Of a DNA stretch of 64,000 nucleotides, positions 1-64,000 are shown in pieces. The stretch's first letter is position 1. Each line of letters opens with the position of its first letter. The notes beneath the pieces were generated by a model, which worked only from the letters and a program-made list of their open reading frames with translations, did no database searches and was not told the origin of the DNA. Made by a program: the position numbers and the translations under genes. This DNA is from an uncultured Verrucomicrobiae bacterium (GTDB lineage Bacteria > Verrucomicrobiota > Verrucomicrobiia > Chthoniobacterales > JAATET01), in NCBI GenBank assembly GCA_963719495.1, contig CAVRCI010000003.1, positions 64,001 through 128,000 on the forward strand, in the 5' to 3' direction.

Positions 1-2
1 AC

Positions 3-1094
3 GAGGGCGACCTCCTCGCCCGGGCCGGAGTGAGTCACACGGTCGGACGCGAGTCGAACGCGACCCACGGCGAGACGTGGAATGGCTCGCAAGTGATGGA
101 GCACCATCAGTTCGATCTTCCGGTCGATCCCTACCGCGTCGAGGGCGACCCGGACAGCGGCCTGCTGCCCGGCATTGACGCCGAACCCCACGTCGCCGGA
201 GCGGGCGACACCCGCGTGCAGGCCTACAATTTCCGCCTCTGCCTCACCGACGACGATGCCAACCGCATCCCGTTCACCGAACCAGCCGACTACCGCCGGG
301 AGGATTACGAACTCCTCGCGCGCTACTGCCGGGCGGGCCACGTGCCGCAATTCGCCAAATTCGACCGCCTCGTCAACGGCAAGGCCGACACGAACAACCA
401 CGGCGCGGTCTCGACGGATTTCATCGGCGCGAATCACGCGTTCCCCACCGCCGACTACGCCGAGCGCGAGCACATCTTTCAGGCGCACGTCGCGTGGACG
501 CTCGGGCTGCTGTGGTTCTGGACCAGCGACCCCGCGGTGCCGGCGGCCTTTCAGGAACCCTTCCGCCGCTGGGGCTGGTGCCGGGACGAATTCGTCGCGA
601 CCGGCGGGTTTTCCCACGCGCTCTACGTCCGCGAAGCGCGCCGTCTCGTCGGCGACGTCGTCATGACCGAGCACCACTGCACCGGTGCGGAGACGGTCGA
701 CGACGCCATCGCGCTCGCCGCCTACACGATGGATTCCCACAATTGCCGCCGCGTCGTCGTCGACGGCGTCGTGCGCAACGAAGGCAACGTCGAAGTCGCC
801 TCCGGTCCTCCCTACCCGATTTCCTACCGCGCCATCGTCCCGAAACGCGGCGAGTGCGGCAACCTGCTCATTCCCTTCTGCCTCTCGGCTTCCCACATCG
901 CCTTCGGCTCCATCCGCATGGAACCCGTCTTCATGATCCTCGCCGAATCCGCCGTCGAGGCCGCCGCCCTCGCGCTCGAACACGACGTCGCGGTGCAGTC
1001 CGTCCCCTACCCCACGCTCCGCGAGCGCCTCCTGACTGCGGGCCAAATCCTCGACGCCGTCCCCGACGTCAAGGACCGCCAATCCGGCGAATAA
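3..1094 (+). CDS. FAD-dependent oxidoreductase (FAD_oxidored family), 5'-truncated by window edge
   Basis: The frame is open from base 3 (EGDLLARAGVSHTVGRE). It has the family motifs QAYNFRLCLT, LYVREARRLVG, YTMDSHN, PYPISYRAIVPK and SASHIAFGSIRMEPVFM. Confidence 0.85.
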   Translation, partial: EGDLLARAGVSHTVGRESNATHGETWNGSQVMEHHQFDLPVDPYRVEGDPDSGLLPGIDAEPHVAGAGDTRVQAYNFRLCLTDDDANRIPFTEPADYRREDYELLARYCRAGHVPQFAKFDRLVNGKADTNNHGAVSTDFIGANHAFPTADYAEREHIFQAHVAWTLGLLWFWTSDPAVPAAFQEPFRRWGWCRDEFVATGGFSHALYVREARRLVGDVVMTEHHCTGAETVDDAIALAAYTMDSHNCRRVVVDGVVRNEGNVEVASGPPYPISYRAIVPKRGECGNLLIPFCLSASHIAFGSIRMEPVFMILAESAVEAAALALEHDVAVQSVPYPTLRERLLTAGQILDAVPDVKDRQSGE

Positions 1095-1158
1095 TTGATC
1101 ACCCCATCTTTGCGCTCTCTGCGTTCTCTCGCGGCAAAATCGATCCCGCACCCCGCAA

Positions 1159-1170
1159 TCTACGCGTAAA
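1159..1170. promoter_or_regulatory. Putative shared operator (TCTACGCGTAAA, reverse complement of TTTACGCGTAGA)
   Basis: Near-palindrome about 70 bp upstream of the symporter start. The identical 12-mer occurs at 19721 and 26721. Confidence 0.65.
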
Positions 1171-1241
1171 CCCACCGCCCCACGCTCCCCGCCTTTACGC
1201 GCCCCGCCCGCGCCTCCACGATACCGCCCCACCCCAGCACC

Positions 1242-3434
1242 ATGACCAGCCTCACCCTCCTCGGCCTCCCCCTGCTCGATATCATCGTGATCATCGCCTA
1301 CTTCGCGGTCGTCGTGTGGATCGGCTTCCGCGCCATGCGGCACGTCCACACCTCCGAGGATTACTTCCTGGCGGGCCGAAAATTCGGGAAGACGATCCAG
1401 ACCTTCGCCGCCTTCGGTCAGGGCACGAGCGCGGAGTCCGCCGTCGGCACCACCACGATGGTCAGCACCAACGGCGCCGCCGGCATCGGCTTCGGACTCG
1501 TGAGCGGCATCGTCGCCATGCCCGTCTTCTGGATGACCACGATGTGGTATCGCCGGCTGCGCTACCTGAGCCTCGCGGAGTTTTTCAACGAGCGCTACGG
1601 CTCGCGCGCGATGGCCGGATTCTACGCGCTCACGCAGACGTTCATGTTCATGATCATGGCCGCCGTCGGCTTCACGGCCATGAGCAAGACCATCGCCGCC
1701 ATCGCCGAGAAACCCGTCGCCGCCCTCTCCCAGGCCGAAACCGCCGAACGCGCCCTCGCGCTCGAATACCAAACCCTGCGCGACACCGATTACCGCCTGC
1801 TCTCCGCACCCGAACGCGAGCGTCTGGACGATCTCGCCGAGGCCGCCCCGGCGCGCAACTTTTCCTACGTCAACCGCACCTGGCTCACCGTCTGTCTCGC
1901 CGTCATCGTCCTGCTCTACGCCGTCACCGGCGGCCTCGAAGCCGCGTTCCTGACGGACATGATCCAGGGCATTTTCATCATCCTGCTCACCCTCATGCTC
2001 ATTCCCTTCGCGATGGCGAAGATCAACGTGATGTACGACGTCACCGGCGTCCTCGGGACGTTCCAGGCCTTCCACGCCAACCTGCCCGAGGCCTTTTTCA
2101 AGGTGCTCGGCTCGCCGAACGTGCCGCAGTTCACCTGGTATTTCATTTTCGCCTACGGCCTGCTCTTCGTCGCGAACACCGGCGTCCAAGCCAACCAACT
2201 CACCGCCGCCGGCTCGGCCAAGGACGACGAGACCGCGCGCTTCGGCTTCCTGAGCGGCATTTTCATCAAACGCTATTGCACGGTCATCTGGGGATTCATC
2301 GCGATGATGACGCTCCTCCTCTACGGCAACAAAGTCTCCGATCCCGACTACGTGTGGGGAATGGCCACCCGCGAACTCCTCCCGACCGGCCTCGTCGGTC
2401 TCATGATCGCCTGCCTCATGGCCGCGCTCATGTCCACGGCGGACGCGCTCATGCTGACCGTCTCCTCCCTGCTGACCAACAGCGTTTACCGCCCGCTCGT
2501 TCCGGGAAAAACCGAGAGCCACTACGTGCTCGCGGGCCGCATTTTCTGTCTCGCCTACATCGTCGGCGGCGTCGCCATCGCGTTCGCCCTCGACGACATT
2601 CTCACGCTCCTTCTCTTCATGATCGGGTTCAATTCCATCATCGCGGCCACCTTCTGGCTGGGCATGATCTGGCGTCGGGCCACGCGCACCGCCGCGTGGG
2701 TCTCCATCGGCATCACGTTTCTCTTCACACTCGCGCTCCCGATCCTGGTCCCGCTCATCCCCGGCGTCCGCTCGAATCCCGACCTCGCCCGCAAAACCGA
2801 AGGCTACGCCATCGAGCGCACCTACACCGCCAAGGCGCTCGACGTCACGCGCCGCGCCGAGGAGATCGCCGTCTGGGACGCGCTCGCCGCCCGCGGCGAA
2901 TCCGACGGCACGCGCCCCGCGCCACTCGTCGAGGGCGAGTCGTTCCAACGCAGCGACTACGTGGCACCGCAGAGCATCTTCTGGCAGACCGGCGTCACCC
3001 GCGACGACGCGGGCAACCCGGTGGGCGGGGGCCTGCTCAAGGTCGAACTCCTCGCCGCCCAGTGGCTCGGCTTCGACCTCACCCGCCACCGCCAATCGCT
3101 CAACGAAACCCTCGCCGCCCTCCTCCGCATCGCCATCCCCTTCGGCGTCATCCTCGTCGTTTCGCTCTTCACCACCCGCGAAGACACCCGCCGCCTCGAC
3201 TTCTTCTACGCCCGCCTGCGCACCCCCGCCTACGCCGACCACGCCGCCGACGACATCGAAGTCGAACGCGTCCGTGCCAATCCCGCGCTGCGCGACGACC
3301 TGAAGCTGTTCCCGGGATCGGACTGGGAATTCCGCAAATGGCACCGCGCCGACTGGATCGGTCAGGCCTGGGTCTGCGCCGGTGCCGCCGGTCTCTTCGT
3401 CCTGCTCTACCTCCTCGTCACGGTCGGAAGATGA
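1242..3434 (+). CDS. Sodium:solute symporter family transporter
   Basis: Multiple TM helices with SSS motifs EDYFLAGRKFG, EFFNERYG, GGLEAAFLTD and GLVGLMIACLMAALMST. Confidence 0.9.
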   Translation: MTSLTLLGLPLLDIIVIIAYFAVVVWIGFRAMRHVHTSEDYFLAGRKFGKTIQTFAAFGQGTSAESAVGTTTMVSTNGAAGIGFGLVSGIVAMPVFWMTTMWYRRLRYLSLAEFFNERYGSRAMAGFYALTQTFMFMIMAAVGFTAMSKTIAAIAEKPVAALSQAETAERALALEYQTLRDTDYRLLSAPERERLDDLAEAAPARNFSYVNRTWLTVCLAVIVLLYAVTGGLEAAFLTDMIQGIFIILLTLMLIPFAMAKINVMYDVTGVLGTFQAFHANLPEAFFKVLGSPNVPQFTWYFIFAYGLLFVANTGVQANQLTAAGSAKDDETARFGFLSGIFIKRYCTVIWGFIAMMTLLLYGNKVSDPDYVWGMATRELLPTGLVGLMIACLMAALMSTADALMLTVSSLLTNSVYRPLVPGKTESHYVLAGRIFCLAYIVGGVAIAFALDDILTLLLFMIGFNSIIAATFWLGMIWRRATRTAAWVSIGITFLFTLALPILVPLIPGVRSNPDLARKTEGYAIERTYTAKALDVTRRAEEIAVWDALAARGESDGTRPAPLVEGESFQRSDYVAPQSIFWQTGVTRDDAGNPVGGGLLKVELLAAQWLGFDLTRHRQSLNETLAALLRIAIPFGVILVVSLFTTREDTRRLDFFYARLRTPAYADHAADDIEVERVRANPALRDDLKLFPGSDWEFRKWHRADWIGQAWVCAGAAGLFVLLYLLVTVGR

Positions 3435-4774
3435 GATCCCAACGCAACCCCGTCCTCACGTCCGTCGTTCTCGCCTCTCTTCTGACCGCCCCCCTCGCCG
3501 TGAGCGCCCCGCCGCCCGAACCCCAATCCGATCCCGGCATCACCGACGAGTCGCTCGTTCCCGATTACACCCTCCCCGACCCGCTCGTCCTCGCCGACGG
3601 CACCCGCGTCCGCGACGCCGAATCGTGGCGCACGCAACGCCGCCCGGAGATTCTGCGCCTCTTCGAGACGCACGTTTACGGGCGCACGCCCACGCGCAAG
3701 TTGGACTCGACGGTCAGCGAGACCACGTCGCTCGACGAGCACACCCTCGGCGGCATCGCGACGCGCCGGGAAGTCACCGTGCGCTTCACCGACGAACCCG
3801 ACGGCCCCCGGATGAACCTCCTCATCTACACACCCAACGCCGCAGCCGGACCGGTGCCCGCCTTCCTCGGCCTCAATTTCGACGGTAACCAGACCACCCA
3901 GACCGATCCCGACATCGCCCTCCCGACCGCCTGGCTGCGCGATAATCCTGAGAAGGGAATCGTCGACCACCGGGCGACCGAGGCCTCCCGCGGCATCAAG
4001 ACCGAACGCTGGCCCGCCGAAGCGATCCTCCGTCGCGGCTACGCGCTCGTCACCATCTACTGCGGGGACTTCGACCCCGACCGCGACGATTTCTCCGACG
4101 GCGTCCACCCCCTCTTCTACGCCCCCGGCCAGACGCGCCCCGCGGCGGACGAATGGGGCACCCTCGGCGCGTGGGCCTGGGGCCTGAGCCGCGCCCTCGA
4201 TTACCTCGGGACCGACCCCGCCATCGACGCCACCCGCGTCGCCGTCGTCGGACACTCCCGCCTCGGCAAGGCCGCGCTCTGGGCGGGTGTCCAGGACGAA
4301 CGCTTCGCACTCGTCATCTCGAACGACTCCGGTTGCGGCGGAGCCGCCCTCAGCCGCCGCCGCTTCGGCGAGACGGTCGCCGTGATCAATCGCAAATTCC
4401 CCCACTGGTTCTGCGCCAATTTCAAAAACTACAACGACAACGAAGCCGCCCTCCCCGTCGATCAGCACCAACTCATTGCCCTCATCGCCCCCCGCCCCGC
4501 CTACGTCGCCAGCGCGGCCAACGATCTCTACGCCGACCCGACGGGCGAATTCCTCGCCGCCCGCCACGCCGATCCTGTCTATGCCCTTTTCGACCGAACC
4601 GGCGTCGGCGTCGACGCCCCCCCGCCCGTCGACCAACCCGTCGGCGACACCATCGGCTACCACCGCCGCACCGGTGACCACGACATCACCGGCACCGACT
4701 GGGACCACTTTCTCGATTTCGCCGACCGGCACCTCGCTCCGAAAATTCAAGTCAGACAGGATTTACAGGATTAA
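3431..4774 (+). CDS. CE15-like glucuronoyl/acetylxylan esterase with signal peptide
   Basis: The ATG overlaps the symporter stop. Motifs include YTLPDPL, WAWGLSRALDYL, the nucleophile motif GHSRLGK, SGCGG and LPVDQHQLIALIAPRP. Confidence 0.85.
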   Translation: MRSQRNPVLTSVVLASLLTAPLAVSAPPPEPQSDPGITDESLVPDYTLPDPLVLADGTRVRDAESWRTQRRPEILRLFETHVYGRTPTRKLDSTVSETTSLDEHTLGGIATRREVTVRFTDEPDGPRMNLLIYTPNAAAGPVPAFLGLNFDGNQTTQTDPDIALPTAWLRDNPEKGIVDHRATEASRGIKTERWPAEAILRRGYALVTIYCGDFDPDRDDFSDGVHPLFYAPGQTRPAADEWGTLGAWAWGLSRALDYLGTDPAIDATRVAVVGHSRLGKAALWAGVQDERFALVISNDSGCGGAALSRRRFGETVAVINRKFPHWFCANFKNYNDNEAALPVDQHQLIALIAPRPAYVASAANDLYADPTGEFLAARHADPVYALFDRTGVGVDAPPPVDQPVGDTIGYHRRTGDHDITGTDWDHFLDFADRHLAPKIQVRQDLQD

Positions 4775-4848
4775 CAGGATGGTGAGAAATGACCGAGGCG
4801 GGAGACATGGTGGAAATTCAAATCCTGAAAATCCTGTTAATCCTGTCT
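4754..4848. repeat. ACAGGAT-type inverted repeat element (REP-like hairpin)
   Basis: AGACAGGATTTACAGGATTAACAGGAT (4754-4780) pairs with ATCCTGAAAATCCTGTTAATCCTGTCT (4822-4848). Confidence 0.8.
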
Positions 4849-4865
4849 TATTCACACCTCCCCGT

Positions 4866-6164
4866 ATGACAGACCTCGCCCAATCGCTCGCCGCCGCCGC
4901 GACCAATCCCGCCCAGACAACCGCCCTCCTCCAGGCCGCCATCGACGCCGCCGCCTCCACCGCCGGCGTCGTCACCGTCCCGCCGGGCCGTCACGTCATT
5001 CGCACCCTCTTCCTCCGCAACGGCGTCACGCTCGAACTCGCGCTCGGCGCCACCCTGCTCCCCGACACCGACCTCGACGCCTATCCGGTTCTCCAAGCCG
5101 GACACAACCAGGACCGCCAACCTTTCCACCTCCTCGTCGCCGACGGCATCGAGGACTTCGTCATTCGCGGCCCCGGCACCATCGACGGCTGCGGAATGAG
5201 TTTTTGGGATGAACCTCTCCCCGGCAGCCCATGGTATCGCGCCAAAACCCGCCGGATCAGCCCGCTCGTCGAAATCCGCAACTGCCGCAACGTCCGCCTC
5301 GAGAATTTCGCCATCCGCGACAGCCCCGGCTGGACCGTCCACTGCCTCGACTGCGACCACGTGCGCATCGAGGGCCTCGTCATCGACAACCACCTCTATG
5401 GCCCCAACACCGACGGCCTCGACATCAACGGCTGCCGCCACGTCTTTATCTCGAACTGCCGCATCCACGGCTGCGACGACAACATCATCCTCAAAGCCAC
5501 CGCCGACGCGCGCTCCTGCGAGCACATCGTCGTCACCAACTGCATCCTCGAATCGACCTGCGCCGCCCTCGGCCTCGGCGCCGAGACCCGGTCCTCCATC
5601 CGCCACGTCGCCATCAGCAACTGCACCGTCCTCAACAGCATCCGCATGATCCAGATCATCATGTGGGACGGCGGCACCGTCGAAAACGTCGTTATCTCCA
5701 ACGTCACCGGACGAGCCATGACCACCATCGGCACCGACCGCGCCATCCACCTCGACATCCAGCAGCACCACGGCGAAAACCCCGAACTTGGGACGATGCG
5801 CAACGTCCAGATCAGCAACGTCGTCTGCGAGACCCGCGGCCGCATCCTCCTCACCGCCCAGGACGGCGCGTTTCTCGAAAACATCACCCTCCGCGACGTC
5901 CGCCTCATCTATCCCGAAGTCGAAGACCCCACCCGCACCGTCGCCGCCAGCACCAGTCAGCAACTATCGAACTTCTCCCCCGAAGCCCGCCTCGCCCGCG
6001 CCGCCGTCGTCGCCGACAACGTGAAAAACCTCGTCCTCGCCCACGTCGCCGCCACCTGGCCGCAGGATCGCTCCAAAATCGAGACCCCCATGCGCGGCCT
6101 CTGGACCCGCAACGTCCCCGGCGCCATCATCGACTGCCCCCACCTCGCCCCCAGCGACGGGTAG
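4866..6164 (+). CDS. GH28-like right-handed beta-helix glycoside hydrolase
   Basis: Motifs LQAAIDAA, G-TIDG-G, SPGWTVH, PNTDGLDINGC and DDNIILK (GH28 NTDG and DD motifs). Confidence 0.85.
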   Translation: MTDLAQSLAAAATNPAQTTALLQAAIDAAASTAGVVTVPPGRHVIRTLFLRNGVTLELALGATLLPDTDLDAYPVLQAGHNQDRQPFHLLVADGIEDFVIRGPGTIDGCGMSFWDEPLPGSPWYRAKTRRISPLVEIRNCRNVRLENFAIRDSPGWTVHCLDCDHVRIEGLVIDNHLYGPNTDGLDINGCRHVFISNCRIHGCDDNIILKATADARSCEHIVVTNCILESTCAALGLGAETRSSIRHVAISNCTVLNSIRMIQIIMWDGGTVENVVISNVTGRAMTTIGTDRAIHLDIQQHHGENPELGTMRNVQISNVVCETRGRILLTAQDGAFLENITLRDVRLIYPEVEDPTRTVAASTSQQLSNFSPEARLARAAVVADNVKNLVLAHVAATWPQDRSKIETPMRGLWTRNVPGAIIDCPHLAPSDG

Positions 6165-6188
6165 GGCGCGAAATCCTTTCGCGCCCAC
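6161..6188 (+). repeat. GTAG-type REP hairpin overlapping the GH28 stop codon
   Basis: GTAGGGCGCGAAATCCTTTCGCGCCCAC: a GTAG tetranucleotide overlapping a perfect GGGCGCGAAA/TTTCGCGCCC stem. Confidence 0.7.
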
Positions 6189-6298
6189 TTCTTCTCCCAA
6201 GAGTTGCCATTCGCGGCGACCGCCCAAGCGTCAGCAAAGCGGCACGGATCGCAGATACCGTTGATCACGGACAATAGGTCTGGACCCATCGGCAAGAT

Positions 6299-6872
6299 CA
6301 GAACTCCTGACATACGCTTGGAGGACCGAAGGCAGAAACGAAAAAGAAATGGCGGTATTTTTTGGAATTTGAAGACAATCGAGAGGCTTGCCTCTCTGAA
6401 TCTCTCGATTTTCAGAGCGCGATCCGGCGCGAAGAACCGTCAGCCGACTGGAGGGGTATGTTAGGAGTTCTGAACTCCAATCTGGCAAACAGTAGGCTCG
6501 CCACGCCACCCCCTCATCTCCCGATAAAATGATGCGGCCGCTACATTTTATTGGGGAATCCGCTGTGACGTGGCGACACGAAAAACGGTGCGCTGGCCCG
6601 GGGGGTGCGGTCCTGTCGAAGTTCTCCGCGGCTCGAGCAATTTCCTTCGCGATGGCCCCGCTTCTCGTGCGCCCCTGCGAGCTGGATTTCCCGCCAAGAG
6701 CCGCGCCTCGCCTCTCACTTCCAACTTCAATCGGGCGAACCGTAGGCTCGCAGCGCCATCCGCTGATCTCCCGATAAAATGATGCGACCGCTACATTTTA
6801 TCGGGAATCCGTTGCGACACGAAGACACGAAAACCGCCAGCCAACAGGTGGAGGGGTATGTCAGGAGTTCTG
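6299..6872. mobile_element. Non-autonomous IS-derived element (MITE) with 17-bp terminal IRs and a 5-bp target duplication
   Basis: IRL CAGAACTCCTGACATAC (6299-6315) and IRR GTATGTCAGGAGTTCTG (6856-6872). AAGAT is duplicated at 6294-6298 and 6873-6877. A second IRR copy lies at 6456-6472. No transposase ORF. Confidence 0.8.
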
Positions 6873-7010
6873 AAGATGCCGATGCCACGTAGCACTGGCT
6901 TCCAGCCGATGGACAGCTCACTTCCGATAGCTGGCATGGCTCCCCTGACTGCGACGTCTCGCAAGCATCCGCCCCCGCCACGTTTTACCGCGCGCCACCC
7001 CACCGAAAAT

Positions 7011-7038
7011 GGGCGGGCAGGAGACTGGCCCGCCCTAC
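7011..7038 (-). repeat. GTAG-type REP hairpin
   Basis: The minus strand reads GTAGGGCGGGCCAGTCTCCTGCCCGCCC. Confidence 0.65.
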
Positions 7039-7045
7039 CGTTGCG

Positions 7046-7187
7046 CTACGGACGAAAGCTCCGCGTCGTGCCGTTGAGCGGATCGACCTGGAGGGCGGCG
7101 AAGTTGGGCGGCAATGGCTCTGTCGAACGCTCGGCGGCGAGCGTGACGTGCCAGCTCTGACCCAGATCAAGATCGGTCGAGCCAGTC
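7046..7187 (-). pseudogene. Orphan 3' end of a second Verru_Chthon cassette protein D gene
   Basis: Translates as TGSTDLDLGQSWHVTLAAERSTEPLPPNFAALQVDPLNGTTRSFRP*, paralleling the C-terminus of the intact D (…FLTLVPE…LPPNFAVVAIEPINARPTVFRP*). Confidence 0.8.
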
Positions 7188-7812
7188 AGGGACGAAACAC
7201 CGTCGGGCGGGCGTTGATTGGCTCGATCGCCACCACTGCGAAATTCGGCGGCAACCCGGTAACGACCCCGTCCGTTCGCGGATCGGCTTCGGGCACCAAC
7301 GTGAGAAATGCCCTGTTCGACGGTGCAACCAGGCTGCCCGCCGGAGTGAAGAGCACCTCGGAATACTTCACCGATCCGCGGGGCTTGGCTTCGGTGAGGT
7401 TGTTGTAGATGTCCAGCAAGGCGGAAAATTTTGCATCGCTCTTCACGGCCACGCCCGTCGGCAGGCGACGCTCGGGATTCACGGGTTTCCAGGAGGCGGC
7501 TACCGTCGGGTCGGAACTGCTGCTCGGCTTGTCCCAAATCTGGTAACTGCTGAAAATTTCACCGCCGGTCTCATCGCGGTAGAAACGGATCGCGACTTGC
7601 CGGTTGAAGGTGCTCGCCCGTTGGTGCGCGAGGCTGACCGCGGCGGAAATTTCCTCCGAAGCCCCCGTCATGTTGATTCCCTCGGAAAGCCCGCGAATCG
7701 CGGGCACCAAGAGCGTCATCAGAATGGCGATGATCACCATCACCACCAGAAGCTCGATCAGCGAGAAGGCCGAGCGCCTGGGATTGCCCATCGGAGAAAG
7801 GAAGCCACTCAT
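7186..7812 (-). CDS. Verru_Chthon cassette protein D (prepilin-type, GspH/FimT-like)
   Basis: Class III signal AFSLIELLVVMVII, then NRQVAIRF and a C-terminal PPNF…FRP. Confidence 0.85.
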   Translation of the reverse strand: MSGFLSPMGNPRRSAFSLIELLVVMVIIAILMTLLVPAIRGLSEGINMTGASEEISAAVSLAHQRASTFNRQVAIRFYRDETGGEIFSSYQIWDKPSSSSDPTVAASWKPVNPERRLPTGVAVKSDAKFSALLDIYNNLTEAKPRGSVKYSEVLFTPAGSLVAPSNRAFLTLVPEADPRTDGVVTGLPPNFAVVAIEPINARPTVFRP

Positions 7813-7817
7813 GTTGT

Positions 7818-10800
7818 TCAGGGCGCGAATTGCACGGTTGAGAGAACGCGCCAGCGATACCAGCGGTCGATTGGAACGTAATCGCCACTGAGATTCACCT
7901 GAGTGTAATCGGGAATGTCCGGCGCGTTGGTGTCGAGAAACCGCTCGATCGTCGTCGCGCCCCGGTATTCTCCGACCACCGCGTCGCGCGCCTCATCCCA
8001 CTCGTTCCAGCCGCCCGACCCGGTCCCAGTCTGACGCAATGCCTGCACGCGGTAATGGACCGTGTAGGTGTTCGACTTCGTCGTCACCCGCGAAAGCAAC
8101 GCCAGGTAAGGCTGTTCCCTCAAGGTGTCGGAGGTGAGACGACGGGTGCCCCACCACGTCCCGAGATTGGCACCCGTCTGCCCCTCCGGCACGATCGACG
8201 CCGCGCTGACCTGAGTAGCACTCCGGAAAATATCGCCAGCCGCGAAGACCTTTTCAAATTCCTTCACCGTCTCATCGCGGTCGATCGGGTAGCGAATGCG
8301 GTCCGAAATTGGACCGATGTACTGACTGTATTTGTAAGACTTACCACCCGTCGCCAGTCGATCCTCGACCGCCGAAAGCATGAGCGGCTTCAGAGCCCCG
8401 CGGAGAGCCGTCGAGCGCTCGATGTGCACGAAGGGCATCATCTGAAAATTCAAATTGACCTTGCCCGCGGTGGACAGCGGATCGCTGATCGGAAATGGCT
8501 CGACCACCGGCATCCAATAGTTATCCAAATACAGGTGGTCTGGAGGCGACCCGAAGCCCGGATGCGCCGATCCGCCGGCTGGCCGTGGATTGAAGAGCAG
8601 CGTTTGCCACGGTTGCAGATCGCCGGAGGAATTTGCCGTAACGAGAGCACCCAGTTCTCCAGCCGACGGAACCGATCGGTTGGGTTCAAAACTGTCCCCC
8701 GCCCCCACCCGGCCAAGATACTTGTCCCCAAAATAACCACCGAAATTTTTGTTGGTATCGCCGGAATCCGACCTGGGGAAAAACGCCCCATCGACATTCG
8801 CACCGATCCCACTTTGCCAGTCGCCCAAGGTGCTGCCGTCGCTCATCCGCGCGCCGCCAGTGAAACCAGCAGGAATGACTGGGGCAGAGTATTCGTTGAA
8901 GGAAATTCCAGGCACGAGGGTCGAGGTCGCCCCAATCACATCGATATTGGTCAAGCGCTTCACTCCATTTCCATCGGCCTTCCACCCATACTGATTCGGA
9001 TTGATATATTGGCTGATGGACGAGCTCCGCATCGAGTGGGCAAACCGCCCCGTCACCGCAGCAGCGGCAGGACTACTGCCCGTGCCTGAGTAAGGATTCG
9101 ACGCCGTGCCGTAGCCGGAAACGGAAGCAAATGTCGACGCCGTGGGACTGATGGCAAGAAGGCGAAAGTCCCCGCGGGTGGAACCATCCGTGGGTGCCCA
9201 CTCGACGGCACAGACGACATCTCCGGGTCGAATGACAAGTTGGGAATTCGAGTCGCCGTTCGTATTACCGACGAGTCGATTGCGCACATCGAGCAAATCT
9301 CCGTCCTGGATACTCGACTGATCGATCGGCTGCTGACGCGGATGCGAGATCGGCGTCACCTTTCCTCCGCTGAACCGGGTGCCTGTCGATACGTGCTGAG
9401 GCATCACGAACGACGCGTCGGGAAACGAAACGCTGAGTCGCTGATACTCGTTGGCGTTCTTCCAGGATTTGAGAATTACCGTGAGATTGCCACCCGTGAA
9501 ATTGACCGTCGGCCCCGTCACGGGAATCGATGGTGACACAAACGGGTAATCGGTATCCTTGTCCCCACCGCCGCTCTTGGCTTCCTTGAGATTGCTGAAG
9601 CTCGAGGACACGTGAGGCTGCATGTTGCCGGTTCGTGGTGCGGCGTAATTCGCAAAAATTTGAAAACTGCCGACGGAGTCCGACGTTCCGGTGGCGCGGT
9701 TGCCCTGCCAATTGTAGCTGCCGTAGCGCATCGCTGTGGAAGTCGATGTCACGAAGGCAGTCCCGTTGAGACGCAACGAGTTCAGCCCCTGTATCTCGAT
9801 TTCTCCGCCGGGGACGACACTGGGCGTTCCCTGTGCCGCAAGGTAGGGTTGGAAAATGAGGAATGCGCGCGCCTCGAGGGTAACTTGGCTAACGGCATTC
9901 CCTAGATTTGGATAGCTTGTGGCCGACGAAGTTGGCCAAATTCGGGAGCCACTGCTGTTAAAAACCTCCGGCGATTTTCCATCACTCACCTCGTAACGTC
10001 CATCTGCATAGTTGTTGCGCACCTTACTGGCCATGAAAACGATCCCGATCTGACTGATCGTGACATTACGGCCCATCCCCATGGCACTGTTGCTGACTTT
10101 GGCGGGGATCACGTAGTTGCGCGGTCCGGCAGACTTGTCGTCAATGATCCCATTGTTTCCCGGACGGATTTCCACCTGGGGATCAGCGGTGGTGACAGAG
10201 TAGCGATAAGTCACCCGATCGCTCGAACTGCCAAAGCTCAAGTAATCGCTGTTCGTATTGGCACGGACCGTGTCGAAGACTTGAGCCAGCACCTTGTCGG
10301 CACCCCCGGCACCCCATTTATCGAAAAAGCTCCTGCCGTAACCGGGGATTTGCGTTCCGGAGAGCGAGCGGACGTAATTGAAGAGCTGTTGGTTCCGTGA
10401 GAGGTCCACATCGGCAGTGGGCGAATCCGCAGGTTGATCGGCCACGTAAAGTCCGCCGCTGGCGATTCCCCGCTGGAAGGAATAGGAAAAATTCCCGATT
10501 CGAGAGCAGAAATCAATCAGCCGATCCTTCACCGTGCGATCGGTCGTCGCGGTTTGTTGCGGCCAGAGCGAGACTCTCGGGGTCCCGAAAAGCGTCGTTT
10601 CGGGAGCCCGGTTTTGCGCCGTCAAAAAGAAGGACCGCTGCGAAAGAAATTGTGCATTCAGGTCCAGATTCGGTGTTCGGTCGGGCTTGAAGAGTAATTC
10701 GTCCGAAGTCGCGTAGAGGCGGTCACTGTCGGGAATCAAAGGCGAACCCTTCCGAAATTCGCTCTGGTCGCTGGCGGGCCACACCTGAGTGTTCGTCTCC

Positions 10801-11930
10801 TCGCTGGTCCCCGGTCGACCAGTAGCCGACGTCCGCTGCGCGCCGCCCTTCGACGATTCGTCCGCGCTGGTGGCGCTCCCGGCGATCCTGGGCGTCAGCG
10901 CGTAGTAATTCGCCAACGGCGCGTAATACCCATCGGGATTGCTGACCGCGGACGAGATCGACGTGGCGTCGACGAGCGACGCCGGTGGTTCGTAATTGGT
11001 GGAGAGCGACTTGAGCACCGGACTCAGGCTCGTCGTCGAAGGGTGCCCGACGAGCCGCTGAAATTCTCCCCGCACCGGCATCGCGATCGACATGCGAACC
11101 TCCGACCATGTCGTGGCTTTGGGAACGTCCCAGAAGCTGCCTTCGCTGGCGGTGTTGATGTTCAGCTTGCAGGTGTCGTCGTCGGCCCAGAAGGCGATGC
11201 GTCCAACGATCGGATTCGTCTGGTCCGGCCGGGGGGTGGATCCCGAGAAACTGGCTCTGCCGCCGCTGCCGCCGCTGGGAGCGGCCAGTTTTCCATCCCT
11301 GAGAACGTAGATCCACTTCACCGGCATGGGCAGGCGGCGGGTGGCGGCGGTGGAGATGCTGGTGCCGGGGACGGTGGTGGCTGCCGAGAAGCCTTCGACC
11401 GCGCCCGCACTGACGTCAACGGTGGGATCAGTATCCACGACCGCCGGATCGGCGATGGGGAATACCGGAGTGGCGATAAACGTCGAGGCATTTGCCGGAT
11501 CGGGTCGCTTGACCACCGCCGGTTCGTTGAGGTCGGTGAAGAGAGCGGGTTGTGTATTCCAACCGTTGATCGCCGCCACTTCCGCATTGACTTCGGCTGT
11601 GCCAAATCCCGACACCACCATGTTGTCGGAGGAGTAAAGTTTGTAAGCGGTGACATTGCCGGATGTATCGAACGATCTCACCATCCCCGGCTGCGAAGCC
11701 CAACCGACGCGGGGTTGGATGGTGGCGTCGCGAACCTGCCCCTGCACGATATTCACGGCGGTCTCGGCGAGCCGCAACGTCTCCTGCCCACTCGCGAAGG
11801 CACCTGCATTCTGTTGATCGGTGCGCACGGTGACGAACAAAGCCAAAACGATCGCTGACAAGAGCACGAGAAACGTGAGGGCGATCACCAACGCGGCGCC
11901 GCGGGACGGAAGGGGGAATCTCTTTTTCAT
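7818..11930 (-). CDS. Verru_Chthon cassette protein A (large PilX/GspK-like pseudopilin)
   Basis: N-terminal RGAALVIALTFLVLL. Motifs WASQPG, PMPVKWIYVLRDG, GRIAFWADDDTCKLNINTASEG, DHLYLDNYWMPVVEP, TTKSNTYTVHYRVQAL and EYRGATTIERFLD. Confidence 0.9.
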   Translation of the reverse strand: MKKRFPLPSRGAALVIALTFLVLLSAIVLALFVTVRTDQQNAGAFASGQETLRLAETAVNIVQGQVRDATIQPRVGWASQPGMVRSFDTSGNVTAYKLYSSDNMVVSGFGTAEVNAEVAAINGWNTQPALFTDLNEPAVVKRPDPANASTFIATPVFPIADPAVVDTDPTVDVSAGAVEGFSAATTVPGTSISTAATRRLPMPVKWIYVLRDGKLAAPSGGSGGRASFSGSTPRPDQTNPIVGRIAFWADDDTCKLNINTASEGSFWDVPKATTWSEVRMSIAMPVRGEFQRLVGHPSTTSLSPVLKSLSTNYEPPASLVDATSISSAVSNPDGYYAPLANYYALTPRIAGSATSADESSKGGAQRTSATGRPGTSEETNTQVWPASDQSEFRKGSPLIPDSDRLYATSDELLFKPDRTPNLDLNAQFLSQRSFFLTAQNRAPETTLFGTPRVSLWPQQTATTDRTVKDRLIDFCSRIGNFSYSFQRGIASGGLYVADQPADSPTADVDLSRNQQLFNYVRSLSGTQIPGYGRSFFDKWGAGGADKVLAQVFDTVRANTNSDYLSFGSSSDRVTYRYSVTTADPQVEIRPGNNGIIDDKSAGPRNYVIPAKVSNSAMGMGRNVTISQIGIVFMASKVRNNYADGRYEVSDGKSPEVFNSSGSRIWPTSSATSYPNLGNAVSQVTLEARAFLIFQPYLAAQGTPSVVPGGEIEIQGLNSLRLNGTAFVTSTSTAMRYGSYNWQGNRATGTSDSVGSFQIFANYAAPRTGNMQPHVSSSFSNLKEAKSGGGDKDTDYPFVSPSIPVTGPTVNFTGGNLTVILKSWKNANEYQRLSVSFPDASFVMPQHVSTGTRFSGGKVTPISHPRQQPIDQSSIQDGDLLDVRNRLVGNTNGDSNSQLVIRPGDVVCAVEWAPTDGSTRGDFRLLAISPTASTFASVSGYGTASNPYSGTGSSPAAAAVTGRFAHSMRSSSISQYINPNQYGWKADGNGVKRLTNIDVIGATSTLVPGISFNEYSAPVIPAGFTGGARMSDGSTLGDWQSGIGANVDGAFFPRSDSGDTNKNFGGYFGDKYLGRVGAGDSFEPNRSVPSAGELGALVTANSSGDLQPWQTLLFNPRPAGGSAHPGFGSPPDHLYLDNYWMPVVEPFPISDPLSTAGKVNLNFQMMPFVHIERSTALRGALKPLMLSAVEDRLATGGKSYKYSQYIGPISDRIRYPIDRDETVKEFEKVFAAGDIFRSATQVSAASIVPEGQTGANLGTWWGTRRLTSDTLREQPYLALLSRVTTKSNTYTVHYRVQALRQTGTGSGGWNEWDEARDAVVGEYRGATTIERFLDTNAPDIPDYTQVNLSGDYVPIDRWYRWRVLSTVQFAP

Positions 11931-13043
11931 CTAATTTTCTGGTTGCACCGAATACTTCGCACCCCGCAGAGGGATCACCTGATTGAAGATGCGGAACGGG
12001 ACGCCGGCGGAGGCCAGCTTGGCGGACAAATCCTCCAGATCGTCATCGAGCTTGTTGGGATCGGTGAACCATCCCGCGTCGAGACGAAGAGCCGTCGGCG
12101 GCGAGGTCCCCGCTCCGGTGATGCGGGCGGCGGCGGCCTCGTCGATCGCCACCATCACGACTCGTAGCATCGGCGGCAATTGAGCAAACTGCAGGGCATC
12201 CCGATCCGTGGCCCGCTTGCGCCCACTCTCGGTGCGCGAATCGTAGGTGTAGTCGCTGGTGATGCTCCAGGGTTGCCACGAAGAATCGATCTCCTGGGCG
12301 TCCTGCTCGGGCAACTCGGGGCGGATGATGAGGGCAAGGATGTTTTCCGCGATGGGTTGGGGTCGCGAAGCACTGGAGGTCAGCCCACCGGTGATCCAGT
12401 CGCGATCGTCACTCGTGTTATTGTCCGTGAACGCCGGGTAGCTCGTGAAATCCTGGGATGGCTGCACGTTCTCAATGAGACGAAACCGCCAGCGCTCCGG
12501 CAGCGGATCGAGAAACGGCGGACGCAAATCCTTGTCTGATCCCCATTCGATGTAATACCCGCAGGCGTTGAGGAGATTCGGCAGATCGGCATACTGGGTC
12601 GACGTGTCCGTAAAGCCGAGCGGTGCGAAGAAAAACACGCCATGGCCGGGATGAACGGCGGCATTCCCCGGCAAAATCGACGCTGTTGGTCCACTGAGAT
12701 AAGCGAGGTCGCTCGCCCGACCGTATTTCGCGGGAACGAACAAACCGTCACCCGGCGTCCGCCGGTCCCAGGACGAATTGTAATAATCGAGATGTGTGTT
12801 CACCGTGGCCTGCGCCAGACGCCGGGTCAGCGTGTCGTAGGCGGTTCTGGCCCCCGCAAACATCGTGACGGAACTCGCGGTCGATCTCCATATCTTGAAG
12901 GTGCTGTCCGTGACCGACAGCAGCATGATCGCAAAAACGGCTAGCACGGCCATCGTCACCAGCACCTCGATGAGCGTGAACCCCGTCTTCCCTCCGCCCG
13001 ACCCGAAGCGGCTCACGCACCAGTTTCGGAACTTCATTCTCAC
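11931..13043 (-). CDS. Verru_Chthon cassette protein C (prepilin-type)
   Basis: Motifs GFTLIEVLVTMAVL, RRLAQATVN, LLNACGYYIEW, IAENILALII and QLPPMLRVVMVAIDE. The start may instead be the ATG at 13037. Confidence 0.88.
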   Translation of the reverse strand: MRMKFRNWCVSRFGSGGGKTGFTLIEVLVTMAVLAVFAIMLLSVTDSTFKIWRSTASSVTMFAGARTAYDTLTRRLAQATVNTHLDYYNSSWDRRTPGDGLFVPAKYGRASDLAYLSGPTASILPGNAAVHPGHGVFFFAPLGFTDTSTQYADLPNLLNACGYYIEWGSDKDLRPPFLDPLPERWRFRLIENVQPSQDFTSYPAFTDNNTSDDRDWITGGLTSSASRPQPIAENILALIIRPELPEQDAQEIDSSWQPWSITSDYTYDSRTESGRKRATDRDALQFAQLPPMLRVVMVAIDEAAAARITGAGTSPPTALRLDAGWFTDPNKLDDDLEDLSAKLASAGVPFRIFNQVIPLRGAKYSVQPEN

Positions 13044-13540
13044 TGCGTCGACGCGTTCTCGGCCTCGGAAAGCAGGATGCCCGAAGTGGGGACAGCGGCG
13101 GCAATGGCTTTGCCGCTGGGATTCTCTACAGCCCAGAGCGCCGCACGCCTCAGGGACTGCGAGGTGGAACCACCCGGCAGCGACACCGGCAAGACCTCCA
13201 GTTTGGAAGAATAGACCGTCAGATTGGACTCGGCTGATTCCAACTCACGCCCTTCACCATCGAAATTGCGCTGCCCCGTCGAAACGGTATCGAGGACCGC
13301 TCCATCGGTCAGCAACAACTCCGCGACAAGTCGCTGCTGAATCTGCGCCAGGACGGTGCTCGCCTTCGAGTCCTGGTGCGTCTGCATTGCCACGGGCAAC
13401 AACCCAAACAAGGCCATGATCGCGAAAGAGAAAATCCCCAGTGCCAGCGTGACCTCGACGAGGGTGAAAGCGGAGACTGAGCGACCGGTCGTCTTCGGCG
13501 ACCACGCTATCGAGGATTGGGGAGAATCTGGCATCAGCAT
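13040..13540 (-). CDS. Verru_Chthon cassette protein B (prepilin-type)
   Basis: AFTLVEVTLALGIFSFAIMALFGLLPV and FDGEG. The start is placed at ATG 13540 or 13534 rather than the ORF-track start at 13780. Confidence 0.85.
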   Translation of the reverse strand: MLMPDSPQSSIAWSPKTTGRSVSAFTLVEVTLALGIFSFAIMALFGLLPVAMQTHQDSKASTVLAQIQQRLVAELLLTDGAVLDTVSTGQRNFDGEGRELESAESNLTVYSSKLEVLPVSLPGGSTSQSLRRAALWAVENPSGKAIAAAVPTSGILLSEAENASTQ

Positions 13541-13607
13541 TGGGGGGACGCCGTCAATATACGCACACTCTCCCCGACCCGTGAGGCGAAACGCTCCAAT
13601 CCGATTT

Positions 13608-13619
13608 TTTACACGTAAA
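13608..13619. promoter_or_regulatory. Putative shared operator variant TTTACACGTAAA (weaker copy TTTACGGTTAAA at 13671-13682)
   Basis: Lies in the divergent promoter region between the cassette and the Gfo gene and resembles the 12-mer at 1159, 19721 and 26721. Confidence 0.55.
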
Positions 13620-13807
13620 GCCCAGCCCCCGGGGTTCCGACCGACGACCCGCATCCCTCCCGCCGCCGGTTTTACGGTTAAAACCAAGTGGGCGTTGACG
13701 CCCCCAGCGTCGTTTCCACAGGGTGGTGCCGGGGAGCGCCCCCCTCCGCCCAACCCATCGCGACCGGCCTCCGGCATCACTTTTTCAACCGCGAAATCCT
13801 CTTTTCA

Positions 13808-15043
13808 ATGCCGGACAAATTCCCTGACCCGAACCCCCGTCCCCTCCGCGTCGGCGTGGCGGGAATGGGCGGGTATGCGGCCACGATCATCCGGTCGCTC
13901 TCGCAGGCCGGAAGCGAAGTGAGGCTCGCCGCCGTCTGCGATCCGGCCCCGGACTCGCACGCCGAAGCGGGCGCGAACCTTCGCGCCGCCGGCGTCGAAA
14001 TCTTCGACGGTTTCTCCGCGATGCTGGCCGGTCCCATCGATGCCGTGTGGCTGCCGGTTCCCATCCACCTGCACCGGGCGTTCACCGAAGAAGCACTGCT
14101 GGCCGGGAAGGCGGTCATGTGCGAGAAACCCGCGGCCGGCAGCCTGCAGGATGTCGACGCGATGATCTCCGCCCGCGACCGCTCCGGACTCCCGGTGCTC
14201 GTGGGGTTTCAGGACATCTACACCGATTCCACGCGGGAAGCGGGACGCCGCCTCGCCGCGGGCGCCATCGGGCGCATTCGGCGGGTGACCCTCCTGGGAG
14301 CGTGGCCTCGCGACCCAAGCTACTTCCAACTCCGGAGCTGGGCGGGGAAACTCCGCCACGCGGAGACCTGGGTCCTCGACAGTCCCGCCCAAAACGCCCT
14401 CGCGCATTTCCTCAATCTCGCACTCCATCTGGCCGGATGCTCTCCGGAGGGGCCCGCGCGTCCCGTCGGCATCGAGGCGGAACTCTACCGCGCCAATCCC
14501 ATCGAAAACTACGACACGTGCGGACTCCGCGTCCGGTTCGACAACGACTCGACGCTGCTGGCCCTGCTCACGCACGCCTGCGAGGAGACGATTCAGCCGG
14601 AAATCCGCATCGTGGGTGACCGCGGCGAGATGCGATTCCGCGCGTGGAAATCGGTCACGTTCGACGGACCGGATGGCCCGAGCGAATTTCCCGCCGCGAC
14701 CCAGTCCCACCAACCCATGATCGACACCTTCGCAAAGATCGCGCGCGGCGAGGCCCCCATCGGCAACGCCGCCACCCTCGAGTCGGCGCGCGTCCACACT
14801 CTCGTGATCAACGGCGCCAGCACCGCGACGCCCGTTCACACCGTGCCTTCGCGCCACGCCTCCGGCGGCGGCGTCGCCCCCATCGCCATCGAGGGCGTCA
14901 CGGACCTGATGCGATCCTGCGTCGAGACCGGTCGGCTGCCGCACGAGACCGACGCGGCGGATTGGACGCATCCCGCCGGCTCGTGCGATCTGCGGAAGCT
15001 TCGAGAGTTCGTCGGCCCGGCACCCGCCCCGATCACCGCGTAG
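13808..15043 (+). CDS. Gfo/Idh/MocA family oxidoreductase
   Basis: Rossmann motif VGVAGMGGYA, plus PIHLH and VMCEKP. Confidence 0.9.
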   Translation: MPDKFPDPNPRPLRVGVAGMGGYAATIIRSLSQAGSEVRLAAVCDPAPDSHAEAGANLRAAGVEIFDGFSAMLAGPIDAVWLPVPIHLHRAFTEEALLAGKAVMCEKPAAGSLQDVDAMISARDRSGLPVLVGFQDIYTDSTREAGRRLAAGAIGRIRRVTLLGAWPRDPSYFQLRSWAGKLRHAETWVLDSPAQNALAHFLNLALHLAGCSPEGPARPVGIEAELYRANPIENYDTCGLRVRFDNDSTLLALLTHACEETIQPEIRIVGDRGEMRFRAWKSVTFDGPDGPSEFPAATQSHQPMIDTFAKIARGEAPIGNAATLESARVHTLVINGASTATPVHTVPSRHASGGGVAPIAIEGVTDLMRSCVETGRLPHETDAADWTHPAGSCDLRKLREFVGPAPAPITA

Positions 15044-15091
15044 CGGTCGACGTGAGGAGACCCCGGACCTCGAGCGTCGTCACCTCCGCTT

Positions 15092-16336
15092 CTACGGGGT
15101 CGGGGCCGGGATGGACCGCAGGTCCCGCACCTGGACGTGCCTCTGGGTGACCCGCGCGTGTTTCGTCCAGACCTCAAAATCCCCGCCGTCCTCGAAGCCG
15201 CCATGCTCCGCCCCGTGCATGGGTCGCAGGTCATGACGCCCCCCCGGCCACTTGCTTTTCGCGACGAGATCGAGGCTGACGTTCTCCAGAAGCACGTCCT
15301 CGATCTCGGCACCCTCGCTCCCCTCGATGAAGATGCCCGCCTCGGAGCGGCAGCGGATATTGTGAAAACGGATGTCGCGGATGCGTCCCGCCGCGTCACC
15401 GTCGTTGCGCGGAACGGACGTGACGTAGATCGGCTCGCCGTTGCCCCAATAGAGCGGATGGAACCGACGCGTTTCGATCGTGCAGTTCGAAAATGCCACG
15501 TTTTCGACCGTGCCCGTGTCCCGGAGCTGAATGCTGAGTCCGCGGTGGGAACGGTTGATGACACACCCATCGACGAGGATGTTGCGAAAATCCCCCGCGC
15601 TCTCGGTCCCGATCTTGATCGCCGCTGAGGTGCTCACCAGTCGGCAATCCGCGATGAGAATGTCCTCACACGGTCCCTGATCGGCGTGCTCGCGGGTGTT
15701 CTTGAGCACGATGCAATCGTCCGCCGCCTCGATGTGACAGCCGAGGATGCGCACGTCGCGGCAATGGTCGGGGTCGATGCCGTCGCAATTTGGCACGTCG
15801 AGACGGTTCAGGATCGTCAGCGACTGGCAGAGGACGATTTCGCAGCCCGTGAGGTGGATCGTCCACGACGCCGAGTCGCGGAACGTGAAGTCGCGCAGCG
15901 TCACCTGACGGCAATGGTGAAACCCGATCCCGCGCGGTCGCCAGGCCTTCGGCTTCCGAATGTAAGGTCCGTCGTCCGTGCGCCAGCCGTCCATGTAATC
16001 GAGCGCCGATCCGTCGATCACGCCGAGCCCCGTCACCGCGATCTGCTCGGCATCGCGCGCCTGAATGAGAAACGCCCCGTCGGCGACCCCGTAGAGCCCC
16101 GACATCCCGGTCTCGCCGAGGTAGTCGGCGGGATCGGGCGAGGCCTTCAACACGGCCCCGGCCTCCAGGTGCAGCTCCGTGCGGGAGTGCAACGTGAGCG
16201 TGCCGCACAGATGCCGACCCGCCGCCAGCGTGACCCGTCCGCCCCCGGCGGCACCCGCGGCGTCCAACGCCGACTGGATGCACTCGGTGGCGAGGGTCGA
16301 CGCCGACTCGGGCGGTTCAACGATGTGGGCGGACAT
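15092..16336 (-). CDS. GH28-like glycoside hydrolase
   Basis: Motifs IQSALDAA, G-IDGS, SWTIHL, PNCDGIDPDHC, DDCIVLK and AIKIGTES. Confidence 0.85.
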   Translation of the reverse strand: MSAHIVEPPESASTLATECIQSALDAAGAAGGGRVTLAAGRHLCGTLTLHSRTELHLEAGAVLKASPDPADYLGETGMSGLYGVADGAFLIQARDAEQIAVTGLGVIDGSALDYMDGWRTDDGPYIRKPKAWRPRGIGFHHCRQVTLRDFTFRDSASWTIHLTGCEIVLCQSLTILNRLDVPNCDGIDPDHCRDVRILGCHIEAADDCIVLKNTREHADQGPCEDILIADCRLVSTSAAIKIGTESAGDFRNILVDGCVINRSHRGLSIQLRDTGTVENVAFSNCTIETRRFHPLYWGNGEPIYVTSVPRNDGDAAGRIRDIRFHNIRCRSEAGIFIEGSEGAEIEDVLLENVSLDLVAKSKWPGGRHDLRPMHGAEHGGFEDGGDFEVWTKHARVTQRHVQVRDLRSIPAPTP

Positions 16337-16377
16337 GAGTGGAAGCGAACACCGCGCCAATCGCGCGGCTCGCCATT

Positions 16378-19300
16378 TTAGAGCGAAGCGTCGTCCGTGT
16401 GCGCCTCCGGGTCGCCGCCCGCCGGTGCCTTGGTGGACGTCATCTCCCCGAGCGCGGCCAGCGGGTCCGCGCCGAGCAGCACGGTGTCCTTGCCGTCGCG
16501 TTTCACGACCGCGACGCCGGGCACGCCGGGCGCAGGCTGGGAGGCCAGGTAAATCTCCTCGCTCTCACCGTCCAGCTCGACCCGCACGCCCGTGCCACCC
16601 GCCAGCGCGGTGAACTTCGGCTCTTTCGTCCCCCGCTTTTGCGGGTAGAGCACCCAGAGCATCGGCGTATCGGGACCGGTTTCGACGCGCACCCATTTCT
16701 GGTATTCGCCGGCCAGCCATTTCCCCTTCCAATCCTTCGGCGGAATGAGCGCCTCGCCGTCGGTGTCCTTGATCTTCGCGTGCCAGGCCTCCATTTCCTT
16801 CTGATCCTCGGGCACGATCTTCTTCCCGTCCTTGCGCGGCCATTTGTCGGGACCACTCATGTGTTCGTCGAAGTAATACCAACGCCCGACCTCGAAGTCG
16901 TCGATGTCGGGATTCGCCAGGAACACCACCGCGTCGGTGTCCCACTGACCCTCCGCCCGGATGATCTGGCCGTCGCGCTTCACGTCCCGCGCGAGCAGGT
17001 GAATGTTCAGATGCTGCCGATCCGCGCTCCGCGTCTCGTCGCGCACGACGAGGTAGTCCGCCAACGCGCTCTTCTCCGGATGCTTCACGAGCATGAGAAA
17101 GCGCCGGTGCGTGATCGGCACCGCGGCCTTCCGCGTCGGGTAATGATACTGAAACTTCGCGTCGTCCGGATAGATCGGCGCGAGCGTGAGCGTCTCGTCC
17201 GTCCGCTCCGCCACGACCACGTCGGCAACCGGCGTGGACTCGAACCCGCCGACCCGCGCCGTGGCCTGAATCTGCTCCATCGCGGGCACTTCCGTCGAAT
17301 CGCCCTCGTGGATGAACGGACGCTGAACGCCGAACGTCATCGAGTTGTGCAGCGCCGCGTGGTCGCCGCGCGGGTGATACGAGCAGTTGTAGTCCAGCGA
17401 GAGCGGCGCGCCGGCCCCGTAGAAATGGTAGCTCAACTCGTCGTTGTGATAATGCCCGCGCGCCGGTCCGGCCTTGAAGCTCACGAACGTCTCATCAGGC
17501 TGGCCAAACCGCGTGCGCATGATCGAGCCAAAGCCGTAGTAATCAGCACTCCCCCACTCCATCTTCTCCGCCGGAGTCGCCGGGATGCCGTGATCGATCA
17601 TCACCAACTCCGTGAGCAGCGACGTGTCCACACCGTTCTCGGACACGAGGTTGTAGGTCCCCATCATCTCCGACGCGAAATCCGGGTCGGCTTCTTTGAA
17701 AAATTTCGCCAACTGCCCAAACGCCGCCCCCGCGCCCGACACCCACCGGTGCGTGTCGCCAATGGGCGCTTCGTGCCGCAGACCCAGCCGCGCGTCGAAG
17801 GGCGTCAGCAAATTCCGGTGCCATTGGCCGGTCTTCTTGTAGAGCGGGTTGTCGACCACCGGATTCGCGAAGCCGATGTTGTTGAAGAGCGAGCCGATCT
17901 CGAGCTGCAGGTGCAGCGCGTAACCGGAATAGCCCGGGCACTCGTAGCCCACCCCATCGATCGGCAGCAGCGTGCGCTCCTGGTCGTCCTTGAAATTCTC
18001 CAGCGCAAAGTTCAGCCACTCCTCCGAGTCGGGATGATCCCGCAGCCCCGCCCCGGCGAACGCCGCGACCATGTATTTGTCGGTGTGGAAGTTCGGATTT
18101 CCCGGTCCCCAACCAAGCTCGTAGCCCGGCCACTGGTCGAGGTCCGTGAAGATGTAGCCCAGCGCCGCCTGCGACGGGCCGCCGATGGGTTGCCCATCGC
18201 TGAACAGGTCCGCGAGCGCAAACTGGTCGTCGAGTTGACGCACCGCCCGGCTCGTCGGATTCAGAAAGTCGTCCTGGTAACGCCGTCCCAACCAAAGCCC
18301 CGCGTCGGGCAGCCGCGGCGGCTTCACTTCCTCGCCCTTGATCAACGCGACCAGATCCTTTTCCACGCCCTTGAGCTCCTCACCGTTTTCCAGCCGCTCC
18401 CGCAGCACCTTCATCACCGGCGTGTCCTTGTTCTCCGCAAAATCCTTCTGCAGCCGCTCCAGCGTCGCCTCGTCGAGGAGGATCGACGGTCCCGCCTTCG
18501 ACGGATCGCGATTCCACTCCAGCACGTATTCGTGCATCTGATCGTCCAGCGTCCAGTCGACGTGACGCCGCACGATGCTGTTCAGTTTATCCGTCGTGTC
18601 GAAGAGTTCCCGCCGCCCGGCGAGCACCGCATACGAGCGCGTCCCTGCGGCCACCGGGAACTTCATCCGCGCCGTGTTTCCATTCTCCGCGTAGATGCGG
18701 ATCGTCTGCGCGTAAGGATTCTCCCACAGCATCGGGTGCGTCGCCACGACCCCGAACGCCGGTGCCTGCGGGTCGTATTTCGCGTTCTCCGTCTTCTTCC
18801 CCGGCGTGGCCCCCGAGCTGGTCACGAGAAAATCCTGACCGCCCCCCGGCATCTGATTCCACCGCGGACGCAGCGCGACGAACGGCCCGCGCTGCCCCGG
18901 CTGAGGCTCCAGCGGAACGTAATTCATGTTCGTGTTCCCGCCGAAGTTCTCGTAGCCAAACCACCGAATCCACATCGCCGTGTCGATGCCCTCGTTCAAC
19001 TCCCAGAAATAATCCAGCTTGCCCTCCTCGACGTCCGTGCTCTCCCGCACCGCGATCCACGGATCGCCCGCGACGAACCGCAGCGTCGCCGTGTATTTCT
19101 TACCGCCCTCGAAAACGTAGGCCACCTCGACATCGATGAAGACCGGCCCCTCGGTGACCACCCGCGTCGTGATCGATTCCACCGTCACGTCGCCCTCGAA
19201 CCACGCCCGACCCCGCCAATCCTTCCCGCCCTTCAACCGGATGCCGCCCAGCACCGGCGGCGCGTCCTTCGCGGCCACGGGCGCACTCAGCTTCGGAGCC

Positions 19301-19659
19301 GGCACGCGAAATTCGTAGTCCCCGTTGCTCACCACGATGGCGTCCCCGTCCCGCCGCTGCGCGAGCGGCGAATCCGTCGCCCCCTTCACCAGCGACACCT
19401 CCTTCGATTCCTCCCCCTTCTTGCCACCCTCGAGAGTCGCGATGAACCACACCCGCGCCTTCCCGTCCGGCAGCGACTCGACCTGCGCCGGGCGCTTCTC
19501 CCCACCGATCTCCACGGACATCGCCCCGGACGCCGACGGCACGTCCTGATGAACCAGCTCACCCGGCCAATCCAGCTTCAGCGGATTCGAAATCGTGAAA
19601 GATTCCTGGGCGACGAGCAGGGACGGAAGCAAACAGCAGACGAGGAGGAACGAGCGCAT
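16378..19659 (-). CDS. Large secreted protein with a heparinase II/III-like (alpha/alpha toroid plus beta-sandwich) polysaccharide-lyase module
   Basis: Signal peptide MRSFLLVCCLLPSLLVAQ. Motifs DGVGYECPGY, PIGDT, FKAGPARGHYHNDELSYHFY and HNSMTF resemble Hepar_II_III lyases. Confidence 0.6.
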   Translation of the reverse strand: MRSFLLVCCLLPSLLVAQESFTISNPLKLDWPGELVHQDVPSASGAMSVEIGGEKRPAQVESLPDGKARVWFIATLEGGKKGEESKEVSLVKGATDSPLAQRRDGDAIVVSNGDYEFRVPAPKLSAPVAAKDAPPVLGGIRLKGGKDWRGRAWFEGDVTVESITTRVVTEGPVFIDVEVAYVFEGGKKYTATLRFVAGDPWIAVRESTDVEEGKLDYFWELNEGIDTAMWIRWFGYENFGGNTNMNYVPLEPQPGQRGPFVALRPRWNQMPGGGQDFLVTSSGATPGKKTENAKYDPQAPAFGVVATHPMLWENPYAQTIRIYAENGNTARMKFPVAAGTRSYAVLAGRRELFDTTDKLNSIVRRHVDWTLDDQMHEYVLEWNRDPSKAGPSILLDEATLERLQKDFAENKDTPVMKVLRERLENGEELKGVEKDLVALIKGEEVKPPRLPDAGLWLGRRYQDDFLNPTSRAVRQLDDQFALADLFSDGQPIGGPSQAALGYIFTDLDQWPGYELGWGPGNPNFHTDKYMVAAFAGAGLRDHPDSEEWLNFALENFKDDQERTLLPIDGVGYECPGYSGYALHLQLEIGSLFNNIGFANPVVDNPLYKKTGQWHRNLLTPFDARLGLRHEAPIGDTHRWVSGAGAAFGQLAKFFKEADPDFASEMMGTYNLVSENGVDTSLLTELVMIDHGIPATPAEKMEWGSADYYGFGSIMRTRFGQPDETFVSFKAGPARGHYHNDELSYHFYGAGAPLSLDYNCSYHPRGDHAALHNSMTFGVQRPFIHEGDSTEVPAMEQIQATARVGGFESTPVADVVVAERTDETLTLAPIYPDDAKFQYHYPTRKAAVPITHRRFLMLVKHPEKSALADYLVVRDETRSADRQHLNIHLLARDVKRDGQIIRAEGQWDTDAVVFLANPDIDDFEVGRWYYFDEHMSGPDKWPRKDGKKIVPEDQKEMEAWHAKIKDTDGEALIPPKDWKGKWLAGEYQKWVRVETGPDTPMLWVLYPQKRGTKEPKFTALAGGTGVRVELDGESEEIYLASQPAPGVPGVAVVKRDGKDTVLLGADPLAALGEMTSTKAPAGGDPEAHTDDASL

Positions 19660-19720
19660 GATCGGGCAACCATAGAAACCCCCGCCACCCGAGGCAACGG
19701 CCCGGCGGGCAATCCGCATG

Positions 19721-19732
19721 TTTACGCGTAGA
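19721..19732. promoter_or_regulatory. Putative shared operator TTTACGCGTAGA
   Basis: About 60 bp upstream of the lyase-like gene start and an exact copy of the 1159 and 26721 12-mer. Confidence 0.65.
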
Positions 19733-19822
19733 ATTTTCAATACGGATCGGTATCGCGTCCGTCATTTTCGCGCACGAATTGTCGCGTCAAGAAGGTCCTG
19801 CAGGATCCAACGCCATCTCGTT

Positions 19823-19846
19823 CCTGAGGGGTCGCCTGAGGGGTCG
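19823..19846. repeat. Tandem 12-bp duplication CCTGAGGGGTCG x2
   Basis: Copies at 19823-19834 and 19835-19846, followed by GTCATTCATTTTGACA. The core is related to the repeat at 54937. Confidence 0.6.
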
Positions 19847-20001
19847 GTCATTCATTTTGACACATCGATGGGGACTCGGCGGCTCCTGCGAAAGCGCGCG
19901 AACGTCAAATGCGGCGGCGGCGGGCCGATCTGCAACCAAGCCGGGGCTGAGGGTCAAATGCAACGCGGATGGGATGCACGTCGCGGCGACGGGGATCGCG
20001 T

Positions 20002-23000
20002 TCAGCGGGTGATTTTCAGCCGTACGAAGCGCCGGGGGGCACCGTCGCTGGGGATCGTCGCCTCCATCCGGACGGTATCGCCGAGATCCGCGATTTGTTG
20101 CTCCGTCACTCCGGCACTCGACCAATTGACGAGGTCGTCGCTCCATTTCACCGCACCCGATACATCGACCGCGGTTTTGAGCCGCAGGTAGCGAAACTGC
20201 AGATTGGTGCCGTTGCGCTCGAGCTCCGTGGTGTCGTTGCCATCGGCGACGCTCGGATTCGAACCCTGAAAATATTCCGAAAGCGTCGTCTGACGGTCAC
20301 TGTCGAGGTCCGCGGACTCGCCCCAATGGGTGGCTTCCTTCGCGGGATCCGCCAGGATCGCGGGGGAGAAATGGGCCGAGAGCCACGCTTCGTAAGGAGA
20401 GGTGCTCGCGAGTCCGGTTGCCTCGAAGCCGCTGAACTGGACCACCGGGCGCGAACTGGTCCGTGCATCGCTGCCCGCCATGAGGCCGACCGCCGTGACG
20501 TCGGCAAAGTCGCGGGGCAGGAAGATGGCGCTCTGCTGGTCGAAGTCCAGACTCGTCGCCGGATCGTAGGGTGCCCAGTAGCCGTCGGTGCCGTCGGTGT
20601 GGAAGGCCAGCGTCGCGGTGCCGCTGCTCGGCGTTATCAGGTCCTGCGAGACAAAGAACTGCGTGCCCTCGCGCACCAACCAGCGCACTTCGCCGGCGCT
20701 GGTCAGCGTGACGCCCGACATCCGCAGGATGCTGCTGCCGGTGAACTTCACGCGCTGCGTCGCTCCACCGGCGAGGAAGTCGGCCTTGTCGAAATACAGC
20801 AAGCCGATGAGCCGTCCCGATTGCCCGGCACCATTCGCAACGAGCGAGATCTTGAGCGAGTCGTTGCCGGAGCTGCTGTTCTCGACCCGGGCGCGGTCGA
20901 ATTTGCGCGTTGGCGGATTGAGGGTTTCCACTCGCCACCCCCCGTAGAATGGCATGCCCGAGTAACCGGTGGTCGGGTTCAGTGGCGAGCTCGTGCTGAA
21001 CGTGTGCTGGGCGACGCTGTCGTCCGCCGTGCCATCGCCATCCAGGTCGACGAGTTGCGCGGCTGGATCGGCGTCGCGCAGATTCCGATGCGTGGTCACG
21101 AGCCCGCCGGTGTTCCCCCAGCTCACGAAGGTATGCGGCGCGGCGCTGGCCGGGCCGACGTGAACCTGACGCGCGAGGATCCTTAAGCGCAGGTCGCTGT
21201 CGGTAACGGTGAGCTGCATCTGATAGGTGCCGGCTTGCGCGAACGTGTGGTTGGTCACCGCGCCCGCGCCCACCGATCCATCGCCGAAATTCCACGAGTG
21301 GAGGATCGGAATCCCATCCGCGTCGCGTGACGGCGTCGCGTCGAAGATCGCGGTCAGCGGCGCGGGTCCGCCCGGGGGAGAAACGATCACGCGCGCCGTG
21401 GGATCGAGCGGCGTTGGTGCGGGACCCGTGCTCGTGATTTCGAGGAAATCGAGCCGCGCCCGGTTCGAGCCGGATACGCCGCTGATGCGGAGGTGATGCG
21501 GTCCGTCGGGCAGCTCGCCGGAATCCCAGATGCGCGACTGATGGAGCGGCGAGCCGCTCTGCACGTGGATGGTCTGCTGCGGCGTCCCCATGTCGTCGAG
21601 GTAAATGGCGATGTTCTGCGCGTTATTGTTGCTGAATCCGTAGACGACGGCGCGAGTGCCGTGGAAGTCGACTTCCGCCGACCCGCCGCCCGATGTCTCG
21701 CGCAGGTCGCGGCCGAAGTGGCTGGCGTCGGTGAGCGTGCTCCACGAGCCGGTGTAGAGCACATTGGGATGATTCTCCTGCAGCACAAGCTGGTGCCTGA
21801 GCACCAGGCGGCGCGGTGCCGACCACGTCTCGGCACCGAGGTCGTCGACCATTTTCACCCGCACCTCGTGGACGCCGCCCGGCGCGCCCGCCCACGTGAG
21901 GCGATACGGCGCGACGGTGACGGCGGGCTGCGGCGTGCCGTCGAGCTGGAACGTGACCGACGCGATGCTGCGTCCCGCCGAGACGAATCCCGCCGCTTCG
22001 AGGGTCACGGCGCCGGGCATCGCGTACCCGCCGTTGGGCGAGACGAGATCGACCGCGGCGGATCCGGTGTGCCGGAACTGAAGCTGCGCGGCATAAAGAT
22101 CGGGAATGCCCGGCTCCGCACCTGGGTCGGCGATGATGTTGCCTTTCTCGCCTGGGACCATGGCCCACGCGTCGCTGGTGTCGGTCGGCGCGCCCCGAAC
22201 GCCGACGAGCGCGCCGAGCGAATGCGCGTCCGGCTGATTCACGTAGAGTCCGCCGTTGGCAAGCTGCCCGCCGCCGGTAATCTCCACGTTCCAGTGCACG
22301 ACGTTCTTACCCACGAAAGGGCCGAAGTCGTTCGCGCCGCCGGGACCGCCGTCGTTGAACAGCGAGATGTCGGTCCTGACGATGTCGAAGGGCATGAAGC
22401 GGTGCGAATCGAAGGTGCCGTGGTTCATCACGCCGTGCCGACAGACGATCCCACTCGAGAGATCCTCCACGCTGATACCGTGGTGGACCGGCGCATCGAG
22501 GAGGAAATCCTCCAGCAGGCAATCGGTCCCGCGCACGAAGGTCTGCGCGTGGTGCATCCTCACGGTGCCCGTGAATTCGATGCCACTGAGCGCGAGCCCC
22601 TTGTTGCTGCGGCTCAGCACGCCGTTCTCGGCGTTGGCTATCCGCACGCGGCGCACCCAGCAGTTGATCGTCTTGGTGAAAAAGACCGCGTTCCATCCGT
22701 CGTAGGTGTTGTGCGGTTTCGTCAGCGGCGCGCCGACCATCTCGATCGTCAGGTCTTCGATCCCGATCTCTTCCACAACCGGCCCGGTCGGCTCGAAGCC
22801 CACCTCGAATCCGGCGCGCACGTCCGCCCGCAGCGGTTGGGCGAGCGTGATCGTATTGCCCGCGATGGCGCGGATTTCCACCGGCCACTGCCACTGGGCG
22901 CGATCGTTGAGCGCGCCGGCGCCGCCCCAGTTGAAATTTCCCATGAGCGAATGTCCGGCGAGGTGTTTCCAAAGCGCGTAGCTGTCCGCCGCCCCCTTGT

Positions 23001-23745
23001 TCCGCCAGCACAGGAGGTAGTGCTGTCCCGCCCGCAGTTGCGAGGCATCGTTCACCTCGACCGTGAAGCTTCCGCGCGTCGGGGTATTCGTCACGTCGGC
23101 CAGGCGGGGACCGCTCCAGGCCGTGCTGCCCGACCACCACGCCGACCAGTCGCCGCCATAATCGGTGCCGCCGAAGGTCTCGATGACTTTGCGATTCACG
23201 GTGTCGAGCTGCTCCGGTGGTGAGACCCAAAGCATCCCGCCCTGCCACGACCAACGCGATCCGCCCGAACCCGTCAGGTCGGGAGCGATCGCAGCGGCCA
23301 GTGAACGGTCGAATCGGAGCGTGGTCGTTTCCAATCCCGCCCCCCGCAGCACCACGCCCGACCGCGACAGGTGGACCACGCCGCGCGCGAGAACGACGCC
23401 CGGCGGCAGCAGCACCGCGCCGCCGCCCATGCGCCAGGCCGCGTCGATCGCCGCCCGCAGCGCCCCGGTGTTGTCGGTGGTGCCATCGGCCACCACCCCG
23501 TAGTCCGCCGCACGCACGACGACCGGCACATCCGGGATCGGCACGTCGCCGCGACGATAGCCCGCGTAGGAATTATTCGGAATGTTCGGGTGCGAATTCG
23601 GCGACGCCGCGTAGGCGCTCCAGACATCCTCCGCGGTCTGCGAATGGGCCGCGCCTGCCCCGAATCCCAGGATCAGGACCAATGCCAACGCGGGCTGCAG
23701 AAGTCTTACCGGAACTGCGCTGCGAGTGATGGAGATCGTTGTCAC
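20002..23745 (-). CDS. Secreted multidomain protein: pectate-lyase-like beta-helix, Ig-like, carbohydrate-binding-like and PKD domains, and a verrucomicrobial C-terminal domain
   Basis: Signal peptide, then PNNSYAGY…DYGVVADGTTDNTGALRAAID…SGVVLRGAG. PKD motif WNFGDGS…HTFAQAGTY. C-terminal YEAW…ADLDSD…EYFQGSNP…WSDDLVNW…FVRLKITR. Confidence 0.75.
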   Translation of the reverse strand: MTTISITRSAVPVRLLQPALALVLILGFGAGAAHSQTAEDVWSAYAASPNSHPNIPNNSYAGYRRGDVPIPDVPVVVRAADYGVVADGTTDNTGALRAAIDAAWRMGGGAVLLPPGVVLARGVVHLSRSGVVLRGAGLETTTLRFDRSLAAAIAPDLTGSGGSRWSWQGGMLWVSPPEQLDTVNRKVIETFGGTDYGGDWSAWWSGSTAWSGPRLADVTNTPTRGSFTVEVNDASQLRAGQHYLLCWRNKGAADSYALWKHLAGHSLMGNFNWGGAGALNDRAQWQWPVEIRAIAGNTITLAQPLRADVRAGFEVGFEPTGPVVEEIGIEDLTIEMVGAPLTKPHNTYDGWNAVFFTKTINCWVRRVRIANAENGVLSRSNKGLALSGIEFTGTVRMHHAQTFVRGTDCLLEDFLLDAPVHHGISVEDLSSGIVCRHGVMNHGTFDSHRFMPFDIVRTDISLFNDGGPGGANDFGPFVGKNVVHWNVEITGGGQLANGGLYVNQPDAHSLGALVGVRGAPTDTSDAWAMVPGEKGNIIADPGAEPGIPDLYAAQLQFRHTGSAAVDLVSPNGGYAMPGAVTLEAAGFVSAGRSIASVTFQLDGTPQPAVTVAPYRLTWAGAPGGVHEVRVKMVDDLGAETWSAPRRLVLRHQLVLQENHPNVLYTGSWSTLTDASHFGRDLRETSGGGSAEVDFHGTRAVVYGFSNNNAQNIAIYLDDMGTPQQTIHVQSGSPLHQSRIWDSGELPDGPHHLRISGVSGSNRARLDFLEITSTGPAPTPLDPTARVIVSPPGGPAPLTAIFDATPSRDADGIPILHSWNFGDGSVGAGAVTNHTFAQAGTYQMQLTVTDSDLRLRILARQVHVGPASAAPHTFVSWGNTGGLVTTHRNLRDADPAAQLVDLDGDGTADDSVAQHTFSTSSPLNPTTGYSGMPFYGGWRVETLNPPTRKFDRARVENSSSGNDSLKISLVANGAGQSGRLIGLLYFDKADFLAGGATQRVKFTGSSILRMSGVTLTSAGEVRWLVREGTQFFVSQDLITPSSGTATLAFHTDGTDGYWAPYDPATSLDFDQQSAIFLPRDFADVTAVGLMAGSDARTSSRPVVQFSGFEATGLASTSPYEAWLSAHFSPAILADPAKEATHWGESADLDSDRQTTLSEYFQGSNPSVADGNDTTELERNGTNLQFRYLRLKTAVDVSGAVKWSDDLVNWSSAGVTEQQIADLGDTVRMEATIPSDGAPRRFVRLKITR

Positions 23746-23757
23746 GGAAAGAGAAGG

Positions 23758-26550
23758 TCAGGGGTTCGAAACGGAGGTGGGCTTTTCCGCGACGGCTGCG
23801 GTGACCGAGTCCCCGCCGCCGGGTTCGCCCGCCAGCCACGCGAAGAGGTTGCGGGCATACTGCGCGTTGTCGTGTTCGGTGATGTCGGTGCCCGCGCCGT
23901 TCGCGTTGAAGAACGTGTTGCGGTCGAAATGGATCGCCACCCGCCCGGCGTCCGCCGTTGCGACGATGAGCGACCCGTCCCGCGCATCGGTCGGGCGGGT
24001 CGTGCCCTGGCATTTCTTCGAGCCCGGCGTGCCATCGTTGTTGCGGGTGTTGCCGGAGGCGGCGGCGAGCCGCGTGATGCTCACCCCGGCGGGCGGCGGG
24101 CCGGCGGGGATGCGCCCCGGCGAGACGCCTTCGCCCATGAAGGTGTCCACGCCGTCGAAGATCGGGTGGTTCGGAACGACGAACCCGCCCTTCGCGAGAT
24201 CGACCGTGTAGAGGCCGAGGTCCTGGTTCACCGCGAGTCCGAAGCGGTCGAGGAATTGCTGATCGGAATCCGGCGCGTCGCACCAGCTCGATCCGAAGTT
24301 CGCATCGGAGATGAACAGCGCCGCGCCACCGCCGCGCACGTAGGCTTCGAGCGCGTCGATCGCGGCGGTGCCGTAGACCGCGTTGTTCGAGGCGAGGACG
24401 ACTGCCGCGTATTCGTCGAGATCGAGCGCGGCGAGGTCGAGCGGCGCGCCGATGGTCTGCCCGGTGCCGGGAGCGCCGGACTCGAGTGGTTCGGCCACTT
24501 GCTCGACGATGAAGCCCTCGCCCTCGAGCAGGACCTTCAGCGCGCCCCAGCCGTGGTTGCCGTTGTTGGTCGCGGTGTTGCCGAGATCGGCGAGTTGCTC
24601 GGTGCGGTCGGCGTCGTTTTTCGCTTCGAGGAAGCCACCGCTGCGGTCCGCGCCGCGGATGAAGAGCAGCTTCTTCGGCGACGAGACCAGGGCGACCCAG
24701 TCGGCGGTCGCGGGCGCCGGGGGGGAGCCGAGCGAGACGCTGCCGCCGCCGGTGACGGTCGTGACGGAGCCGGGCTGGAGCGCGCCGCCATTGCGCGGAT
24801 CGAACCACCTGACGTCGAACGTCCCCGGCTGGTCCGTGAGATCGAGCGACCGCGTCCCGCCCGACGGCAGGAAGACGACGTATTCGCTGCCCTCCTTCGC
24901 GAGGCAGAATCCGTCGTCGATGTTGTCGGCGGCGTTGCCGACGAGATCGTTGCGGTTGTGCATTTCCCAGAAGGGCACGCCATTTTCCGAAAAGAACTCG
25001 AGCGCGTGTCGGCACTGGTCCCACCAAAGGTCGCGGGAGCGAAAATCCTGCAGCGTGAGATCGGATTGCGCGTGCGAATAACCGAAATACCATTCGTTCC
25101 CAGCGCCGCCCGCCATCAGCGTGCCCCAGAGTGCGCGCTTGCGCGGCACGTCGTGCGTCGGATCGTCGGCGTCGGGCACCAGCGCGTGCGAGGCGTCGCC
25201 AGGTTCGTCCACCGCCACGACCCACGGTTTGCCGACGGTGGCGGACTTGTCGATCCACTCCTTCGTCCAGCCAAAGACTTTGGCAAAATTTTTCGAGTTG
25301 GTCTGGATCGACACACCGGTGAGTTCGGACGCGGTCCCGAGCATGGGCGTGTAGATCGCGCTTTGCTCGCCGGGGTAGGTGTGGATCACGATCGGGTGGC
25401 CATACGGATCGTGGTCGCGAAAATACTGCGCCATCGCCTTCCGCTGGGCGTCGGTCTGGTCCTTGCTCTCCTCGCCGAGGTTCCAGTTCAGCGCGAGGTG
25501 GTGGGCGAAGCGGGCGATCAGCTCGCGGTAGTAGAGCTTGCGCTGCGTGCCGACGCCACCGCCGTCGAGGAGCGTCTCGTTCTCGGTCTCCTGCGTCTTG
25601 AAATGCAGATACATCCCTCGCGCGTCGGCGTGCGTGAAGACCACCTCCCACTGGTCGAGCCGCGACACGTCCAGTCGCACCCGCTCGCCGTAGGCGGTGT
25701 AGGGGAAAACGTTTTTGTCGTCGCCGTCGATGTTCATGGTGAGGAACGAGAAGGCGTTCAACCCTTCGTCCGCGAGGTAGTTGATCGCGCCGATCAGCCC
25801 CTTGCCCCGGCCGTTCCGCCACGTCGGGTCGCCGGGCTGCCAGTCCGCAACGTGAGGCCCCCACGTCTTGATCTTGTCGTCGGCCCGGCCGTCGCTCTTG
25901 AAGTCGCCGTCGAAGTCCGAGTAGGCCAGCAGGTTCTCGGGCGAGTCCGCTCCCTGTTTCAGAAAATACCCGCCCGTCCCGGCCCAGCGCAGGTGGTGCC
26001 CGCCGACGTATTCGAGCAGGCCGCGCGCGCGATTGTCGGGCACGGCCTTGTCGCCCGCGACGACCTCGAACGTGCCGTCGACCTCGCCGTCGGGGTCGCC
26101 ATTCAACGTCGCGGCGCCACCGGGTGCCGCCTCGTCGCTCACCGCCACATCCGTCCCGGTGCTAAACTGCGCCGCGAAATTCCACGTCCCAAGTTCCGGC
26201 GGGGCGAAATGGACGCGCCAGATGTTGCCTGCCGCCGCGCCGGTCTCGCCCGCAGCGCCGTCGGCCGCGTAGTAGCCGGGCACGACGAAACTCCTGCCGC
26301 TGGCCGGATGCGTGAACGTGACATCGAGCCGGTAGTCGAGAAATGGATTGGGCGTCGCGTCCTCGGAGGACGCCGGCCCCTCGAACGCGACCGTCACCCG
26401 GTGCCACTGCCGGAGGTCGCCATGAACGCCGACGGTCGGCGTGCTCGACACAGCCGAAGGTGTGGCCGCGGCGGCCTCGCGCCCGGATTCTGCGGAGGCG
26501 GAAATCCAGAGGCCGAAAAGCAGCGATAGGAAGGGGAGGAGAGCTTTCAC
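23758..26550 (-). CDS. DUF5060-domain TIM-barrel putative glycoside hydrolase with collagen-binding-like domain and C-terminal GATase-like domain
   Basis: Motifs NPFLDYRLDVTF, VPGYYAADG, WRVHFAP, GADSPENLLAY, WNLGEE, DPYGHPIVIH and VRWFDPRNGG. The GTG start at 26550 was chosen from the signal peptide. Confidence 0.75.
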   Translation of the reverse strand: MKALLPFLSLLFGLWISASAESGREAAAATPSAVSSTPTVGVHGDLRQWHRVTVAFEGPASSEDATPNPFLDYRLDVTFTHPASGRSFVVPGYYAADGAAGETGAAAGNIWRVHFAPPELGTWNFAAQFSTGTDVAVSDEAAPGGAATLNGDPDGEVDGTFEVVAGDKAVPDNRARGLLEYVGGHHLRWAGTGGYFLKQGADSPENLLAYSDFDGDFKSDGRADDKIKTWGPHVADWQPGDPTWRNGRGKGLIGAINYLADEGLNAFSFLTMNIDGDDKNVFPYTAYGERVRLDVSRLDQWEVVFTHADARGMYLHFKTQETENETLLDGGGVGTQRKLYYRELIARFAHHLALNWNLGEESKDQTDAQRKAMAQYFRDHDPYGHPIVIHTYPGEQSAIYTPMLGTASELTGVSIQTNSKNFAKVFGWTKEWIDKSATVGKPWVVAVDEPGDASHALVPDADDPTHDVPRKRALWGTLMAGGAGNEWYFGYSHAQSDLTLQDFRSRDLWWDQCRHALEFFSENGVPFWEMHNRNDLVGNAADNIDDGFCLAKEGSEYVVFLPSGGTRSLDLTDQPGTFDVRWFDPRNGGALQPGSVTTVTGGGSVSLGSPPAPATADWVALVSSPKKLLFIRGADRSGGFLEAKNDADRTEQLADLGNTATNNGNHGWGALKVLLEGEGFIVEQVAEPLESGAPGTGQTIGAPLDLAALDLDEYAAVVLASNNAVYGTAAIDALEAYVRGGGAALFISDANFGSSWCDAPDSDQQFLDRFGLAVNQDLGLYTVDLAKGGFVVPNHPIFDGVDTFMGEGVSPGRIPAGPPPAGVSITRLAAASGNTRNNDGTPGSKKCQGTTRPTDARDGSLIVATADAGRVAIHFDRNTFFNANGAGTDITEHDNAQYARNLFAWLAGEPGGGDSVTAAVAEKPTSVSNP

Positions 26551-26720
26551 CGGATGGAGGGAGGAAGCCAATTCAACGGCTGGCGCGGACAAGGGCCTTC
26601 CGTATCGTCGGTCAACGCCGCAAAGCGCCGACGAAAAGAGGAGTTTTGGAGGGGAGACACCAAGGCACCCAGAATATCCGATCAACCTCGAAACGCCAAC
26701 CCGCACCGGGTGGACGAGAT

Positions 26721-26732
26721 TTTACGCGTAGA
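26721..26732. promoter_or_regulatory. Putative shared operator TTTACGCGTAGA (variant TTTACGCATATA at 26795-26806)
   Basis: Lies in the divergent promoter region between the DUF5060 gene and the TPR-ExbBD operon. Confidence 0.65.
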
Positions 26733-26890
26733 GCCAAACGGTCTTCGTGCGAAAGGCGGAGCCCGCTGCGATCGACCGGTGCATCGAGATGATGTTTACG
26801 CATATAACATCCTCTCGATAGCAGGTGCTCGTCTTCCCAAGGTAGGATCGGAGTTTCCGCATCCGTCCCTCCCAACTCCCCTCTTCGATA

Positions 26891-29779
26891 ATGCCACGCC
26901 CCCCCGACGGCACCGTGCTCGAGTCAGATTTACATTCCCGCGACCGGGGACGCGGCCCGGTATCCACGCTCGTTCGGGTGGCCGTGATCGCCGCCGCGAT
27001 AGCGACGGTGAGCACCGGACGAATGGAAGCGCAGCCGAGTCCGGCGGACGGATTGGATGCCGGGTGGGCCAGCTACCAGAGCGGAAAGTTTCCGGAAGCG
27101 GCTGCGAGTCTGGAAAAATTCACCGCCGAGCAGAGCGGCAATGCGGCGTATCTCGGCGTGTTCAAGCGCGTCACCTACCTCCTGGCGTTGTGTTACGTGA
27201 AGACGGAGGACTGGGCGAAGGTCCACGACGCCGTCGAGCGCTTCGCGAAGGCCACCGGGGAGGGTCAGCCAGGATGGGAGGACGAGTTGACATTCTGGAA
27301 TGGCGTGGCGCTCGTGAAGACCGGCGAGCCCGCCGCCGGGCGCGAGGCGTTGCTGGCTTTCTTGAAGTCGAATCGGGACCCGGCCAAGCGGTTCCCCGCC
27401 ATTCTGCTCGTCGGATCGGCCTACACCGCGGAAGGAAAGTCAGCCGAAGCCGCCGCCTTTTACGCGCAAGCCGGAGCCTCGCTGCCGACCATGGATGCCG
27501 CCCGGCTCCGAATGCTCGAGTTGGACTCCTACGTTGCCGCCGACGATCTGCCCGGCGCGATCGCCGCGGCGGATCGCGGCTTCGCGGTGCTCGACGAGAT
27601 GCCGCAAGTCGTCGCGTTTCAACTCCTCGCGCTGCAATTGGCCGAGAAACTGATCGAGGCCGATCGGGTCCGCGAAGCCATCGCGATCCTGCTGCGGATC
27701 GGATCACGCGAGGAATTGCTGGCTCTCCAGCAGCAGCGCATCGATCAACTCGCACCGCGGATCTCCGCCTCGACCGCCGGTGACCCCGGCCTCGCCGCGC
27801 TTTCCAAGCTCTCGGAGAGCGTGAAATCCGACGCCGCGAGGCTCGCGGACGTCCCGGATTTCGACTCGATGGTGCGCTTCCGCCTGGCCTCCGCTTTCCT
27901 TCGTCTGAAACGCTACAACGAGCTGACATTCATCTTGAGCGGGATGCTCGCCGACCTTCCGGCCGACGCGATCAACGAGCAGGCGTCCGACACGCTCGTC
28001 CGCTCCTACATGCAGGTCGGACGATGGCCGCGGGTCGTCGAGACGGCCCGTGCCTTCCGCGAAAAGTTCCCCAACTCGGCATCGCTCCCGGGCGTCATGC
28101 TGCTCGAAGCCCAGGGGCTGCAGGAACAAGGGAAGCTCGACGAGGCCGAGAAGGCGTTCGGTGAATTGGTCGAAAAATTCCCCCAGGACGATCTCACCCC
28201 GGAGGCCACATTTCTGCGGGCATTCAACGACATGCTGCGCGAGGAATTCGAATCCGCCATCGCGCAGTTCCAAGCCATCGCCCAGGACGAATCCGACACC
28301 GCGACCGCGGAGAAGGCGATGTTCTGGACCGCCGAAGCCGAATCGATGCGCAAGGCACCGGACGCCACGATCACCGCCGCCGACGCCTATCTGGAGAAGT
28401 ATCCGCGGGGCGAATACGCACCGGACGCTCTCTATCGGAAGGCATTCGCCCTCCACGCGCTGCGCGACTACGAGGCCAGCGTCCCGCTACTCGAGACCTT
28501 CCTGAAGCAAAATCCCGGCCACACCTACGCCGGCGAGGCGCTCCTCCTGAAAGCCGACGCCGCGCTGGCCCAGGGCGATACCAAGGCCGGGCTCGCCCTG
28601 CTGGCGTCGGTCGCACCGGGTCCGTATTACGAAGAGGCGCAATTCCGCACCGCCAAGGTCCATCGGCTCGCCGAGGACCACGACGCGCTGCGCGAGCACC
28701 TCGAGAAGTTCGTCTCGAACAATCCAGCCAGCGCCCGCCTGGCCGAAGCGGTCTATTGGATCGCGTGGAGCTGGCGCGACGACCCGGCGAAGCAAAACGC
28801 AGCTTACTGGACGGCCATCGACCGTTTCGGCAACGATCCCGCCCAATGGGGCGTTCAGGAAATCCTCCAAGGCCTCATCAAGGCCAACGGAGGCGAGGAA
28901 GCGAAGCAGGAGCTGGCGGAGAAATTCCGCCAGGAAAGTCGAAAGGCCGAACTCGCCAAAAAGCGCTCGCTCGATCTTCAGCTCCGCTGGGCCCAGGCGG
29001 AATTGATTCGCAAATCGGACCCCGGCGCCGCCCGCCAGCTTCTCGTGGACTCCGCGCCATTCCTCGATCCGGCCCGCGACAATCCGCAGATTCTCGTCGC
29101 CGTCGCCGACGCCCTCCGTGCCGCCGGGAAGCGACCCGAGGCCAGCGCGCTCTACGCCGACATCCGGCGATGGAACCCCACCTCGACGGCCAACGACCGC
29201 GTCTTCGCTGCGCTGGGCGGGATGTCCGCCGAGGACGGGGACTACGCGAAAGCGCTCGAATATTTCGACCGCTTCGACCGCGAGATCCCGTCCTCCGCGC
29301 TGCGAGCCGAGATCGGGCTTGCCTCCGCCAACGCCCTCGTCGAACTCGAGCGCTACGACGAGGCGATCCAGAAAATCGAGACGCTGCTCGATACGAAGTC
29401 CGCCCCGAAACGCCTCAAGGCCTCGGCGCTCGTCGCCCTCGGTCGGATCGAGATCACCCGCGGCGAACCCCGCCGCGCGGTCGCCCCGCTGCAACGGGTT
29501 TACGTCCTCTATGGCGCCTACCCGGAACTCGCCGCGGAGGCCTACGTCGAAACCGCCAAGTCGCTCGAGAAACTGGACGACCCACTCGGCGCTGCCCGCA
29601 CTTACCTCGAGTTTCTCGAGACCGGCCGGCTGGATACGCCCGCGACGAAAGCCTTCGTCGCCGAAGCTCGAAAAAATTTGGCCGACATCCCCGCAGCGAC
29701 GCGGACCGAGGCCGAGGCGCAGAACCGTGCCGCGGCCGAAGCCGTCGCCACGGCCAGCGTGGGGGGGGCGGGGTCATGA
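26891..29779 (+). CDS. Large exported tetratricopeptide-repeat protein
   Basis: N-terminal hydrophobic segment and many TPR-like units (…EKFPNS, EKFPQD, EKYPRGEYAPDALY). C-terminal LQRVYVLY…AAEAY. The exact start is uncertain. Confidence 0.8.
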   Translation: MPRPPDGTVLESDLHSRDRGRGPVSTLVRVAVIAAAIATVSTGRMEAQPSPADGLDAGWASYQSGKFPEAAASLEKFTAEQSGNAAYLGVFKRVTYLLALCYVKTEDWAKVHDAVERFAKATGEGQPGWEDELTFWNGVALVKTGEPAAGREALLAFLKSNRDPAKRFPAILLVGSAYTAEGKSAEAAAFYAQAGASLPTMDAARLRMLELDSYVAADDLPGAIAAADRGFAVLDEMPQVVAFQLLALQLAEKLIEADRVREAIAILLRIGSREELLALQQQRIDQLAPRISASTAGDPGLAALSKLSESVKSDAARLADVPDFDSMVRFRLASAFLRLKRYNELTFILSGMLADLPADAINEQASDTLVRSYMQVGRWPRVVETARAFREKFPNSASLPGVMLLEAQGLQEQGKLDEAEKAFGELVEKFPQDDLTPEATFLRAFNDMLREEFESAIAQFQAIAQDESDTATAEKAMFWTAEAESMRKAPDATITAADAYLEKYPRGEYAPDALYRKAFALHALRDYEASVPLLETFLKQNPGHTYAGEALLLKADAALAQGDTKAGLALLASVAPGPYYEEAQFRTAKVHRLAEDHDALREHLEKFVSNNPASARLAEAVYWIAWSWRDDPAKQNAAYWTAIDRFGNDPAQWGVQEILQGLIKANGGEEAKQELAEKFRQESRKAELAKKRSLDLQLRWAQAELIRKSDPGAARQLLVDSAPFLDPARDNPQILVAVADALRAAGKRPEASALYADIRRWNPTSTANDRVFAALGGMSAEDGDYAKALEYFDRFDREIPSSALRAEIGLASANALVELERYDEAIQKIETLLDTKSAPKRLKASALVALGRIEITRGEPRRAVAPLQRVYVLYGAYPELAAEAYVETAKSLEKLDDPLGAARTYLEFLETGRLDTPATKAFVAEARKNLADIPAATRTEAEAQNRAAAEAVATASVGGAGS

Positions 29780-30702
29780 GCGCGTTCATCCACCGCTTCC
29801 CGATCCGCCGGACGGCTTCGATCTGCCTGGCGATCTTCGGACTCGCCGCGCAACCGCTCCGGGCGGACGTGACTGGCGACGTGATCCAGCTCGCATCCGG
29901 GAAGGAAGTGCAGGCGCGCGTGAGCGGTCTCGACGGCGAAGCTCTCACCCTCATCCGCAAGACCCAATACGGAGTCGTCACCGAGCGGCTTCCGTTGGAT
30001 CAGGTGCGAGCCGTCAAGTTCGCCGACGAGGAACGCCTCGCCGCCGACCTTCCGAAGCTGACCGACCGCGCGCGACTCGAGCAGCTCTGGAATGCCCGCA
30101 AACCCTTCCTGCCCATTCCGGAATCGATGGCCGGAGCCGTCGGTCTGCGCTTCGCACGGGTGCTCCTCGATTCCACCAAACCCGCCGACGCCCAGCTCGC
30201 GGAAGGCGTTCTGGATGACGTCGAGGAGAAGGACTGGAGCAAACCCCGCCGCGCCGACGCCTCGGGCCTGCGCTTCGAGGCTCTCCTGAAATCCGGGGAC
30301 GAAGCGACCGCGCTCGCCCGGGCCGAGGAGGCTCTCGCGCGCAAGGACCAGCCCCGCATGCGGTCCGACGCGAGCTACTTTCTCGCCAATCGGGCGATCA
30401 ACGAGTTCCTCGAGCTGCTCGCCGAGAACCCGCGGTGGAGTCAGGACCCCTTCGTCCGGCCGGAGCGCGACCGCCTGTATTACACCGCGATCGACCTGCT
30501 TCTCATCCCGTATCTCGAGGACGGCTCCTCCCCGGAGACGGCGTCCCGGAGCGTCTGGCGGCTCTCCGAATTCTACGCCGAAGCGGGCGAAACCGAGGCC
30601 GCCCGCTCGAGCGCACAGGACGTCGTGACCATTTTTAGCTCCACCCCCGAGGCGAAACTCGCCGAGAAATATCTGACCACATCCGAAAAAACCGAACCAT
30701 GA
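29776..30702 (+). CDS. Exported hypothetical protein (N-terminal beta domain plus helical repeats)
   Basis: ATGA overlaps at both ends. Signal peptide followed by DVIQLASGKEVQARV. Confidence 0.7.
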   Translation: MSAFIHRFPIRRTASICLAIFGLAAQPLRADVTGDVIQLASGKEVQARVSGLDGEALTLIRKTQYGVVTERLPLDQVRAVKFADEERLAADLPKLTDRARLEQLWNARKPFLPIPESMAGAVGLRFARVLLDSTKPADAQLAEGVLDDVEEKDWSKPRRADASGLRFEALLKSGDEATALARAEEALARKDQPRMRSDASYFLANRAINEFLELLAENPRWSQDPFVRPERDRLYYTAIDLLLIPYLEDGSSPETASRSVWRLSEFYAEAGETEAARSSAQDVVTIFSSTPEAKLAEKYLTTSEKTEP

Positions 30703-31532
30703 ACGCCCACCTCTCTCCCCTCCGCCCCCCCCTCCGAGCCCTGCTCTACGCGAGTCTGCTGACAATCGCGATCTCCGCGTCGTCGCACGCGCAGGAGCCC
30801 GCCGCCACGCCTCCCCCCCCGCCCGCCGTCGCCGAGAAGTCGCTGCTCGACCTCTACGCCCAGGGTGGCTTGCTCATGCATTTCATCCTCGTCTGCTCGA
30901 TGGGGACGATCACCGTCGGCATCTACTGCGCCCTGCAGATCAATCGACGGAAAATGCAACCAGCCGCGCACATCGGCGCCCTCACGCAGTTCATGCAGTC
31001 ACGCGACGTCGGAGGAGCCTACGAATTCTGCCAGCAGCACCCGAATGCCTACACGAACACCGTTTCCGCCGCGCTTCTCAAGGTGAATTTCGAGCGGGAA
31101 CTGGCCAACAAATTTTCCATGGAGCAGGCCGCCGCCGAGTCGCTCGCCGAGGTCGAGACCCGGAGCATGGTCTGGGTGAACTACCTGAACGTGTTTGCCA
31201 CCCTCGCGCCGATGCTCGGGTTGCTGGGGACGGTGACGGGCATGATCCAAAGTTTCGACCAGCTCGCAGCCGGACGCAGCGAGCCGGCGGACCTCGCGGG
31301 GGGCATCGGGCAGGCCATGCTCACGACCGCGGGCGGTCTCATCGTCGGTATCCCGGCCATGTTCCTGTATTTCTTCTTCCGGAACCAATTGCTCATCGTC
31401 GTGACCGAGATTCAGAAATCCGTGACCTTCCTGATCGATATTCTCAGCGGGGAATTGAAGCTCGAGGGAGCGGTCGACCCCGCGGCGACGACCGAGCCGC
31501 CGCCGGAGCAGCAGCCCTCGGAGGAAGCCTGA
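30699..31532 (+). CDS. exbB: MotA/TolQ/ExbB proton channel protein
   Basis: Motifs LAPMLGLLGTVTGMIQSF and GIGQAMLTTAGGLIVGIPA. Confidence 0.92.
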   Translation: MNAHLSPLRPPLRALLYASLLTIAISASSHAQEPAATPPPPPAVAEKSLLDLYAQGGLLMHFILVCSMGTITVGIYCALQINRRKMQPAAHIGALTQFMQSRDVGGAYEFCQQHPNAYTNTVSAALLKVNFERELANKFSMEQAAAESLAEVETRSMVWVNYLNVFATLAPMLGLLGTVTGMIQSFDQLAAGRSEPADLAGGIGQAMLTTAGGLIVGIPAMFLYFFFRNQLLIVVTEIQKSVTFLIDILSGELKLEGAVDPAATTEPPPEQQPSEEA

Positions 31533-31560
31533 TCACCGTGCATCCCGCCGCCGCCCCCCG

Positions 31561-31971
31561 ATGAAAATCGAACGTCGTTCCAGCGGAAAGCCGGGCTTCA
31601 TGCTCGCGCCCATGATCGACATGACCTTTCTGCTGCTCATCTTCTTCATGGTCACCACGAAGATCAGCAAGGATAAGGTCAATCTCGAGATCGCCCTGCC
31701 TACCGCGGCCAACGCCGTGCGACCCGATGACCTCACGAACCGCGACATCATCAACATCGACAGCGCGGGGAACTATTTCATCTCCAACGACCCGATGACC
31801 AAGGAGTCGCTGCGAGCCTACCTCGTGAAACGATTTGAAAACTACCCACCGCTCCGTCTCTACGTCCGCGCGGACCGCAATACGCCCAGCAAACAAATCA
31901 AGGAACTGATGCGCCTCGCCGCCGAAGCTGGAGCCATCGACGTCATCTTCGGCAGCTACGAGAAGGAATGA
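31561..31971 (+). CDS. exbD: ExbD/TolR family protein
   Basis: Motifs APMIDMTFLLLIFFMV and VRADR. Confidence 0.92.
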   Translation: MKIERRSSGKPGFMLAPMIDMTFLLLIFFMVTTKISKDKVNLEIALPTAANAVRPDDLTNRDIINIDSAGNYFISNDPMTKESLRAYLVKRFENYPPLRLYVRADRNTPSKQIKELMRLAAEAGAIDVIFGSYEKE

Positions 31972-31972
31972 A

Positions 31973-32419
31973 ATGAAGGTCCGTCGTCGCGAAGAAGAGG
32001 AAGTCGAGATCCCGATGGGACCGATGATCGACATGGTCTTTTTGCTGCTGGTGTTCTTCATGGTCACCGCCAAACCGATCAAGCAGGAGAGCGACATCGC
32101 GCTGTCGCTGCCGGGCACCGCGTCGCAGGACGCCGCCGTCGAGCTGCCCGACGAGCAGGAACTCGTCATCGACGAGCAGGGCGCGGTCTATCTCAACGAA
32201 ATGCGCCTCGCCGAGCCCGCCGACCAGGAGATGCCGAAGCTTTTCGCCACCCTCCTCCGCTTCCGCGAGGCAGCCCGGGCCAACCAATCGAAGGCTCTCG
32301 TGACCATCGCCGCCGACGACAAGTCCATCCACCAACGCATCGTCGATGTTCTCAACGTCGCCGCCCGGGCGGGTGTCACCGGCATCACGTTTGCCGATTC
32401 CGGAGAAGAGGAGCCATGA
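31973..32419 (+). CDS. exbD: ExbD/TolR family protein (second copy)
   Basis: Motifs PMIDMVFLLLVFFMV and IAAD…IVDVLN. Confidence 0.92.
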   Translation: MKVRRREEEEVEIPMGPMIDMVFLLLVFFMVTAKPIKQESDIALSLPGTASQDAAVELPDEQELVIDEQGAVYLNEMRLAEPADQEMPKLFATLLRFREAARANQSKALVTIAADDKSIHQRIVDVLNVAARAGVTGITFADSGEEEP

Positions 32420-33597
32420 CGAAAACGAATGATCCGGCTTCCGCTCGCGACCGCGCCGGGCAGCGTCGAAAGCGACTCATCATCGGCATAGTCCTCGCGA
32501 CGATTGCCGTGCACCTCCTGTTTGGAGGGGTCGCCGCCATCTGGGTGATCGCCCGCTATTTCGAGAAGCCGAAAGCGCAGTTCACGGTCGAAAAAATCGT
32601 TCGCATCGAGCCCGAGCCACGAGACCACCAGATCAGCATGCAGGAGCTCGAGTCCCTGCGCCAGCGCCCCGTCGTCAACAATCGCATCCTCAGCCTCCGT
32701 CCGACGGAATTGTCGCTCCCCGACCTGCCCAAGCTCGTCCTCGACCAATCGGTCCCGCTCGACACCGCCGCGCTCGTGAACGCCCAGATCGACTCCGTCT
32801 CGTCCTCCGCTTCGGGTCAGGGCTCGTCCGCCGGTGGCGGCTTCTTCGGCTCGGCGGTCAAGCAAGCCGGAGCCTTCGAAGGCTATTTCTACGATCTCAA
32901 ATCCCTGGCCAACGGCTCGCCCAGCGAAGTCGAGGAGGAGAAAAATCAAAACAAAGCCTACCTCGAAGTGCTCGCCGACTTCGTGAAATCGAATTGGAGT
33001 TCGAGCAAGTTGGACCGGTATTTCAAAGCCGAGCAACCGCTCTACTCGGTGGCGTTTCTCATGCCGAAGATGGACGCCGCCGAGGCTCCGGAAGCCTTCT
33101 CCGTCGACCGTCCGCCCCGGCGTTGGGCGGCCCTCTACCGGGGTAGCGCGGCGTTTCCCACCTCGGGTCGCTACCGATTCGTCGGGACGGCCGACGACGT
33201 TCTCGTCGTCCGCGCGAAGGGCGAGCTCGTCCTCAACGGGTCCTACCCGAGCTGCCGCCGGGTGGCCGATGACGACTTGACCGTCGAGACCAAGGACGGA
33301 AAAGGCGTGAAATTTTACTTCGGTCCCTGGATCGACGTCTCGGCGGGCGAGGCGGTCCCGATCGAAATTCTTCTCGGAGAGCAACCGGGCGGCGTCTTCT
33401 ATTGTTTTCTCGGGCTCGAAAAGGAAGGCGAAGAATACGCCCAGAGCGGAAACAATCTGCCGCTCATTCCGGCCTTCCAGATCGCCCCGCTGCCCGATGA
33501 CTGGACGCAGGCGCTCGAACCGGATCGCCCGCCGCTCGTGGAGATCAACAAGATCATCCTCGAGCCCAAGAAGGCCTTCTCGCCCTTCGGACGTTGA
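32416..33597 (+). CDS. Membrane-anchored protein with a TonB/TolA-like N-terminal TM (His), a linker and a PA14-like C-terminal domain
   Basis: A single TM, IIGIVLATIAVHLLFGG. Later SGRYRFVGTADDVLVVRAKGELVLNG resembles the PA14 DD motif. Translationally coupled to exbD. Confidence 0.6.
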   Translation: MTKTNDPASARDRAGQRRKRLIIGIVLATIAVHLLFGGVAAIWVIARYFEKPKAQFTVEKIVRIEPEPRDHQISMQELESLRQRPVVNNRILSLRPTELSLPDLPKLVLDQSVPLDTAALVNAQIDSVSSSASGQGSSAGGGFFGSAVKQAGAFEGYFYDLKSLANGSPSEVEEEKNQNKAYLEVLADFVKSNWSSSKLDRYFKAEQPLYSVAFLMPKMDAAEAPEAFSVDRPPRRWAALYRGSAAFPTSGRYRFVGTADDVLVVRAKGELVLNGSYPSCRRVADDDLTVETKDGKGVKFYFGPWIDVSAGEAVPIEILLGEQPGGVFYCFLGLEKEGEEYAQSGNNLPLIPAFQIAPLPDDWTQALEPDRPPLVEINKIILEPKKAFSPFGR

Positions 33598-33707
33598 TCG
33601 TCGACGACTCCATTTTTGACATTCCCCAGCCAACCACCCACACCTACCTCCCGGCAAAGCCTTCAACCCCTTCTTCGCCCGCCTGGCGGGTGAGTCTGTA
33701 TTCTGCA

Positions 33708-34865
33708 ATGAAAACCCTTCGACTCGCAATCATCGGCCTCGGCAACATGGGCCGCGCACACTGTAAAACCATCCTCGACGGCAAAGTCCCCGGCTGCGAG
33801 CTCGCCGCCGTTTGCGATCTCGATCCCGACGCGTTCGCGGACTATCCAGACATCCCGCATTTCACCTCCACCGACGAACTCATCGCCTCCGGCACCGTCG
33901 ACGCCGTCCTCGTCGCCACCCCCCACTACGACCACACCTCGATCGGGATCGCCGCCCTCGAAGCCGGTCTTCACGTCCTCGTCGAGAAACCGATCTCCGT
34001 CCACAAAGCCGACTGCGAACGCCTCGTCGCCGCGCACCGGGGCGGGAAGAAGCAAATTTTCGCCGCCATGTTCAATCAGCGCACCGACCCCGCCTACCAA
34101 AAGGTCCGGGAACTCGTCCGCAACGGTGAGCTGGGAAAAATCCAACGCGTGAACTGGATCATCACCGATTGGTCCCGCAGCGAAAGCTACTACGCATCCG
34201 GCGGCTGGCGTGCGACCTGGGCCGGCGAAGGCGGCGGAGTGCTCCTCAACCAATGCCCGCACAATCTCGATCTCTACCAATGGATCTTCGGCATGCCGTC
34301 CAAGGTCCGGGGATTCTGCCAATTCGGGCGCTACCACCAGATCGAAGTCGAGGACGACGTCACCGCTTACTTCGAATATCCCGACGGTCACACCGGCGTC
34401 TTCATCACCTCCACCGGCGAGGCTCCCGGCACCAACCGGCTCGAGATCACCGGCGATCAAGGACGGCTCGTCCTCGAAGACGGCAAACTCGCCTACCGCC
34501 GCAACGAGACCGCAACCTCGAAATTCACCCGCACCTCGAAATCCGGCTTCGCCCAGCCGCCGCTCTGGAACGTCGACATTCCGCTCCCCGACCACCGCGG
34601 CGCACAACACCTCGGCATCCTCAAAAATTTCACCAACTCCATTCTTTCGGGCGAGAAACTCATCGCGCCAGCCGCCGAAGGCATCCACTCCGTCGAACTC
34701 GCGAATTCCATCCTCCTGTCCTCGCTCACCGGTGAGACCATCGACGTCCCGCTCGACGGTGCCAGGTTCGCCCAAGCCCTCGAGAAACTCATCGCCACCT
34801 CCAAACCTAAAAAGAAAATCTCCAAGGGCAGAAAGGCCGCCACCGACTTCTCCAAGTCCTTCTAG
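33708..34865 (+). CDS. Gfo/Idh/MocA family oxidoreductase
   Basis: Motifs LAIIGLGNMG, ATPHYDH, HVLVEKP and GGGVLLNQCPH. Confidence 0.92.
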   Translation: MKTLRLAIIGLGNMGRAHCKTILDGKVPGCELAAVCDLDPDAFADYPDIPHFTSTDELIASGTVDAVLVATPHYDHTSIGIAALEAGLHVLVEKPISVHKADCERLVAAHRGGKKQIFAAMFNQRTDPAYQKVRELVRNGELGKIQRVNWIITDWSRSESYYASGGWRATWAGEGGGVLLNQCPHNLDLYQWIFGMPSKVRGFCQFGRYHQIEVEDDVTAYFEYPDGHTGVFITSTGEAPGTNRLEITGDQGRLVLEDGKLAYRRNETATSKFTRTSKSGFAQPPLWNVDIPLPDHRGAQHLGILKNFTNSILSGEKLIAPAAEGIHSVELANSILLSSLTGETIDVPLDGARFAQALEKLIATSKPKKKISKGRKAATDFSKSF

Positions 34866-34867
34866 GA

Positions 34868-35716
34868 ATGCCCCGACGTCCCACCAGATCAAGCACGCTT
34901 CGGCTCGGCATCATCGGTCTCGGGAACATGGGCGCGCACCACGCCCGCACCGTGGCGACCGGCCTCGTGCCGGGCTGCACCCTCGCCGCGGTCGCCGATA
35001 CCAACGAGCGCCGCACCGCGGAATTTCCCGACCTCCCGAGCTTCTCCGACGGGCGGGCGCTCATTCGCTCGGGCCACGCGGATGCGGTCCTCATCGCCAC
35101 GCCCCACTATTCCCACGTCCCCCTCGGCGTCGCCGCGCTTGCCGCGGGTCTTCACGTCCTGATGGAGAAACCCATCGCCGTCGATGTGACCGGAGCCCGC
35201 CGCCTGCTCGCGGCTCACAAGGATCCCGACCAGATCTTCGCCGCCATGTTCAACCAGCGAACCGACCCGCATTACCAGAAGGTTCGCGAGCTCGTTCGTT
35301 CCGGCGAACTCGGCGCGCTGCACCGGATCTCGTGGACGATCACCGACTGGTTTCGCACCCACGCCTACTACGCCTCCAGCCCGTGGCGCGCGACGTGGGC
35401 CGGCGAGGGTGGCGGCGTCCTCATCAACCAGTGCGTGCATAATCTCGACCTCTTCGTCTGGATGTTTGGCCAGCCGGCGAGGGTGCGCAGTCTTTGCCAG
35501 CTCGGTCGTTTTCACGACATCGAGGTCGAGGACAACGTCGCCGCGATCTTCGAATTCGCCGACCGCACGCTCGCGACCTTCAACACGTCGACCGGCGAAG
35601 CCCCCGGAACCAATCGTCTCGAAGTCGCCGCCGAACGCGGACGCCTCGTGCTGGAAGACAACCGCCTCACCCTCGAGCGCAACGAACGGCCCGCCACCGA
35701 ATTTTCCCGCACCACC
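34868..35716 (+). pseudogene. 3'-truncated Gfo/Idh/MocA paralogue fused in frame to an RND adaptor fragment
   Basis: Colinear with the upstream paralogue up to …TEFSRTT, after which the sequence switches to VTAPFNAIV (adaptor motif). Confidence 0.75.
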
Positions 35717-35796
35717 GTCACCGCCCCCTTCAACGCCATCGTCGACGGCCGCCCGCTCAACGCCGGAGCCCGCGTCACCTCCACCACCCCCCTCGC

Positions 35797-37059
35797 CAGG
35801 GCCGACGCATCAAAAAAGATCGCGATGGAGGAAGTTTGGGCTGGTACTATATTTTCCCGTGCGTAGATGGAGGAGATGCCCGAAACGCATCCCATCCAAA
35901 AAAGCCTGATCGAAGAGTTCAAACGCATAGAAGATCCGCGAGTATCGCGCACTCGCTACCATGAGTTGAGCGACATTCTAGTGATCGCGATCTCGACGCT
36001 TTTGTGCGCGGGCACGTCTTTCTACGACATGGAAGAGTTCGGTCGGGCCAAGGAAAAATGGTTCCGAACGTTTCTGAAGTTGCCCAACGGCATCCCCAGC
36101 CACGACACGTTCAATCGCGTGTTTTCGCTGATCAATCCGGCGAGTTTTCACGAGTGCTTCATGAGGTGGACGCAGAGCGTGCGCGAACACATCGACCGGG
36201 AAATCGTCGCCGTCGACGGCAAAGCCCTCCGCGCAGCCTGCCAGGACGGCGGGAATGTGCGCTTCATCGTCAATGCTTGGGCAACCAGCAATCGACTTGT
36301 CCTGGGGCAGCTCGAAGTGCCCGACAAAACCAACGAAATCACGGCGGTTCCCACGCTGCTGCGAGCGTTGGAACTGCGTGGCTGCATCGTGAGCACCGAC
36401 GCGATGGGGTGCCAGAAAGAGATCGCCCGAGAAATCATCGAGGCCGACGCCGATTACGTTCTCGCTCTCAAAGGCAATCACCAAACCGTCCATGAGGAAG
36501 TCAAAAGCTTCCTCGATGCCGAATTTGATCGCGAGCTCCAGAGCCCTCCAGTGCCCAAACCATCCACGAAGAAACCACCAAGCGCTCCCACTTTCGCATT
36601 CCTGGAAACCGTCGACAAAGGCCACGGGCGCTTGGAAATCCGGCGCTATTTCCAAAGCGTCGCCATCGACTGGTTCGCAGACATCAGCCAATGGGAAGGG
36701 CTGCAGAGCGTCGGAATGGTCGAATCCAGCCGCGAAATCAAAGGTCAAATCAGCGTGGAAAGACGCTACTTCCTGAGCAGCCTGCCCCTCGACGTCGGAC
36801 TTTTCGCTCAAGCCGTCCGTGGACATTGGGGCGTGGAAAACTCCTGCCACTGGGTCTTGGACGTCATCCTGCGCGAAGATGGTTCCCGCGCTCGAACCGC
36901 TCACGCCGCCGAGAATCTCGCCACCCTGCGCCGCCTCGCCCTAAACCTGCTCTCTCGCGAAAAGTCCAAAAAACGCAGCATCAAGACCAAACAACTCGTC
37001 GCAGCCTGGGATCACGACTTCCTCCTGCACCTCCTCAATTTTTAGATGCGTCGGCCCTG
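35797..37059 (+). mobile_element. ISAs1-family insertion sequence, apparently intact
   Basis: 15-bp perfect IRs CAGGGCCGACGCATC (35797-35811 and 37045-37059) and a 10-bp TSD CCCCCCTCGC (35787-35796 and 37060-37069). Confidence 0.95.
35867..37045 (+). CDS. ISAs1-family transposase
   Basis: Motifs IPSHDTF, VAVDGKALR, KTNEITA, DAMGCQKEIA, DYVLALKGN, HGRLEIR and RGHWGVEN-HWVLDV. Confidence 0.95.
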   Translation: MEEMPETHPIQKSLIEEFKRIEDPRVSRTRYHELSDILVIAISTLLCAGTSFYDMEEFGRAKEKWFRTFLKLPNGIPSHDTFNRVFSLINPASFHECFMRWTQSVREHIDREIVAVDGKALRAACQDGGNVRFIVNAWATSNRLVLGQLEVPDKTNEITAVPTLLRALELRGCIVSTDAMGCQKEIAREIIEADADYVLALKGNHQTVHEEVKSFLDAEFDRELQSPPVPKPSTKKPPSAPTFAFLETVDKGHGRLEIRRYFQSVAIDWFADISQWEGLQSVGMVESSREIKGQISVERRYFLSSLPLDVGLFAQAVRGHWGVENSCHWVLDVILREDGSRARTAHAAENLATLRRLALNLLSREKSKKRSIKTKQLVAAWDHDFLLHLLNF

Positions 37060-37707
37060 CCCCCCTCGCCACCCTCATCGGCACCGACCACTACTGGGTC
37101 GAGGCCACCGTCCCGGTCAGCGATCTCAAATGGATCACCTTCCCCGGCCCCAACGCCGCCGCCGGATCGACGGTCACCATCACCGACGACGCGGCCTGGC
37201 TTCCCAATCAGATCCGCACCGGCACCGTCCTCCGCCTCGCCGCCAGCCTGGAAACCCTCGGCCGCCTCGCCCGGGTCATCATCCAGGTCGAAGACCCACT
37301 CGCCCTCGCCAACCCCGACGAACCCCGCCTCCTCATCGGCTCCTTCGTCCGCGCCGAATTCGAAGGCCGCCAACTCGAAAACGTCGCCACGCTCCCCCGC
37401 AACTTGCTCCACGCCGACGACCAGGTCTGGCTCCTCACCCCCGAAGGCACCCTCGACATCCGCGACGTCGAAGTCGCCCTCCGAGCCCGCGACGACGTCT
37501 ACATTTCCGGAGGCCTGAATTCTGGCGACCGCATCGTCACCACCAACCTCTCCACCCCGGTCCAAGGAATGCCCCTCCGCACCGAGACGGCGCCGGGGAA
37601 GTCTGAACTTGAGAGTGAATAGTCGAGAGTCATGAGCCGACCACGCACCCACTTTCCAAGCGCCGAAGGCGCTACGAATCAGCCCTCGACCCTCGACTCT
37701 CGACCCC

Positions 37708-40700
37708 ATGCGAAGCATGAACACGCATCACGGCATCATCGCCTGGATGGTCGAGAACCGGGTCACCCCGAATCTCCTGATGATCTTCCTCATGGTTGGT
37801 GGGTTCTTCATGACCTCGCAGATCAAGAAAGAGGTCTTCCCCGAATTCTCCGCCGACGTCGTCACCGTCAGCGTCTCCCTCCCCGGCGGCAGCCCCGAAG
37901 AGGTCGAGCAGGGCGTCGTCCTTGTCGCCGAGGAAGCCATTCGCGGCGTCGAAGGGGTGAAAGAAGTCACCGCCACCGCCGGCGAGGGCTCCGGCTCCGT
38001 CCGGGCCGAGATGCTCATCGGCGCCGACCGCACCCAGGTCTATCAGGACATCAAACAAGCCATCGACCGCGTCACGACCTTCCCGGAGGAAGCCGAACGT
38101 CCGAACGTCGCGATCAACGCCCGCCGCAACGACGTCGTCGACCTCGAAATCTTCGGCGACGTCTCCGAGCGCGTCCTTCGCGAAATCGTCGAGCACGTTC
38201 GCGACCAGCTGCTCCAGAGCCCCGGCATCTCCCAGGTCGACATCGACGACTCCCGCGCCCCCGAGCTCGTCGTGGAAATCCCGGAAGCCACCCTGCGCCG
38301 CTACGGCCTCTCGCTCGACGCCGTCGCCCGGCGCATCAACCAGGCCTCGGTCGAATCCGGTGGCGGCCGCATCGAGACGTCCTCCGGCGAGATCCTCCTC
38401 CGCGTCGACGACCGCCGCGAATACGCCCGCGAATACGCCGACACCCCGATCGTCACCACGCCCGAAGGCACCGTCCTCACGCTCGGCCAGATCGGCACCG
38501 TCCGCGAAGGCTTCGCCGACGTGAACCGTTTCGCCCGCTTCGACGGCAAGCCCAGCATGGGCCTCGACGTCTTCCGCATCGGCGACGAAACCCCCATCGG
38601 CGTGTCCGACGCCGTGAAAGCCGTGCTCCCCGGCATCCGCGCCGACCTCCCGCCGGGCGTCGAAATCGCCCTCCGCATCGACGACTCCGACACCTACCGC
38701 CAGCGCCTCTCGCTCCTGCTCAAGAACGCCTTCTTCGGTTTCCTCCTCGTCCTCCTCGTCCTCGGCCTCTTCCTCGAATTCAAGCTCGCCTTCTGGGTCA
38801 CCATGGGGATCCCGATCTCGTTCCTCGGCGGCATGCTCTTCCTCCCGTTCTTCGGCATTTCGATCAACATGATCTCGATGTTCGCCTTCATCGTGGCTCT
38901 CGGTATCGTCGTCGACGACGCCATCGTCGCGGGCGAAAACATCTACGAAGCCCGCGAACGCGGCCTCAGCAACTTCGACGCCGCCGTCATTGGAGCCCGC
39001 GGCGTCTCGCTCCCCATCGCGTTCAGCATCCTCACGAACGTCGTCGCCTTCCTGCCGCTCCTCTTCGTCCCCGGCGTCTTCGGCAAGATCTGGGGCGTCA
39101 TCCCGACCGTCGTCATCACCGTCTTCCTCATCTCGTGGCTGGAATCCGTCCTCATCCTCCCGTCCCACCTCGCCCACACCCGCAGCAAACCCCGCAGCCG
39201 CCTCACCGCCCGCCTCCACGGCTACCAGCAGGCCTTCGCCCGCCAATTCCGCCGCTTCATCGAGACCATCTACGCCCCCTTCCTCGCCCGCACCCTCCAC
39301 CACCGCGGCCTCACGGTCGCCCTCGGCCTCGGCCTCCTCCTCGTCACCCTCGCCTACATCCAAAGCGGTCGCATCGGCATCATCTTCATGCCCCGCGTCG
39401 AAGCCGACCAGGCCACCGTCACCGCCCGCCTCCCGCTCGGCAGCCCGCTCAAAAACGCCGAAGCCGTCGAGCGCCGCCTCATCGAAGCGGGCGACCGCGT
39501 CATCGCGGAAAACGGCGGCGACGCCCTCGGCATCGGCGTCGCCTCGTCCATCAACGAAAACGAAGTCGACGTCCGCATCTACCTCCAGGAGCCCGGCATC
39601 CGCCCGATCTCCACCGGCACCGTCTCCGAACTCTGGCGCGAAGCCACCGGCACCATCGCCGGCGTGGAATCCATCCGCTTCGAATCCGACCGCGGCGGCC
39701 CCGGCTCCGGCGCCGGACTCAGCGTCGAACTCAGCCACCGCGACACCGCCACCCTCGACCGCGCCGCCACCACCCTCGCCGACCGCCTCCTCCAATTCCC
39801 GGCCGTCAAGGACGTCGACAGCGGCTATTCACCCGGTAAACGCCAGTTCGATTTCAAGATCAAGCCCGCCGGCGAAGCCCTCGGCCTCACTTCCCGCGAC
39901 ATCGCCCGCCAGGTCCGCAACTCCTTCTTCGGAGCCGAGGCCCTCCGCCAGCAGCGCGGCCGCAACGAGATCAAGGTCATGGTCCGCCTCCCCAAGGACG
40001 AACGCGCCAGCGAATACGACCTGGATACCCTCCTCGTCTCGACGCCCGCCGGAACTTTCGTTCCGCTCTCCCAGGTCGCCACCGTCGACCGCGGCCACTC
40101 CTATCGCGACATCCAACGCCGCGAAGGCCGCCGCACCACCACCGTCTCCGCCGACGTCGAACCCATCGGCCAGACCAGCACCCTCATCGCCACCCTCGAC
40201 CAAACCGTTCTCCCGCAGCTCGCCCGAGATTTTCCCGGCCTCAGCTACGGCTACGAAGGCCGCCAGGCCGACCAGGCCGACAGCCTCGGCAGCCTCACGA
40301 CCGGCTTCCTCCTCGCCCTCATGCTCATCTACTTCCTGCTGGCGATCCCCTTCCGCAGCTACACCCAGCCGCTCATCGTGATGCTCAGCATTCCCTTCGG
40401 GATCGTCGGCGCCGTCATCGGCCATCTCATCATGGGCTACAACATCAGCATGATCTCCATCATGGGCATCATTGCCCTCGCCGGCGTCGTCGTGAACGAT
40501 TCCCTCGTCCTCGTCGACTACGCCAACCAACGCCGCCGCGAAGGAATGGACCCGTGGCACGCCATCCACGCCGCCGGCGTCCGCCGCTTCCGACCCATCA
40601 TCCTCACCACCCTCACGACGTTTGGCGGCCTCGCCCCCATGATCTTCGAAACCTCCCGCCAGGCCCGCTTCATCATCCCGATGGCGATTTCGCTCGGCTT

Positions 40701-40830
40701 CGGCATCCTCTTCGCGACGGCGATCATCCTCGTCCTCGTCCCCAGCCTCTACCTCCTCGTCGAAGACGTCACCAACCTCTTCCGCGCCCAACCAAGACCC
40801 GTAGAAGAGCCGGAACCTCAGACGCCGTAG
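37708..40830 (+). CDS. RND efflux transporter permease subunit (AcrB/AcrD/AcrF family)
   Basis: About 1040 aa with LGIVVDDAIVAGENI, GVVVNDSLVLV and RFRPIILTTLTT. Confidence 0.95.
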   Translation: MRSMNTHHGIIAWMVENRVTPNLLMIFLMVGGFFMTSQIKKEVFPEFSADVVTVSVSLPGGSPEEVEQGVVLVAEEAIRGVEGVKEVTATAGEGSGSVRAEMLIGADRTQVYQDIKQAIDRVTTFPEEAERPNVAINARRNDVVDLEIFGDVSERVLREIVEHVRDQLLQSPGISQVDIDDSRAPELVVEIPEATLRRYGLSLDAVARRINQASVESGGGRIETSSGEILLRVDDRREYAREYADTPIVTTPEGTVLTLGQIGTVREGFADVNRFARFDGKPSMGLDVFRIGDETPIGVSDAVKAVLPGIRADLPPGVEIALRIDDSDTYRQRLSLLLKNAFFGFLLVLLVLGLFLEFKLAFWVTMGIPISFLGGMLFLPFFGISINMISMFAFIVALGIVVDDAIVAGENIYEARERGLSNFDAAVIGARGVSLPIAFSILTNVVAFLPLLFVPGVFGKIWGVIPTVVITVFLISWLESVLILPSHLAHTRSKPRSRLTARLHGYQQAFARQFRRFIETIYAPFLARTLHHRGLTVALGLGLLLVTLAYIQSGRIGIIFMPRVEADQATVTARLPLGSPLKNAEAVERRLIEAGDRVIAENGGDALGIGVASSINENEVDVRIYLQEPGIRPISTGTVSELWREATGTIAGVESIRFESDRGGPGSGAGLSVELSHRDTATLDRAATTLADRLLQFPAVKDVDSGYSPGKRQFDFKIKPAGEALGLTSRDIARQVRNSFFGAEALRQQRGRNEIKVMVRLPKDERASEYDLDTLLVSTPAGTFVPLSQVATVDRGHSYRDIQRREGRRTTTVSADVEPIGQTSTLIATLDQTVLPQLARDFPGLSYGYEGRQADQADSLGSLTTGFLLALMLIYFLLAIPFRSYTQPLIVMLSIPFGIVGAVIGHLIMGYNISMISIMGIIALAGVVVNDSLVLVDYANQRRREGMDPWHAIHAAGVRRFRPIILTTLTTFGGLAPMIFETSRQARFIIPMAISLGFGILFATAIILVLVPSLYLLVEDVTNLFRAQPRPVEEPEPQTP

Positions 40831-40937
40831 GCAAACAACCCGGAGGGCGAGGCTCCCGCCGAGCCGTGACCATCTCCAGAAATCGCCCGGACCGCGAGCA
40901 AGCAACGCTCCCGGAAAATTCCCGCCGACGATACCGA

Positions 40938-40971
40938 TTGACCAAACCAACCAGTTCAATAAACTAGTTTA
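40938..40971 (+). promoter_or_regulatory. Sigma70-like promoter with an overlapping palindromic TA operator
   Basis: TTGACC-N16-TAAACT. The perfect palindrome TAAACTAGTTTA (40960-40971) abuts the ATG at 40972. Confidence 0.65.
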
Positions 40972-41250
40972 ATGAGCGAATCCACCGACACCGACGCCAG
41001 GATCGCCGAGATGCCGACCGCCGCCGAGTCCATCGGAGCCTTCCAAGCCAAGACCGAGCTCTCCCGCCTCCTCAGGGAAGTCCAATCAGGAAAGAAATTC
41101 GTCATCACACAACGCGGCAAACCCGTCGCCGAACTCAAGCCGTTGGAAATACCCGGGAAAAAAAGCGGTCGCGGCGACATGGCTGGTCAGATTTGGATGT
41201 CCGACGATTTCTGCGATCCAATCGAAGAAATGCGCGAATACATGGAATGA
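40972..41250 (+). CDS. Type II antitoxin, Phd/YefM family
   Basis: AKTELSRLLREV…FVITQRGKPVAEL, with a C-terminal IWMSDDF. Confidence 0.88.
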   Translation: MSESTDTDARIAEMPTAAESIGAFQAKTELSRLLREVQSGKKFVITQRGKPVAELKPLEIPGKKSGRGDMAGQIWMSDDFCDPIEEMREYME

Positions 41251-41636
41251 CTTACCTCCTCGACACCCACACCATCCTCTGGTGGCGGCAGGATGACCGG
41301 CGCTTACCCTCTCGCTGGGACGACGTCCTCAACGATCCGGCCAAACACAATATTTACGTCAGCGTCGCTACCCTCTGGGAAATCGCAATCAAGACCGCCA
41401 TCGGCAAGCTCGAGATCAAAGGAACCATCGAGGAATTCGCCGCCACGCTCGTGCGCGACCACCGGTTCCGCCTCCTCCCCATCGAGGCCACCCACCTCGG
41501 TCGTCTCGCCAAGCTCCCGGTGCACCACCGCGACCCCTTCGACCGCCTGCTCATCGCGCAAACCGCCGAGATAAACGCCACCGCCGTGACGAATGATCCG
41601 TCGTGGCGAAAGTATCGTATCAAGGTCAAATGGTGA
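41247..41636 (+). CDS. vapC: Type II toxin, VapC/PIN domain
   Basis: Motifs YLLDTH, SVATLWEIAIK and HHRDPFDRLLIAQ. ATGA overlap with the antitoxin. Confidence 0.92.
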   Translation: MTYLLDTHTILWWRQDDRRLPSRWDDVLNDPAKHNIYVSVATLWEIAIKTAIGKLEIKGTIEEFAATLVRDHRFRLLPIEATHLGRLAKLPVHHRDPFDRLLIAQTAEINATAVTNDPSWRKYRIKVKW

Positions 41637-41724
41637 AACTCCTCTGGACAAGCCCGTTCGGAAAATTCAATCAAAGCGTCCTTGACCGCCTCAATTCCGG
41701 ATCACCATACCCCGGAATCGCCTC

Positions 41725-43097
41725 ATGAAAGTCTCCGCATTCTTCGTCGCCCTCGTCCTCACCGGGATTTTCCCGGCTTCCGCGTTTGCGCAGACGCCCC
41801 TCGCCGAATGGTGGACGGGCGACTCCGCGACCGGCGACCTTTTTGGCATTCGTGAACCCCTGGGCGATCTCGGGATCACGATCCAAGGCAACTGGCGCGG
41901 CAACGTCCTCGCGGTCGTAGACGGCGGAGTCGAGCGAGGCGCCGGCTTCGACGAAGAAGTCAATCTGAGCATCGGAATCGACGCGGCCAAGCTCACGCGC
42001 TGGTCCGCGCTCCGAGGACTGACCTTTCGTGGCGACGCCCGCTTCCGGGACGGCAAGGGCGTCACGCAAGCCTCCGGAGCGGACTCGACGTTCCGTCCGA
42101 GCGCCTTCTCGGGCGGGCAGGCGTCCGGCTCAAGAAATTCTATTTCACCTACACGTCGCCGGAGCTTTTCGAGATCGAGAATTTTCTCGAGCTATCTGGA
42201 GGATGGCAGGTTCCGTCGGAACTCTTCCTCGTCCAGCCGGACGCCAAACTTTTCCTCAATCAATCGATCCGGACCGCGAAAGGCATCAACCTCAACTCCA
42301 TCCCGTGGGGTGGATCGTTCTCGACCTGGGGCGGCTACCTCCAACTCAAGCCGACCGACTGGGCCTACGTTCGCAGCGGACTCTACCTCGCCTACCCGTT
42401 TGGGACCGACAAGAACAACCACGCGCTTTCGTTCCAAGGCTTCGCACGGGACAACCGCCTCAACGGTGTCGATCTCATCAACGAGATCGGCGTCACCCCC
42501 GCCATCGGTCCGGATCGACTGCCCGGGCGATACGCCACGGGCCTGATCTACTGGGGGGTTCAGAACCGCGGATTCGACGGCCAGGCCTACCAAGGCAGAC
42601 TGGCTGTGTATTGGCAGGCCGACCAGATGCTCTACCGCGAACCCTCCGATCCGAGTCCCCCCGCGGGCTTGTCGGCTGAATCTGCCACCGAAGGCAAATC
42701 CTACAAAGCCCCCGTCGCCCCCGAGGCGCCGTCGAGCCTGAGCAAACAGGGACTCTACGCCTTTAACACCATCAACTACTCGCCCGCCGCGAACAACGCG
42801 CTCCCGTTTTACGCCCTCACCGGCCTCGTCTACCAAGGCCTGATCCCGACCCGCGACACCGATCGGCTCGGCATCTCGTTCGCCATCGGCTCGTTCAGCG
42901 AAGAAGAGCGGGCTCGCGACAACCGGATCGGGCGCGCCGCCCGCGAATACGAAGCCGTCCTCGAAGCCACCTACCGCTTCCAGATCAACCGCTTTGCCTA
43001 CGTTCAGCCCGACGTCCAATACATCATCAATCCCGGTGGCCGCGGACTCTTCGGGAATGCGACCGTGATCGGAGCGCAGTTCGGGGTCGATTTCTGA
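41725..43097 (+). CDS. oprB: Carbohydrate-selective porin (OprB family), with a one-base frameshift near 42120
   Basis: N-terminal part W-GDSATGDLFGIR…LGI. C-terminal part YWQADQMLYRE, YQGLIPTR, VQPDVQYIINPGG and a terminal F. One extra G at about 42120 joins the two frames. Confidence 0.75.
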
Positions 43098-43115
43098 TGC
43101 CCGCCACGGGCAATT

Positions 43116-43766
43116 TCACCTGACGATCCGCACCGGCGTTCCCACGCTCGTATTCGCGTAAAATTTCGCCGCCATCTCGTCCGGCATCCGGATGCAGCCG
43201 TGCGAATCCGGAAATCCGGGCAGAAACCCCGTGTGCATCCCCACCCCATTCACGACCCGCATGAAATACGGCATCGGAGCACCGAGAAACGTCGTTCCTT
43301 CGGGCTTCTTATCCTCGTAGACGCCAATGTTGCTCACCACCGGACGCCCGTCCGCCCCGACGTAGTCGCCGTAAAGATTCGACCGATGGTCGATGTTCTT
43401 CTGCGTGATGCGAAAGCTCCCAGTTGGCGTCGAACCTCCCTCGCGTCCCGTCGACACCGCCGACACGCCAACCAGTTTTCCGCCTTTGTAAAACGACGCC
43501 GTCTGCTCGGACAAACTGATCACCACCGACGGCGATCCCGACACGCCGTCGCCCTCCCACCACGACCGGGCCAGCGCCTTCTTCGCCGCCGAAGTCCGCG
43601 AATACACCGCCCCGCCTTCACCGAGAAAAAACGTCGTCGTTCCCTCGTCCGACCCGGCCACGGCCCGCGTCGGTCGCGTGACGGCGGTTGCATCCGCCTC
43701 CTCCGTCGTCGAACATGCGGTCAAACCAATCACGCCCGCGAGCGCGCCAAAGACGTAAAACTTCAT
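43116..43766 (-). CDS. L,D-transpeptidase (YkuD) family lipoprotein
   Basis: Lipobox LTAC and motifs VSTGR…TPTG, MPYFMR and GMH…SHGCIRMP. Confidence 0.9.
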   Translation of the reverse strand: MKFYVFGALAGVIGLTACSTTEEADATAVTRPTRAVAGSDEGTTTFFLGEGGAVYSRTSAAKKALARSWWEGDGVSGSPSVVISLSEQTASFYKGGKLVGVSAVSTGREGGSTPTGSFRITQKNIDHRSNLYGDYVGADGRPVVSNIGVYEDKKPEGTTFLGAPMPYFMRVVNGVGMHTGFLPGFPDSHGCIRMPDEMAAKFYANTSVGTPVRIVR

Positions 43767-43829
43767 GCGTCGACCAAACCGATCCGTCCGCCCCGCCGTC
43801 AAGCTCGCACTACCGAAAATCCACCACCC

Positions 43830-44663
43830 ATGCCCGCGCCCGTCCTCTACGAATCCCACTGCCACACCCCCCTCTGCAACCACGCCATCGGCGATCCGAC
43901 CGAATACGCCGCCGTCGCCCACGCCCGCAACCTCGCCGGCCTCATCGTCACCTGCCACTGCCCACTGCCCGACGGCATCTCGGCCCCCGTCCGCATGCGG
44001 CCCTCGGAATTCGAGGAATACGTCGAGCTCGTCGCCCGCACCCGCGACGAGTGGGCTGGCCGCCTCGACGTCCGCCTCGGCCTCGAGAGCGACTACTACC
44101 CCGGCGTCGAGCCGTGGCTGGAAAAACTTCACGCCCGCCATCCGCTCCACCACGTCCTCGGCTCCGTCCATTACCACGTGCCGGAATACCGCGACCGCTA
44201 CGATCGCGGCTCGGTTTTCGACTACCAGCAGATCTATTACGACCACCTCGCCGCCTCCGCCGAGACCGGCCTCTACGACACGCTCGCCCACCCGGACCTC
44301 ATCAAGAACGAGGACCCCGAAGAATGGGACTTCGCCCGCATCCGCCCCTTCATCGAGCGCTCCCTCGACCGCATCGCCGCGACCGGCGTCGCCATGGAAC
44401 TCAACACCAGCGGCCTCAAAAAGACCCTTCCCGAGATGAACCCCTCGCTCTCCCAGCTCACCATGGCCTGCGAACGCGGAATTCCCGTCGTTCTCGGAGC
44501 CGACGCCCACCGCCCCACCCGGGTCGCCGCCGATTACGAGGAAGCCCTCGATCTCATCGCCGACGCTGGCTACACCGAAGTCAGCTACTTCTTGGACCGA
44601 AAGCGCCAAACGATCCCGATCGAAACCGCCCGCACGTCCCTCGGGGGCGCAGCCCTCGTCTAG
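43830..44663 (+). CDS. hisJ: Histidinol-phosphatase HisJ-family PHP hydrolase
   Basis: Motifs HCHTPLCNHA, GLESDY, LGSVH, LAHPDLIK, ELNTSG and GADAH. Confidence 0.85.
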   Translation: MPAPVLYESHCHTPLCNHAIGDPTEYAAVAHARNLAGLIVTCHCPLPDGISAPVRMRPSEFEEYVELVARTRDEWAGRLDVRLGLESDYYPGVEPWLEKLHARHPLHHVLGSVHYHVPEYRDRYDRGSVFDYQQIYYDHLAASAETGLYDTLAHPDLIKNEDPEEWDFARIRPFIERSLDRIAATGVAMELNTSGLKKTLPEMNPSLSQLTMACERGIPVVLGADAHRPTRVAADYEEALDLIADAGYTEVSYFLDRKRQTIPIETARTSLGGAALV

Positions 44664-44672
44664 GGAAGCGCT

Positions 44673-44697
44673 GGGGACCGCGAGCTTCCAGCTCGCC
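44673..44697. repeat. REP-like hairpin GCGAGC-TTCCA-GCTCGC
   Basis: Follows the hisJ stop. Its left half recurs after the second hisJ copy at 52581-52591. Confidence 0.65.
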
Positions 44698-45097
44698 CTG
44701 CCGACCTTCCAGGTCGGCACCCGTCCCTCAAGGCGAAGCCTCAAACCGTCGCCGCGTAGCCGACGCCCACCAGCCGCGGCGCGCCCAAAGTTCCGCGGAA
44801 CCGCGCCACCACCAGCAACACACCCACCCCCAAGATCATCCACCATCCCAACACCCGTCGGCGTCATCTCCCAAAGTGTCCGCCGCACCCCATCCCGCTT
44901 CGGTATATCGAGAATTCACCTAAGATGCCGCTCGACGTTTCCGTCGTTCACCACCTGGAGAGATGGAGCTCGCCGTCGGGGTGTTGCTGCGGTCGTTGCC
45001 CGCGGTCGACGTGATCGAGAACCCCGAAGGAGTCCGCATCTGTGCCCTCCGCGCTACTTATGACCGAAAGGCGACAGCCAATTCTGAGCAACCACCG

Positions 45098-48000
45098 CTA
45101 ACGTCGAAGAATCCGCAACTTGGCGGGCCGCGAACGCAGCCCAGCGCCGTCAATTGCTCGGAGCTTCACGATCACGCGCTTGGAATCTTCGGTCACCTTC
45201 AGAACGATTTTAAAACGGCCTCCCGCCAGCAATCTGACCTTGCCCGGCGTCGCACCGCGCGTCTTCACGTCGATGTCAACGACGCCCGAAGCGTCGCTCA
45301 CCGTCCCGCGGACGACCACACGCTTGCGAAGCGTCTCAATCGTCTTCCGTCCCCGAATGTCAAGTTCGGGCAAGGTCGCATCCAATACTGGAGTCGGCAC
45401 GACATCAGGCCCGGGCATCGGGTTTGGAGATGGCGTCGGCGTGGGGTTCGGCGTTGGGTCTGGCGTTGGGTCTGGCGTTGGGTCTGGCGTTGGGTCTGGC
45501 GTTGGGTTCGGCGTCGGCTCCGGCGTCGGGTTCGGCGTCGGGTTCGGCGTCGGGTTCGGCGTTGGGTTCGGCGTCGGGTTCGGCGTTGGGTCTGGCGTTG
45601 GGTTCGGCGTTGGGTCTGGCGTTGGGTTCGGCGTTGGGTTCGGCGTTGGGTCTGGCGTTGGGTCTGGCGTTGGGTTCGGCGTTGGGTTTGGTGTTGGCTC
45701 CGGCGTCGGGTTCGGCGTCGGGTCTGGCGTCAGTGCTTCGGTGATTTCGAACGAAAGCTCGCTCACCACCCCGGGGTTGTTCGTTACGTTCGACGCCGCA
45801 TCGTAGAATTCGGAAAAGGCCGCCCGCCACGTGCCGGTCGAGGATCCCACCGGAATCGGCACCTCGGACTCGTAGGTTCCGTTCGTCGGAGACCCCGATT
45901 GAAGGTCCGAGTCGGACACGTAGGTATAAATGGTTTCGCCGGTGCTCGACGTGAACTCCACGCTTCCGTTGCTGAACTCGACGTTGTCGACGACGTCGAC
46001 GGACAACGTGACGGTCCCCCGCCCGTCGTTCGAGACGATCACCGGCGACACCGACGCGCGAGTCACCTGCGGGGGCGTGACGTCCGCCGGGGTATTCCCG
46101 GCGACCGTGAAGGCGAGCCCGTCAAGGGCCGCGGAGCCGCTGCTACGGTTCCCCGCCCCGTCCTGCATCGAAGAATACGTCGCCGACCAGACGCCACTCG
46201 CGGAACCGGTCGGGATCCGCTTCGACACGACGTAGGTGCCGTTCTGCGCGGTCCCGCTTCGCCGATCGTTGGGTCCGATCTCGAATTCGAGATACCCGCC
46301 CGCCGACGTCTCGAACCCGACGTAACCGTCGGTGAATCCCACGTTGTCGGAGATGGCGACCGTCAACTCCACCGTCCCGGATCCATCGTTCGAGACCGTG
46401 GTCGGAGCGATCGACACGCTCTGGACCGTTGGCGCCTCCATGTCGACGGGCACCGTGCCTTCCACGGTGAACGCCAGTTCGCCCGAACCACCTCGGGAGC
46501 TCGATTCGTTCCGCGCCGCGTCGTAGAGATACACCGAGTCCAAGGTCCAGACTCCCGCCTCGCTGCCCCGCCCGATGGTTTCCGCCACAACGTAGGTTCC
46601 GTCCTGAGCGGTTCCGCTTCGGCGGTCCGACGGCTCGAAATTGAACGATACGGACGTCCCGGTCGGCGACCGGAAATAAACGTTGCCGGAGGTGAGTCCC
46701 GTCGCGTCGGTGGCTCGAATCGTGAGCATGACGACGCCCGTTCCGTCGTTCGGCACGGACTCCGGTGCCACCGAGGCACTCACGACCGCGGGACCGACCA
46801 AATCGCTCGGGATCGTTTCCTCGATGGTGAAAGCCAATGCATCCACGATCAGCGAGCTTTGTGTCCGATTCTCCGCGGCATCGCTCACCGAAAAATAGTC
46901 GAGCGTCCAATTTCCGGCACGGAATCCAGCCGGGACACGTTGGGTCACCCGGTAGGTGCCGCCGGTGGACGTCCCGCTCACAAGGTTGGAACGTCCAAAG
47001 TAGAATTGGAAATCGTTTCCCCCACCCCCAGTCTTGAACGAAACGAAGCCGCTCACCACGCCCACGTTGTCCGAGACCTCGATCGTCAGCTCGAGCGAAT
47101 CCGAGCCGTCGTTCGTCGCGGAGGGCGTCACTGACGCGCTCAGCACCCGCGGAGCCTCGAAGTCCGGTGGGATCGTCTCCTCAACGACGAACGTGAGCGC
47201 GTTGACCGATGCCTTGGAAAGCGGGCCGTTTCCGACCGCATCCACGAAGTAACTGTAGCCCACCGACCAGACGCCGCCGCGGGCTCCCGCCGGGAACGTC
47301 GCGGTCGCCGTGTAGATGCCGTCCTGCGCGGTCCCGCTCCGTCGGTTCTGCGGTCCAAAGCTGAAGTATCGGTAGCCCCCCGATGCCGAACGGAACTCGA
47401 CCTCGCCGTCCGCGAAACCCACGTTGTCCGTCATCCGGAGCGTGAGCTCGACCCTTCCGCTTCCGTCGTTCGCAACGAACGGGGTCACCGACGCGCTCTG
47501 GATCACCGGCCCTTCCAGATCGGACGGAACCGTTTCCTCGACCGAGAACGTAAGGTCGGCCAACGCCTCCAAGGGATTGGAGTCATTTCCGAGACCGTCC
47601 TCGAAGCGCGCGGAACTCACGTTCCAGACGCCACTGGCGCTTCCCCGACCAATCGATTTCGTGACGACGTAAACGCCATCGAGAGCGGATCCACTCACGC
47701 GATTGGATCCTGAAGGGAAAAACGAGAGCTGCTTCCCGCTGGGGGACTGGAAGTCCACCGATCCATAGGACAGCCCACCCGGGTCGGCGACCCGAATCGT
47801 CAAGGTCACCACCCCCGTCCCGTCGTTGGACACGGAGGAGGGCGCAACCGAGGCGCTGAGAACTTCCGGCCCCGATACGTCGCTCGGCACCGTCTCCTCG
47901 ATCGTGAACGCGAGACCGTCGAGGATCGGAGAGCTGGAAAGCCTATTTTCCGCTCGGTCAGCGATCGACCCGTAATCGAAAGTCCATCGCCCAGCGCGGT

Positions 48001-50542
48001 ATCCGGTCGGGATGGCCTCGGTGACGCGATACGTCCCATCGGTCGCGTCACCGCTGACCAGATTATTCGCTCCAATGGAAAAATCCAGATACCCACCCGC
48101 CGAAGTCCGGAAGCCAACGTAGCCGCTGCCGAATCCGACGTCGTCCGTGATCCGCACAGTCAGCTCCACCAAGTCCGTGCCATCGTTCTTCGCAGAGGGG
48201 GTGATGGACGCACTCACGATCTGCGGCGCCGTGAAATCGGATGGCACCGTTGCTTCGACGACGAAACTCAGCGCGTCCACGGGGGCCTTGGACGTCGCCG
48301 GGTTCCGGACCAAATCGTAGAAGCTGCTCGAACTCACCGTCCACGTCCCGGCCCGGAAACCGGGGGGAGGGTTCTCGATACCGTGTAGATTCCATCCTGT
48401 GCGGTCCCACTTCGACGGTTGTCACGTTCGAGATAAAAAAGACTGAAACCCGCCGGACGCCGTCGTGAAATTGACTTGTCCATAGTCGAAACCGACCGAA
48501 TCGGTGATTCGCACGGTCAGGCTCACCGTCTCCGTCCCGTCGTTCGCCACCGAGGGCGTGATCGACGCCTCCACGATGGCGGGTCCTTCCAAATCGCTCG
48601 GCACCGTCTCTTCCACCGTGAACGAGAGCCCGGCCAGAAGGGGTGAATCGTTGGTGAAATTGGAAGCCAGGTCCGAGAGGTAAAGCGAATCGACGGTCCA
48701 AGTGCCGACCCGATACCCCGCCGCGATGGACCTGCTCACGGCGTAAACGCCCTCCCGAGCCGTCCCGCTGACCCGATCCGACGAATCGATGTAAAAATAG
48801 AGTTCGCCACCGGTGGAGGTTTCGAAGCTCACGTTGCCGTTGCTGAAGCCGGCGGCGTCCGAGATGGCGACCGTGAGCTCCACCACCCCCGATCCGTCGT
48901 TCGCGACGGAAGGAGTGATCGAGGCACTGGTGACCAGCGGGGCCGACACGTCATCCGGCACGGTCGCCTCGACGGTGAATCCAAGAGCAGCCACCAAGGC
49001 GGGATTGGAGCTCAGATGATTCCCGACGTCGAACAAGGTGGCGCTGGTGAACGTGTAGCTCCCGGCTGGGATCCCGTATCGAATGGGGATGCTGATCGAA
49101 TAGGTGCCATCCTGCGCGGTTCCGCCGATCCGGTCGGTCGAGTCGAAATCGAAGTACCGACCCGGCCCGCCAGCTTGACCAAAATATCCGTATCCCGATT
49201 GGAAGCCCAGCGAGTCCGTGATGCGAAGCGTCAGCTCGACAACCCCAGTCCCGTCGTTGGCCACCGTCGGAGTCACCGACGCCTCGATGACTTCCGGCCC
49301 GTCCTGGTCCGTGGGAATCGTTTGCTCGACCGCGAACGAAAGTGCGGCGATGGCCGCGATGTCGGGCGCCGCCGTCGAATTCGCAGCTTCGTCGTTGAAC
49401 GTGTCATGGTAGGTCGTAGTCGGCGAAAAAGTCCCCGCAGAGGCCCCAGCCCGAATCGGCACCGTTACCGCGTAGGTGCCATCCCGCGCCGTTCCGCCGG
49501 TGCGATCATCCGCTCCGACGGTGAAGCGGTAAAAAAAATCACCCTCCTCCTGGAGAAAAGAGACATCCCCGAAAGTGAAGCCACTCGCGTCGGTGATCGT
49601 GAGCGTCAGCGTGACCGAACCAGTCCCATCGTTCGAAGCGGAGGGTGTCACCGAGGCACTCGATACGACCGGGCCGACGTTGTCTTCGGGCACCGAAGCA
49701 TCGATGGTGAAACTCAGCCCGGAAACGAGTGCGGAAGCCGAGGACGAGTTGCCCGCCAGATCGGTGAACGAGTTGAAGGCGGCGGAATAGAGGCCCGGCC
49801 TCGATCCGAAGGCCACCGGAATCGTCACTTCGTAAACCCCACTTTCGCTCGTGCCGCCGACCCGTTTCGTCGCATCGAAGTAAGGCGAAATGAACCGCCC
49901 GTTGGCTTCGCGGAAACTGATCGAACCATACGAAAATCCAGACGGATCCTCGAAGTCGAGTCGCACGACGATCGTCCCGGTCCCGTCGTTGGAGATCACG
50001 GGCGTGACCGACGCGCTGGAGATGGTCGGACCGACGAAGTCCAACTCCGCCCCTTCCTCGAAAGCGAGATTTAAACTGACGCTTCCGGTGTTACTCGACC
50101 ACCCATCGACCCGAATCTGGAGAATTTGACCGGCGTCGACCTGAAGCTTCACCTCACTCTGAGACGTCCCACCAGCTTCGTCGTTTTCGCGAAGTAAGGA
50201 AAGAGACTCCACGCTGGTTCCGCTGTAAAATCCGAGGATCGTGTCGAAGTCGCTGCCAAACGTATCCACCGTCACCACGCCCGCAGTCGACGCGGTCCAC
50301 GTCCACCAGACGGAATTCGTTGGCGAGTAAGCATTCGGTTCGCCCGACTCGCTCGTGGCATCGAGGTTCGATCCGGTCACCGACGCAGAGTTGCCGACGA
50401 TGGTCGCGCGATTGGCGAAATAATCGTTCGTGGGAGCCGCATAGGCGGTCACCCCGCTGATCCCAACCACCGCGAGAGTTGCAAGCCAGGGACGCGATGA
50501 GAACAGAACGGTCGAAGCGGCGAAGAAGGGTAGTACCGTCAT
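45098..50542 (-). CDS. Giant secreted/surface protein: PPC-like N-domain, 12 tandem ~117-aa beta-rich repeats, Pro/Thr linker and basic C-terminal domain; frame broken at about 48360-48440
   Basis: Signal peptide, then PTNDYFANR…SVWWTWTA…DTFGSDFDT. Repeat consensus D-x2-[GA]P-x3-ASVTP-x3-NDG…SGTA-DG-Y…G-W…D-x3-N. The two ORFs (48422-50833 and 45098-48337) are in the same frame and are joined by three apparent 1-bp deletions. Confidence 0.8.
45443..45730 (-). repeat. Coding 12-bp minisatellite, about 24 x TP(N/D/E)P
   Basis: Tandem GGCGTTGGGTCT/GGCGTCGGGTTC-type units in frame with the giant protein. Confidence 0.9.
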
Positions 50543-50642
50543 GGAAGAGCGAATTTTTTGGCTGCTGATTTTAAAAATTAGAGGGTTTCTTGCGAATTCC
50601 AATCTGGTAAACAAGCGGTAGTTTGTGGTAAAAACTGTTCGG

Positions 50643-51539
50643 ATGGCGAAAGGAAGCAGGACCTTGACCGAGGACGAAGTCCGGACCGTTCGGTCGGCAG
50701 CCGAGTCACTCGGATTCTCGGACACAGAACTGGCCTCCAAGGCGGGAATTGATTCGAGCAATCTCTCGAAAATCCTGCGCGCGAAGCTGCCCGCGACTCC
50801 GATGGTCAGCCGCTCGCTCGAGACGGTCCTCAAGATTCGGTTCGAGCGGCGCGACCGGCGCCACCAGCTTCAAGTTTTGGGTTGGACGGAGGTGCACGAG
50901 TGGGGCTGGACGGTCGAGCGGCTCCTCGACGTGCTGATCTCGCTGGACTACGAATTGATTGCGGGGATCGACGAACGGCACGAAGGGAGTGCGGCACAGT
51001 GGGCACCGGTCTTCCTCAAAAACCCCGACGGTTGGCGCGTGGTGTCGACTTCAGACCGCGAGATCCAAGGTTACTGGTCGCTCGTCCCTCTCCGGTCAGA
51101 AACTTTCGCCCGAGCGACAGCTGGGGAGCTTTTCGATGGATCGATCACGAAGGACTCGGTCCACGCACTTGAGCTGCCGGGCGACTACCTCGGGTATCTG
51201 CCCATGATCGCGCTCCGCAAGGAATGGCGGTCGGCTGGCAGCGCGATGATGTTCCTGAGTCTGATCCGCAGCTTGGAGCGACTCGCCGAGGTTGGGATCT
51301 TTTTCCGAGAATTGTGCGTCAACGCCTGCACGCCCGACGCGATCCGGCTGTGCGACGACCTCGGGTTGACGCACGTTTGCAGCCACGTCGACTTTGGCGA
51401 AATCTACCACTCGAACCTTCTGGAGGACCCGGCCCGTAACTTCTTGCAACGATACCCGAGGCTTCTCCGACCTTACCAACAACACTCGAACGATTGGCGG
51501 GCTGTCAACCTTGGTCGGAGCCTCCGGGAATCGGACTGA
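50643..51539 (+). CDS. XRE-type HTH domain fused to a GNAT-like domain
   Basis: HTH segment LGFSDTELASKAGIDSSNLSKIL. The C-terminal part has GYWSLVPL, IALRKEWR and NACTPDAIRLCDDLG, which suggest a GNAT fold. Confidence 0.65.
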   Translation: MAKGSRTLTEDEVRTVRSAAESLGFSDTELASKAGIDSSNLSKILRAKLPATPMVSRSLETVLKIRFERRDRRHQLQVLGWTEVHEWGWTVERLLDVLISLDYELIAGIDERHEGSAAQWAPVFLKNPDGWRVVSTSDREIQGYWSLVPLRSETFARATAGELFDGSITKDSVHALELPGDYLGYLPMIALRKEWRSAGSAMMFLSLIRSLERLAEVGIFFRELCVNACTPDAIRLCDDLGLTHVCSHVDFGEIYHSNLLEDPARNFLQRYPRLLRPYQQHSNDWRAVNLGRSLRESD

Positions 51540-51654
51540 CTGGCGGTTCGGATCATTCACGATACCGGGAGCAATCGTCAAAATCTCTCGCGACGACAGA
51601 AAAGTTCGGCAGCCTCGTCGGACGTTGAAAAGCTCCGTTGCGCATCCCCCCCCA

Positions 51655-52200
51655 ATGACCGTTCCGCTCTGGGTCCGCGCGTCGCTGCGCGTCGAGGTTG
51701 TGCTCGGAGTTTTTCTGCTCGCCGTCGCGATGTTTCAGCCCGGCCAAATCATGGGGGCTATGCCCAGCAATTCACTCTCGACCGATGTGTTCGGCACCAT
51801 CGGGACTTTCAGCGGCAAGGGCCCTGTGCGCGTCGTCACCGCCGGCCGCGCGCGGTAGAATCACATCTTCTTCAACCTCCTCAACAGCCTCCTCCCCGCT
51901 CGCGAATCCCGCCTCCCCGCCCGCGCCCGCCCGTTCAGCATCGCCGCCACAGCTGCAAGCCCGGTCGTGGTGGTGCTCGTGGCGATGGCGCTCGGGCGCT
52001 TCCTCAAAGCCGGCGTTTTTCTCACCTTCCAAAGCCGAACACCGGGGATGCTCCGCCTCTCGAAGGAGGCCCACAGCTACGGTTTTCTCGCTCTTTTCGC
52101 GCTCGTCGGCTCCGTCGGCACGCTCGCCGAGTCACAAAGCCCCACCGCTTCGCGGCCAGCGACCCGGCGACCATCACGTAATTCGCCGCGCTCGCCCTAA
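51655..52200 (+). pseudogene. Degenerate membrane protein, possibly a GT-C/PMT-like glycosyltransferase remnant
   Basis: A TM segment, then D…TIGTFSGKGP…*NHIFFNLLNSL, with an in-frame stop and frame changes. Confidence 0.35.
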
Positions 52201-52242
52201 TCCCGTTCGTCCCCCTCCTGTCCCGCCGCCGCGAACCCTCCG

Positions 52243-52574
52243 GTCGAGCGTTTGCGATTATCACCACCGCGCCCTTGACCGCGTCGTCGCCACCGGCGTC
52301 GCGATGGATCTCAACACGAGTGGCCTCAACAAGTTCGCTGCCAGAGATGAATCCCTCGTTTACCCAGCTCACCATGGCCTGCGAACGCGGGATTCCCGTC
52401 GTCCTGGGAGCCGACGCGCACCGTCCCACCCGGGCGGGAGCGGACTACGCCGAGGCCCTCGACCTCGTCGCCGACGCTGGCTACACCGAAGTGAGCCACT
52501 TCCTCGATCGGAACCGCCACACGACCCCGATCGAGACCGCGCGAGCCTCCCTCGAAAGCGCCGCGATCGCCTAG
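52243..52574 (+). pseudogene. Diverged duplicate of the hisJ 3' portion
   Basis: SSVCDYHH|RALDRVVATGVAMDLNTSGL…EMNPSFTQLTMACERGIPVVLGADAHRP aligns to 44358-44663, with an internal deletion and a +1 frameshift. Confidence 0.85.
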
Positions 52575-52591
52575 GGGAGCGCGAGCTTCCA

Positions 52592-53884
52592 CAGCAGTTC
52601 TCATTTTGGCATTGTTGAAGTGCCAGAGGGCGGTCGGCTGACTCGAAGGGGAGGCGAATTGGAGGGCGAGACTCGAAGTGGCGCGAATGTTACGAAATTG
52701 TAACTTGTACTTTTTGGGCAGTACCGGCATGGCTTGGACCTATGAAGACCACGCCGCCCGGTTTGGCCCGCATTATCGGGAGGTTCCGTGCCGTGGCGGG
52801 GGGACTTCCCGATCCGCGCAAGGGTAAGAACACGAGTTTTTCGATGGCGGACATCGCGCTGAGCGCGTTTTCGGTATTCTTCACGCAGAGTCCATCGTTT
52901 TTGAGTTTCCAGCAGGCCATGGAGGCGGCGCGCGGTCGCAACAACGCGCACTCGCTCTTCGGGGTGGGGCGCATCCCCTGCGACAACCACATCCCGGCGA
53001 CGCTGGACACTGTGGCCCCCGAACATCTCTACGAACTCTTCGACGACCTCCACGCGGGCTTCGAGGACTGCGGCCAACTCGAGGCCATGCGTGCGGTGCA
53101 GGGCACCCGACTCACCGCCTTGGACGGCACCTGGTATTTTTCCTCCCAGTCCGAGAACATCCACTTCCCGCACTGCTCGCGCATCGAGCACGCCAATGGA
53201 TGCACGACGCATTACCACAGCGCGCTGACCCCGGTCGTGGTGAGCCCCGGACACTCCCAAGTCGTGCCCTTGCGCCCGGAGTTCGTCGTCCCGCAGGACG
53301 GCCACTCCAAGCAGGACTGCTTTGATCGCCGCGGCCAAGCGTTGGCTGGCCGCCAACGCCGAGCGCTACCACACCGGCAACGACACCCTGCTCGGAGACG
53401 ACCTCTACGCCCACCAGCCCTTCTGCCGCCAAGTGCTCCTGCACGGCTTCCACCTCGAACACAACTTCGGCCACGGCAAAGCCCACCTCTCCAGCCTACT
53501 GGCCACCATGAACCTGCTCGCCTTCGGCCTGCACACCCTGCTCGAATTCACCGACGGCAACTACCGCCTCGTTCGCTCCGCCGTGGGCGCTCGGCGCAAG
53601 TTCTTCGAGCACATCCGCACGCTCACCACCTACCTGCACTTCGAAAGCTGGGACCATCTCATGGACTTCCTGCTCCGGGGTCTGGAAATCGGCCCCTACG
53701 CCTCACTTCGAAACTGAGCCCCATTCTTGCGGCCAATCGCGCGTCAGCCTGCCGCGCTGGCGCAGCCTGTACCGGTCCCGCCCCGCCGCCCATCAATTCC
53801 GGCGGCCACTCCACGCTCATCCCTTTGCTCCAACCCTCTCACATCTCCCCCCTGTCTGCCGGCACCCCAAAATGAGAACTGCTG
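52592..53884 (+). mobile_element. Decayed ISNCY-like insertion sequence
   Basis: 18-bp perfect IRs CAGCAGTTCTCATTTTGG (52592-52609) and CCAAAATGAGAACTGCTG (53867-53884). No TSD. Confidence 0.85.
52742..53717 (+). pseudogene. ISNCY-like DDE transposase with a frameshift (about 53320) and an internal deletion
   Basis: Motifs LPDPRKGKN, SAFSVFFTQSPSFL, ALDGTWYFSS, PQDGHSKQDC and LGDDLY-HQPFC. The sequence then jumps directly to HLEHNFGHG, so the segment expected to carry the catalytic Glu is missing. Confidence 0.8.
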
Positions 53885-54825
53885 CCCCGCTCCGCGAAAT
53901 CCCGCCGCCGCGCCCGCACCTGAATGTCCTCCAGCAGCCGCCGGTTCACCGCGATCAGATCCGCCACGAACCCCAGCACCCACACCTGCACGCCGATGAG
54001 CACCAGGACCGCCGCGATCACCAGACTCGGCAGATGCGTCCGCGTCGTCCCCTCGTAAAAGAGCCAGACCCATCGCAGCATCAGAATCATCCCGAGCGCG
54101 AACGGCAGCGACCCCATCAACGCAAAAAACCGCAACGGTTTGTAGACGATGAAAATCCGAAAGATCGTCAGAATCGACCGCTGAACGTAAGCCGGGATGC
54201 TCTTCAACAAGCGCGACGGTCGCAGAAACCCATTCGTCCTCACCGGCACCGACATCACCCGCAGATTCGCCTGCCCGCCCTGAATGATCGTCTCCAGCGT
54301 GTAGGTGTATTCGTTGAAAACGTTCATCCGCAATGCCGTCTCGCGGTTGATCGCGCGGAACCCACTCGGCGCGTCGGCGATCGACGTCCGGCTCGCCCGC
54401 CGCACCACCCAGCTCCCCAACTTCTGCAGCGCCTTCTTCACGGGCGAAAAATGCTCGATCTGCGAGATCGGACGTTCCCCGATCACCATGTCCGCCCGGT
54501 CCGTCAGAATCGGCTCGACCAATTTCGGAATGTCGTCCGCGTTGTATTGGTTGTCCGCGTCCGTGTTCACGATCACGTCCGCCCCCCGCTCCAGACAAGC
54601 CTCCAGCCCCGCCATGAACGTCCGCGCCAATCCGAGGTGCGGTCGATTGATCACGTGATCCACCCCCAGCCGCCGCGCGACCTCCGCGGTTCCATCCTCA
54701 CTCCCGTCGTTCACGACGAGCCACTCCACCACGTCGACCCCCGGCAGCGACCGCGGCAGCGCCTCGAGCGCCACCCCCAGCGTCTCCTCCTCGTTGTAAC
54801 AGGGAATCTGAATAATAACCTTCAT
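53839..54825 (-). CDS. Glycosyltransferase family 2 (DPM synthase-like) with C-terminal TM helices; the last residues are read from the IS end
   Basis: Motifs IQIPCYNEEE, NDGSEDGT, NTDADNQY and DAPSGFRA. The tail SSSHFGVPADRGEM derives from the IS right end. Confidence 0.9.
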   Translation of the reverse strand: MKVIIQIPCYNEEETLGVALEALPRSLPGVDVVEWLVVNDGSEDGTAEVARRLGVDHVINRPHLGLARTFMAGLEACLERGADVIVNTDADNQYNADDIPKLVEPILTDRADMVIGERPISQIEHFSPVKKALQKLGSWVVRRASRTSIADAPSGFRAINRETALRMNVFNEYTYTLETIIQGGQANLRVMSVPVRTNGFLRPSRLLKSIPAYVQRSILTIFRIFIVYKPLRFFALMGSLPFALGMILMLRWVWLFYEGTTRTHLPSLVIAAVLVLIGVQVWVLGFVADLIAVNRRLLEDIQVRARRRDFAERGSSSHFGVPADRGEM

Positions 54826-54936
54826 GAGCAAGCCCCCGCGGGGAGCGAAAGACACTACCCACCCCCCGCCAATCCTGTCCACCCCGAGGCGTCCGCCCGC
54901 CAGGGCTCACGCATCGAACCCCGAGAGAGTGGCGCG

Positions 54937-54970
54937 GACTGAGGGGTCAGTCCGACTGAGGGGTCAGTCC
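54937..54970. repeat. Tandem 17-bp duplication GACTGAGGGGTCAGTCC x2
   Basis: Copies at 54937-54953 and 54954-54970. Each unit is a mini-hairpin, GACTGA-GGGG-TCAGTC. Confidence 0.7.
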
Positions 54971-55049
54971 GTGCATTGGTTCAAAAAAACTTCAGCATCC
55001 AGATCTGCGACGACCTCAATCTCACGCTGAACATCAATAGCGAAGCCAC

Positions 55050-55356
55050 CCTCGTCGGCATCCGACACAAATTCACCGCCGACGACATCCCGTTTCGATC
55101 CCCCTTCCCCAATGCCGATAGCGTTTCCACTAAGTCCATCGAACTCCGCGAAACCATCCTCGGTTCTGAGTTCCACTATCCCATCGGCGGCTGCCAAATC
55201 TCCCCCTGGGCCCTCCGCTTCGCCCCCATCCCGAATCTCCCGATCGCCGGCCGCTGCCTCTCCGCCACCCACGAAGCCCAAGCCGCCCTCCGCGTCATCG
55301 GCACCGCCCTCGCCACCGGCGAAGCCGCCGGAAAACTCGCAATGCAAACGCTCTGA
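55050..55356 (+). pseudogene. C-terminal remnant of an FAD-dependent oxidoreductase
   Basis: Has TADDI…PNLPIAGRCLSATHEAQAALRVIGTALATGEAAG but no N-terminal Rossmann region. The start coordinate is approximate. Confidence 0.7.
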
Positions 55357-55360
55357 AAAC

Positions 55361-55432
55361 CTCACGCAGACAAGCAGAGCAGCCGAGAATACAATTCAGA
55401 AAAATCCCTGCGCCTCGGCGTCTCTGCGTGAG
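55361..55432. repeat. CGCAGAG-type inverted repeat element
   Basis: CTCACGCAGA…TCTGCGTGAG with inner degenerate arms. A lone related arm lies at 1108-1135. Confidence 0.65.
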
Positions 55433-55467
55433 CCCATGGATTGTATTCGAGACGACCAATCCTCCCA

Positions 55468-56340
55468 ATGCCGACCCCGATCCCTCCCGCCGAACTCACC
55501 ATCCGCCCGCTCACCCGCGCCGAGTTCGATCTCACCATCGACCGCGCCGCCGCCGAAGGCTGGAACCCCGGGCTTCACGACGCCGAACTCTTCTGGCAGA
55601 CCGATCCCGACGCGTTTCTCGGAGCCGAATACCAGGGCCGCCTCGTCGCCTCCGGCTCCATCGTCTCCTACGGCGACGCCTATGGATTCATGGGACTTTT
55701 CATCGTCGAATCCACCCTCCGCGGTCGCGGCATCGGAACCGCACTCTGGTTTCACCGCCGCGATCTCCTCCGCTCCCGACTCCGACCCGGGGCCGCCATC
55801 GGGATGGACGGCGTCTTCGAAATGCAGGCCTGGTATGCCCGCGGTGGCTTCAAGTTCTCCCACCGAAATCTCCGCATGACGGGGACCGCAACAACCGGTC
55901 CAAAACACGCCCAAATCTTCGACCTCACCGAACTCCCCCCATCTCTCGTCGCCGACTACGACCGCGATTGCTTCGGCTGCGCCCGCGAAAAATTCCTCAC
56001 CGCCTGGATCACCCAACCCGACGCATCCGCCCTCGGTCATGTCGAAGACGACCGACTCCTCGGCTACGGCGTCATCCGAAAGTGCCGCGTCGGACACAAG
56101 ATCGGCCCCCTCTTCGCCGACGATTCCGACACCGCCGACTCCCTCTTAACCGCCCTCGCCAATTACGCCGCCGGCTCCGCGATCTTCCTCGATATCCCAG
56201 AAAACAACCCCGCGGCCCGCTCCCTCGCCACTCGCCACGGCCTCACCGAAGTTTTTGGCTGCGCCCGCATGTACAACGGCCCCGCCCCCGCCACGGACGA
56301 CCAAAAAATCTTCGGCATCACCACCTTCGAACTCGGCTGA
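55468..56340 (+). CDS. GNAT N-acetyltransferase (two-domain, YitH-like)
   Basis: Motifs AAAEGWNPGLHD, GLFIV…RGRGIG, KIGPLFAD, LDIPENN and FGITTFELG. Confidence 0.88.
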   Translation: MPTPIPPAELTIRPLTRAEFDLTIDRAAAEGWNPGLHDAELFWQTDPDAFLGAEYQGRLVASGSIVSYGDAYGFMGLFIVESTLRGRGIGTALWFHRRDLLRSRLRPGAAIGMDGVFEMQAWYARGGFKFSHRNLRMTGTATTGPKHAQIFDLTELPPSLVADYDRDCFGCAREKFLTAWITQPDASALGHVEDDRLLGYGVIRKCRVGHKIGPLFADDSDTADSLLTALANYAAGSAIFLDIPENNPAARSLATRHGLTEVFGCARMYNGPAPATDDQKIFGITTFELG

Positions 56341-56361
56341 CCTGATCCCGCCCGCCTCCCG

Positions 56362-57261
56362 TCACGCCGCCAGCCACGCCCGCAGCGGCGCACGGTAGTG
56401 CCGACCGACCGGAATCGGATCACCGAAGCCCGTCAGCCGCAGCCGCCAGTTCCCCCCGGCTCGGTCCAGACTCTCGATCTTGGAAAGATTGACCACCGCC
56501 CCGCGGTGAGCGCGCAGGAAGCGCTCGGCCGGGAGTTGCTTTTCCCAGGCACCGAGAGTCTTTAATTCCATCACAGCGGGCCGACCCTGGAGGTGGACTC
56601 GCGTAAAATCGTCATCGGCCTCGATCCACAGAAGTTCGCTCTCCGCGACGGTGTAAATGGTCGAGCCGTCCCGGAGAACGATTCGGGGCTCGCTCGGATC
56701 ACTCGCCGGAAAAACTTCCGCAGTTTTCCCAGTGGGCGCAAAGAGTCGAAGCGCGATCAACTCGCCAGCGGCACGGACGATCCGGGCGTCGAGATCGGTC
56801 CACGCGATGGGGCGCCGGACGGCGTCGAATCCGATCTGAATCGCCAGCCGCGAATCATCGAAGATCGGAACGAACAGGATCGACCGAATGCTCTGCCGCC
56901 GGAACGCCCGCCGCAAATCAGGCGCTTCGTCGTCGACGACATGCACGTCGGCCAACGAAAGGGTCTCACCGCGAAGCAGCCGGTCGTGAACCCATTTCCC
57001 GAAGGTCACCGGCACGCCCTGAAACTCGTGGACGAACGTCTCGATTCCCGGCCTCGCCCATTCGTGGGTGTTCCAAAAATGCGTAACCTCGCGGTTGTAG
57101 CGGATCACCCACGCGCGGTCGGCACCCCGGGCCGTCCCAATCTCACGAAGGGCAAAATTCACCGCCTGCGCCTCCGGCAGGCTCCGGAGTTCGGTGGCAA
57201 GAAGCGCCCAATCAACCGGGCGAGTGTGGGTGCGTTTCGAGGATTTTTTGGCACTAATCAT
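56362..57261 (-). CDS. GAF-domain plus LytTR DNA-binding regulator
   Basis: GAF motifs ADRAWV…NTHEW…IRSILFVPI…IGFD. LytTR motifs WIEADDDFTRVH…FLRAHRGAVVNL…PVGRHY. Confidence 0.85.
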   Translation of the reverse strand: MISAKKSSKRTHTRPVDWALLATELRSLPEAQAVNFALREIGTARGADRAWVIRYNREVTHFWNTHEWARPGIETFVHEFQGVPVTFGKWVHDRLLRGETLSLADVHVVDDEAPDLRRAFRRQSIRSILFVPIFDDSRLAIQIGFDAVRRPIAWTDLDARIVRAAGELIALRLFAPTGKTAEVFPASDPSEPRIVLRDGSTIYTVAESELLWIEADDDFTRVHLQGRPAVMELKTLGAWEKQLPAERFLRAHRGAVVNLSKIESLDRAGGNWRLRLTGFGDPIPVGRHYRAPLRAWLAA

Positions 57262-57336
57262 GTTACTCACCGACTCGTTCGGTCGTCCGCCGATTTTTAG
57301 TTGGATTCCCGTCACCCATCGCTCAGGAAATGCCCA

Positions 57337-57981
57337 ATGAAAACGCCATATTTTTCCTCGCTGGCGCAACGGGCTGGAACGGTCGGGAAGATTCTAGCGG
57401 TTGCCGCCCTGGCCCTCCTGACCAACTCGGCCCCAGCCGCCATCGACTACTCCGGCCCGGTTAACCTCACGATCACGCCGACCAGCGGCGAAGCGTTCTT
57501 CAATTTCAGCGGCGGACCTGGCAACGACTATCGGCTGATCTTCCTGTCCAACGACCCCGCCAGCCCCGAGATCCAGGGATTCACCGGCCTCGTCCGCGCC
57601 AATCCAAACGAAGGCCTCCCGCTCATCGGTGCCGGAACCACGGTCGATAAGTCGTTCCTCTCCGCCCAGAACAATGGATTCTTTTTCGAAGATCTCTACA
57701 ACGATCCCGTCGGCGGCTACGGCGGCGGCGGGACCGGATTCATCGGACTCATGACCGGTGCCGACGAAAACAACACGCGCTTCGGCTGGGCCCGCTTCAC
57801 CTACGTCGACGACGGGGCGAACTCCTCCCTCACTCTGGTGGACCACGCCATCGAAACCGAATTCAACCAGCCCATCGTCACCGGAGCCATCCCCGAGCCC
57901 GGCACAATCGCCCTTCTCGTAATCGGCGGAGTCATCGTGCTCGCCTGCCACCGTCGACTTCGCTTTCCAAAATCCGCTTAA
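57337..57981 (+). CDS. PEP-CTERM sorting domain protein
   Basis: Signal peptide and a C-terminal IPEPGTIALLVIGGVIVLACHRR. Confidence 0.88.
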   Translation: MKTPYFSSLAQRAGTVGKILAVAALALLTNSAPAAIDYSGPVNLTITPTSGEAFFNFSGGPGNDYRLIFLSNDPASPEIQGFTGLVRANPNEGLPLIGAGTTVDKSFLSAQNNGFFFEDLYNDPVGGYGGGGTGFIGLMTGADENNTRFGWARFTYVDDGANSSLTLVDHAIETEFNQPIVTGAIPEPGTIALLVIGGVIVLACHRRLRFPKSA

Positions 57982-58007
57982 ACCCGAAAAAACATCTCAT
58001 CAATCGA

Positions 58008-59596
58008 ATGAAAACCCACCTCACCGCCACTCTCCTCGCCACCTTCGCCATCGGGTCATCGCTCGCGACGCCCACACCGCTCACCCGCGAGCAGGTCCAG
58101 ATCGGCGTCCTTCGCATGGACGCCGTCGCCGAGCGCGCCATGCGCACGAGCGGCATTCCCGGGATGGCCATCGCCGTCGTCCACAACGACGAAGTCATTT
58201 TCCTCAAAGGCTACGGCGTCCGCAAAGTCGGCACCTCCCAGCCCGTCACGCCCGACACCGTCTTTCAGATCGCTTCCGTGTCGAAGCCGATCTCCAGCAC
58301 CATCGTTGCCGGACTCGTCGGCGACGGCACCGTCACCTGGGACGAACCGCTCGTGAACAACCTCCCAAATTTTCGCCTCTCCAACCCCGCCGCCACCCGC
58401 GCCGTCAGTCTCCGCGACGCCTTCAGCCACCGCACCGGCCTCCCGCCGCACGCCGGCGACCTCCTCGAAAACCTCGGCTTTCCCAAGCCCCCATCGTTCG
58501 CCGCCTCCGCCAATTTCCCCTCCTCGGCGGGTTCCGCTCCCGCTACGAATACTCGAACGTGGGTCTCACCGTCGGCGGTCTCGCCGCCGCCGCCGCCGCC
58601 GGCACCGACTGGCCAACCCTCGCGCAACGTCGCCTCTTCGACCCCCTCGGCATGACCTCCACCAGCATGCGCTCCGCCGACTTCCGCGCCGCCCCCAACC
58701 GCGCCGTCATGCATTCCCCCGACAACAACACGTTCATCATGAACGGCAAGTGGGTCGCCCGCTTCCAGCGCAACGCCGACGCCCAAGCCCCCGCCGGCGG
58801 TGTCAGCACCAGCGTCCGCGATCTCTCGCGCTGGCTCCGCCTCCAGCTCGACGGCGGACGTTTCGAAGGCCGCCAGATCATCGCCGCCCAGCCCCTCGGC
58901 GAAACCCACCGCCCGCAGATCAAGACCAACGGCGGCTTCTACGGCCTCGGCTGGAACGTCGGCACCCGCTTCGACCGCACCGTCTGGTCCCACTCCGGCG
59001 AATTCTTCCTCGGTGTCCGCTCCGCCGTCGCCCTCTTTCCCACCGAGAATCTCGGCATTGCCGTCCTCTGCAACTCCGCCCCTCACGGCATCCCCGAAGG
59101 TCTCGACCTCTCCCTCACCGATTTCCTTTTCCTCGGGGAACTCAGCCGCGACTGGGTCGCCTTCGCCAACGAACGCTTCGCCGAACTCGCCGCCGACCAA
59201 CTCGGTCGCGCCCCCGTCGACTACCGACAGCGCCCCGCCGACTTCACCCCACCCCGCCCCCTCGCCGCCTACGCCGGACGCTACCGCAGCGGCTTCTACG
59301 GTCCCGTCCGCCTCCAAGCCCGCGGCAATCGCCTCATCATGCGCATCGGCCCCGACCGCCAGCGATTCGTCCTTCGGCACTACTCCGGCGACACGTTTTA
59401 CTACATGACCCGAGGCGAGGACCGCACCGGCCTGCGCGCCGCCCACTTCGCCAACGCCCGCAATTCGCAATTTCGGCAACTCAACCTTCCCGCCCTCGAC
59501 GACTATTACGACTTCGACGACTACACCGAAGCCTTTCAGGAAAACGACAACGCCACCCGTCAGCCCCGCTACACCTTCGGCCGCTTCCGCCGCTGA
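58008..59596 (+). CDS. Serine hydrolase (class C beta-lactamase-like) with a C-terminal DUF3471-like domain; one-base frameshift near 58485
   Basis: SxxK motif FQIASVSK and SHRTGL. After the frameshift come YEYSN, PAGG and HSG, and near the end AYAGRY…YG. Confidence 0.8.
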
Positions 59597-59710
59597 GCCC
59601 AACACCTCAAGCCATCAGTCACCGTCGTCGGCATGATCAGTGAGCCGCGGCCACCCCCCGCTTTTGAATCCTGATCGACCCGGACCGCAAAAGAATCTGA
59701 TCACCTTCCA

Positions 59711-62700
59711 ATGAGAACCCCATCCACGCTCATCCTCATTTCCATCCTCACCCTGGCAACATCGGTCGCCCAACAGTTCTGGGACGGCTCGAACACCACC
59801 CCCAACGGCACCATCGACGGTGGCACCGGCACCTGGGACGCCGCCAGCACCAACTGGACGAACAATTCCGGTAACACCAACACGTCTTTCGACCCAACGC
59901 TCGTCTCGACCTTCGCCGGCACCGCTGGCACCGCCACCCTCGCCGACGGCTTCGTCGCCAACCCCCGCGCCCTCGATTTCCAGACCCCCGGCTACACCGT
60001 CGCCGCAGCGGGCACCGGCGAACTGACCCTCACCAGCGACACCCCGTTCATCACCGCCCCCGGCACGACCACGATCACCGCTCCCATCACGGGCGGCGGC
60101 ACCCTCGTCAAGCAAGGCACCGGCACCCTCGCCCTCACCGCGACCAACACCTACACCGGCGACACCGTCATCAGCACCGGCACCCTCTCCGTCCCCGGCT
60201 CGATCGACACCCCCTCCGGCCAGATCGTCGTCGGCTTCGACCCCGGCGACGAGGCCACCCTCGATGTCGCGAGTTCGGGTTCCGTCTCCGGCGTCGTGGT
60301 CGGCATTTCCGGCGACGCCGGGTCCACCGGTATCGCACGAGTTTCCGGAGGAGTCCTTTCCAGCGACGGCGCGATTATTATCGGCTCCAGCGGCAGCGGC
60401 ACCCTCGAGGTCACCGACGGCGGCACCGTCACGAACGCCACCGGCTTCGTTGGCTTTCTCGAGGATTCCGTCGGCACCGTCCGCGTCTCCAGCGGCACGT
60501 GGACAAATTCCGACACCCTCACCGTCGGCAACCTCGGCACTGGAAGTGTCATCATCAGTGGCTCCGGGCAAGTTTCCAACCCAGGAGCCATCCTCGGCTT
60601 CGACTCCGCCGCCACCGGTTCCGTCTCCGTCACCGGCGGATCGTGGACCAGCGCCACCAACCTCTTCGTCGGCTTCGAGGGCAGCGGCACGCTCGAAGTC
60701 AGCGGCACCGGAACCGTCACCAACGGCGGCGCCTTCCTCGGTCTCGAGCCGGACTCCACCGGCACCGCCAAGGTCAGCGGCGGCACTTGGACGAACCTGG
60801 GTGGCCTCGCCGTCGGCACGGAGGGTAGTGGTCGCCTCGACCTCACCGGCGGCACGATCAGCGCGGCATTCGTCAACCTCTCGCAAGAGGATGGCTCCGT
60901 CGGCACGTTCAACGTCGGCACCGGCGGCACCCCCGGCATTCTCGACGCCGGAGCCGTTCGGGGCGGAGCCGGCACGGCGACGCTGAACTTCAACCACAAC
61001 TCCGCCAGTTACGCCTTCACCCGCGACGGCACCCCGACCGGCCAGCTCATCGCCATCACCGGCACCACCGCCGTCCTTCACACTGGCCCCGGCACTACGA
61101 TTCTCACCGGCACCCATTCCTTCACCGGCGGTCTCGCCCTCGACAACGGCACCGTTTCGGTCATGCGCGATGACGCCCTCGGAGTCGCCGGCGGAATCCT
61201 GACCTTCGACGGCGGGACACTGCAAAATACGGCCCCCTTCGCGACCGGTCGCGCCACCACGCTCAATCCCGGGGGCGGAACCTTCCAGACCACCCGGGAC
61301 CTGCTGCACGCCGGCCCCATCTCCGGCCCAGGCACCCTCTCCAAGACCGGCCCCGGCACGCTCACACTCACCGGCGACAACACCTACTTCGGCGGAACCA
61401 CCGTCACCAACGGCACGCTCAGCGTCAGCCGCGACGCCAACCTCGGTGCCCGCGGCACCTTCACCACCCTCGACGGCGGCACGCTCCAAAACACCGCCGC
61501 CTTCAACACCAGTCGCTTCGTCGTTCTCGGCACCCGCGGCGGCACCCTCCAGACCGACGCCAACCTCCGGTTCAACGCCCCCATCTCGGGCTCCGGCGCG
61601 CTCATCAAAACCGGCGACGCCACCCTCCTCCTATCCCGCCAAAGCTCCTACGAAGGTGGCACCACCCTCGAATCCGGCACCATCCAGGCCATCACCTCCA
61701 GAGCACTCGGACGCGGCGGTGCCACGCTCGAAGGCGGCACCCTCGACCCCGTCGGAACGCTCAACATCAACTCGCTCGACTTCCGCGGCGGCACCGTCGA
61801 CACCGCGCTCGGACGCAACACCGACCTCCTCAACGTCCGCGGCAAACTCACGCTCACCGACGCCGGACGCTTCCGTCTCACCGCAACCAACGGCTTCCAA
61901 CTCGACACCGAATACCTCATCCTCACCGCCCGCAACCTCGCCCGGTTCAACCCCCTCACCGACTTCCTCGGTAACCGCCTCGTCGACCTCGCCCCGACCT
62001 TCCGCATCGCCGGACGCAAGCTCTTCGTCAGCTTCAACCCCGTCGGACCACCCTCCGGCCCGATCCTGCAAAACAGCGCCCCCGTCAACACGCCCACCAC
62101 CGCCGACTTCACCGTCACCGGCCCCGTCCGCACCGGCACGACCGACGAGAGCAACACGATCAACTCCCTCCGCTTCTCGCCCGGCAGCTCACTCACCATC
62201 TTCAACAACCTCACCGTCACCAGCGGCGAGCTGAACGCCCTCGGCGGCGACAGCCTCGTCACCGGCGGCACCGTCCTCGCCCCGAACGGCTTCCAAAAAA
62301 CCGGCCCCGGCTCGCTGTTTGCCACCAGCACGTTCGACGTCAACGGACCCGCCGCCGTCGAAGTCGGTGCCCTCTTCGTCAATGGACGCTTCAACGCCCC
62401 CGGCGGCCTCACCGTCCAACCCAGCGCCCGCCTCGGCGGCGCCGGACTCATCTTCGGCAACGTCACCAACCGCGGCACCGTCGCCCCTGGCAACAGCCCC
62501 GGCACACTCTCGATCGACGGCGACTTCACCCAGACCGCTTCCGGCACGCTCCAGATCGAGGTCGCCAACCCCACCACCTTCGACCGCCTCATCGTCAGCG
62601 GCTCCGCCGCCCTCGACGGCACCCTCCAGACCATTAACCTCGGCCGCCGCTTCGAGTTCGGTCAACAGATCCCCTTCCTCAGCGCCGACCGCATCACCGG

Positions 62701-64000
62701 CGACTTCCACCGCATCACGCTCGCCGACCCGGGCCGCTTCCGCGGTCGCTTCCTCCGCGAAAACGGCACCGGCACCCTCCTCATCGCTCCGGCCAGCTAC
62801 ACCCTCGTGGCCGAAACTCAGAACCAACGCAACGTCGCCCGAGCGCTCGACAGCACCATCCCCGCCACCAGCGGCGACCGCGAAGTCGTCAGCACCGCCC
62901 TCGACCGGCTCACCGCCGAACAGTTCCCATCCGCCTTCGACCAGATCGGACCCGCCTTTCACCAGAGCATCGCCAACATCTCGATCCAGCAATCCTTCAC
63001 GCAGACGCAGATGATCAATCAGCGCCTCAGCGCCGTCCGCCTCGGTGCGCGCGGCTTCCAACTCTCCGGCATCCCCGACGAACCCCTCACCTTCGACAAG
63101 AATGGCAAACAAATCGCCGACCCCAAAGATCTCAAGACCGTCCTCACCACCGACCCTACCGCCACCAATTGGACCGCCTGGGCCATGGGCAACGGCATCT
63201 TCGCCCGGCTCACCAGCGTCAGCCAGGTCCCGAATCACCGTTTCGACTCCGGCGGCTTCCTCGTCGGGGCCGACTACGACTGGACCCCGAACGACCCGAA
63301 CGGACTCACCACCGGCCTCTTCGGTGGTTATCAAGGCACTTACGCCGACTACGACGGCAACGGTTCCACCCGCATCGATTCCGCCCTCTTCGGCGGCTAC
63401 GCCAGCTACGTCCACGACGGGTTCACGACCGACGCCGTCGTCACCGGCGGCACCAACCAAGCGCTCGTCCGCCGCCCGATCCGGTTCTCGACCGTCGACC
63501 GCACCGCCCGCAGCCGCCAGGAGGGCGGTCAGGTCAGCGGCGCCCTCAACCTCGGCTACGACTGGAAAGCGGCCGGTTTCACCTTCGGCCCCATCGTCGG
63601 AGGCCAATACACCTACGTCGGCATCGCTCCCTTCACCGAGACCGGAGCCGACAGCCTCGACCTGCGAGTGGACGAGCAGCACGCCCACAGCCTCCGCACC
63701 ACCCTCGGCGGCCGCGTGGCCTACACGATCAATCTCACCGAGAGGATCGTCCTCATCCCCGAGATCCGCGTCCTCTGGCAGCACGAGTTCCTGAACAACA
63801 GCCGCCAAATCGGCGCGGCCCTCGACGCTGGCAGCGGCCCGTCCTTCGACACCGCCACCGCCGAACCGGGCCGCGACAGCGTCTTCGCGGGAGCCGGCGT
63901 CAGCACCCAACTCGGCGACCGTTGGAACGCCAGCGTCTATTACAACGCCGATTTCGGCCGTCAGGACCTCACCAGCCACAGCGTCAGCGCCACCCTCGGC
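59711..64000 (+). CDS. Autotransporter with passenger-associated and T5SS/PEP-CTERM-associated repeats and a beta-barrel (3'-truncated by window edge)
   Basis: Begins MRTPSTLILISILTLATSVAQQFWDG…GGTGTWD. It has repeated KxGxGTLxLTxxNTYxGxT units, VAPGNSPGTL and a beta-domain ending …YNADFGRQDLTSHSVSATLG, in frame to the window end. Confidence 0.9.
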   Translation, partial: MRTPSTLILISILTLATSVAQQFWDGSNTTPNGTIDGGTGTWDAASTNWTNNSGNTNTSFDPTLVSTFAGTAGTATLADGFVANPRALDFQTPGYTVAAAGTGELTLTSDTPFITAPGTTTITAPITGGGTLVKQGTGTLALTATNTYTGDTVISTGTLSVPGSIDTPSGQIVVGFDPGDEATLDVASSGSVSGVVVGISGDAGSTGIARVSGGVLSSDGAIIIGSSGSGTLEVTDGGTVTNATGFVGFLEDSVGTVRVSSGTWTNSDTLTVGNLGTGSVIISGSGQVSNPGAILGFDSAATGSVSVTGGSWTSATNLFVGFEGSGTLEVSGTGTVTNGGAFLGLEPDSTGTAKVSGGTWTNLGGLAVGTEGSGRLDLTGGTISAAFVNLSQEDGSVGTFNVGTGGTPGILDAGAVRGGAGTATLNFNHNSASYAFTRDGTPTGQLIAITGTTAVLHTGPGTTILTGTHSFTGGLALDNGTVSVMRDDALGVAGGILTFDGGTLQNTAPFATGRATTLNPGGGTFQTTRDLLHAGPISGPGTLSKTGPGTLTLTGDNTYFGGTTVTNGTLSVSRDANLGARGTFTTLDGGTLQNTAAFNTSRFVVLGTRGGTLQTDANLRFNAPISGSGALIKTGDATLLLSRQSSYEGGTTLESGTIQAITSRALGRGGATLEGGTLDPVGTLNINSLDFRGGTVDTALGRNTDLLNVRGKLTLTDAGRFRLTATNGFQLDTEYLILTARNLARFNPLTDFLGNRLVDLAPTFRIAGRKLFVSFNPVGPPSGPILQNSAPVNTPTTADFTVTGPVRTGTTDESNTINSLRFSPGSSLTIFNNLTVTSGELNALGGDSLVTGGTVLAPNGFQKTGPGSLFATSTFDVNGPAAVEVGALFVNGRFNAPGGLTVQPSARLGGAGLIFGNVTNRGTVAPGNSPGTLSIDGDFTQTASGTLQIEVANPTTFDRLIVSGSAALDGTLQTINLGRRFEFGQQIPFLSADRITGDFHRITLADPGRFRGRFLRENGTGTLLIAPASYTLVAETQNQRNVARALDSTIPATSGDREVVSTALDRLTAEQFPSAFDQIGPAFHQSIANISIQQSFTQTQMINQRLSAVRLGARGFQLSGIPDEPLTFDKNGKQIADPKDLKTVLTTDPTATNWTAWAMGNGIFARLTSVSQVPNHRFDSGGFLVGADYDWTPNDPNGLTTGLFGGYQGTYADYDGNGSTRIDSALFGGYASYVHDGFTTDAVVTGGTNQALVRRPIRFSTVDRTARSRQEGGQVSGALNLGYDWKAAGFTFGPIVGGQYTYVGIAPFTETGADSLDLRVDEQHAHSLRTTLGGRVAYTINLTERIVLIPEIRVLWQHEFLNNSRQIGAALDAGSGPSFDTATAEPGRDSVFAGAGVSTQLGDRWNASVYYNADFGRQDLTSHSVSATLG

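Follow-up and report, generated by a model that had tools for sequence, protein, structure and literature searches.

Here, we identified, in the genome of an uncultured Verrucomicrobiae bacterium, what is by its sequence a glycan locus under shared regulation, whose motor is related to MUL1 and carries a PA14-like tip. It lies in a 64,000-nt stretch of contig C3 (CAVRCI010000003.1, positions 64,001 to 128,000), referred to below as the window. MUL1, MUL2 and the PVC operon TPR-TolQ-TolR-TolR-vWA are already in print, and the PA14-tipped variant of the MUL1-related motor is new. Verrucomicrobiota and Planctomycetota have few if any SusC/D pairs, which raises the question of how polysaccharides reach their periplasm. 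The locus places two uncharacterised gene families, the Verru_Chthon cassette and the PVC operon TPR-ExbB-ExbD-ExbD-transducer, in one defined glycan regulon whose operator and regulator can be identified, and both families thereby gain a testable role in polysaccharide use.

The regulon was defined by a palindromic operator (consensus TTTACGCGTARA) that precedes nearly every transcription unit. A first-pass annotation had reported one 12-mer at four promoters of the window; the exact word TTTACGCGTAGA was found at 1159, 19721 and 26721, and the fourth occurrence (13608) is the variant TTTACACGTAAA. The site AATCTACGCGTAAACC (1157..1172) lies 85 bp upstream of the symporter gene and has a counterpart at the matching place in the sister species G392. 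The variant site TTTTTACACGTAAAGC (13606..13621), between the divergent cassette and Gfo promoters, is kept in G392 at L130:16367, and a weaker site (13669) is present in the same intergenic region. The site upstream of the gene for a 1093-aa protein (19719..19734) is also kept in G392, and two sites (26719..26808; strong at 26719, weaker at 26793) separate the divergent DUF5060 and TPR starts. A matrix built from four window sites detected 17 sites of at least 17 bits in the 4.54 Mb genome, 15 of them intergenic: the four seeds, six in the 36 kb upstream (about 0.1 site per 36 kb is expected by chance), five in one 35-kb stretch of contig C2 and two elsewhere. The site scans ruled out both a genome-wide promoter element and a signal common to all cassettes. 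The regulon thus exceeds the window, covering C3:29-98 kb (the locus extends about 35 kb further upstream) and C2:671-700 kb. In G392 the two parts form one contiguous island with the operator sites retained (13 sites of at least 14 bits within 100 kb). A LacI gene with an operator upstream is located at C2:678440, and we infer that its product is the repressor. Co-regulation through one operator, as first proposed, is therefore supported by sequence evidence, namely clustered sites conserved in G392. The odds that the window forms the right-hand half of a regulon that is inducible and serves polysaccharide utilisation appear about even.

The regulon units encode two GH28, two GH29, GH42, GH10-like and CE15 enzymes together with four beta-helix paralogues. 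Transport is represented by an SSS symporter and ABC permeases, and the units further include PEP-CTERM proteins, two motor operons and a single Verru_Chthon cassette. The most likely substrate is an unsulfated heteropolysaccharide in which uronic acids occur together with fucose and galactose. The uronic acids of the glycan predicted at first pass are retained in this assignment, to which fucose and galactose should probably be added. The PEP-CTERM genes, which are under the same operator, are the fastest-diverging of the island (35-44% identity vs mostly 70-99%). G392 keeps the regulon without the PA14-type operon of the window.

Nearly all gene content described previously was found in its place. 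On the forward strand, the window begins within an FAD-dependent oxidoreductase gene (1..1094), which starts upstream of the window at C3:63520 and has an operator site of its own (C3:63474), followed by the sodium:solute symporter (SSF/SSS; 1242..3434, PF00474), a CE15 glucuronoyl-esterase-like protein (GCE; 3431..4774, PF22244) and a GH28-like enzyme (4866..6164, PF00295). Beyond the cassette, a Gfo/Idh/MocA dehydrogenase (13808..15043, forward) precedes four genes on the reverse strand: a second GH28-like enzyme (15092..16336), the secreted 1093-aa protein (16378..19659), a beta-helix enzyme with Ig/PKD domains (20002..23745), whose three paralogues all belong to the same regulon, and a DUF5060 protein (23758..26550). 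The 1093-aa protein had been called a Hepar_II_III-like lyase; a sub-threshold Pfam match (Hepar_II_III_C, E=0.013) leaves it a possible lyase, with no PDB relative found, and PDB sequence searches with it, the hyp protein and gene product 32416 (both below) were uninformative. Two further forward Gfo dehydrogenases (33594..35866) follow the motor operon, the second abutting an ISAs1 transposase (35867-37045) that terminates the locus.

The Verru_Chthon cassette consists of four adjacent reverse-strand genes: D (7186..7812), a GspH/FimU-like minor pilin with TIGR02596 above cut-off and a weak GspH match; A (7818..11930; 1370 aa), with TIGR02600 above cut-off; C (11931..13043), with TIGR02599 above the NCBIfam cut-off and an N-methyl motif; and B (13040..13540), with TIGR02598 just below cut-off (49.6 vs 51.4 bits, the query N-terminus being too long). 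C and B would occupy PilW/GspJ-like and PilV/GspI-like slots, respectively. All four proteins have a class III signal with a hydrophobic N-terminal helix; N-methyl matches were obtained for B, C and D, and the PilX/GspK-type start of A was assigned by inspection (PilX_N only at E=0.73). The conservation profile of A showed conserved ends and a variable middle. The genome contains eight cassettes with all four genes, four or five secretins, ten PilB/PilT/GspE-family ATPases and general T2SS-like clusters. Verru_Chthon cassettes in general have no function assigned, whereas that of the window is under the operator of a glycan regulon. A literature search retrieved no paper on this cassette, although Davey 2023 and Hughes 2025, with their supplements, may cover pilin cassettes, the PA14 gene or the distribution of MUL1.

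The motor operon is on the forward strand and encodes a large exported TPR protein in a Mul1A-like slot (26891..29779), a hyp protein with a small N-terminal beta-domain and TPR-like helices (29776..30702), ExbB/TolQ (30699..31532) and two ExbD/TolR proteins (31561..31971 and 31973..32419). A quick ExbB tree put MUL1 together with the window family and a second six-gene family, split from nine other ExbBs (SH-aLRT 99), with MUL1 as sister to the window family (SH-aLRT 87). The hyp protein is a probable remote homologue of Mul1B, judging from the match of its N-terminal domain to the Mul1B family (hhalign 83% at E 8e-6, with no control above 3.7%). At full length the match (95.8%) barely exceeded a generic TPR control (92.8%), the score against a single Mul1B sequence was only 7%, so that the higher score needed the family alignment, and the N-domain of the second family (five sequences) did not match (2%). 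For the window hyp, an AlphaFold model (pLDDT 83) retrieved generic TPR structures alone from PDB, and no match reached E 0.001. The genome has four paralogous motor operons, three of the four inside glycan loci. The PA14-type pair lies closer to a cassette (13.5 and 1.5 kb) than the other two copies, and C2 holds a second independent motor-cassette-CAZyme locus. The operator is directly upstream of two motor copies, and one such site is kept in G392.

The last gene of the operon, 32416 (32416..33597, forward), is a force-transducer candidate with one membrane helix bearing His33, a Pro/Gly-rich linker and a PA14-like head. It had been described as TonB-like, which held for the membrane helix only: family searches found no TonB family match and no TonB C-terminal domain, ruling out TonB itself, and the C-terminal half is PA14-like (ESM Atlas 0.95; PF07691 on homologues). 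With TonB/TolA-like proteins it shares a single hydrophobic segment, the conserved His (invariant in 24 sequences, at least 90% conserved in 53), a disordered linker and synteny with motor genes. A putative contact of 32416 with ExbD is weakly supported by a model of the ExbD pair with the N-terminal periplasmic part of 32416, which reached a complex score of 0.55 (best control 0.00) and may echo solved TonB-ExbD complexes, with contact agreement of at least 62% and partner pLDDT of at least 43. In the calibration of this score, 116 of 157 pairs with a solved structure reached the mark, against 2 of 215 that were mismatched; of the pairs that reached it, 18 solved ones and both mismatches scored at most 0.60. 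The single-sequence model of the head was of low confidence (pLDDT 41), and a metagenome scan with 32416 gave no match. The locus links the transducer operon to MUL1 and names the PA14 head as a glycan-binding candidate, better than protein A.

MUL1 of Akkermansia muciniphila (Mul1A amuc_0544, Mul1B amuc_0543, ExbB/ExbD; PMC13174399, 10.1101/2025.02.20.639370) has been reported to mediate mucin uptake (PMC13174399). Like the window operon, it combines a large TPR protein, a small beta-domain/TPR protein, ExbB of the same lineage and two ExbDs without a receptor gene, with remote similarity between hyp and Mul1B. Because the window ExbB groups with that of MUL1 and hyp is a probable remote Mul1B homologue, such a motor without SusCD is already known in part. 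On the other hand, the gene order differs (TPR-hyp-ExbB-ExbD-ExbD-X vs ExbB-ExbD-ExbD-TPR-Mul1B) and a Mul1B profile search found no clear orthologue in the genome, so the window motor represents a separate subfamily and not the orthologue; it also differs in its sixth, transducer gene, its four paralogous copies and its placement, alongside a pilin cassette, in substrate regulons. The other relative is the published PVC transducer family TPR-TolQ-TolR-TolR-vWA, whose function "remains unknown" and for which gliding was suggested (Williams-Jones et al. 2025, PMC12204202). It likewise has TPR, tolQ-like and two heterologous tolR-like genes followed by a protein with His-helix, linker and globular head. 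The window shows the same TPR-tolQ-tolR-tolR synteny without the vWA head, which is present in 67/69 relative loci and in two paralogues of this genome (one at C3:28830), whereas the window and C2 copies carry a PA14-like head. PA14 is absent from the main text of that paper, and its passages drawn on here link vWA operons neither to glycan regulons nor to MUL1. For pilin-like genes, the comparison is MUL2 of Akkermansiaceae, a type IV-like pilus locus proposed for glycan attachment; MUL2 forms one conserved PilM/pilin/secretin locus with no nearby carbohydrate-binding genes (PMC13174399), whereas the Verru_Chthon cassette occurs in multiple copies, varies in its minor pilins and lacks assembly genes.

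As previously noted for the window, no TonB-dependent receptor is present, and this now extends to the whole 98.6%-complete genome, where neither barrel nor plug was found; a receptor just outside the window that would explain the ExbBD genes is thereby ruled out. The single receptor that two congeners have comes with its own ExbB, and this receptor had no tblastn match in the present genome. Receptor absence is not order-wide, because 40/61 order genomes carry at least one. No SusD Pfam match was obtained on the scanned window and upstream proteins. Like a Bacteroidota PUL, the locus has predicted co-regulated CAZymes, transporters and a regulator for one glycan, and ExbBD as energy source; unlike it, the genome lacks a SusC-type receptor and the motor gene set is inside the locus.

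Across genomes, the expectation that cassettes lie beside glycan enzymes was borne out (17/20 foreign cassette loci vs 5/13 controls; 35/173 vs 11/184 flank proteins glycan-related). The same expectation failed for the motor operon: at 14 vWA-type loci in other genomes, glycan-related proteins were at background rate (8/125 flank proteins) and no locus had two of them, most being among housekeeping genes (LuxE/LuxC, tyrA-aroA-cmk, nuo). Of the second-family PA14 operons, 3/6 had no glycan enzyme in the flank proteins covered. Nor are cassette and motor one conserved unit. At 4/80 motor loci, all of one syntenic context, cassette A lay no more than 10 kb away, and the window-type motor was absent from 20/20 foreign cassette loci, which rules out a universal linkage. 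In class and phylum searches, which score few candidates per genome so that a miss is not absence, 13/25 genomes with a full-score cassette were without window-type ExbD and 23/35 with this ExbD were without a full-score cassette.

In the mechanism we propose, ExbB with two different ExbDs would form a proton-driven motor, on which 32416 would dock through its His-bearing helix in the fashion of TonB and extend its PA14-like, probably sugar-binding head into the periplasm, with the TPR and hyp proteins as a scaffold resembling Mul1A/Mul1B. This complex might pull glycan fragments across the outer membrane, probably via a secretin of the genome, because no receptor is present, or alternatively deliver them to enzymes of the periplasm. 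The cassette would supply four minor pilins as a tip set that is assembled by pilus machinery from other loci and serves the same substrate through capture or attachment. The earlier idea of a pseudopilus and a PMF-driven complex in the role of SusCD gains from co-regulation, receptor absence, the enrichment of cassettes beside glycan enzymes and the MUL1-lineage motor, but the cassette-motor unit is not a general rule. A single import machine of cassette and motor is plausible, and for the whole mechanism, with motor, transducer, scaffold and cassette serving one glycan, we see about an even chance.

One competing explanation is export: the cassette might provide substrate-specific T2SS minor pseudopilins (H/I/J/K-like) that, alone or together with the motor, bring large enzymes and PEP-CTERM proteins of the regulon to the cell surface. 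PEP-CTERM-like tails occur in 13/20 foreign cassette loci vs 0/13 controls, PATR-repeat proteins adjoin 5/20 foreign cassettes, and the weak GspH match of D and the rapidly diverging PEP-CTERM genes under the shared operator point the same way. However, export leaves the PA14 head on an inner-membrane transducer unexplained, MUL1 was reported as an uptake locus (PMC13174399) and the genome already has general T2SS-like clusters, so we regard this explanation as rather unlikely.

It is improbable that the motor serves the envelope, adhesion or motility in general, as a device whose copies were recruited to glycan islands for particle attachment, with no glycan transport. Housekeeping contexts and background CAZyme density in most genomes, the prevalence of the vWA head (67/69 loci), the suggested gliding role (Williams-Jones et al. 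2025, PMC12204202) and a C11 motor copy of this genome that retains a housekeeping context without the operator are consistent with such a device; the operators directly upstream of two motor copies, one conserved in G392, the PA14 head and the kinship with MUL1 argue against it, as do PA14 operons within glycan loci of unrelated genomes (L155/156, L159, L160). A random assembly of cassette, motor and enzymes in a mosaic island would fit the nearby IS elements and repeats, the different gene content of G392 and the post hoc choice of distance thresholds in the permutation test, but orthologous promoters of two species carry the operator, cassettes are enriched beside CAZymes in many genomes and C2 has the second locus, all of which makes it highly improbable.

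More broadly, Verrucomicrobiota might possess a receptor-free modular glycan import, in which a MUL1-family proton motor with interchangeable heads (vWA, PA14) on its TonB-like arm, interchangeable Verru_Chthon tips and a shared secretin, with substrate-specific copies of motor and tips in PUL-like regulons, take the SusC/SusD part. This generalisation is doubtful at present; if true, a TonB-like PA14 gene that stands alone in Akkermansia (G295:C1:1495429-1496646) would be the missing MUL1 transducer. As a separate observation, MUL1 synteny was widespread in non-Akkermansia Akkermansiaceae, contrary to the gut-specific claim made in 2026; such a distribution of MUL1 bears on marine and freshwater polysaccharide uptake.

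Profile searches for the barrel and plug families of TonB-dependent receptors, both of which matched in three control genomes, gave no match in the genome to which the window (G000:C3:64001-128000) belongs (G000; 4.54 Mb, 98.6% complete). The first-pass annotation had seen no such receptor in the window and had named a cognate one just outside it as what could explain the ExbBD operon; the absence extends to the entire genome, which is receptor-free. At least one receptor occurs in 40 of 61 genomes of the same order, and in two congeners the single receptor is encoded alongside an ExbB of its own, and a tblastn search with it found nothing in G000. Despite this absence, G000 has 10 ExbB genes, together with 4-5 secretins, 10 PilB/PilT/GspE-type ATPases, ~50 prepilin-type motifs and eight Verru_Chthon cassettes (genes A-D).

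The genes named from the sequence alone were confirmed in the window. Cassette proteins D, A and C scored above the NCBIfam Verru_Chthon cut-offs and B slightly below, and Pfam supported two GH28, CE15, SSF, DUF5060, beta-helix/PKD, ExbB and two ExbD proteins. The proposed Hepar_II_III-like lyase is present as a 1093-aa protein, with a Hepar_II_III_C match below threshold only. Two copies of a ~250-base palindromic REP-like repeat (core CCCGATAAAATG...CATTTTAT; window:6440-6880) sit between the GH28 end and the cassette D end, and a large repetitive secreted protein with a Pro-Thr-rich linker towards its C-terminus is encoded in two ORFs at window:45098-50833 (minus strand).

Co-localisation with CAZymes across genomes had been suggested for both cassettes and the ExbBD/TPR operon, and was borne out for cassettes, which are enriched near glycan enzymes. 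Of 20 cassette loci outside G000 (best TIGR02600 matches on long contigs, 15 genomes), 17 had a glycoside hydrolase, lyase, carbohydrate esterase, sulfatase, CBM or beta-helix gene, compared with 5 of 13 control regions of 20 kb placed arbitrarily in 12 of these genomes (Fisher p 0.009); glycan proteins made up 35/173 flanking proteins (>=150 aa) versus 11/184 in controls (Fisher p 6e-5), in tests where related genomes are not independent and counts were read by hand off Pfam tables. PEP-CTERM-like tails were found at 13/20 cassette loci and 0/13 controls. Seven of the eight G000 cassettes lie near a glycan enzyme, and the eighth near sugar-catabolic genes only. In one of them (L004:8357-11993; G000:C14:66-70 kb) gene A is broken into several open frames by frameshifts or assembly errors. 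At L008:6712-7392, L009:8322-9080, L006:12597-13388 and L163:16316-17059, gene A is followed by one for a secreted protein of 220-260 aa that has no annotation and, grouped by position and size, is possibly a fifth cassette gene.

The motor operon (TPR-hyp-ExbB-ExbD-ExbD plus a sixth gene, X) keeps its order across the best 80 loci of the window ExbD type in GTDB genomes. At the 14 of these loci that were scanned, under a stricter E-value than for cassette flanks, glycan-related proteins accounted for 8/125 of its flanking proteins, never two at one locus, which is the background rate. Linkage of cassette and motor across genomes was not upheld: cassette A lay within 10 kb of the motor at 4 of the best 80 motor loci, all following tyrA-aroA, and a motor was present at 0/20 foreign cassette loci; at one locus (L163) a PA14-headed X immediately precedes cassette A. 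Within G000, motor-to-cassette distances are 1.5, 13.5, 32.5 and 35.9 kb (permutation p 0.025 and 2.5e-4, with distance thresholds picked afterwards). One further G000 locus (L008 and L148; C2:590-616 kb) has, all in the same orientation, X(PA14)-TPR-hyp-ExbB-ExbD-ExbD-GntR/LacI-cassette D-B-C-A; GH28-like, GH31 and alginate-lyase genes are transcribed divergently from it, and the window's operator has no copy there.

The operator 12-mer TTTACGCGTAGA, previously assigned to four promoter regions, has three exact copies in the window, and the fourth in the genome lies outside it, 29 kb upstream. A matrix built on four window sites and scanned over G000 at >=17 bits gave 17 sites (15 intergenic): the 4 seeds, 6 in C3:28-64 kb, 5 in C2:670-705 kb and 2 elsewhere, with ~0.1 site per 36 kb expected by chance. 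A LacI gene on C2 has a site 31 bp upstream, and its product would be the regulator that controls this regulon. Clustered exact sites occurred in 1 of 30 relatives, the congener G392, where both G000 clusters are joined in one contiguous island of ~85 kb. This island carries the LacI gene at 98.5% identity, the same cassette at 74-81% and the upstream motor operon, and lacks the beta-helix, DUF5060 and motor genes of the window. Within the 100 kb fetched, 13 sites of >=14 bits stand at promoters matching those of G000, and the operator-bearing gene set is a conserved regulon. The remaining G000 cassette and motor loci had no comparable intergenic site (best 7-17 bits, the 16.6-bit one intragenic). 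The regulon also includes two GH29, GH42, a GH10-like enzyme, DUF2264, ABC permeases, a XylR-like regulator, PEP-CTERM-like genes and four paralogous beta-helix enzymes. No sulfatase was found among the proteins scanned. The substrate is probably a heteropolysaccharide that is free of sulfate and contains uronic acid, fucose and galactose. At its left edge the regulon has a vWA-type motor paralogue with the same operator (L001:4834-11239; G000:C3:28830-35238), whose counterpart is the only motor of the G392 island. That island (L128) occupies the position where G000:C13:28-37 kb has a different PEP-CTERM, cassette, LacI and GH43 locus, and glycan islands probably have a hotspot here.

Such a motor recalls MUL1, the Akkermansia mucin utilisation locus, which is said to mediate mucin transport and has been likened to the Sus system (PMC13174399). 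The locus ExbB-ExbD-ExbD-orf-TPR(1077)-347 aa in genome G295 was taken as the probable MUL1 because its proteins are named Akkermansia muciniphila, a GH2 lies five genes past the TPR gene (Amuc_0539 is a GH2; PMC11790493) and mul1A/mul1B are amuc_0544/0543 (PMC13174399, 10.1101/2025.02.20.639370). A quick IQ-TREE of 45 ExbBs (midpoint root, several long branches), which omits 4 of 20 MUL1-like loci with ExbB and most of the 80 motor loci, separated the window family (16), a second six-gene subfamily plus two rows resembling it (8) and MUL1 (12) from 9 others (SH-aLRT 99), with the window family sister to MUL1 (support 87). The hyp protein aligned full length with the Mul1B family over 269 columns (95.8%; large-TPR control 92.8%), and its N-terminal beta-domain alone gave 83% (20 column shuffles <=3.7%, other profiles <=0.3%). 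Therefore, the window operon is a paralogous relative of MUL1, not an orthologue. A Mul1B-like protein matched in 111/121 genomes and 17/18 genera of family f9 (L176-L225), part of these matches being the six-gene subfamily. The ExbB-ExbD-ExbD-TPR-Mul1B order was complete in 17/20 wider f9 loci picked from strong matches on long contigs (15/18 outside genus g9), among them a genus with a member whose proteins carry the name Luteolibacter. The result is at odds with the published claim that aquatic Akkermansiaceae lack MUL1 synteny and Mul1B homologues (PMC13174399), the habitats of the compared genomes not being given. None of 30 g9 genomes had a cassette match, and MUL1 can therefore work without one.

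Four copies of the six-gene motor operon occur in G000. The same operon has been described from PVC bacteria by Williams-Jones et al. (PMC12204202), who give its function as unknown; 'PA14' does not occur in the main text of that paper. The head of X is vWA in 67 of the 69 loci where it was called among the best 80. The window X and the C2 copy share with the vWA type an N-terminal helix with invariant His33, but have a PA14-like head. When the periplasmic domains of both ExbDs were folded together with residues 46-125 of X, the predicted complex scored 0.55 (best control 0.00), which weakly suggests that they associate. In calibration, 116 of 157 solved pairs and 2 of 215 mismatched ones got to the threshold, with 18 of the solved pairs and both mismatches scoring 0.60 or less; contact agreement was at least 62% and partner pLDDT at least 43, and the score may echo solved TonB-ExbD complexes. 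Judged by its genes, the window motor is related to that of MUL1 and has a putative transducer with a PA14 tip. The MUL1 operon itself has no transducer gene; a lone TonB-like PA14 gene in the Akkermansia-type genome (L151:9436-10752; G295:C1:1495429-1496646) is a candidate. Full-length X-PA14 genes are also solitary in many genomes, including 29/30 of g9. The second six-gene subfamily, whose X also has a PA14 head, occurred in six genomes, three of its operons in or adjoining glycan genes (L155/156, L159, L160) and three away from them (L152, L153, L161).

A pilus plus ExbBD/TPR system in place of SusCD is already anticipated by MUL1 and the pilus locus MUL2. In G000, the PA14 head of X would bind glycan, cassette proteins might serve at the pilus tip, and import could proceed via a secretin. 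Our literature searches found no account of the PA14 head, regulon-level coupling or cassette-CAZyme association. In the C11 motor operon, a REP-like array of ~220-base repeats is inserted between both ExbD genes (L015:9920-10800). The same PA14-like domain is borne by a FecR-like anti-sigma protein (L108:16264-17892), which is encoded next to a cassette and to genes for a PATR protein and an ECF sigma factor.
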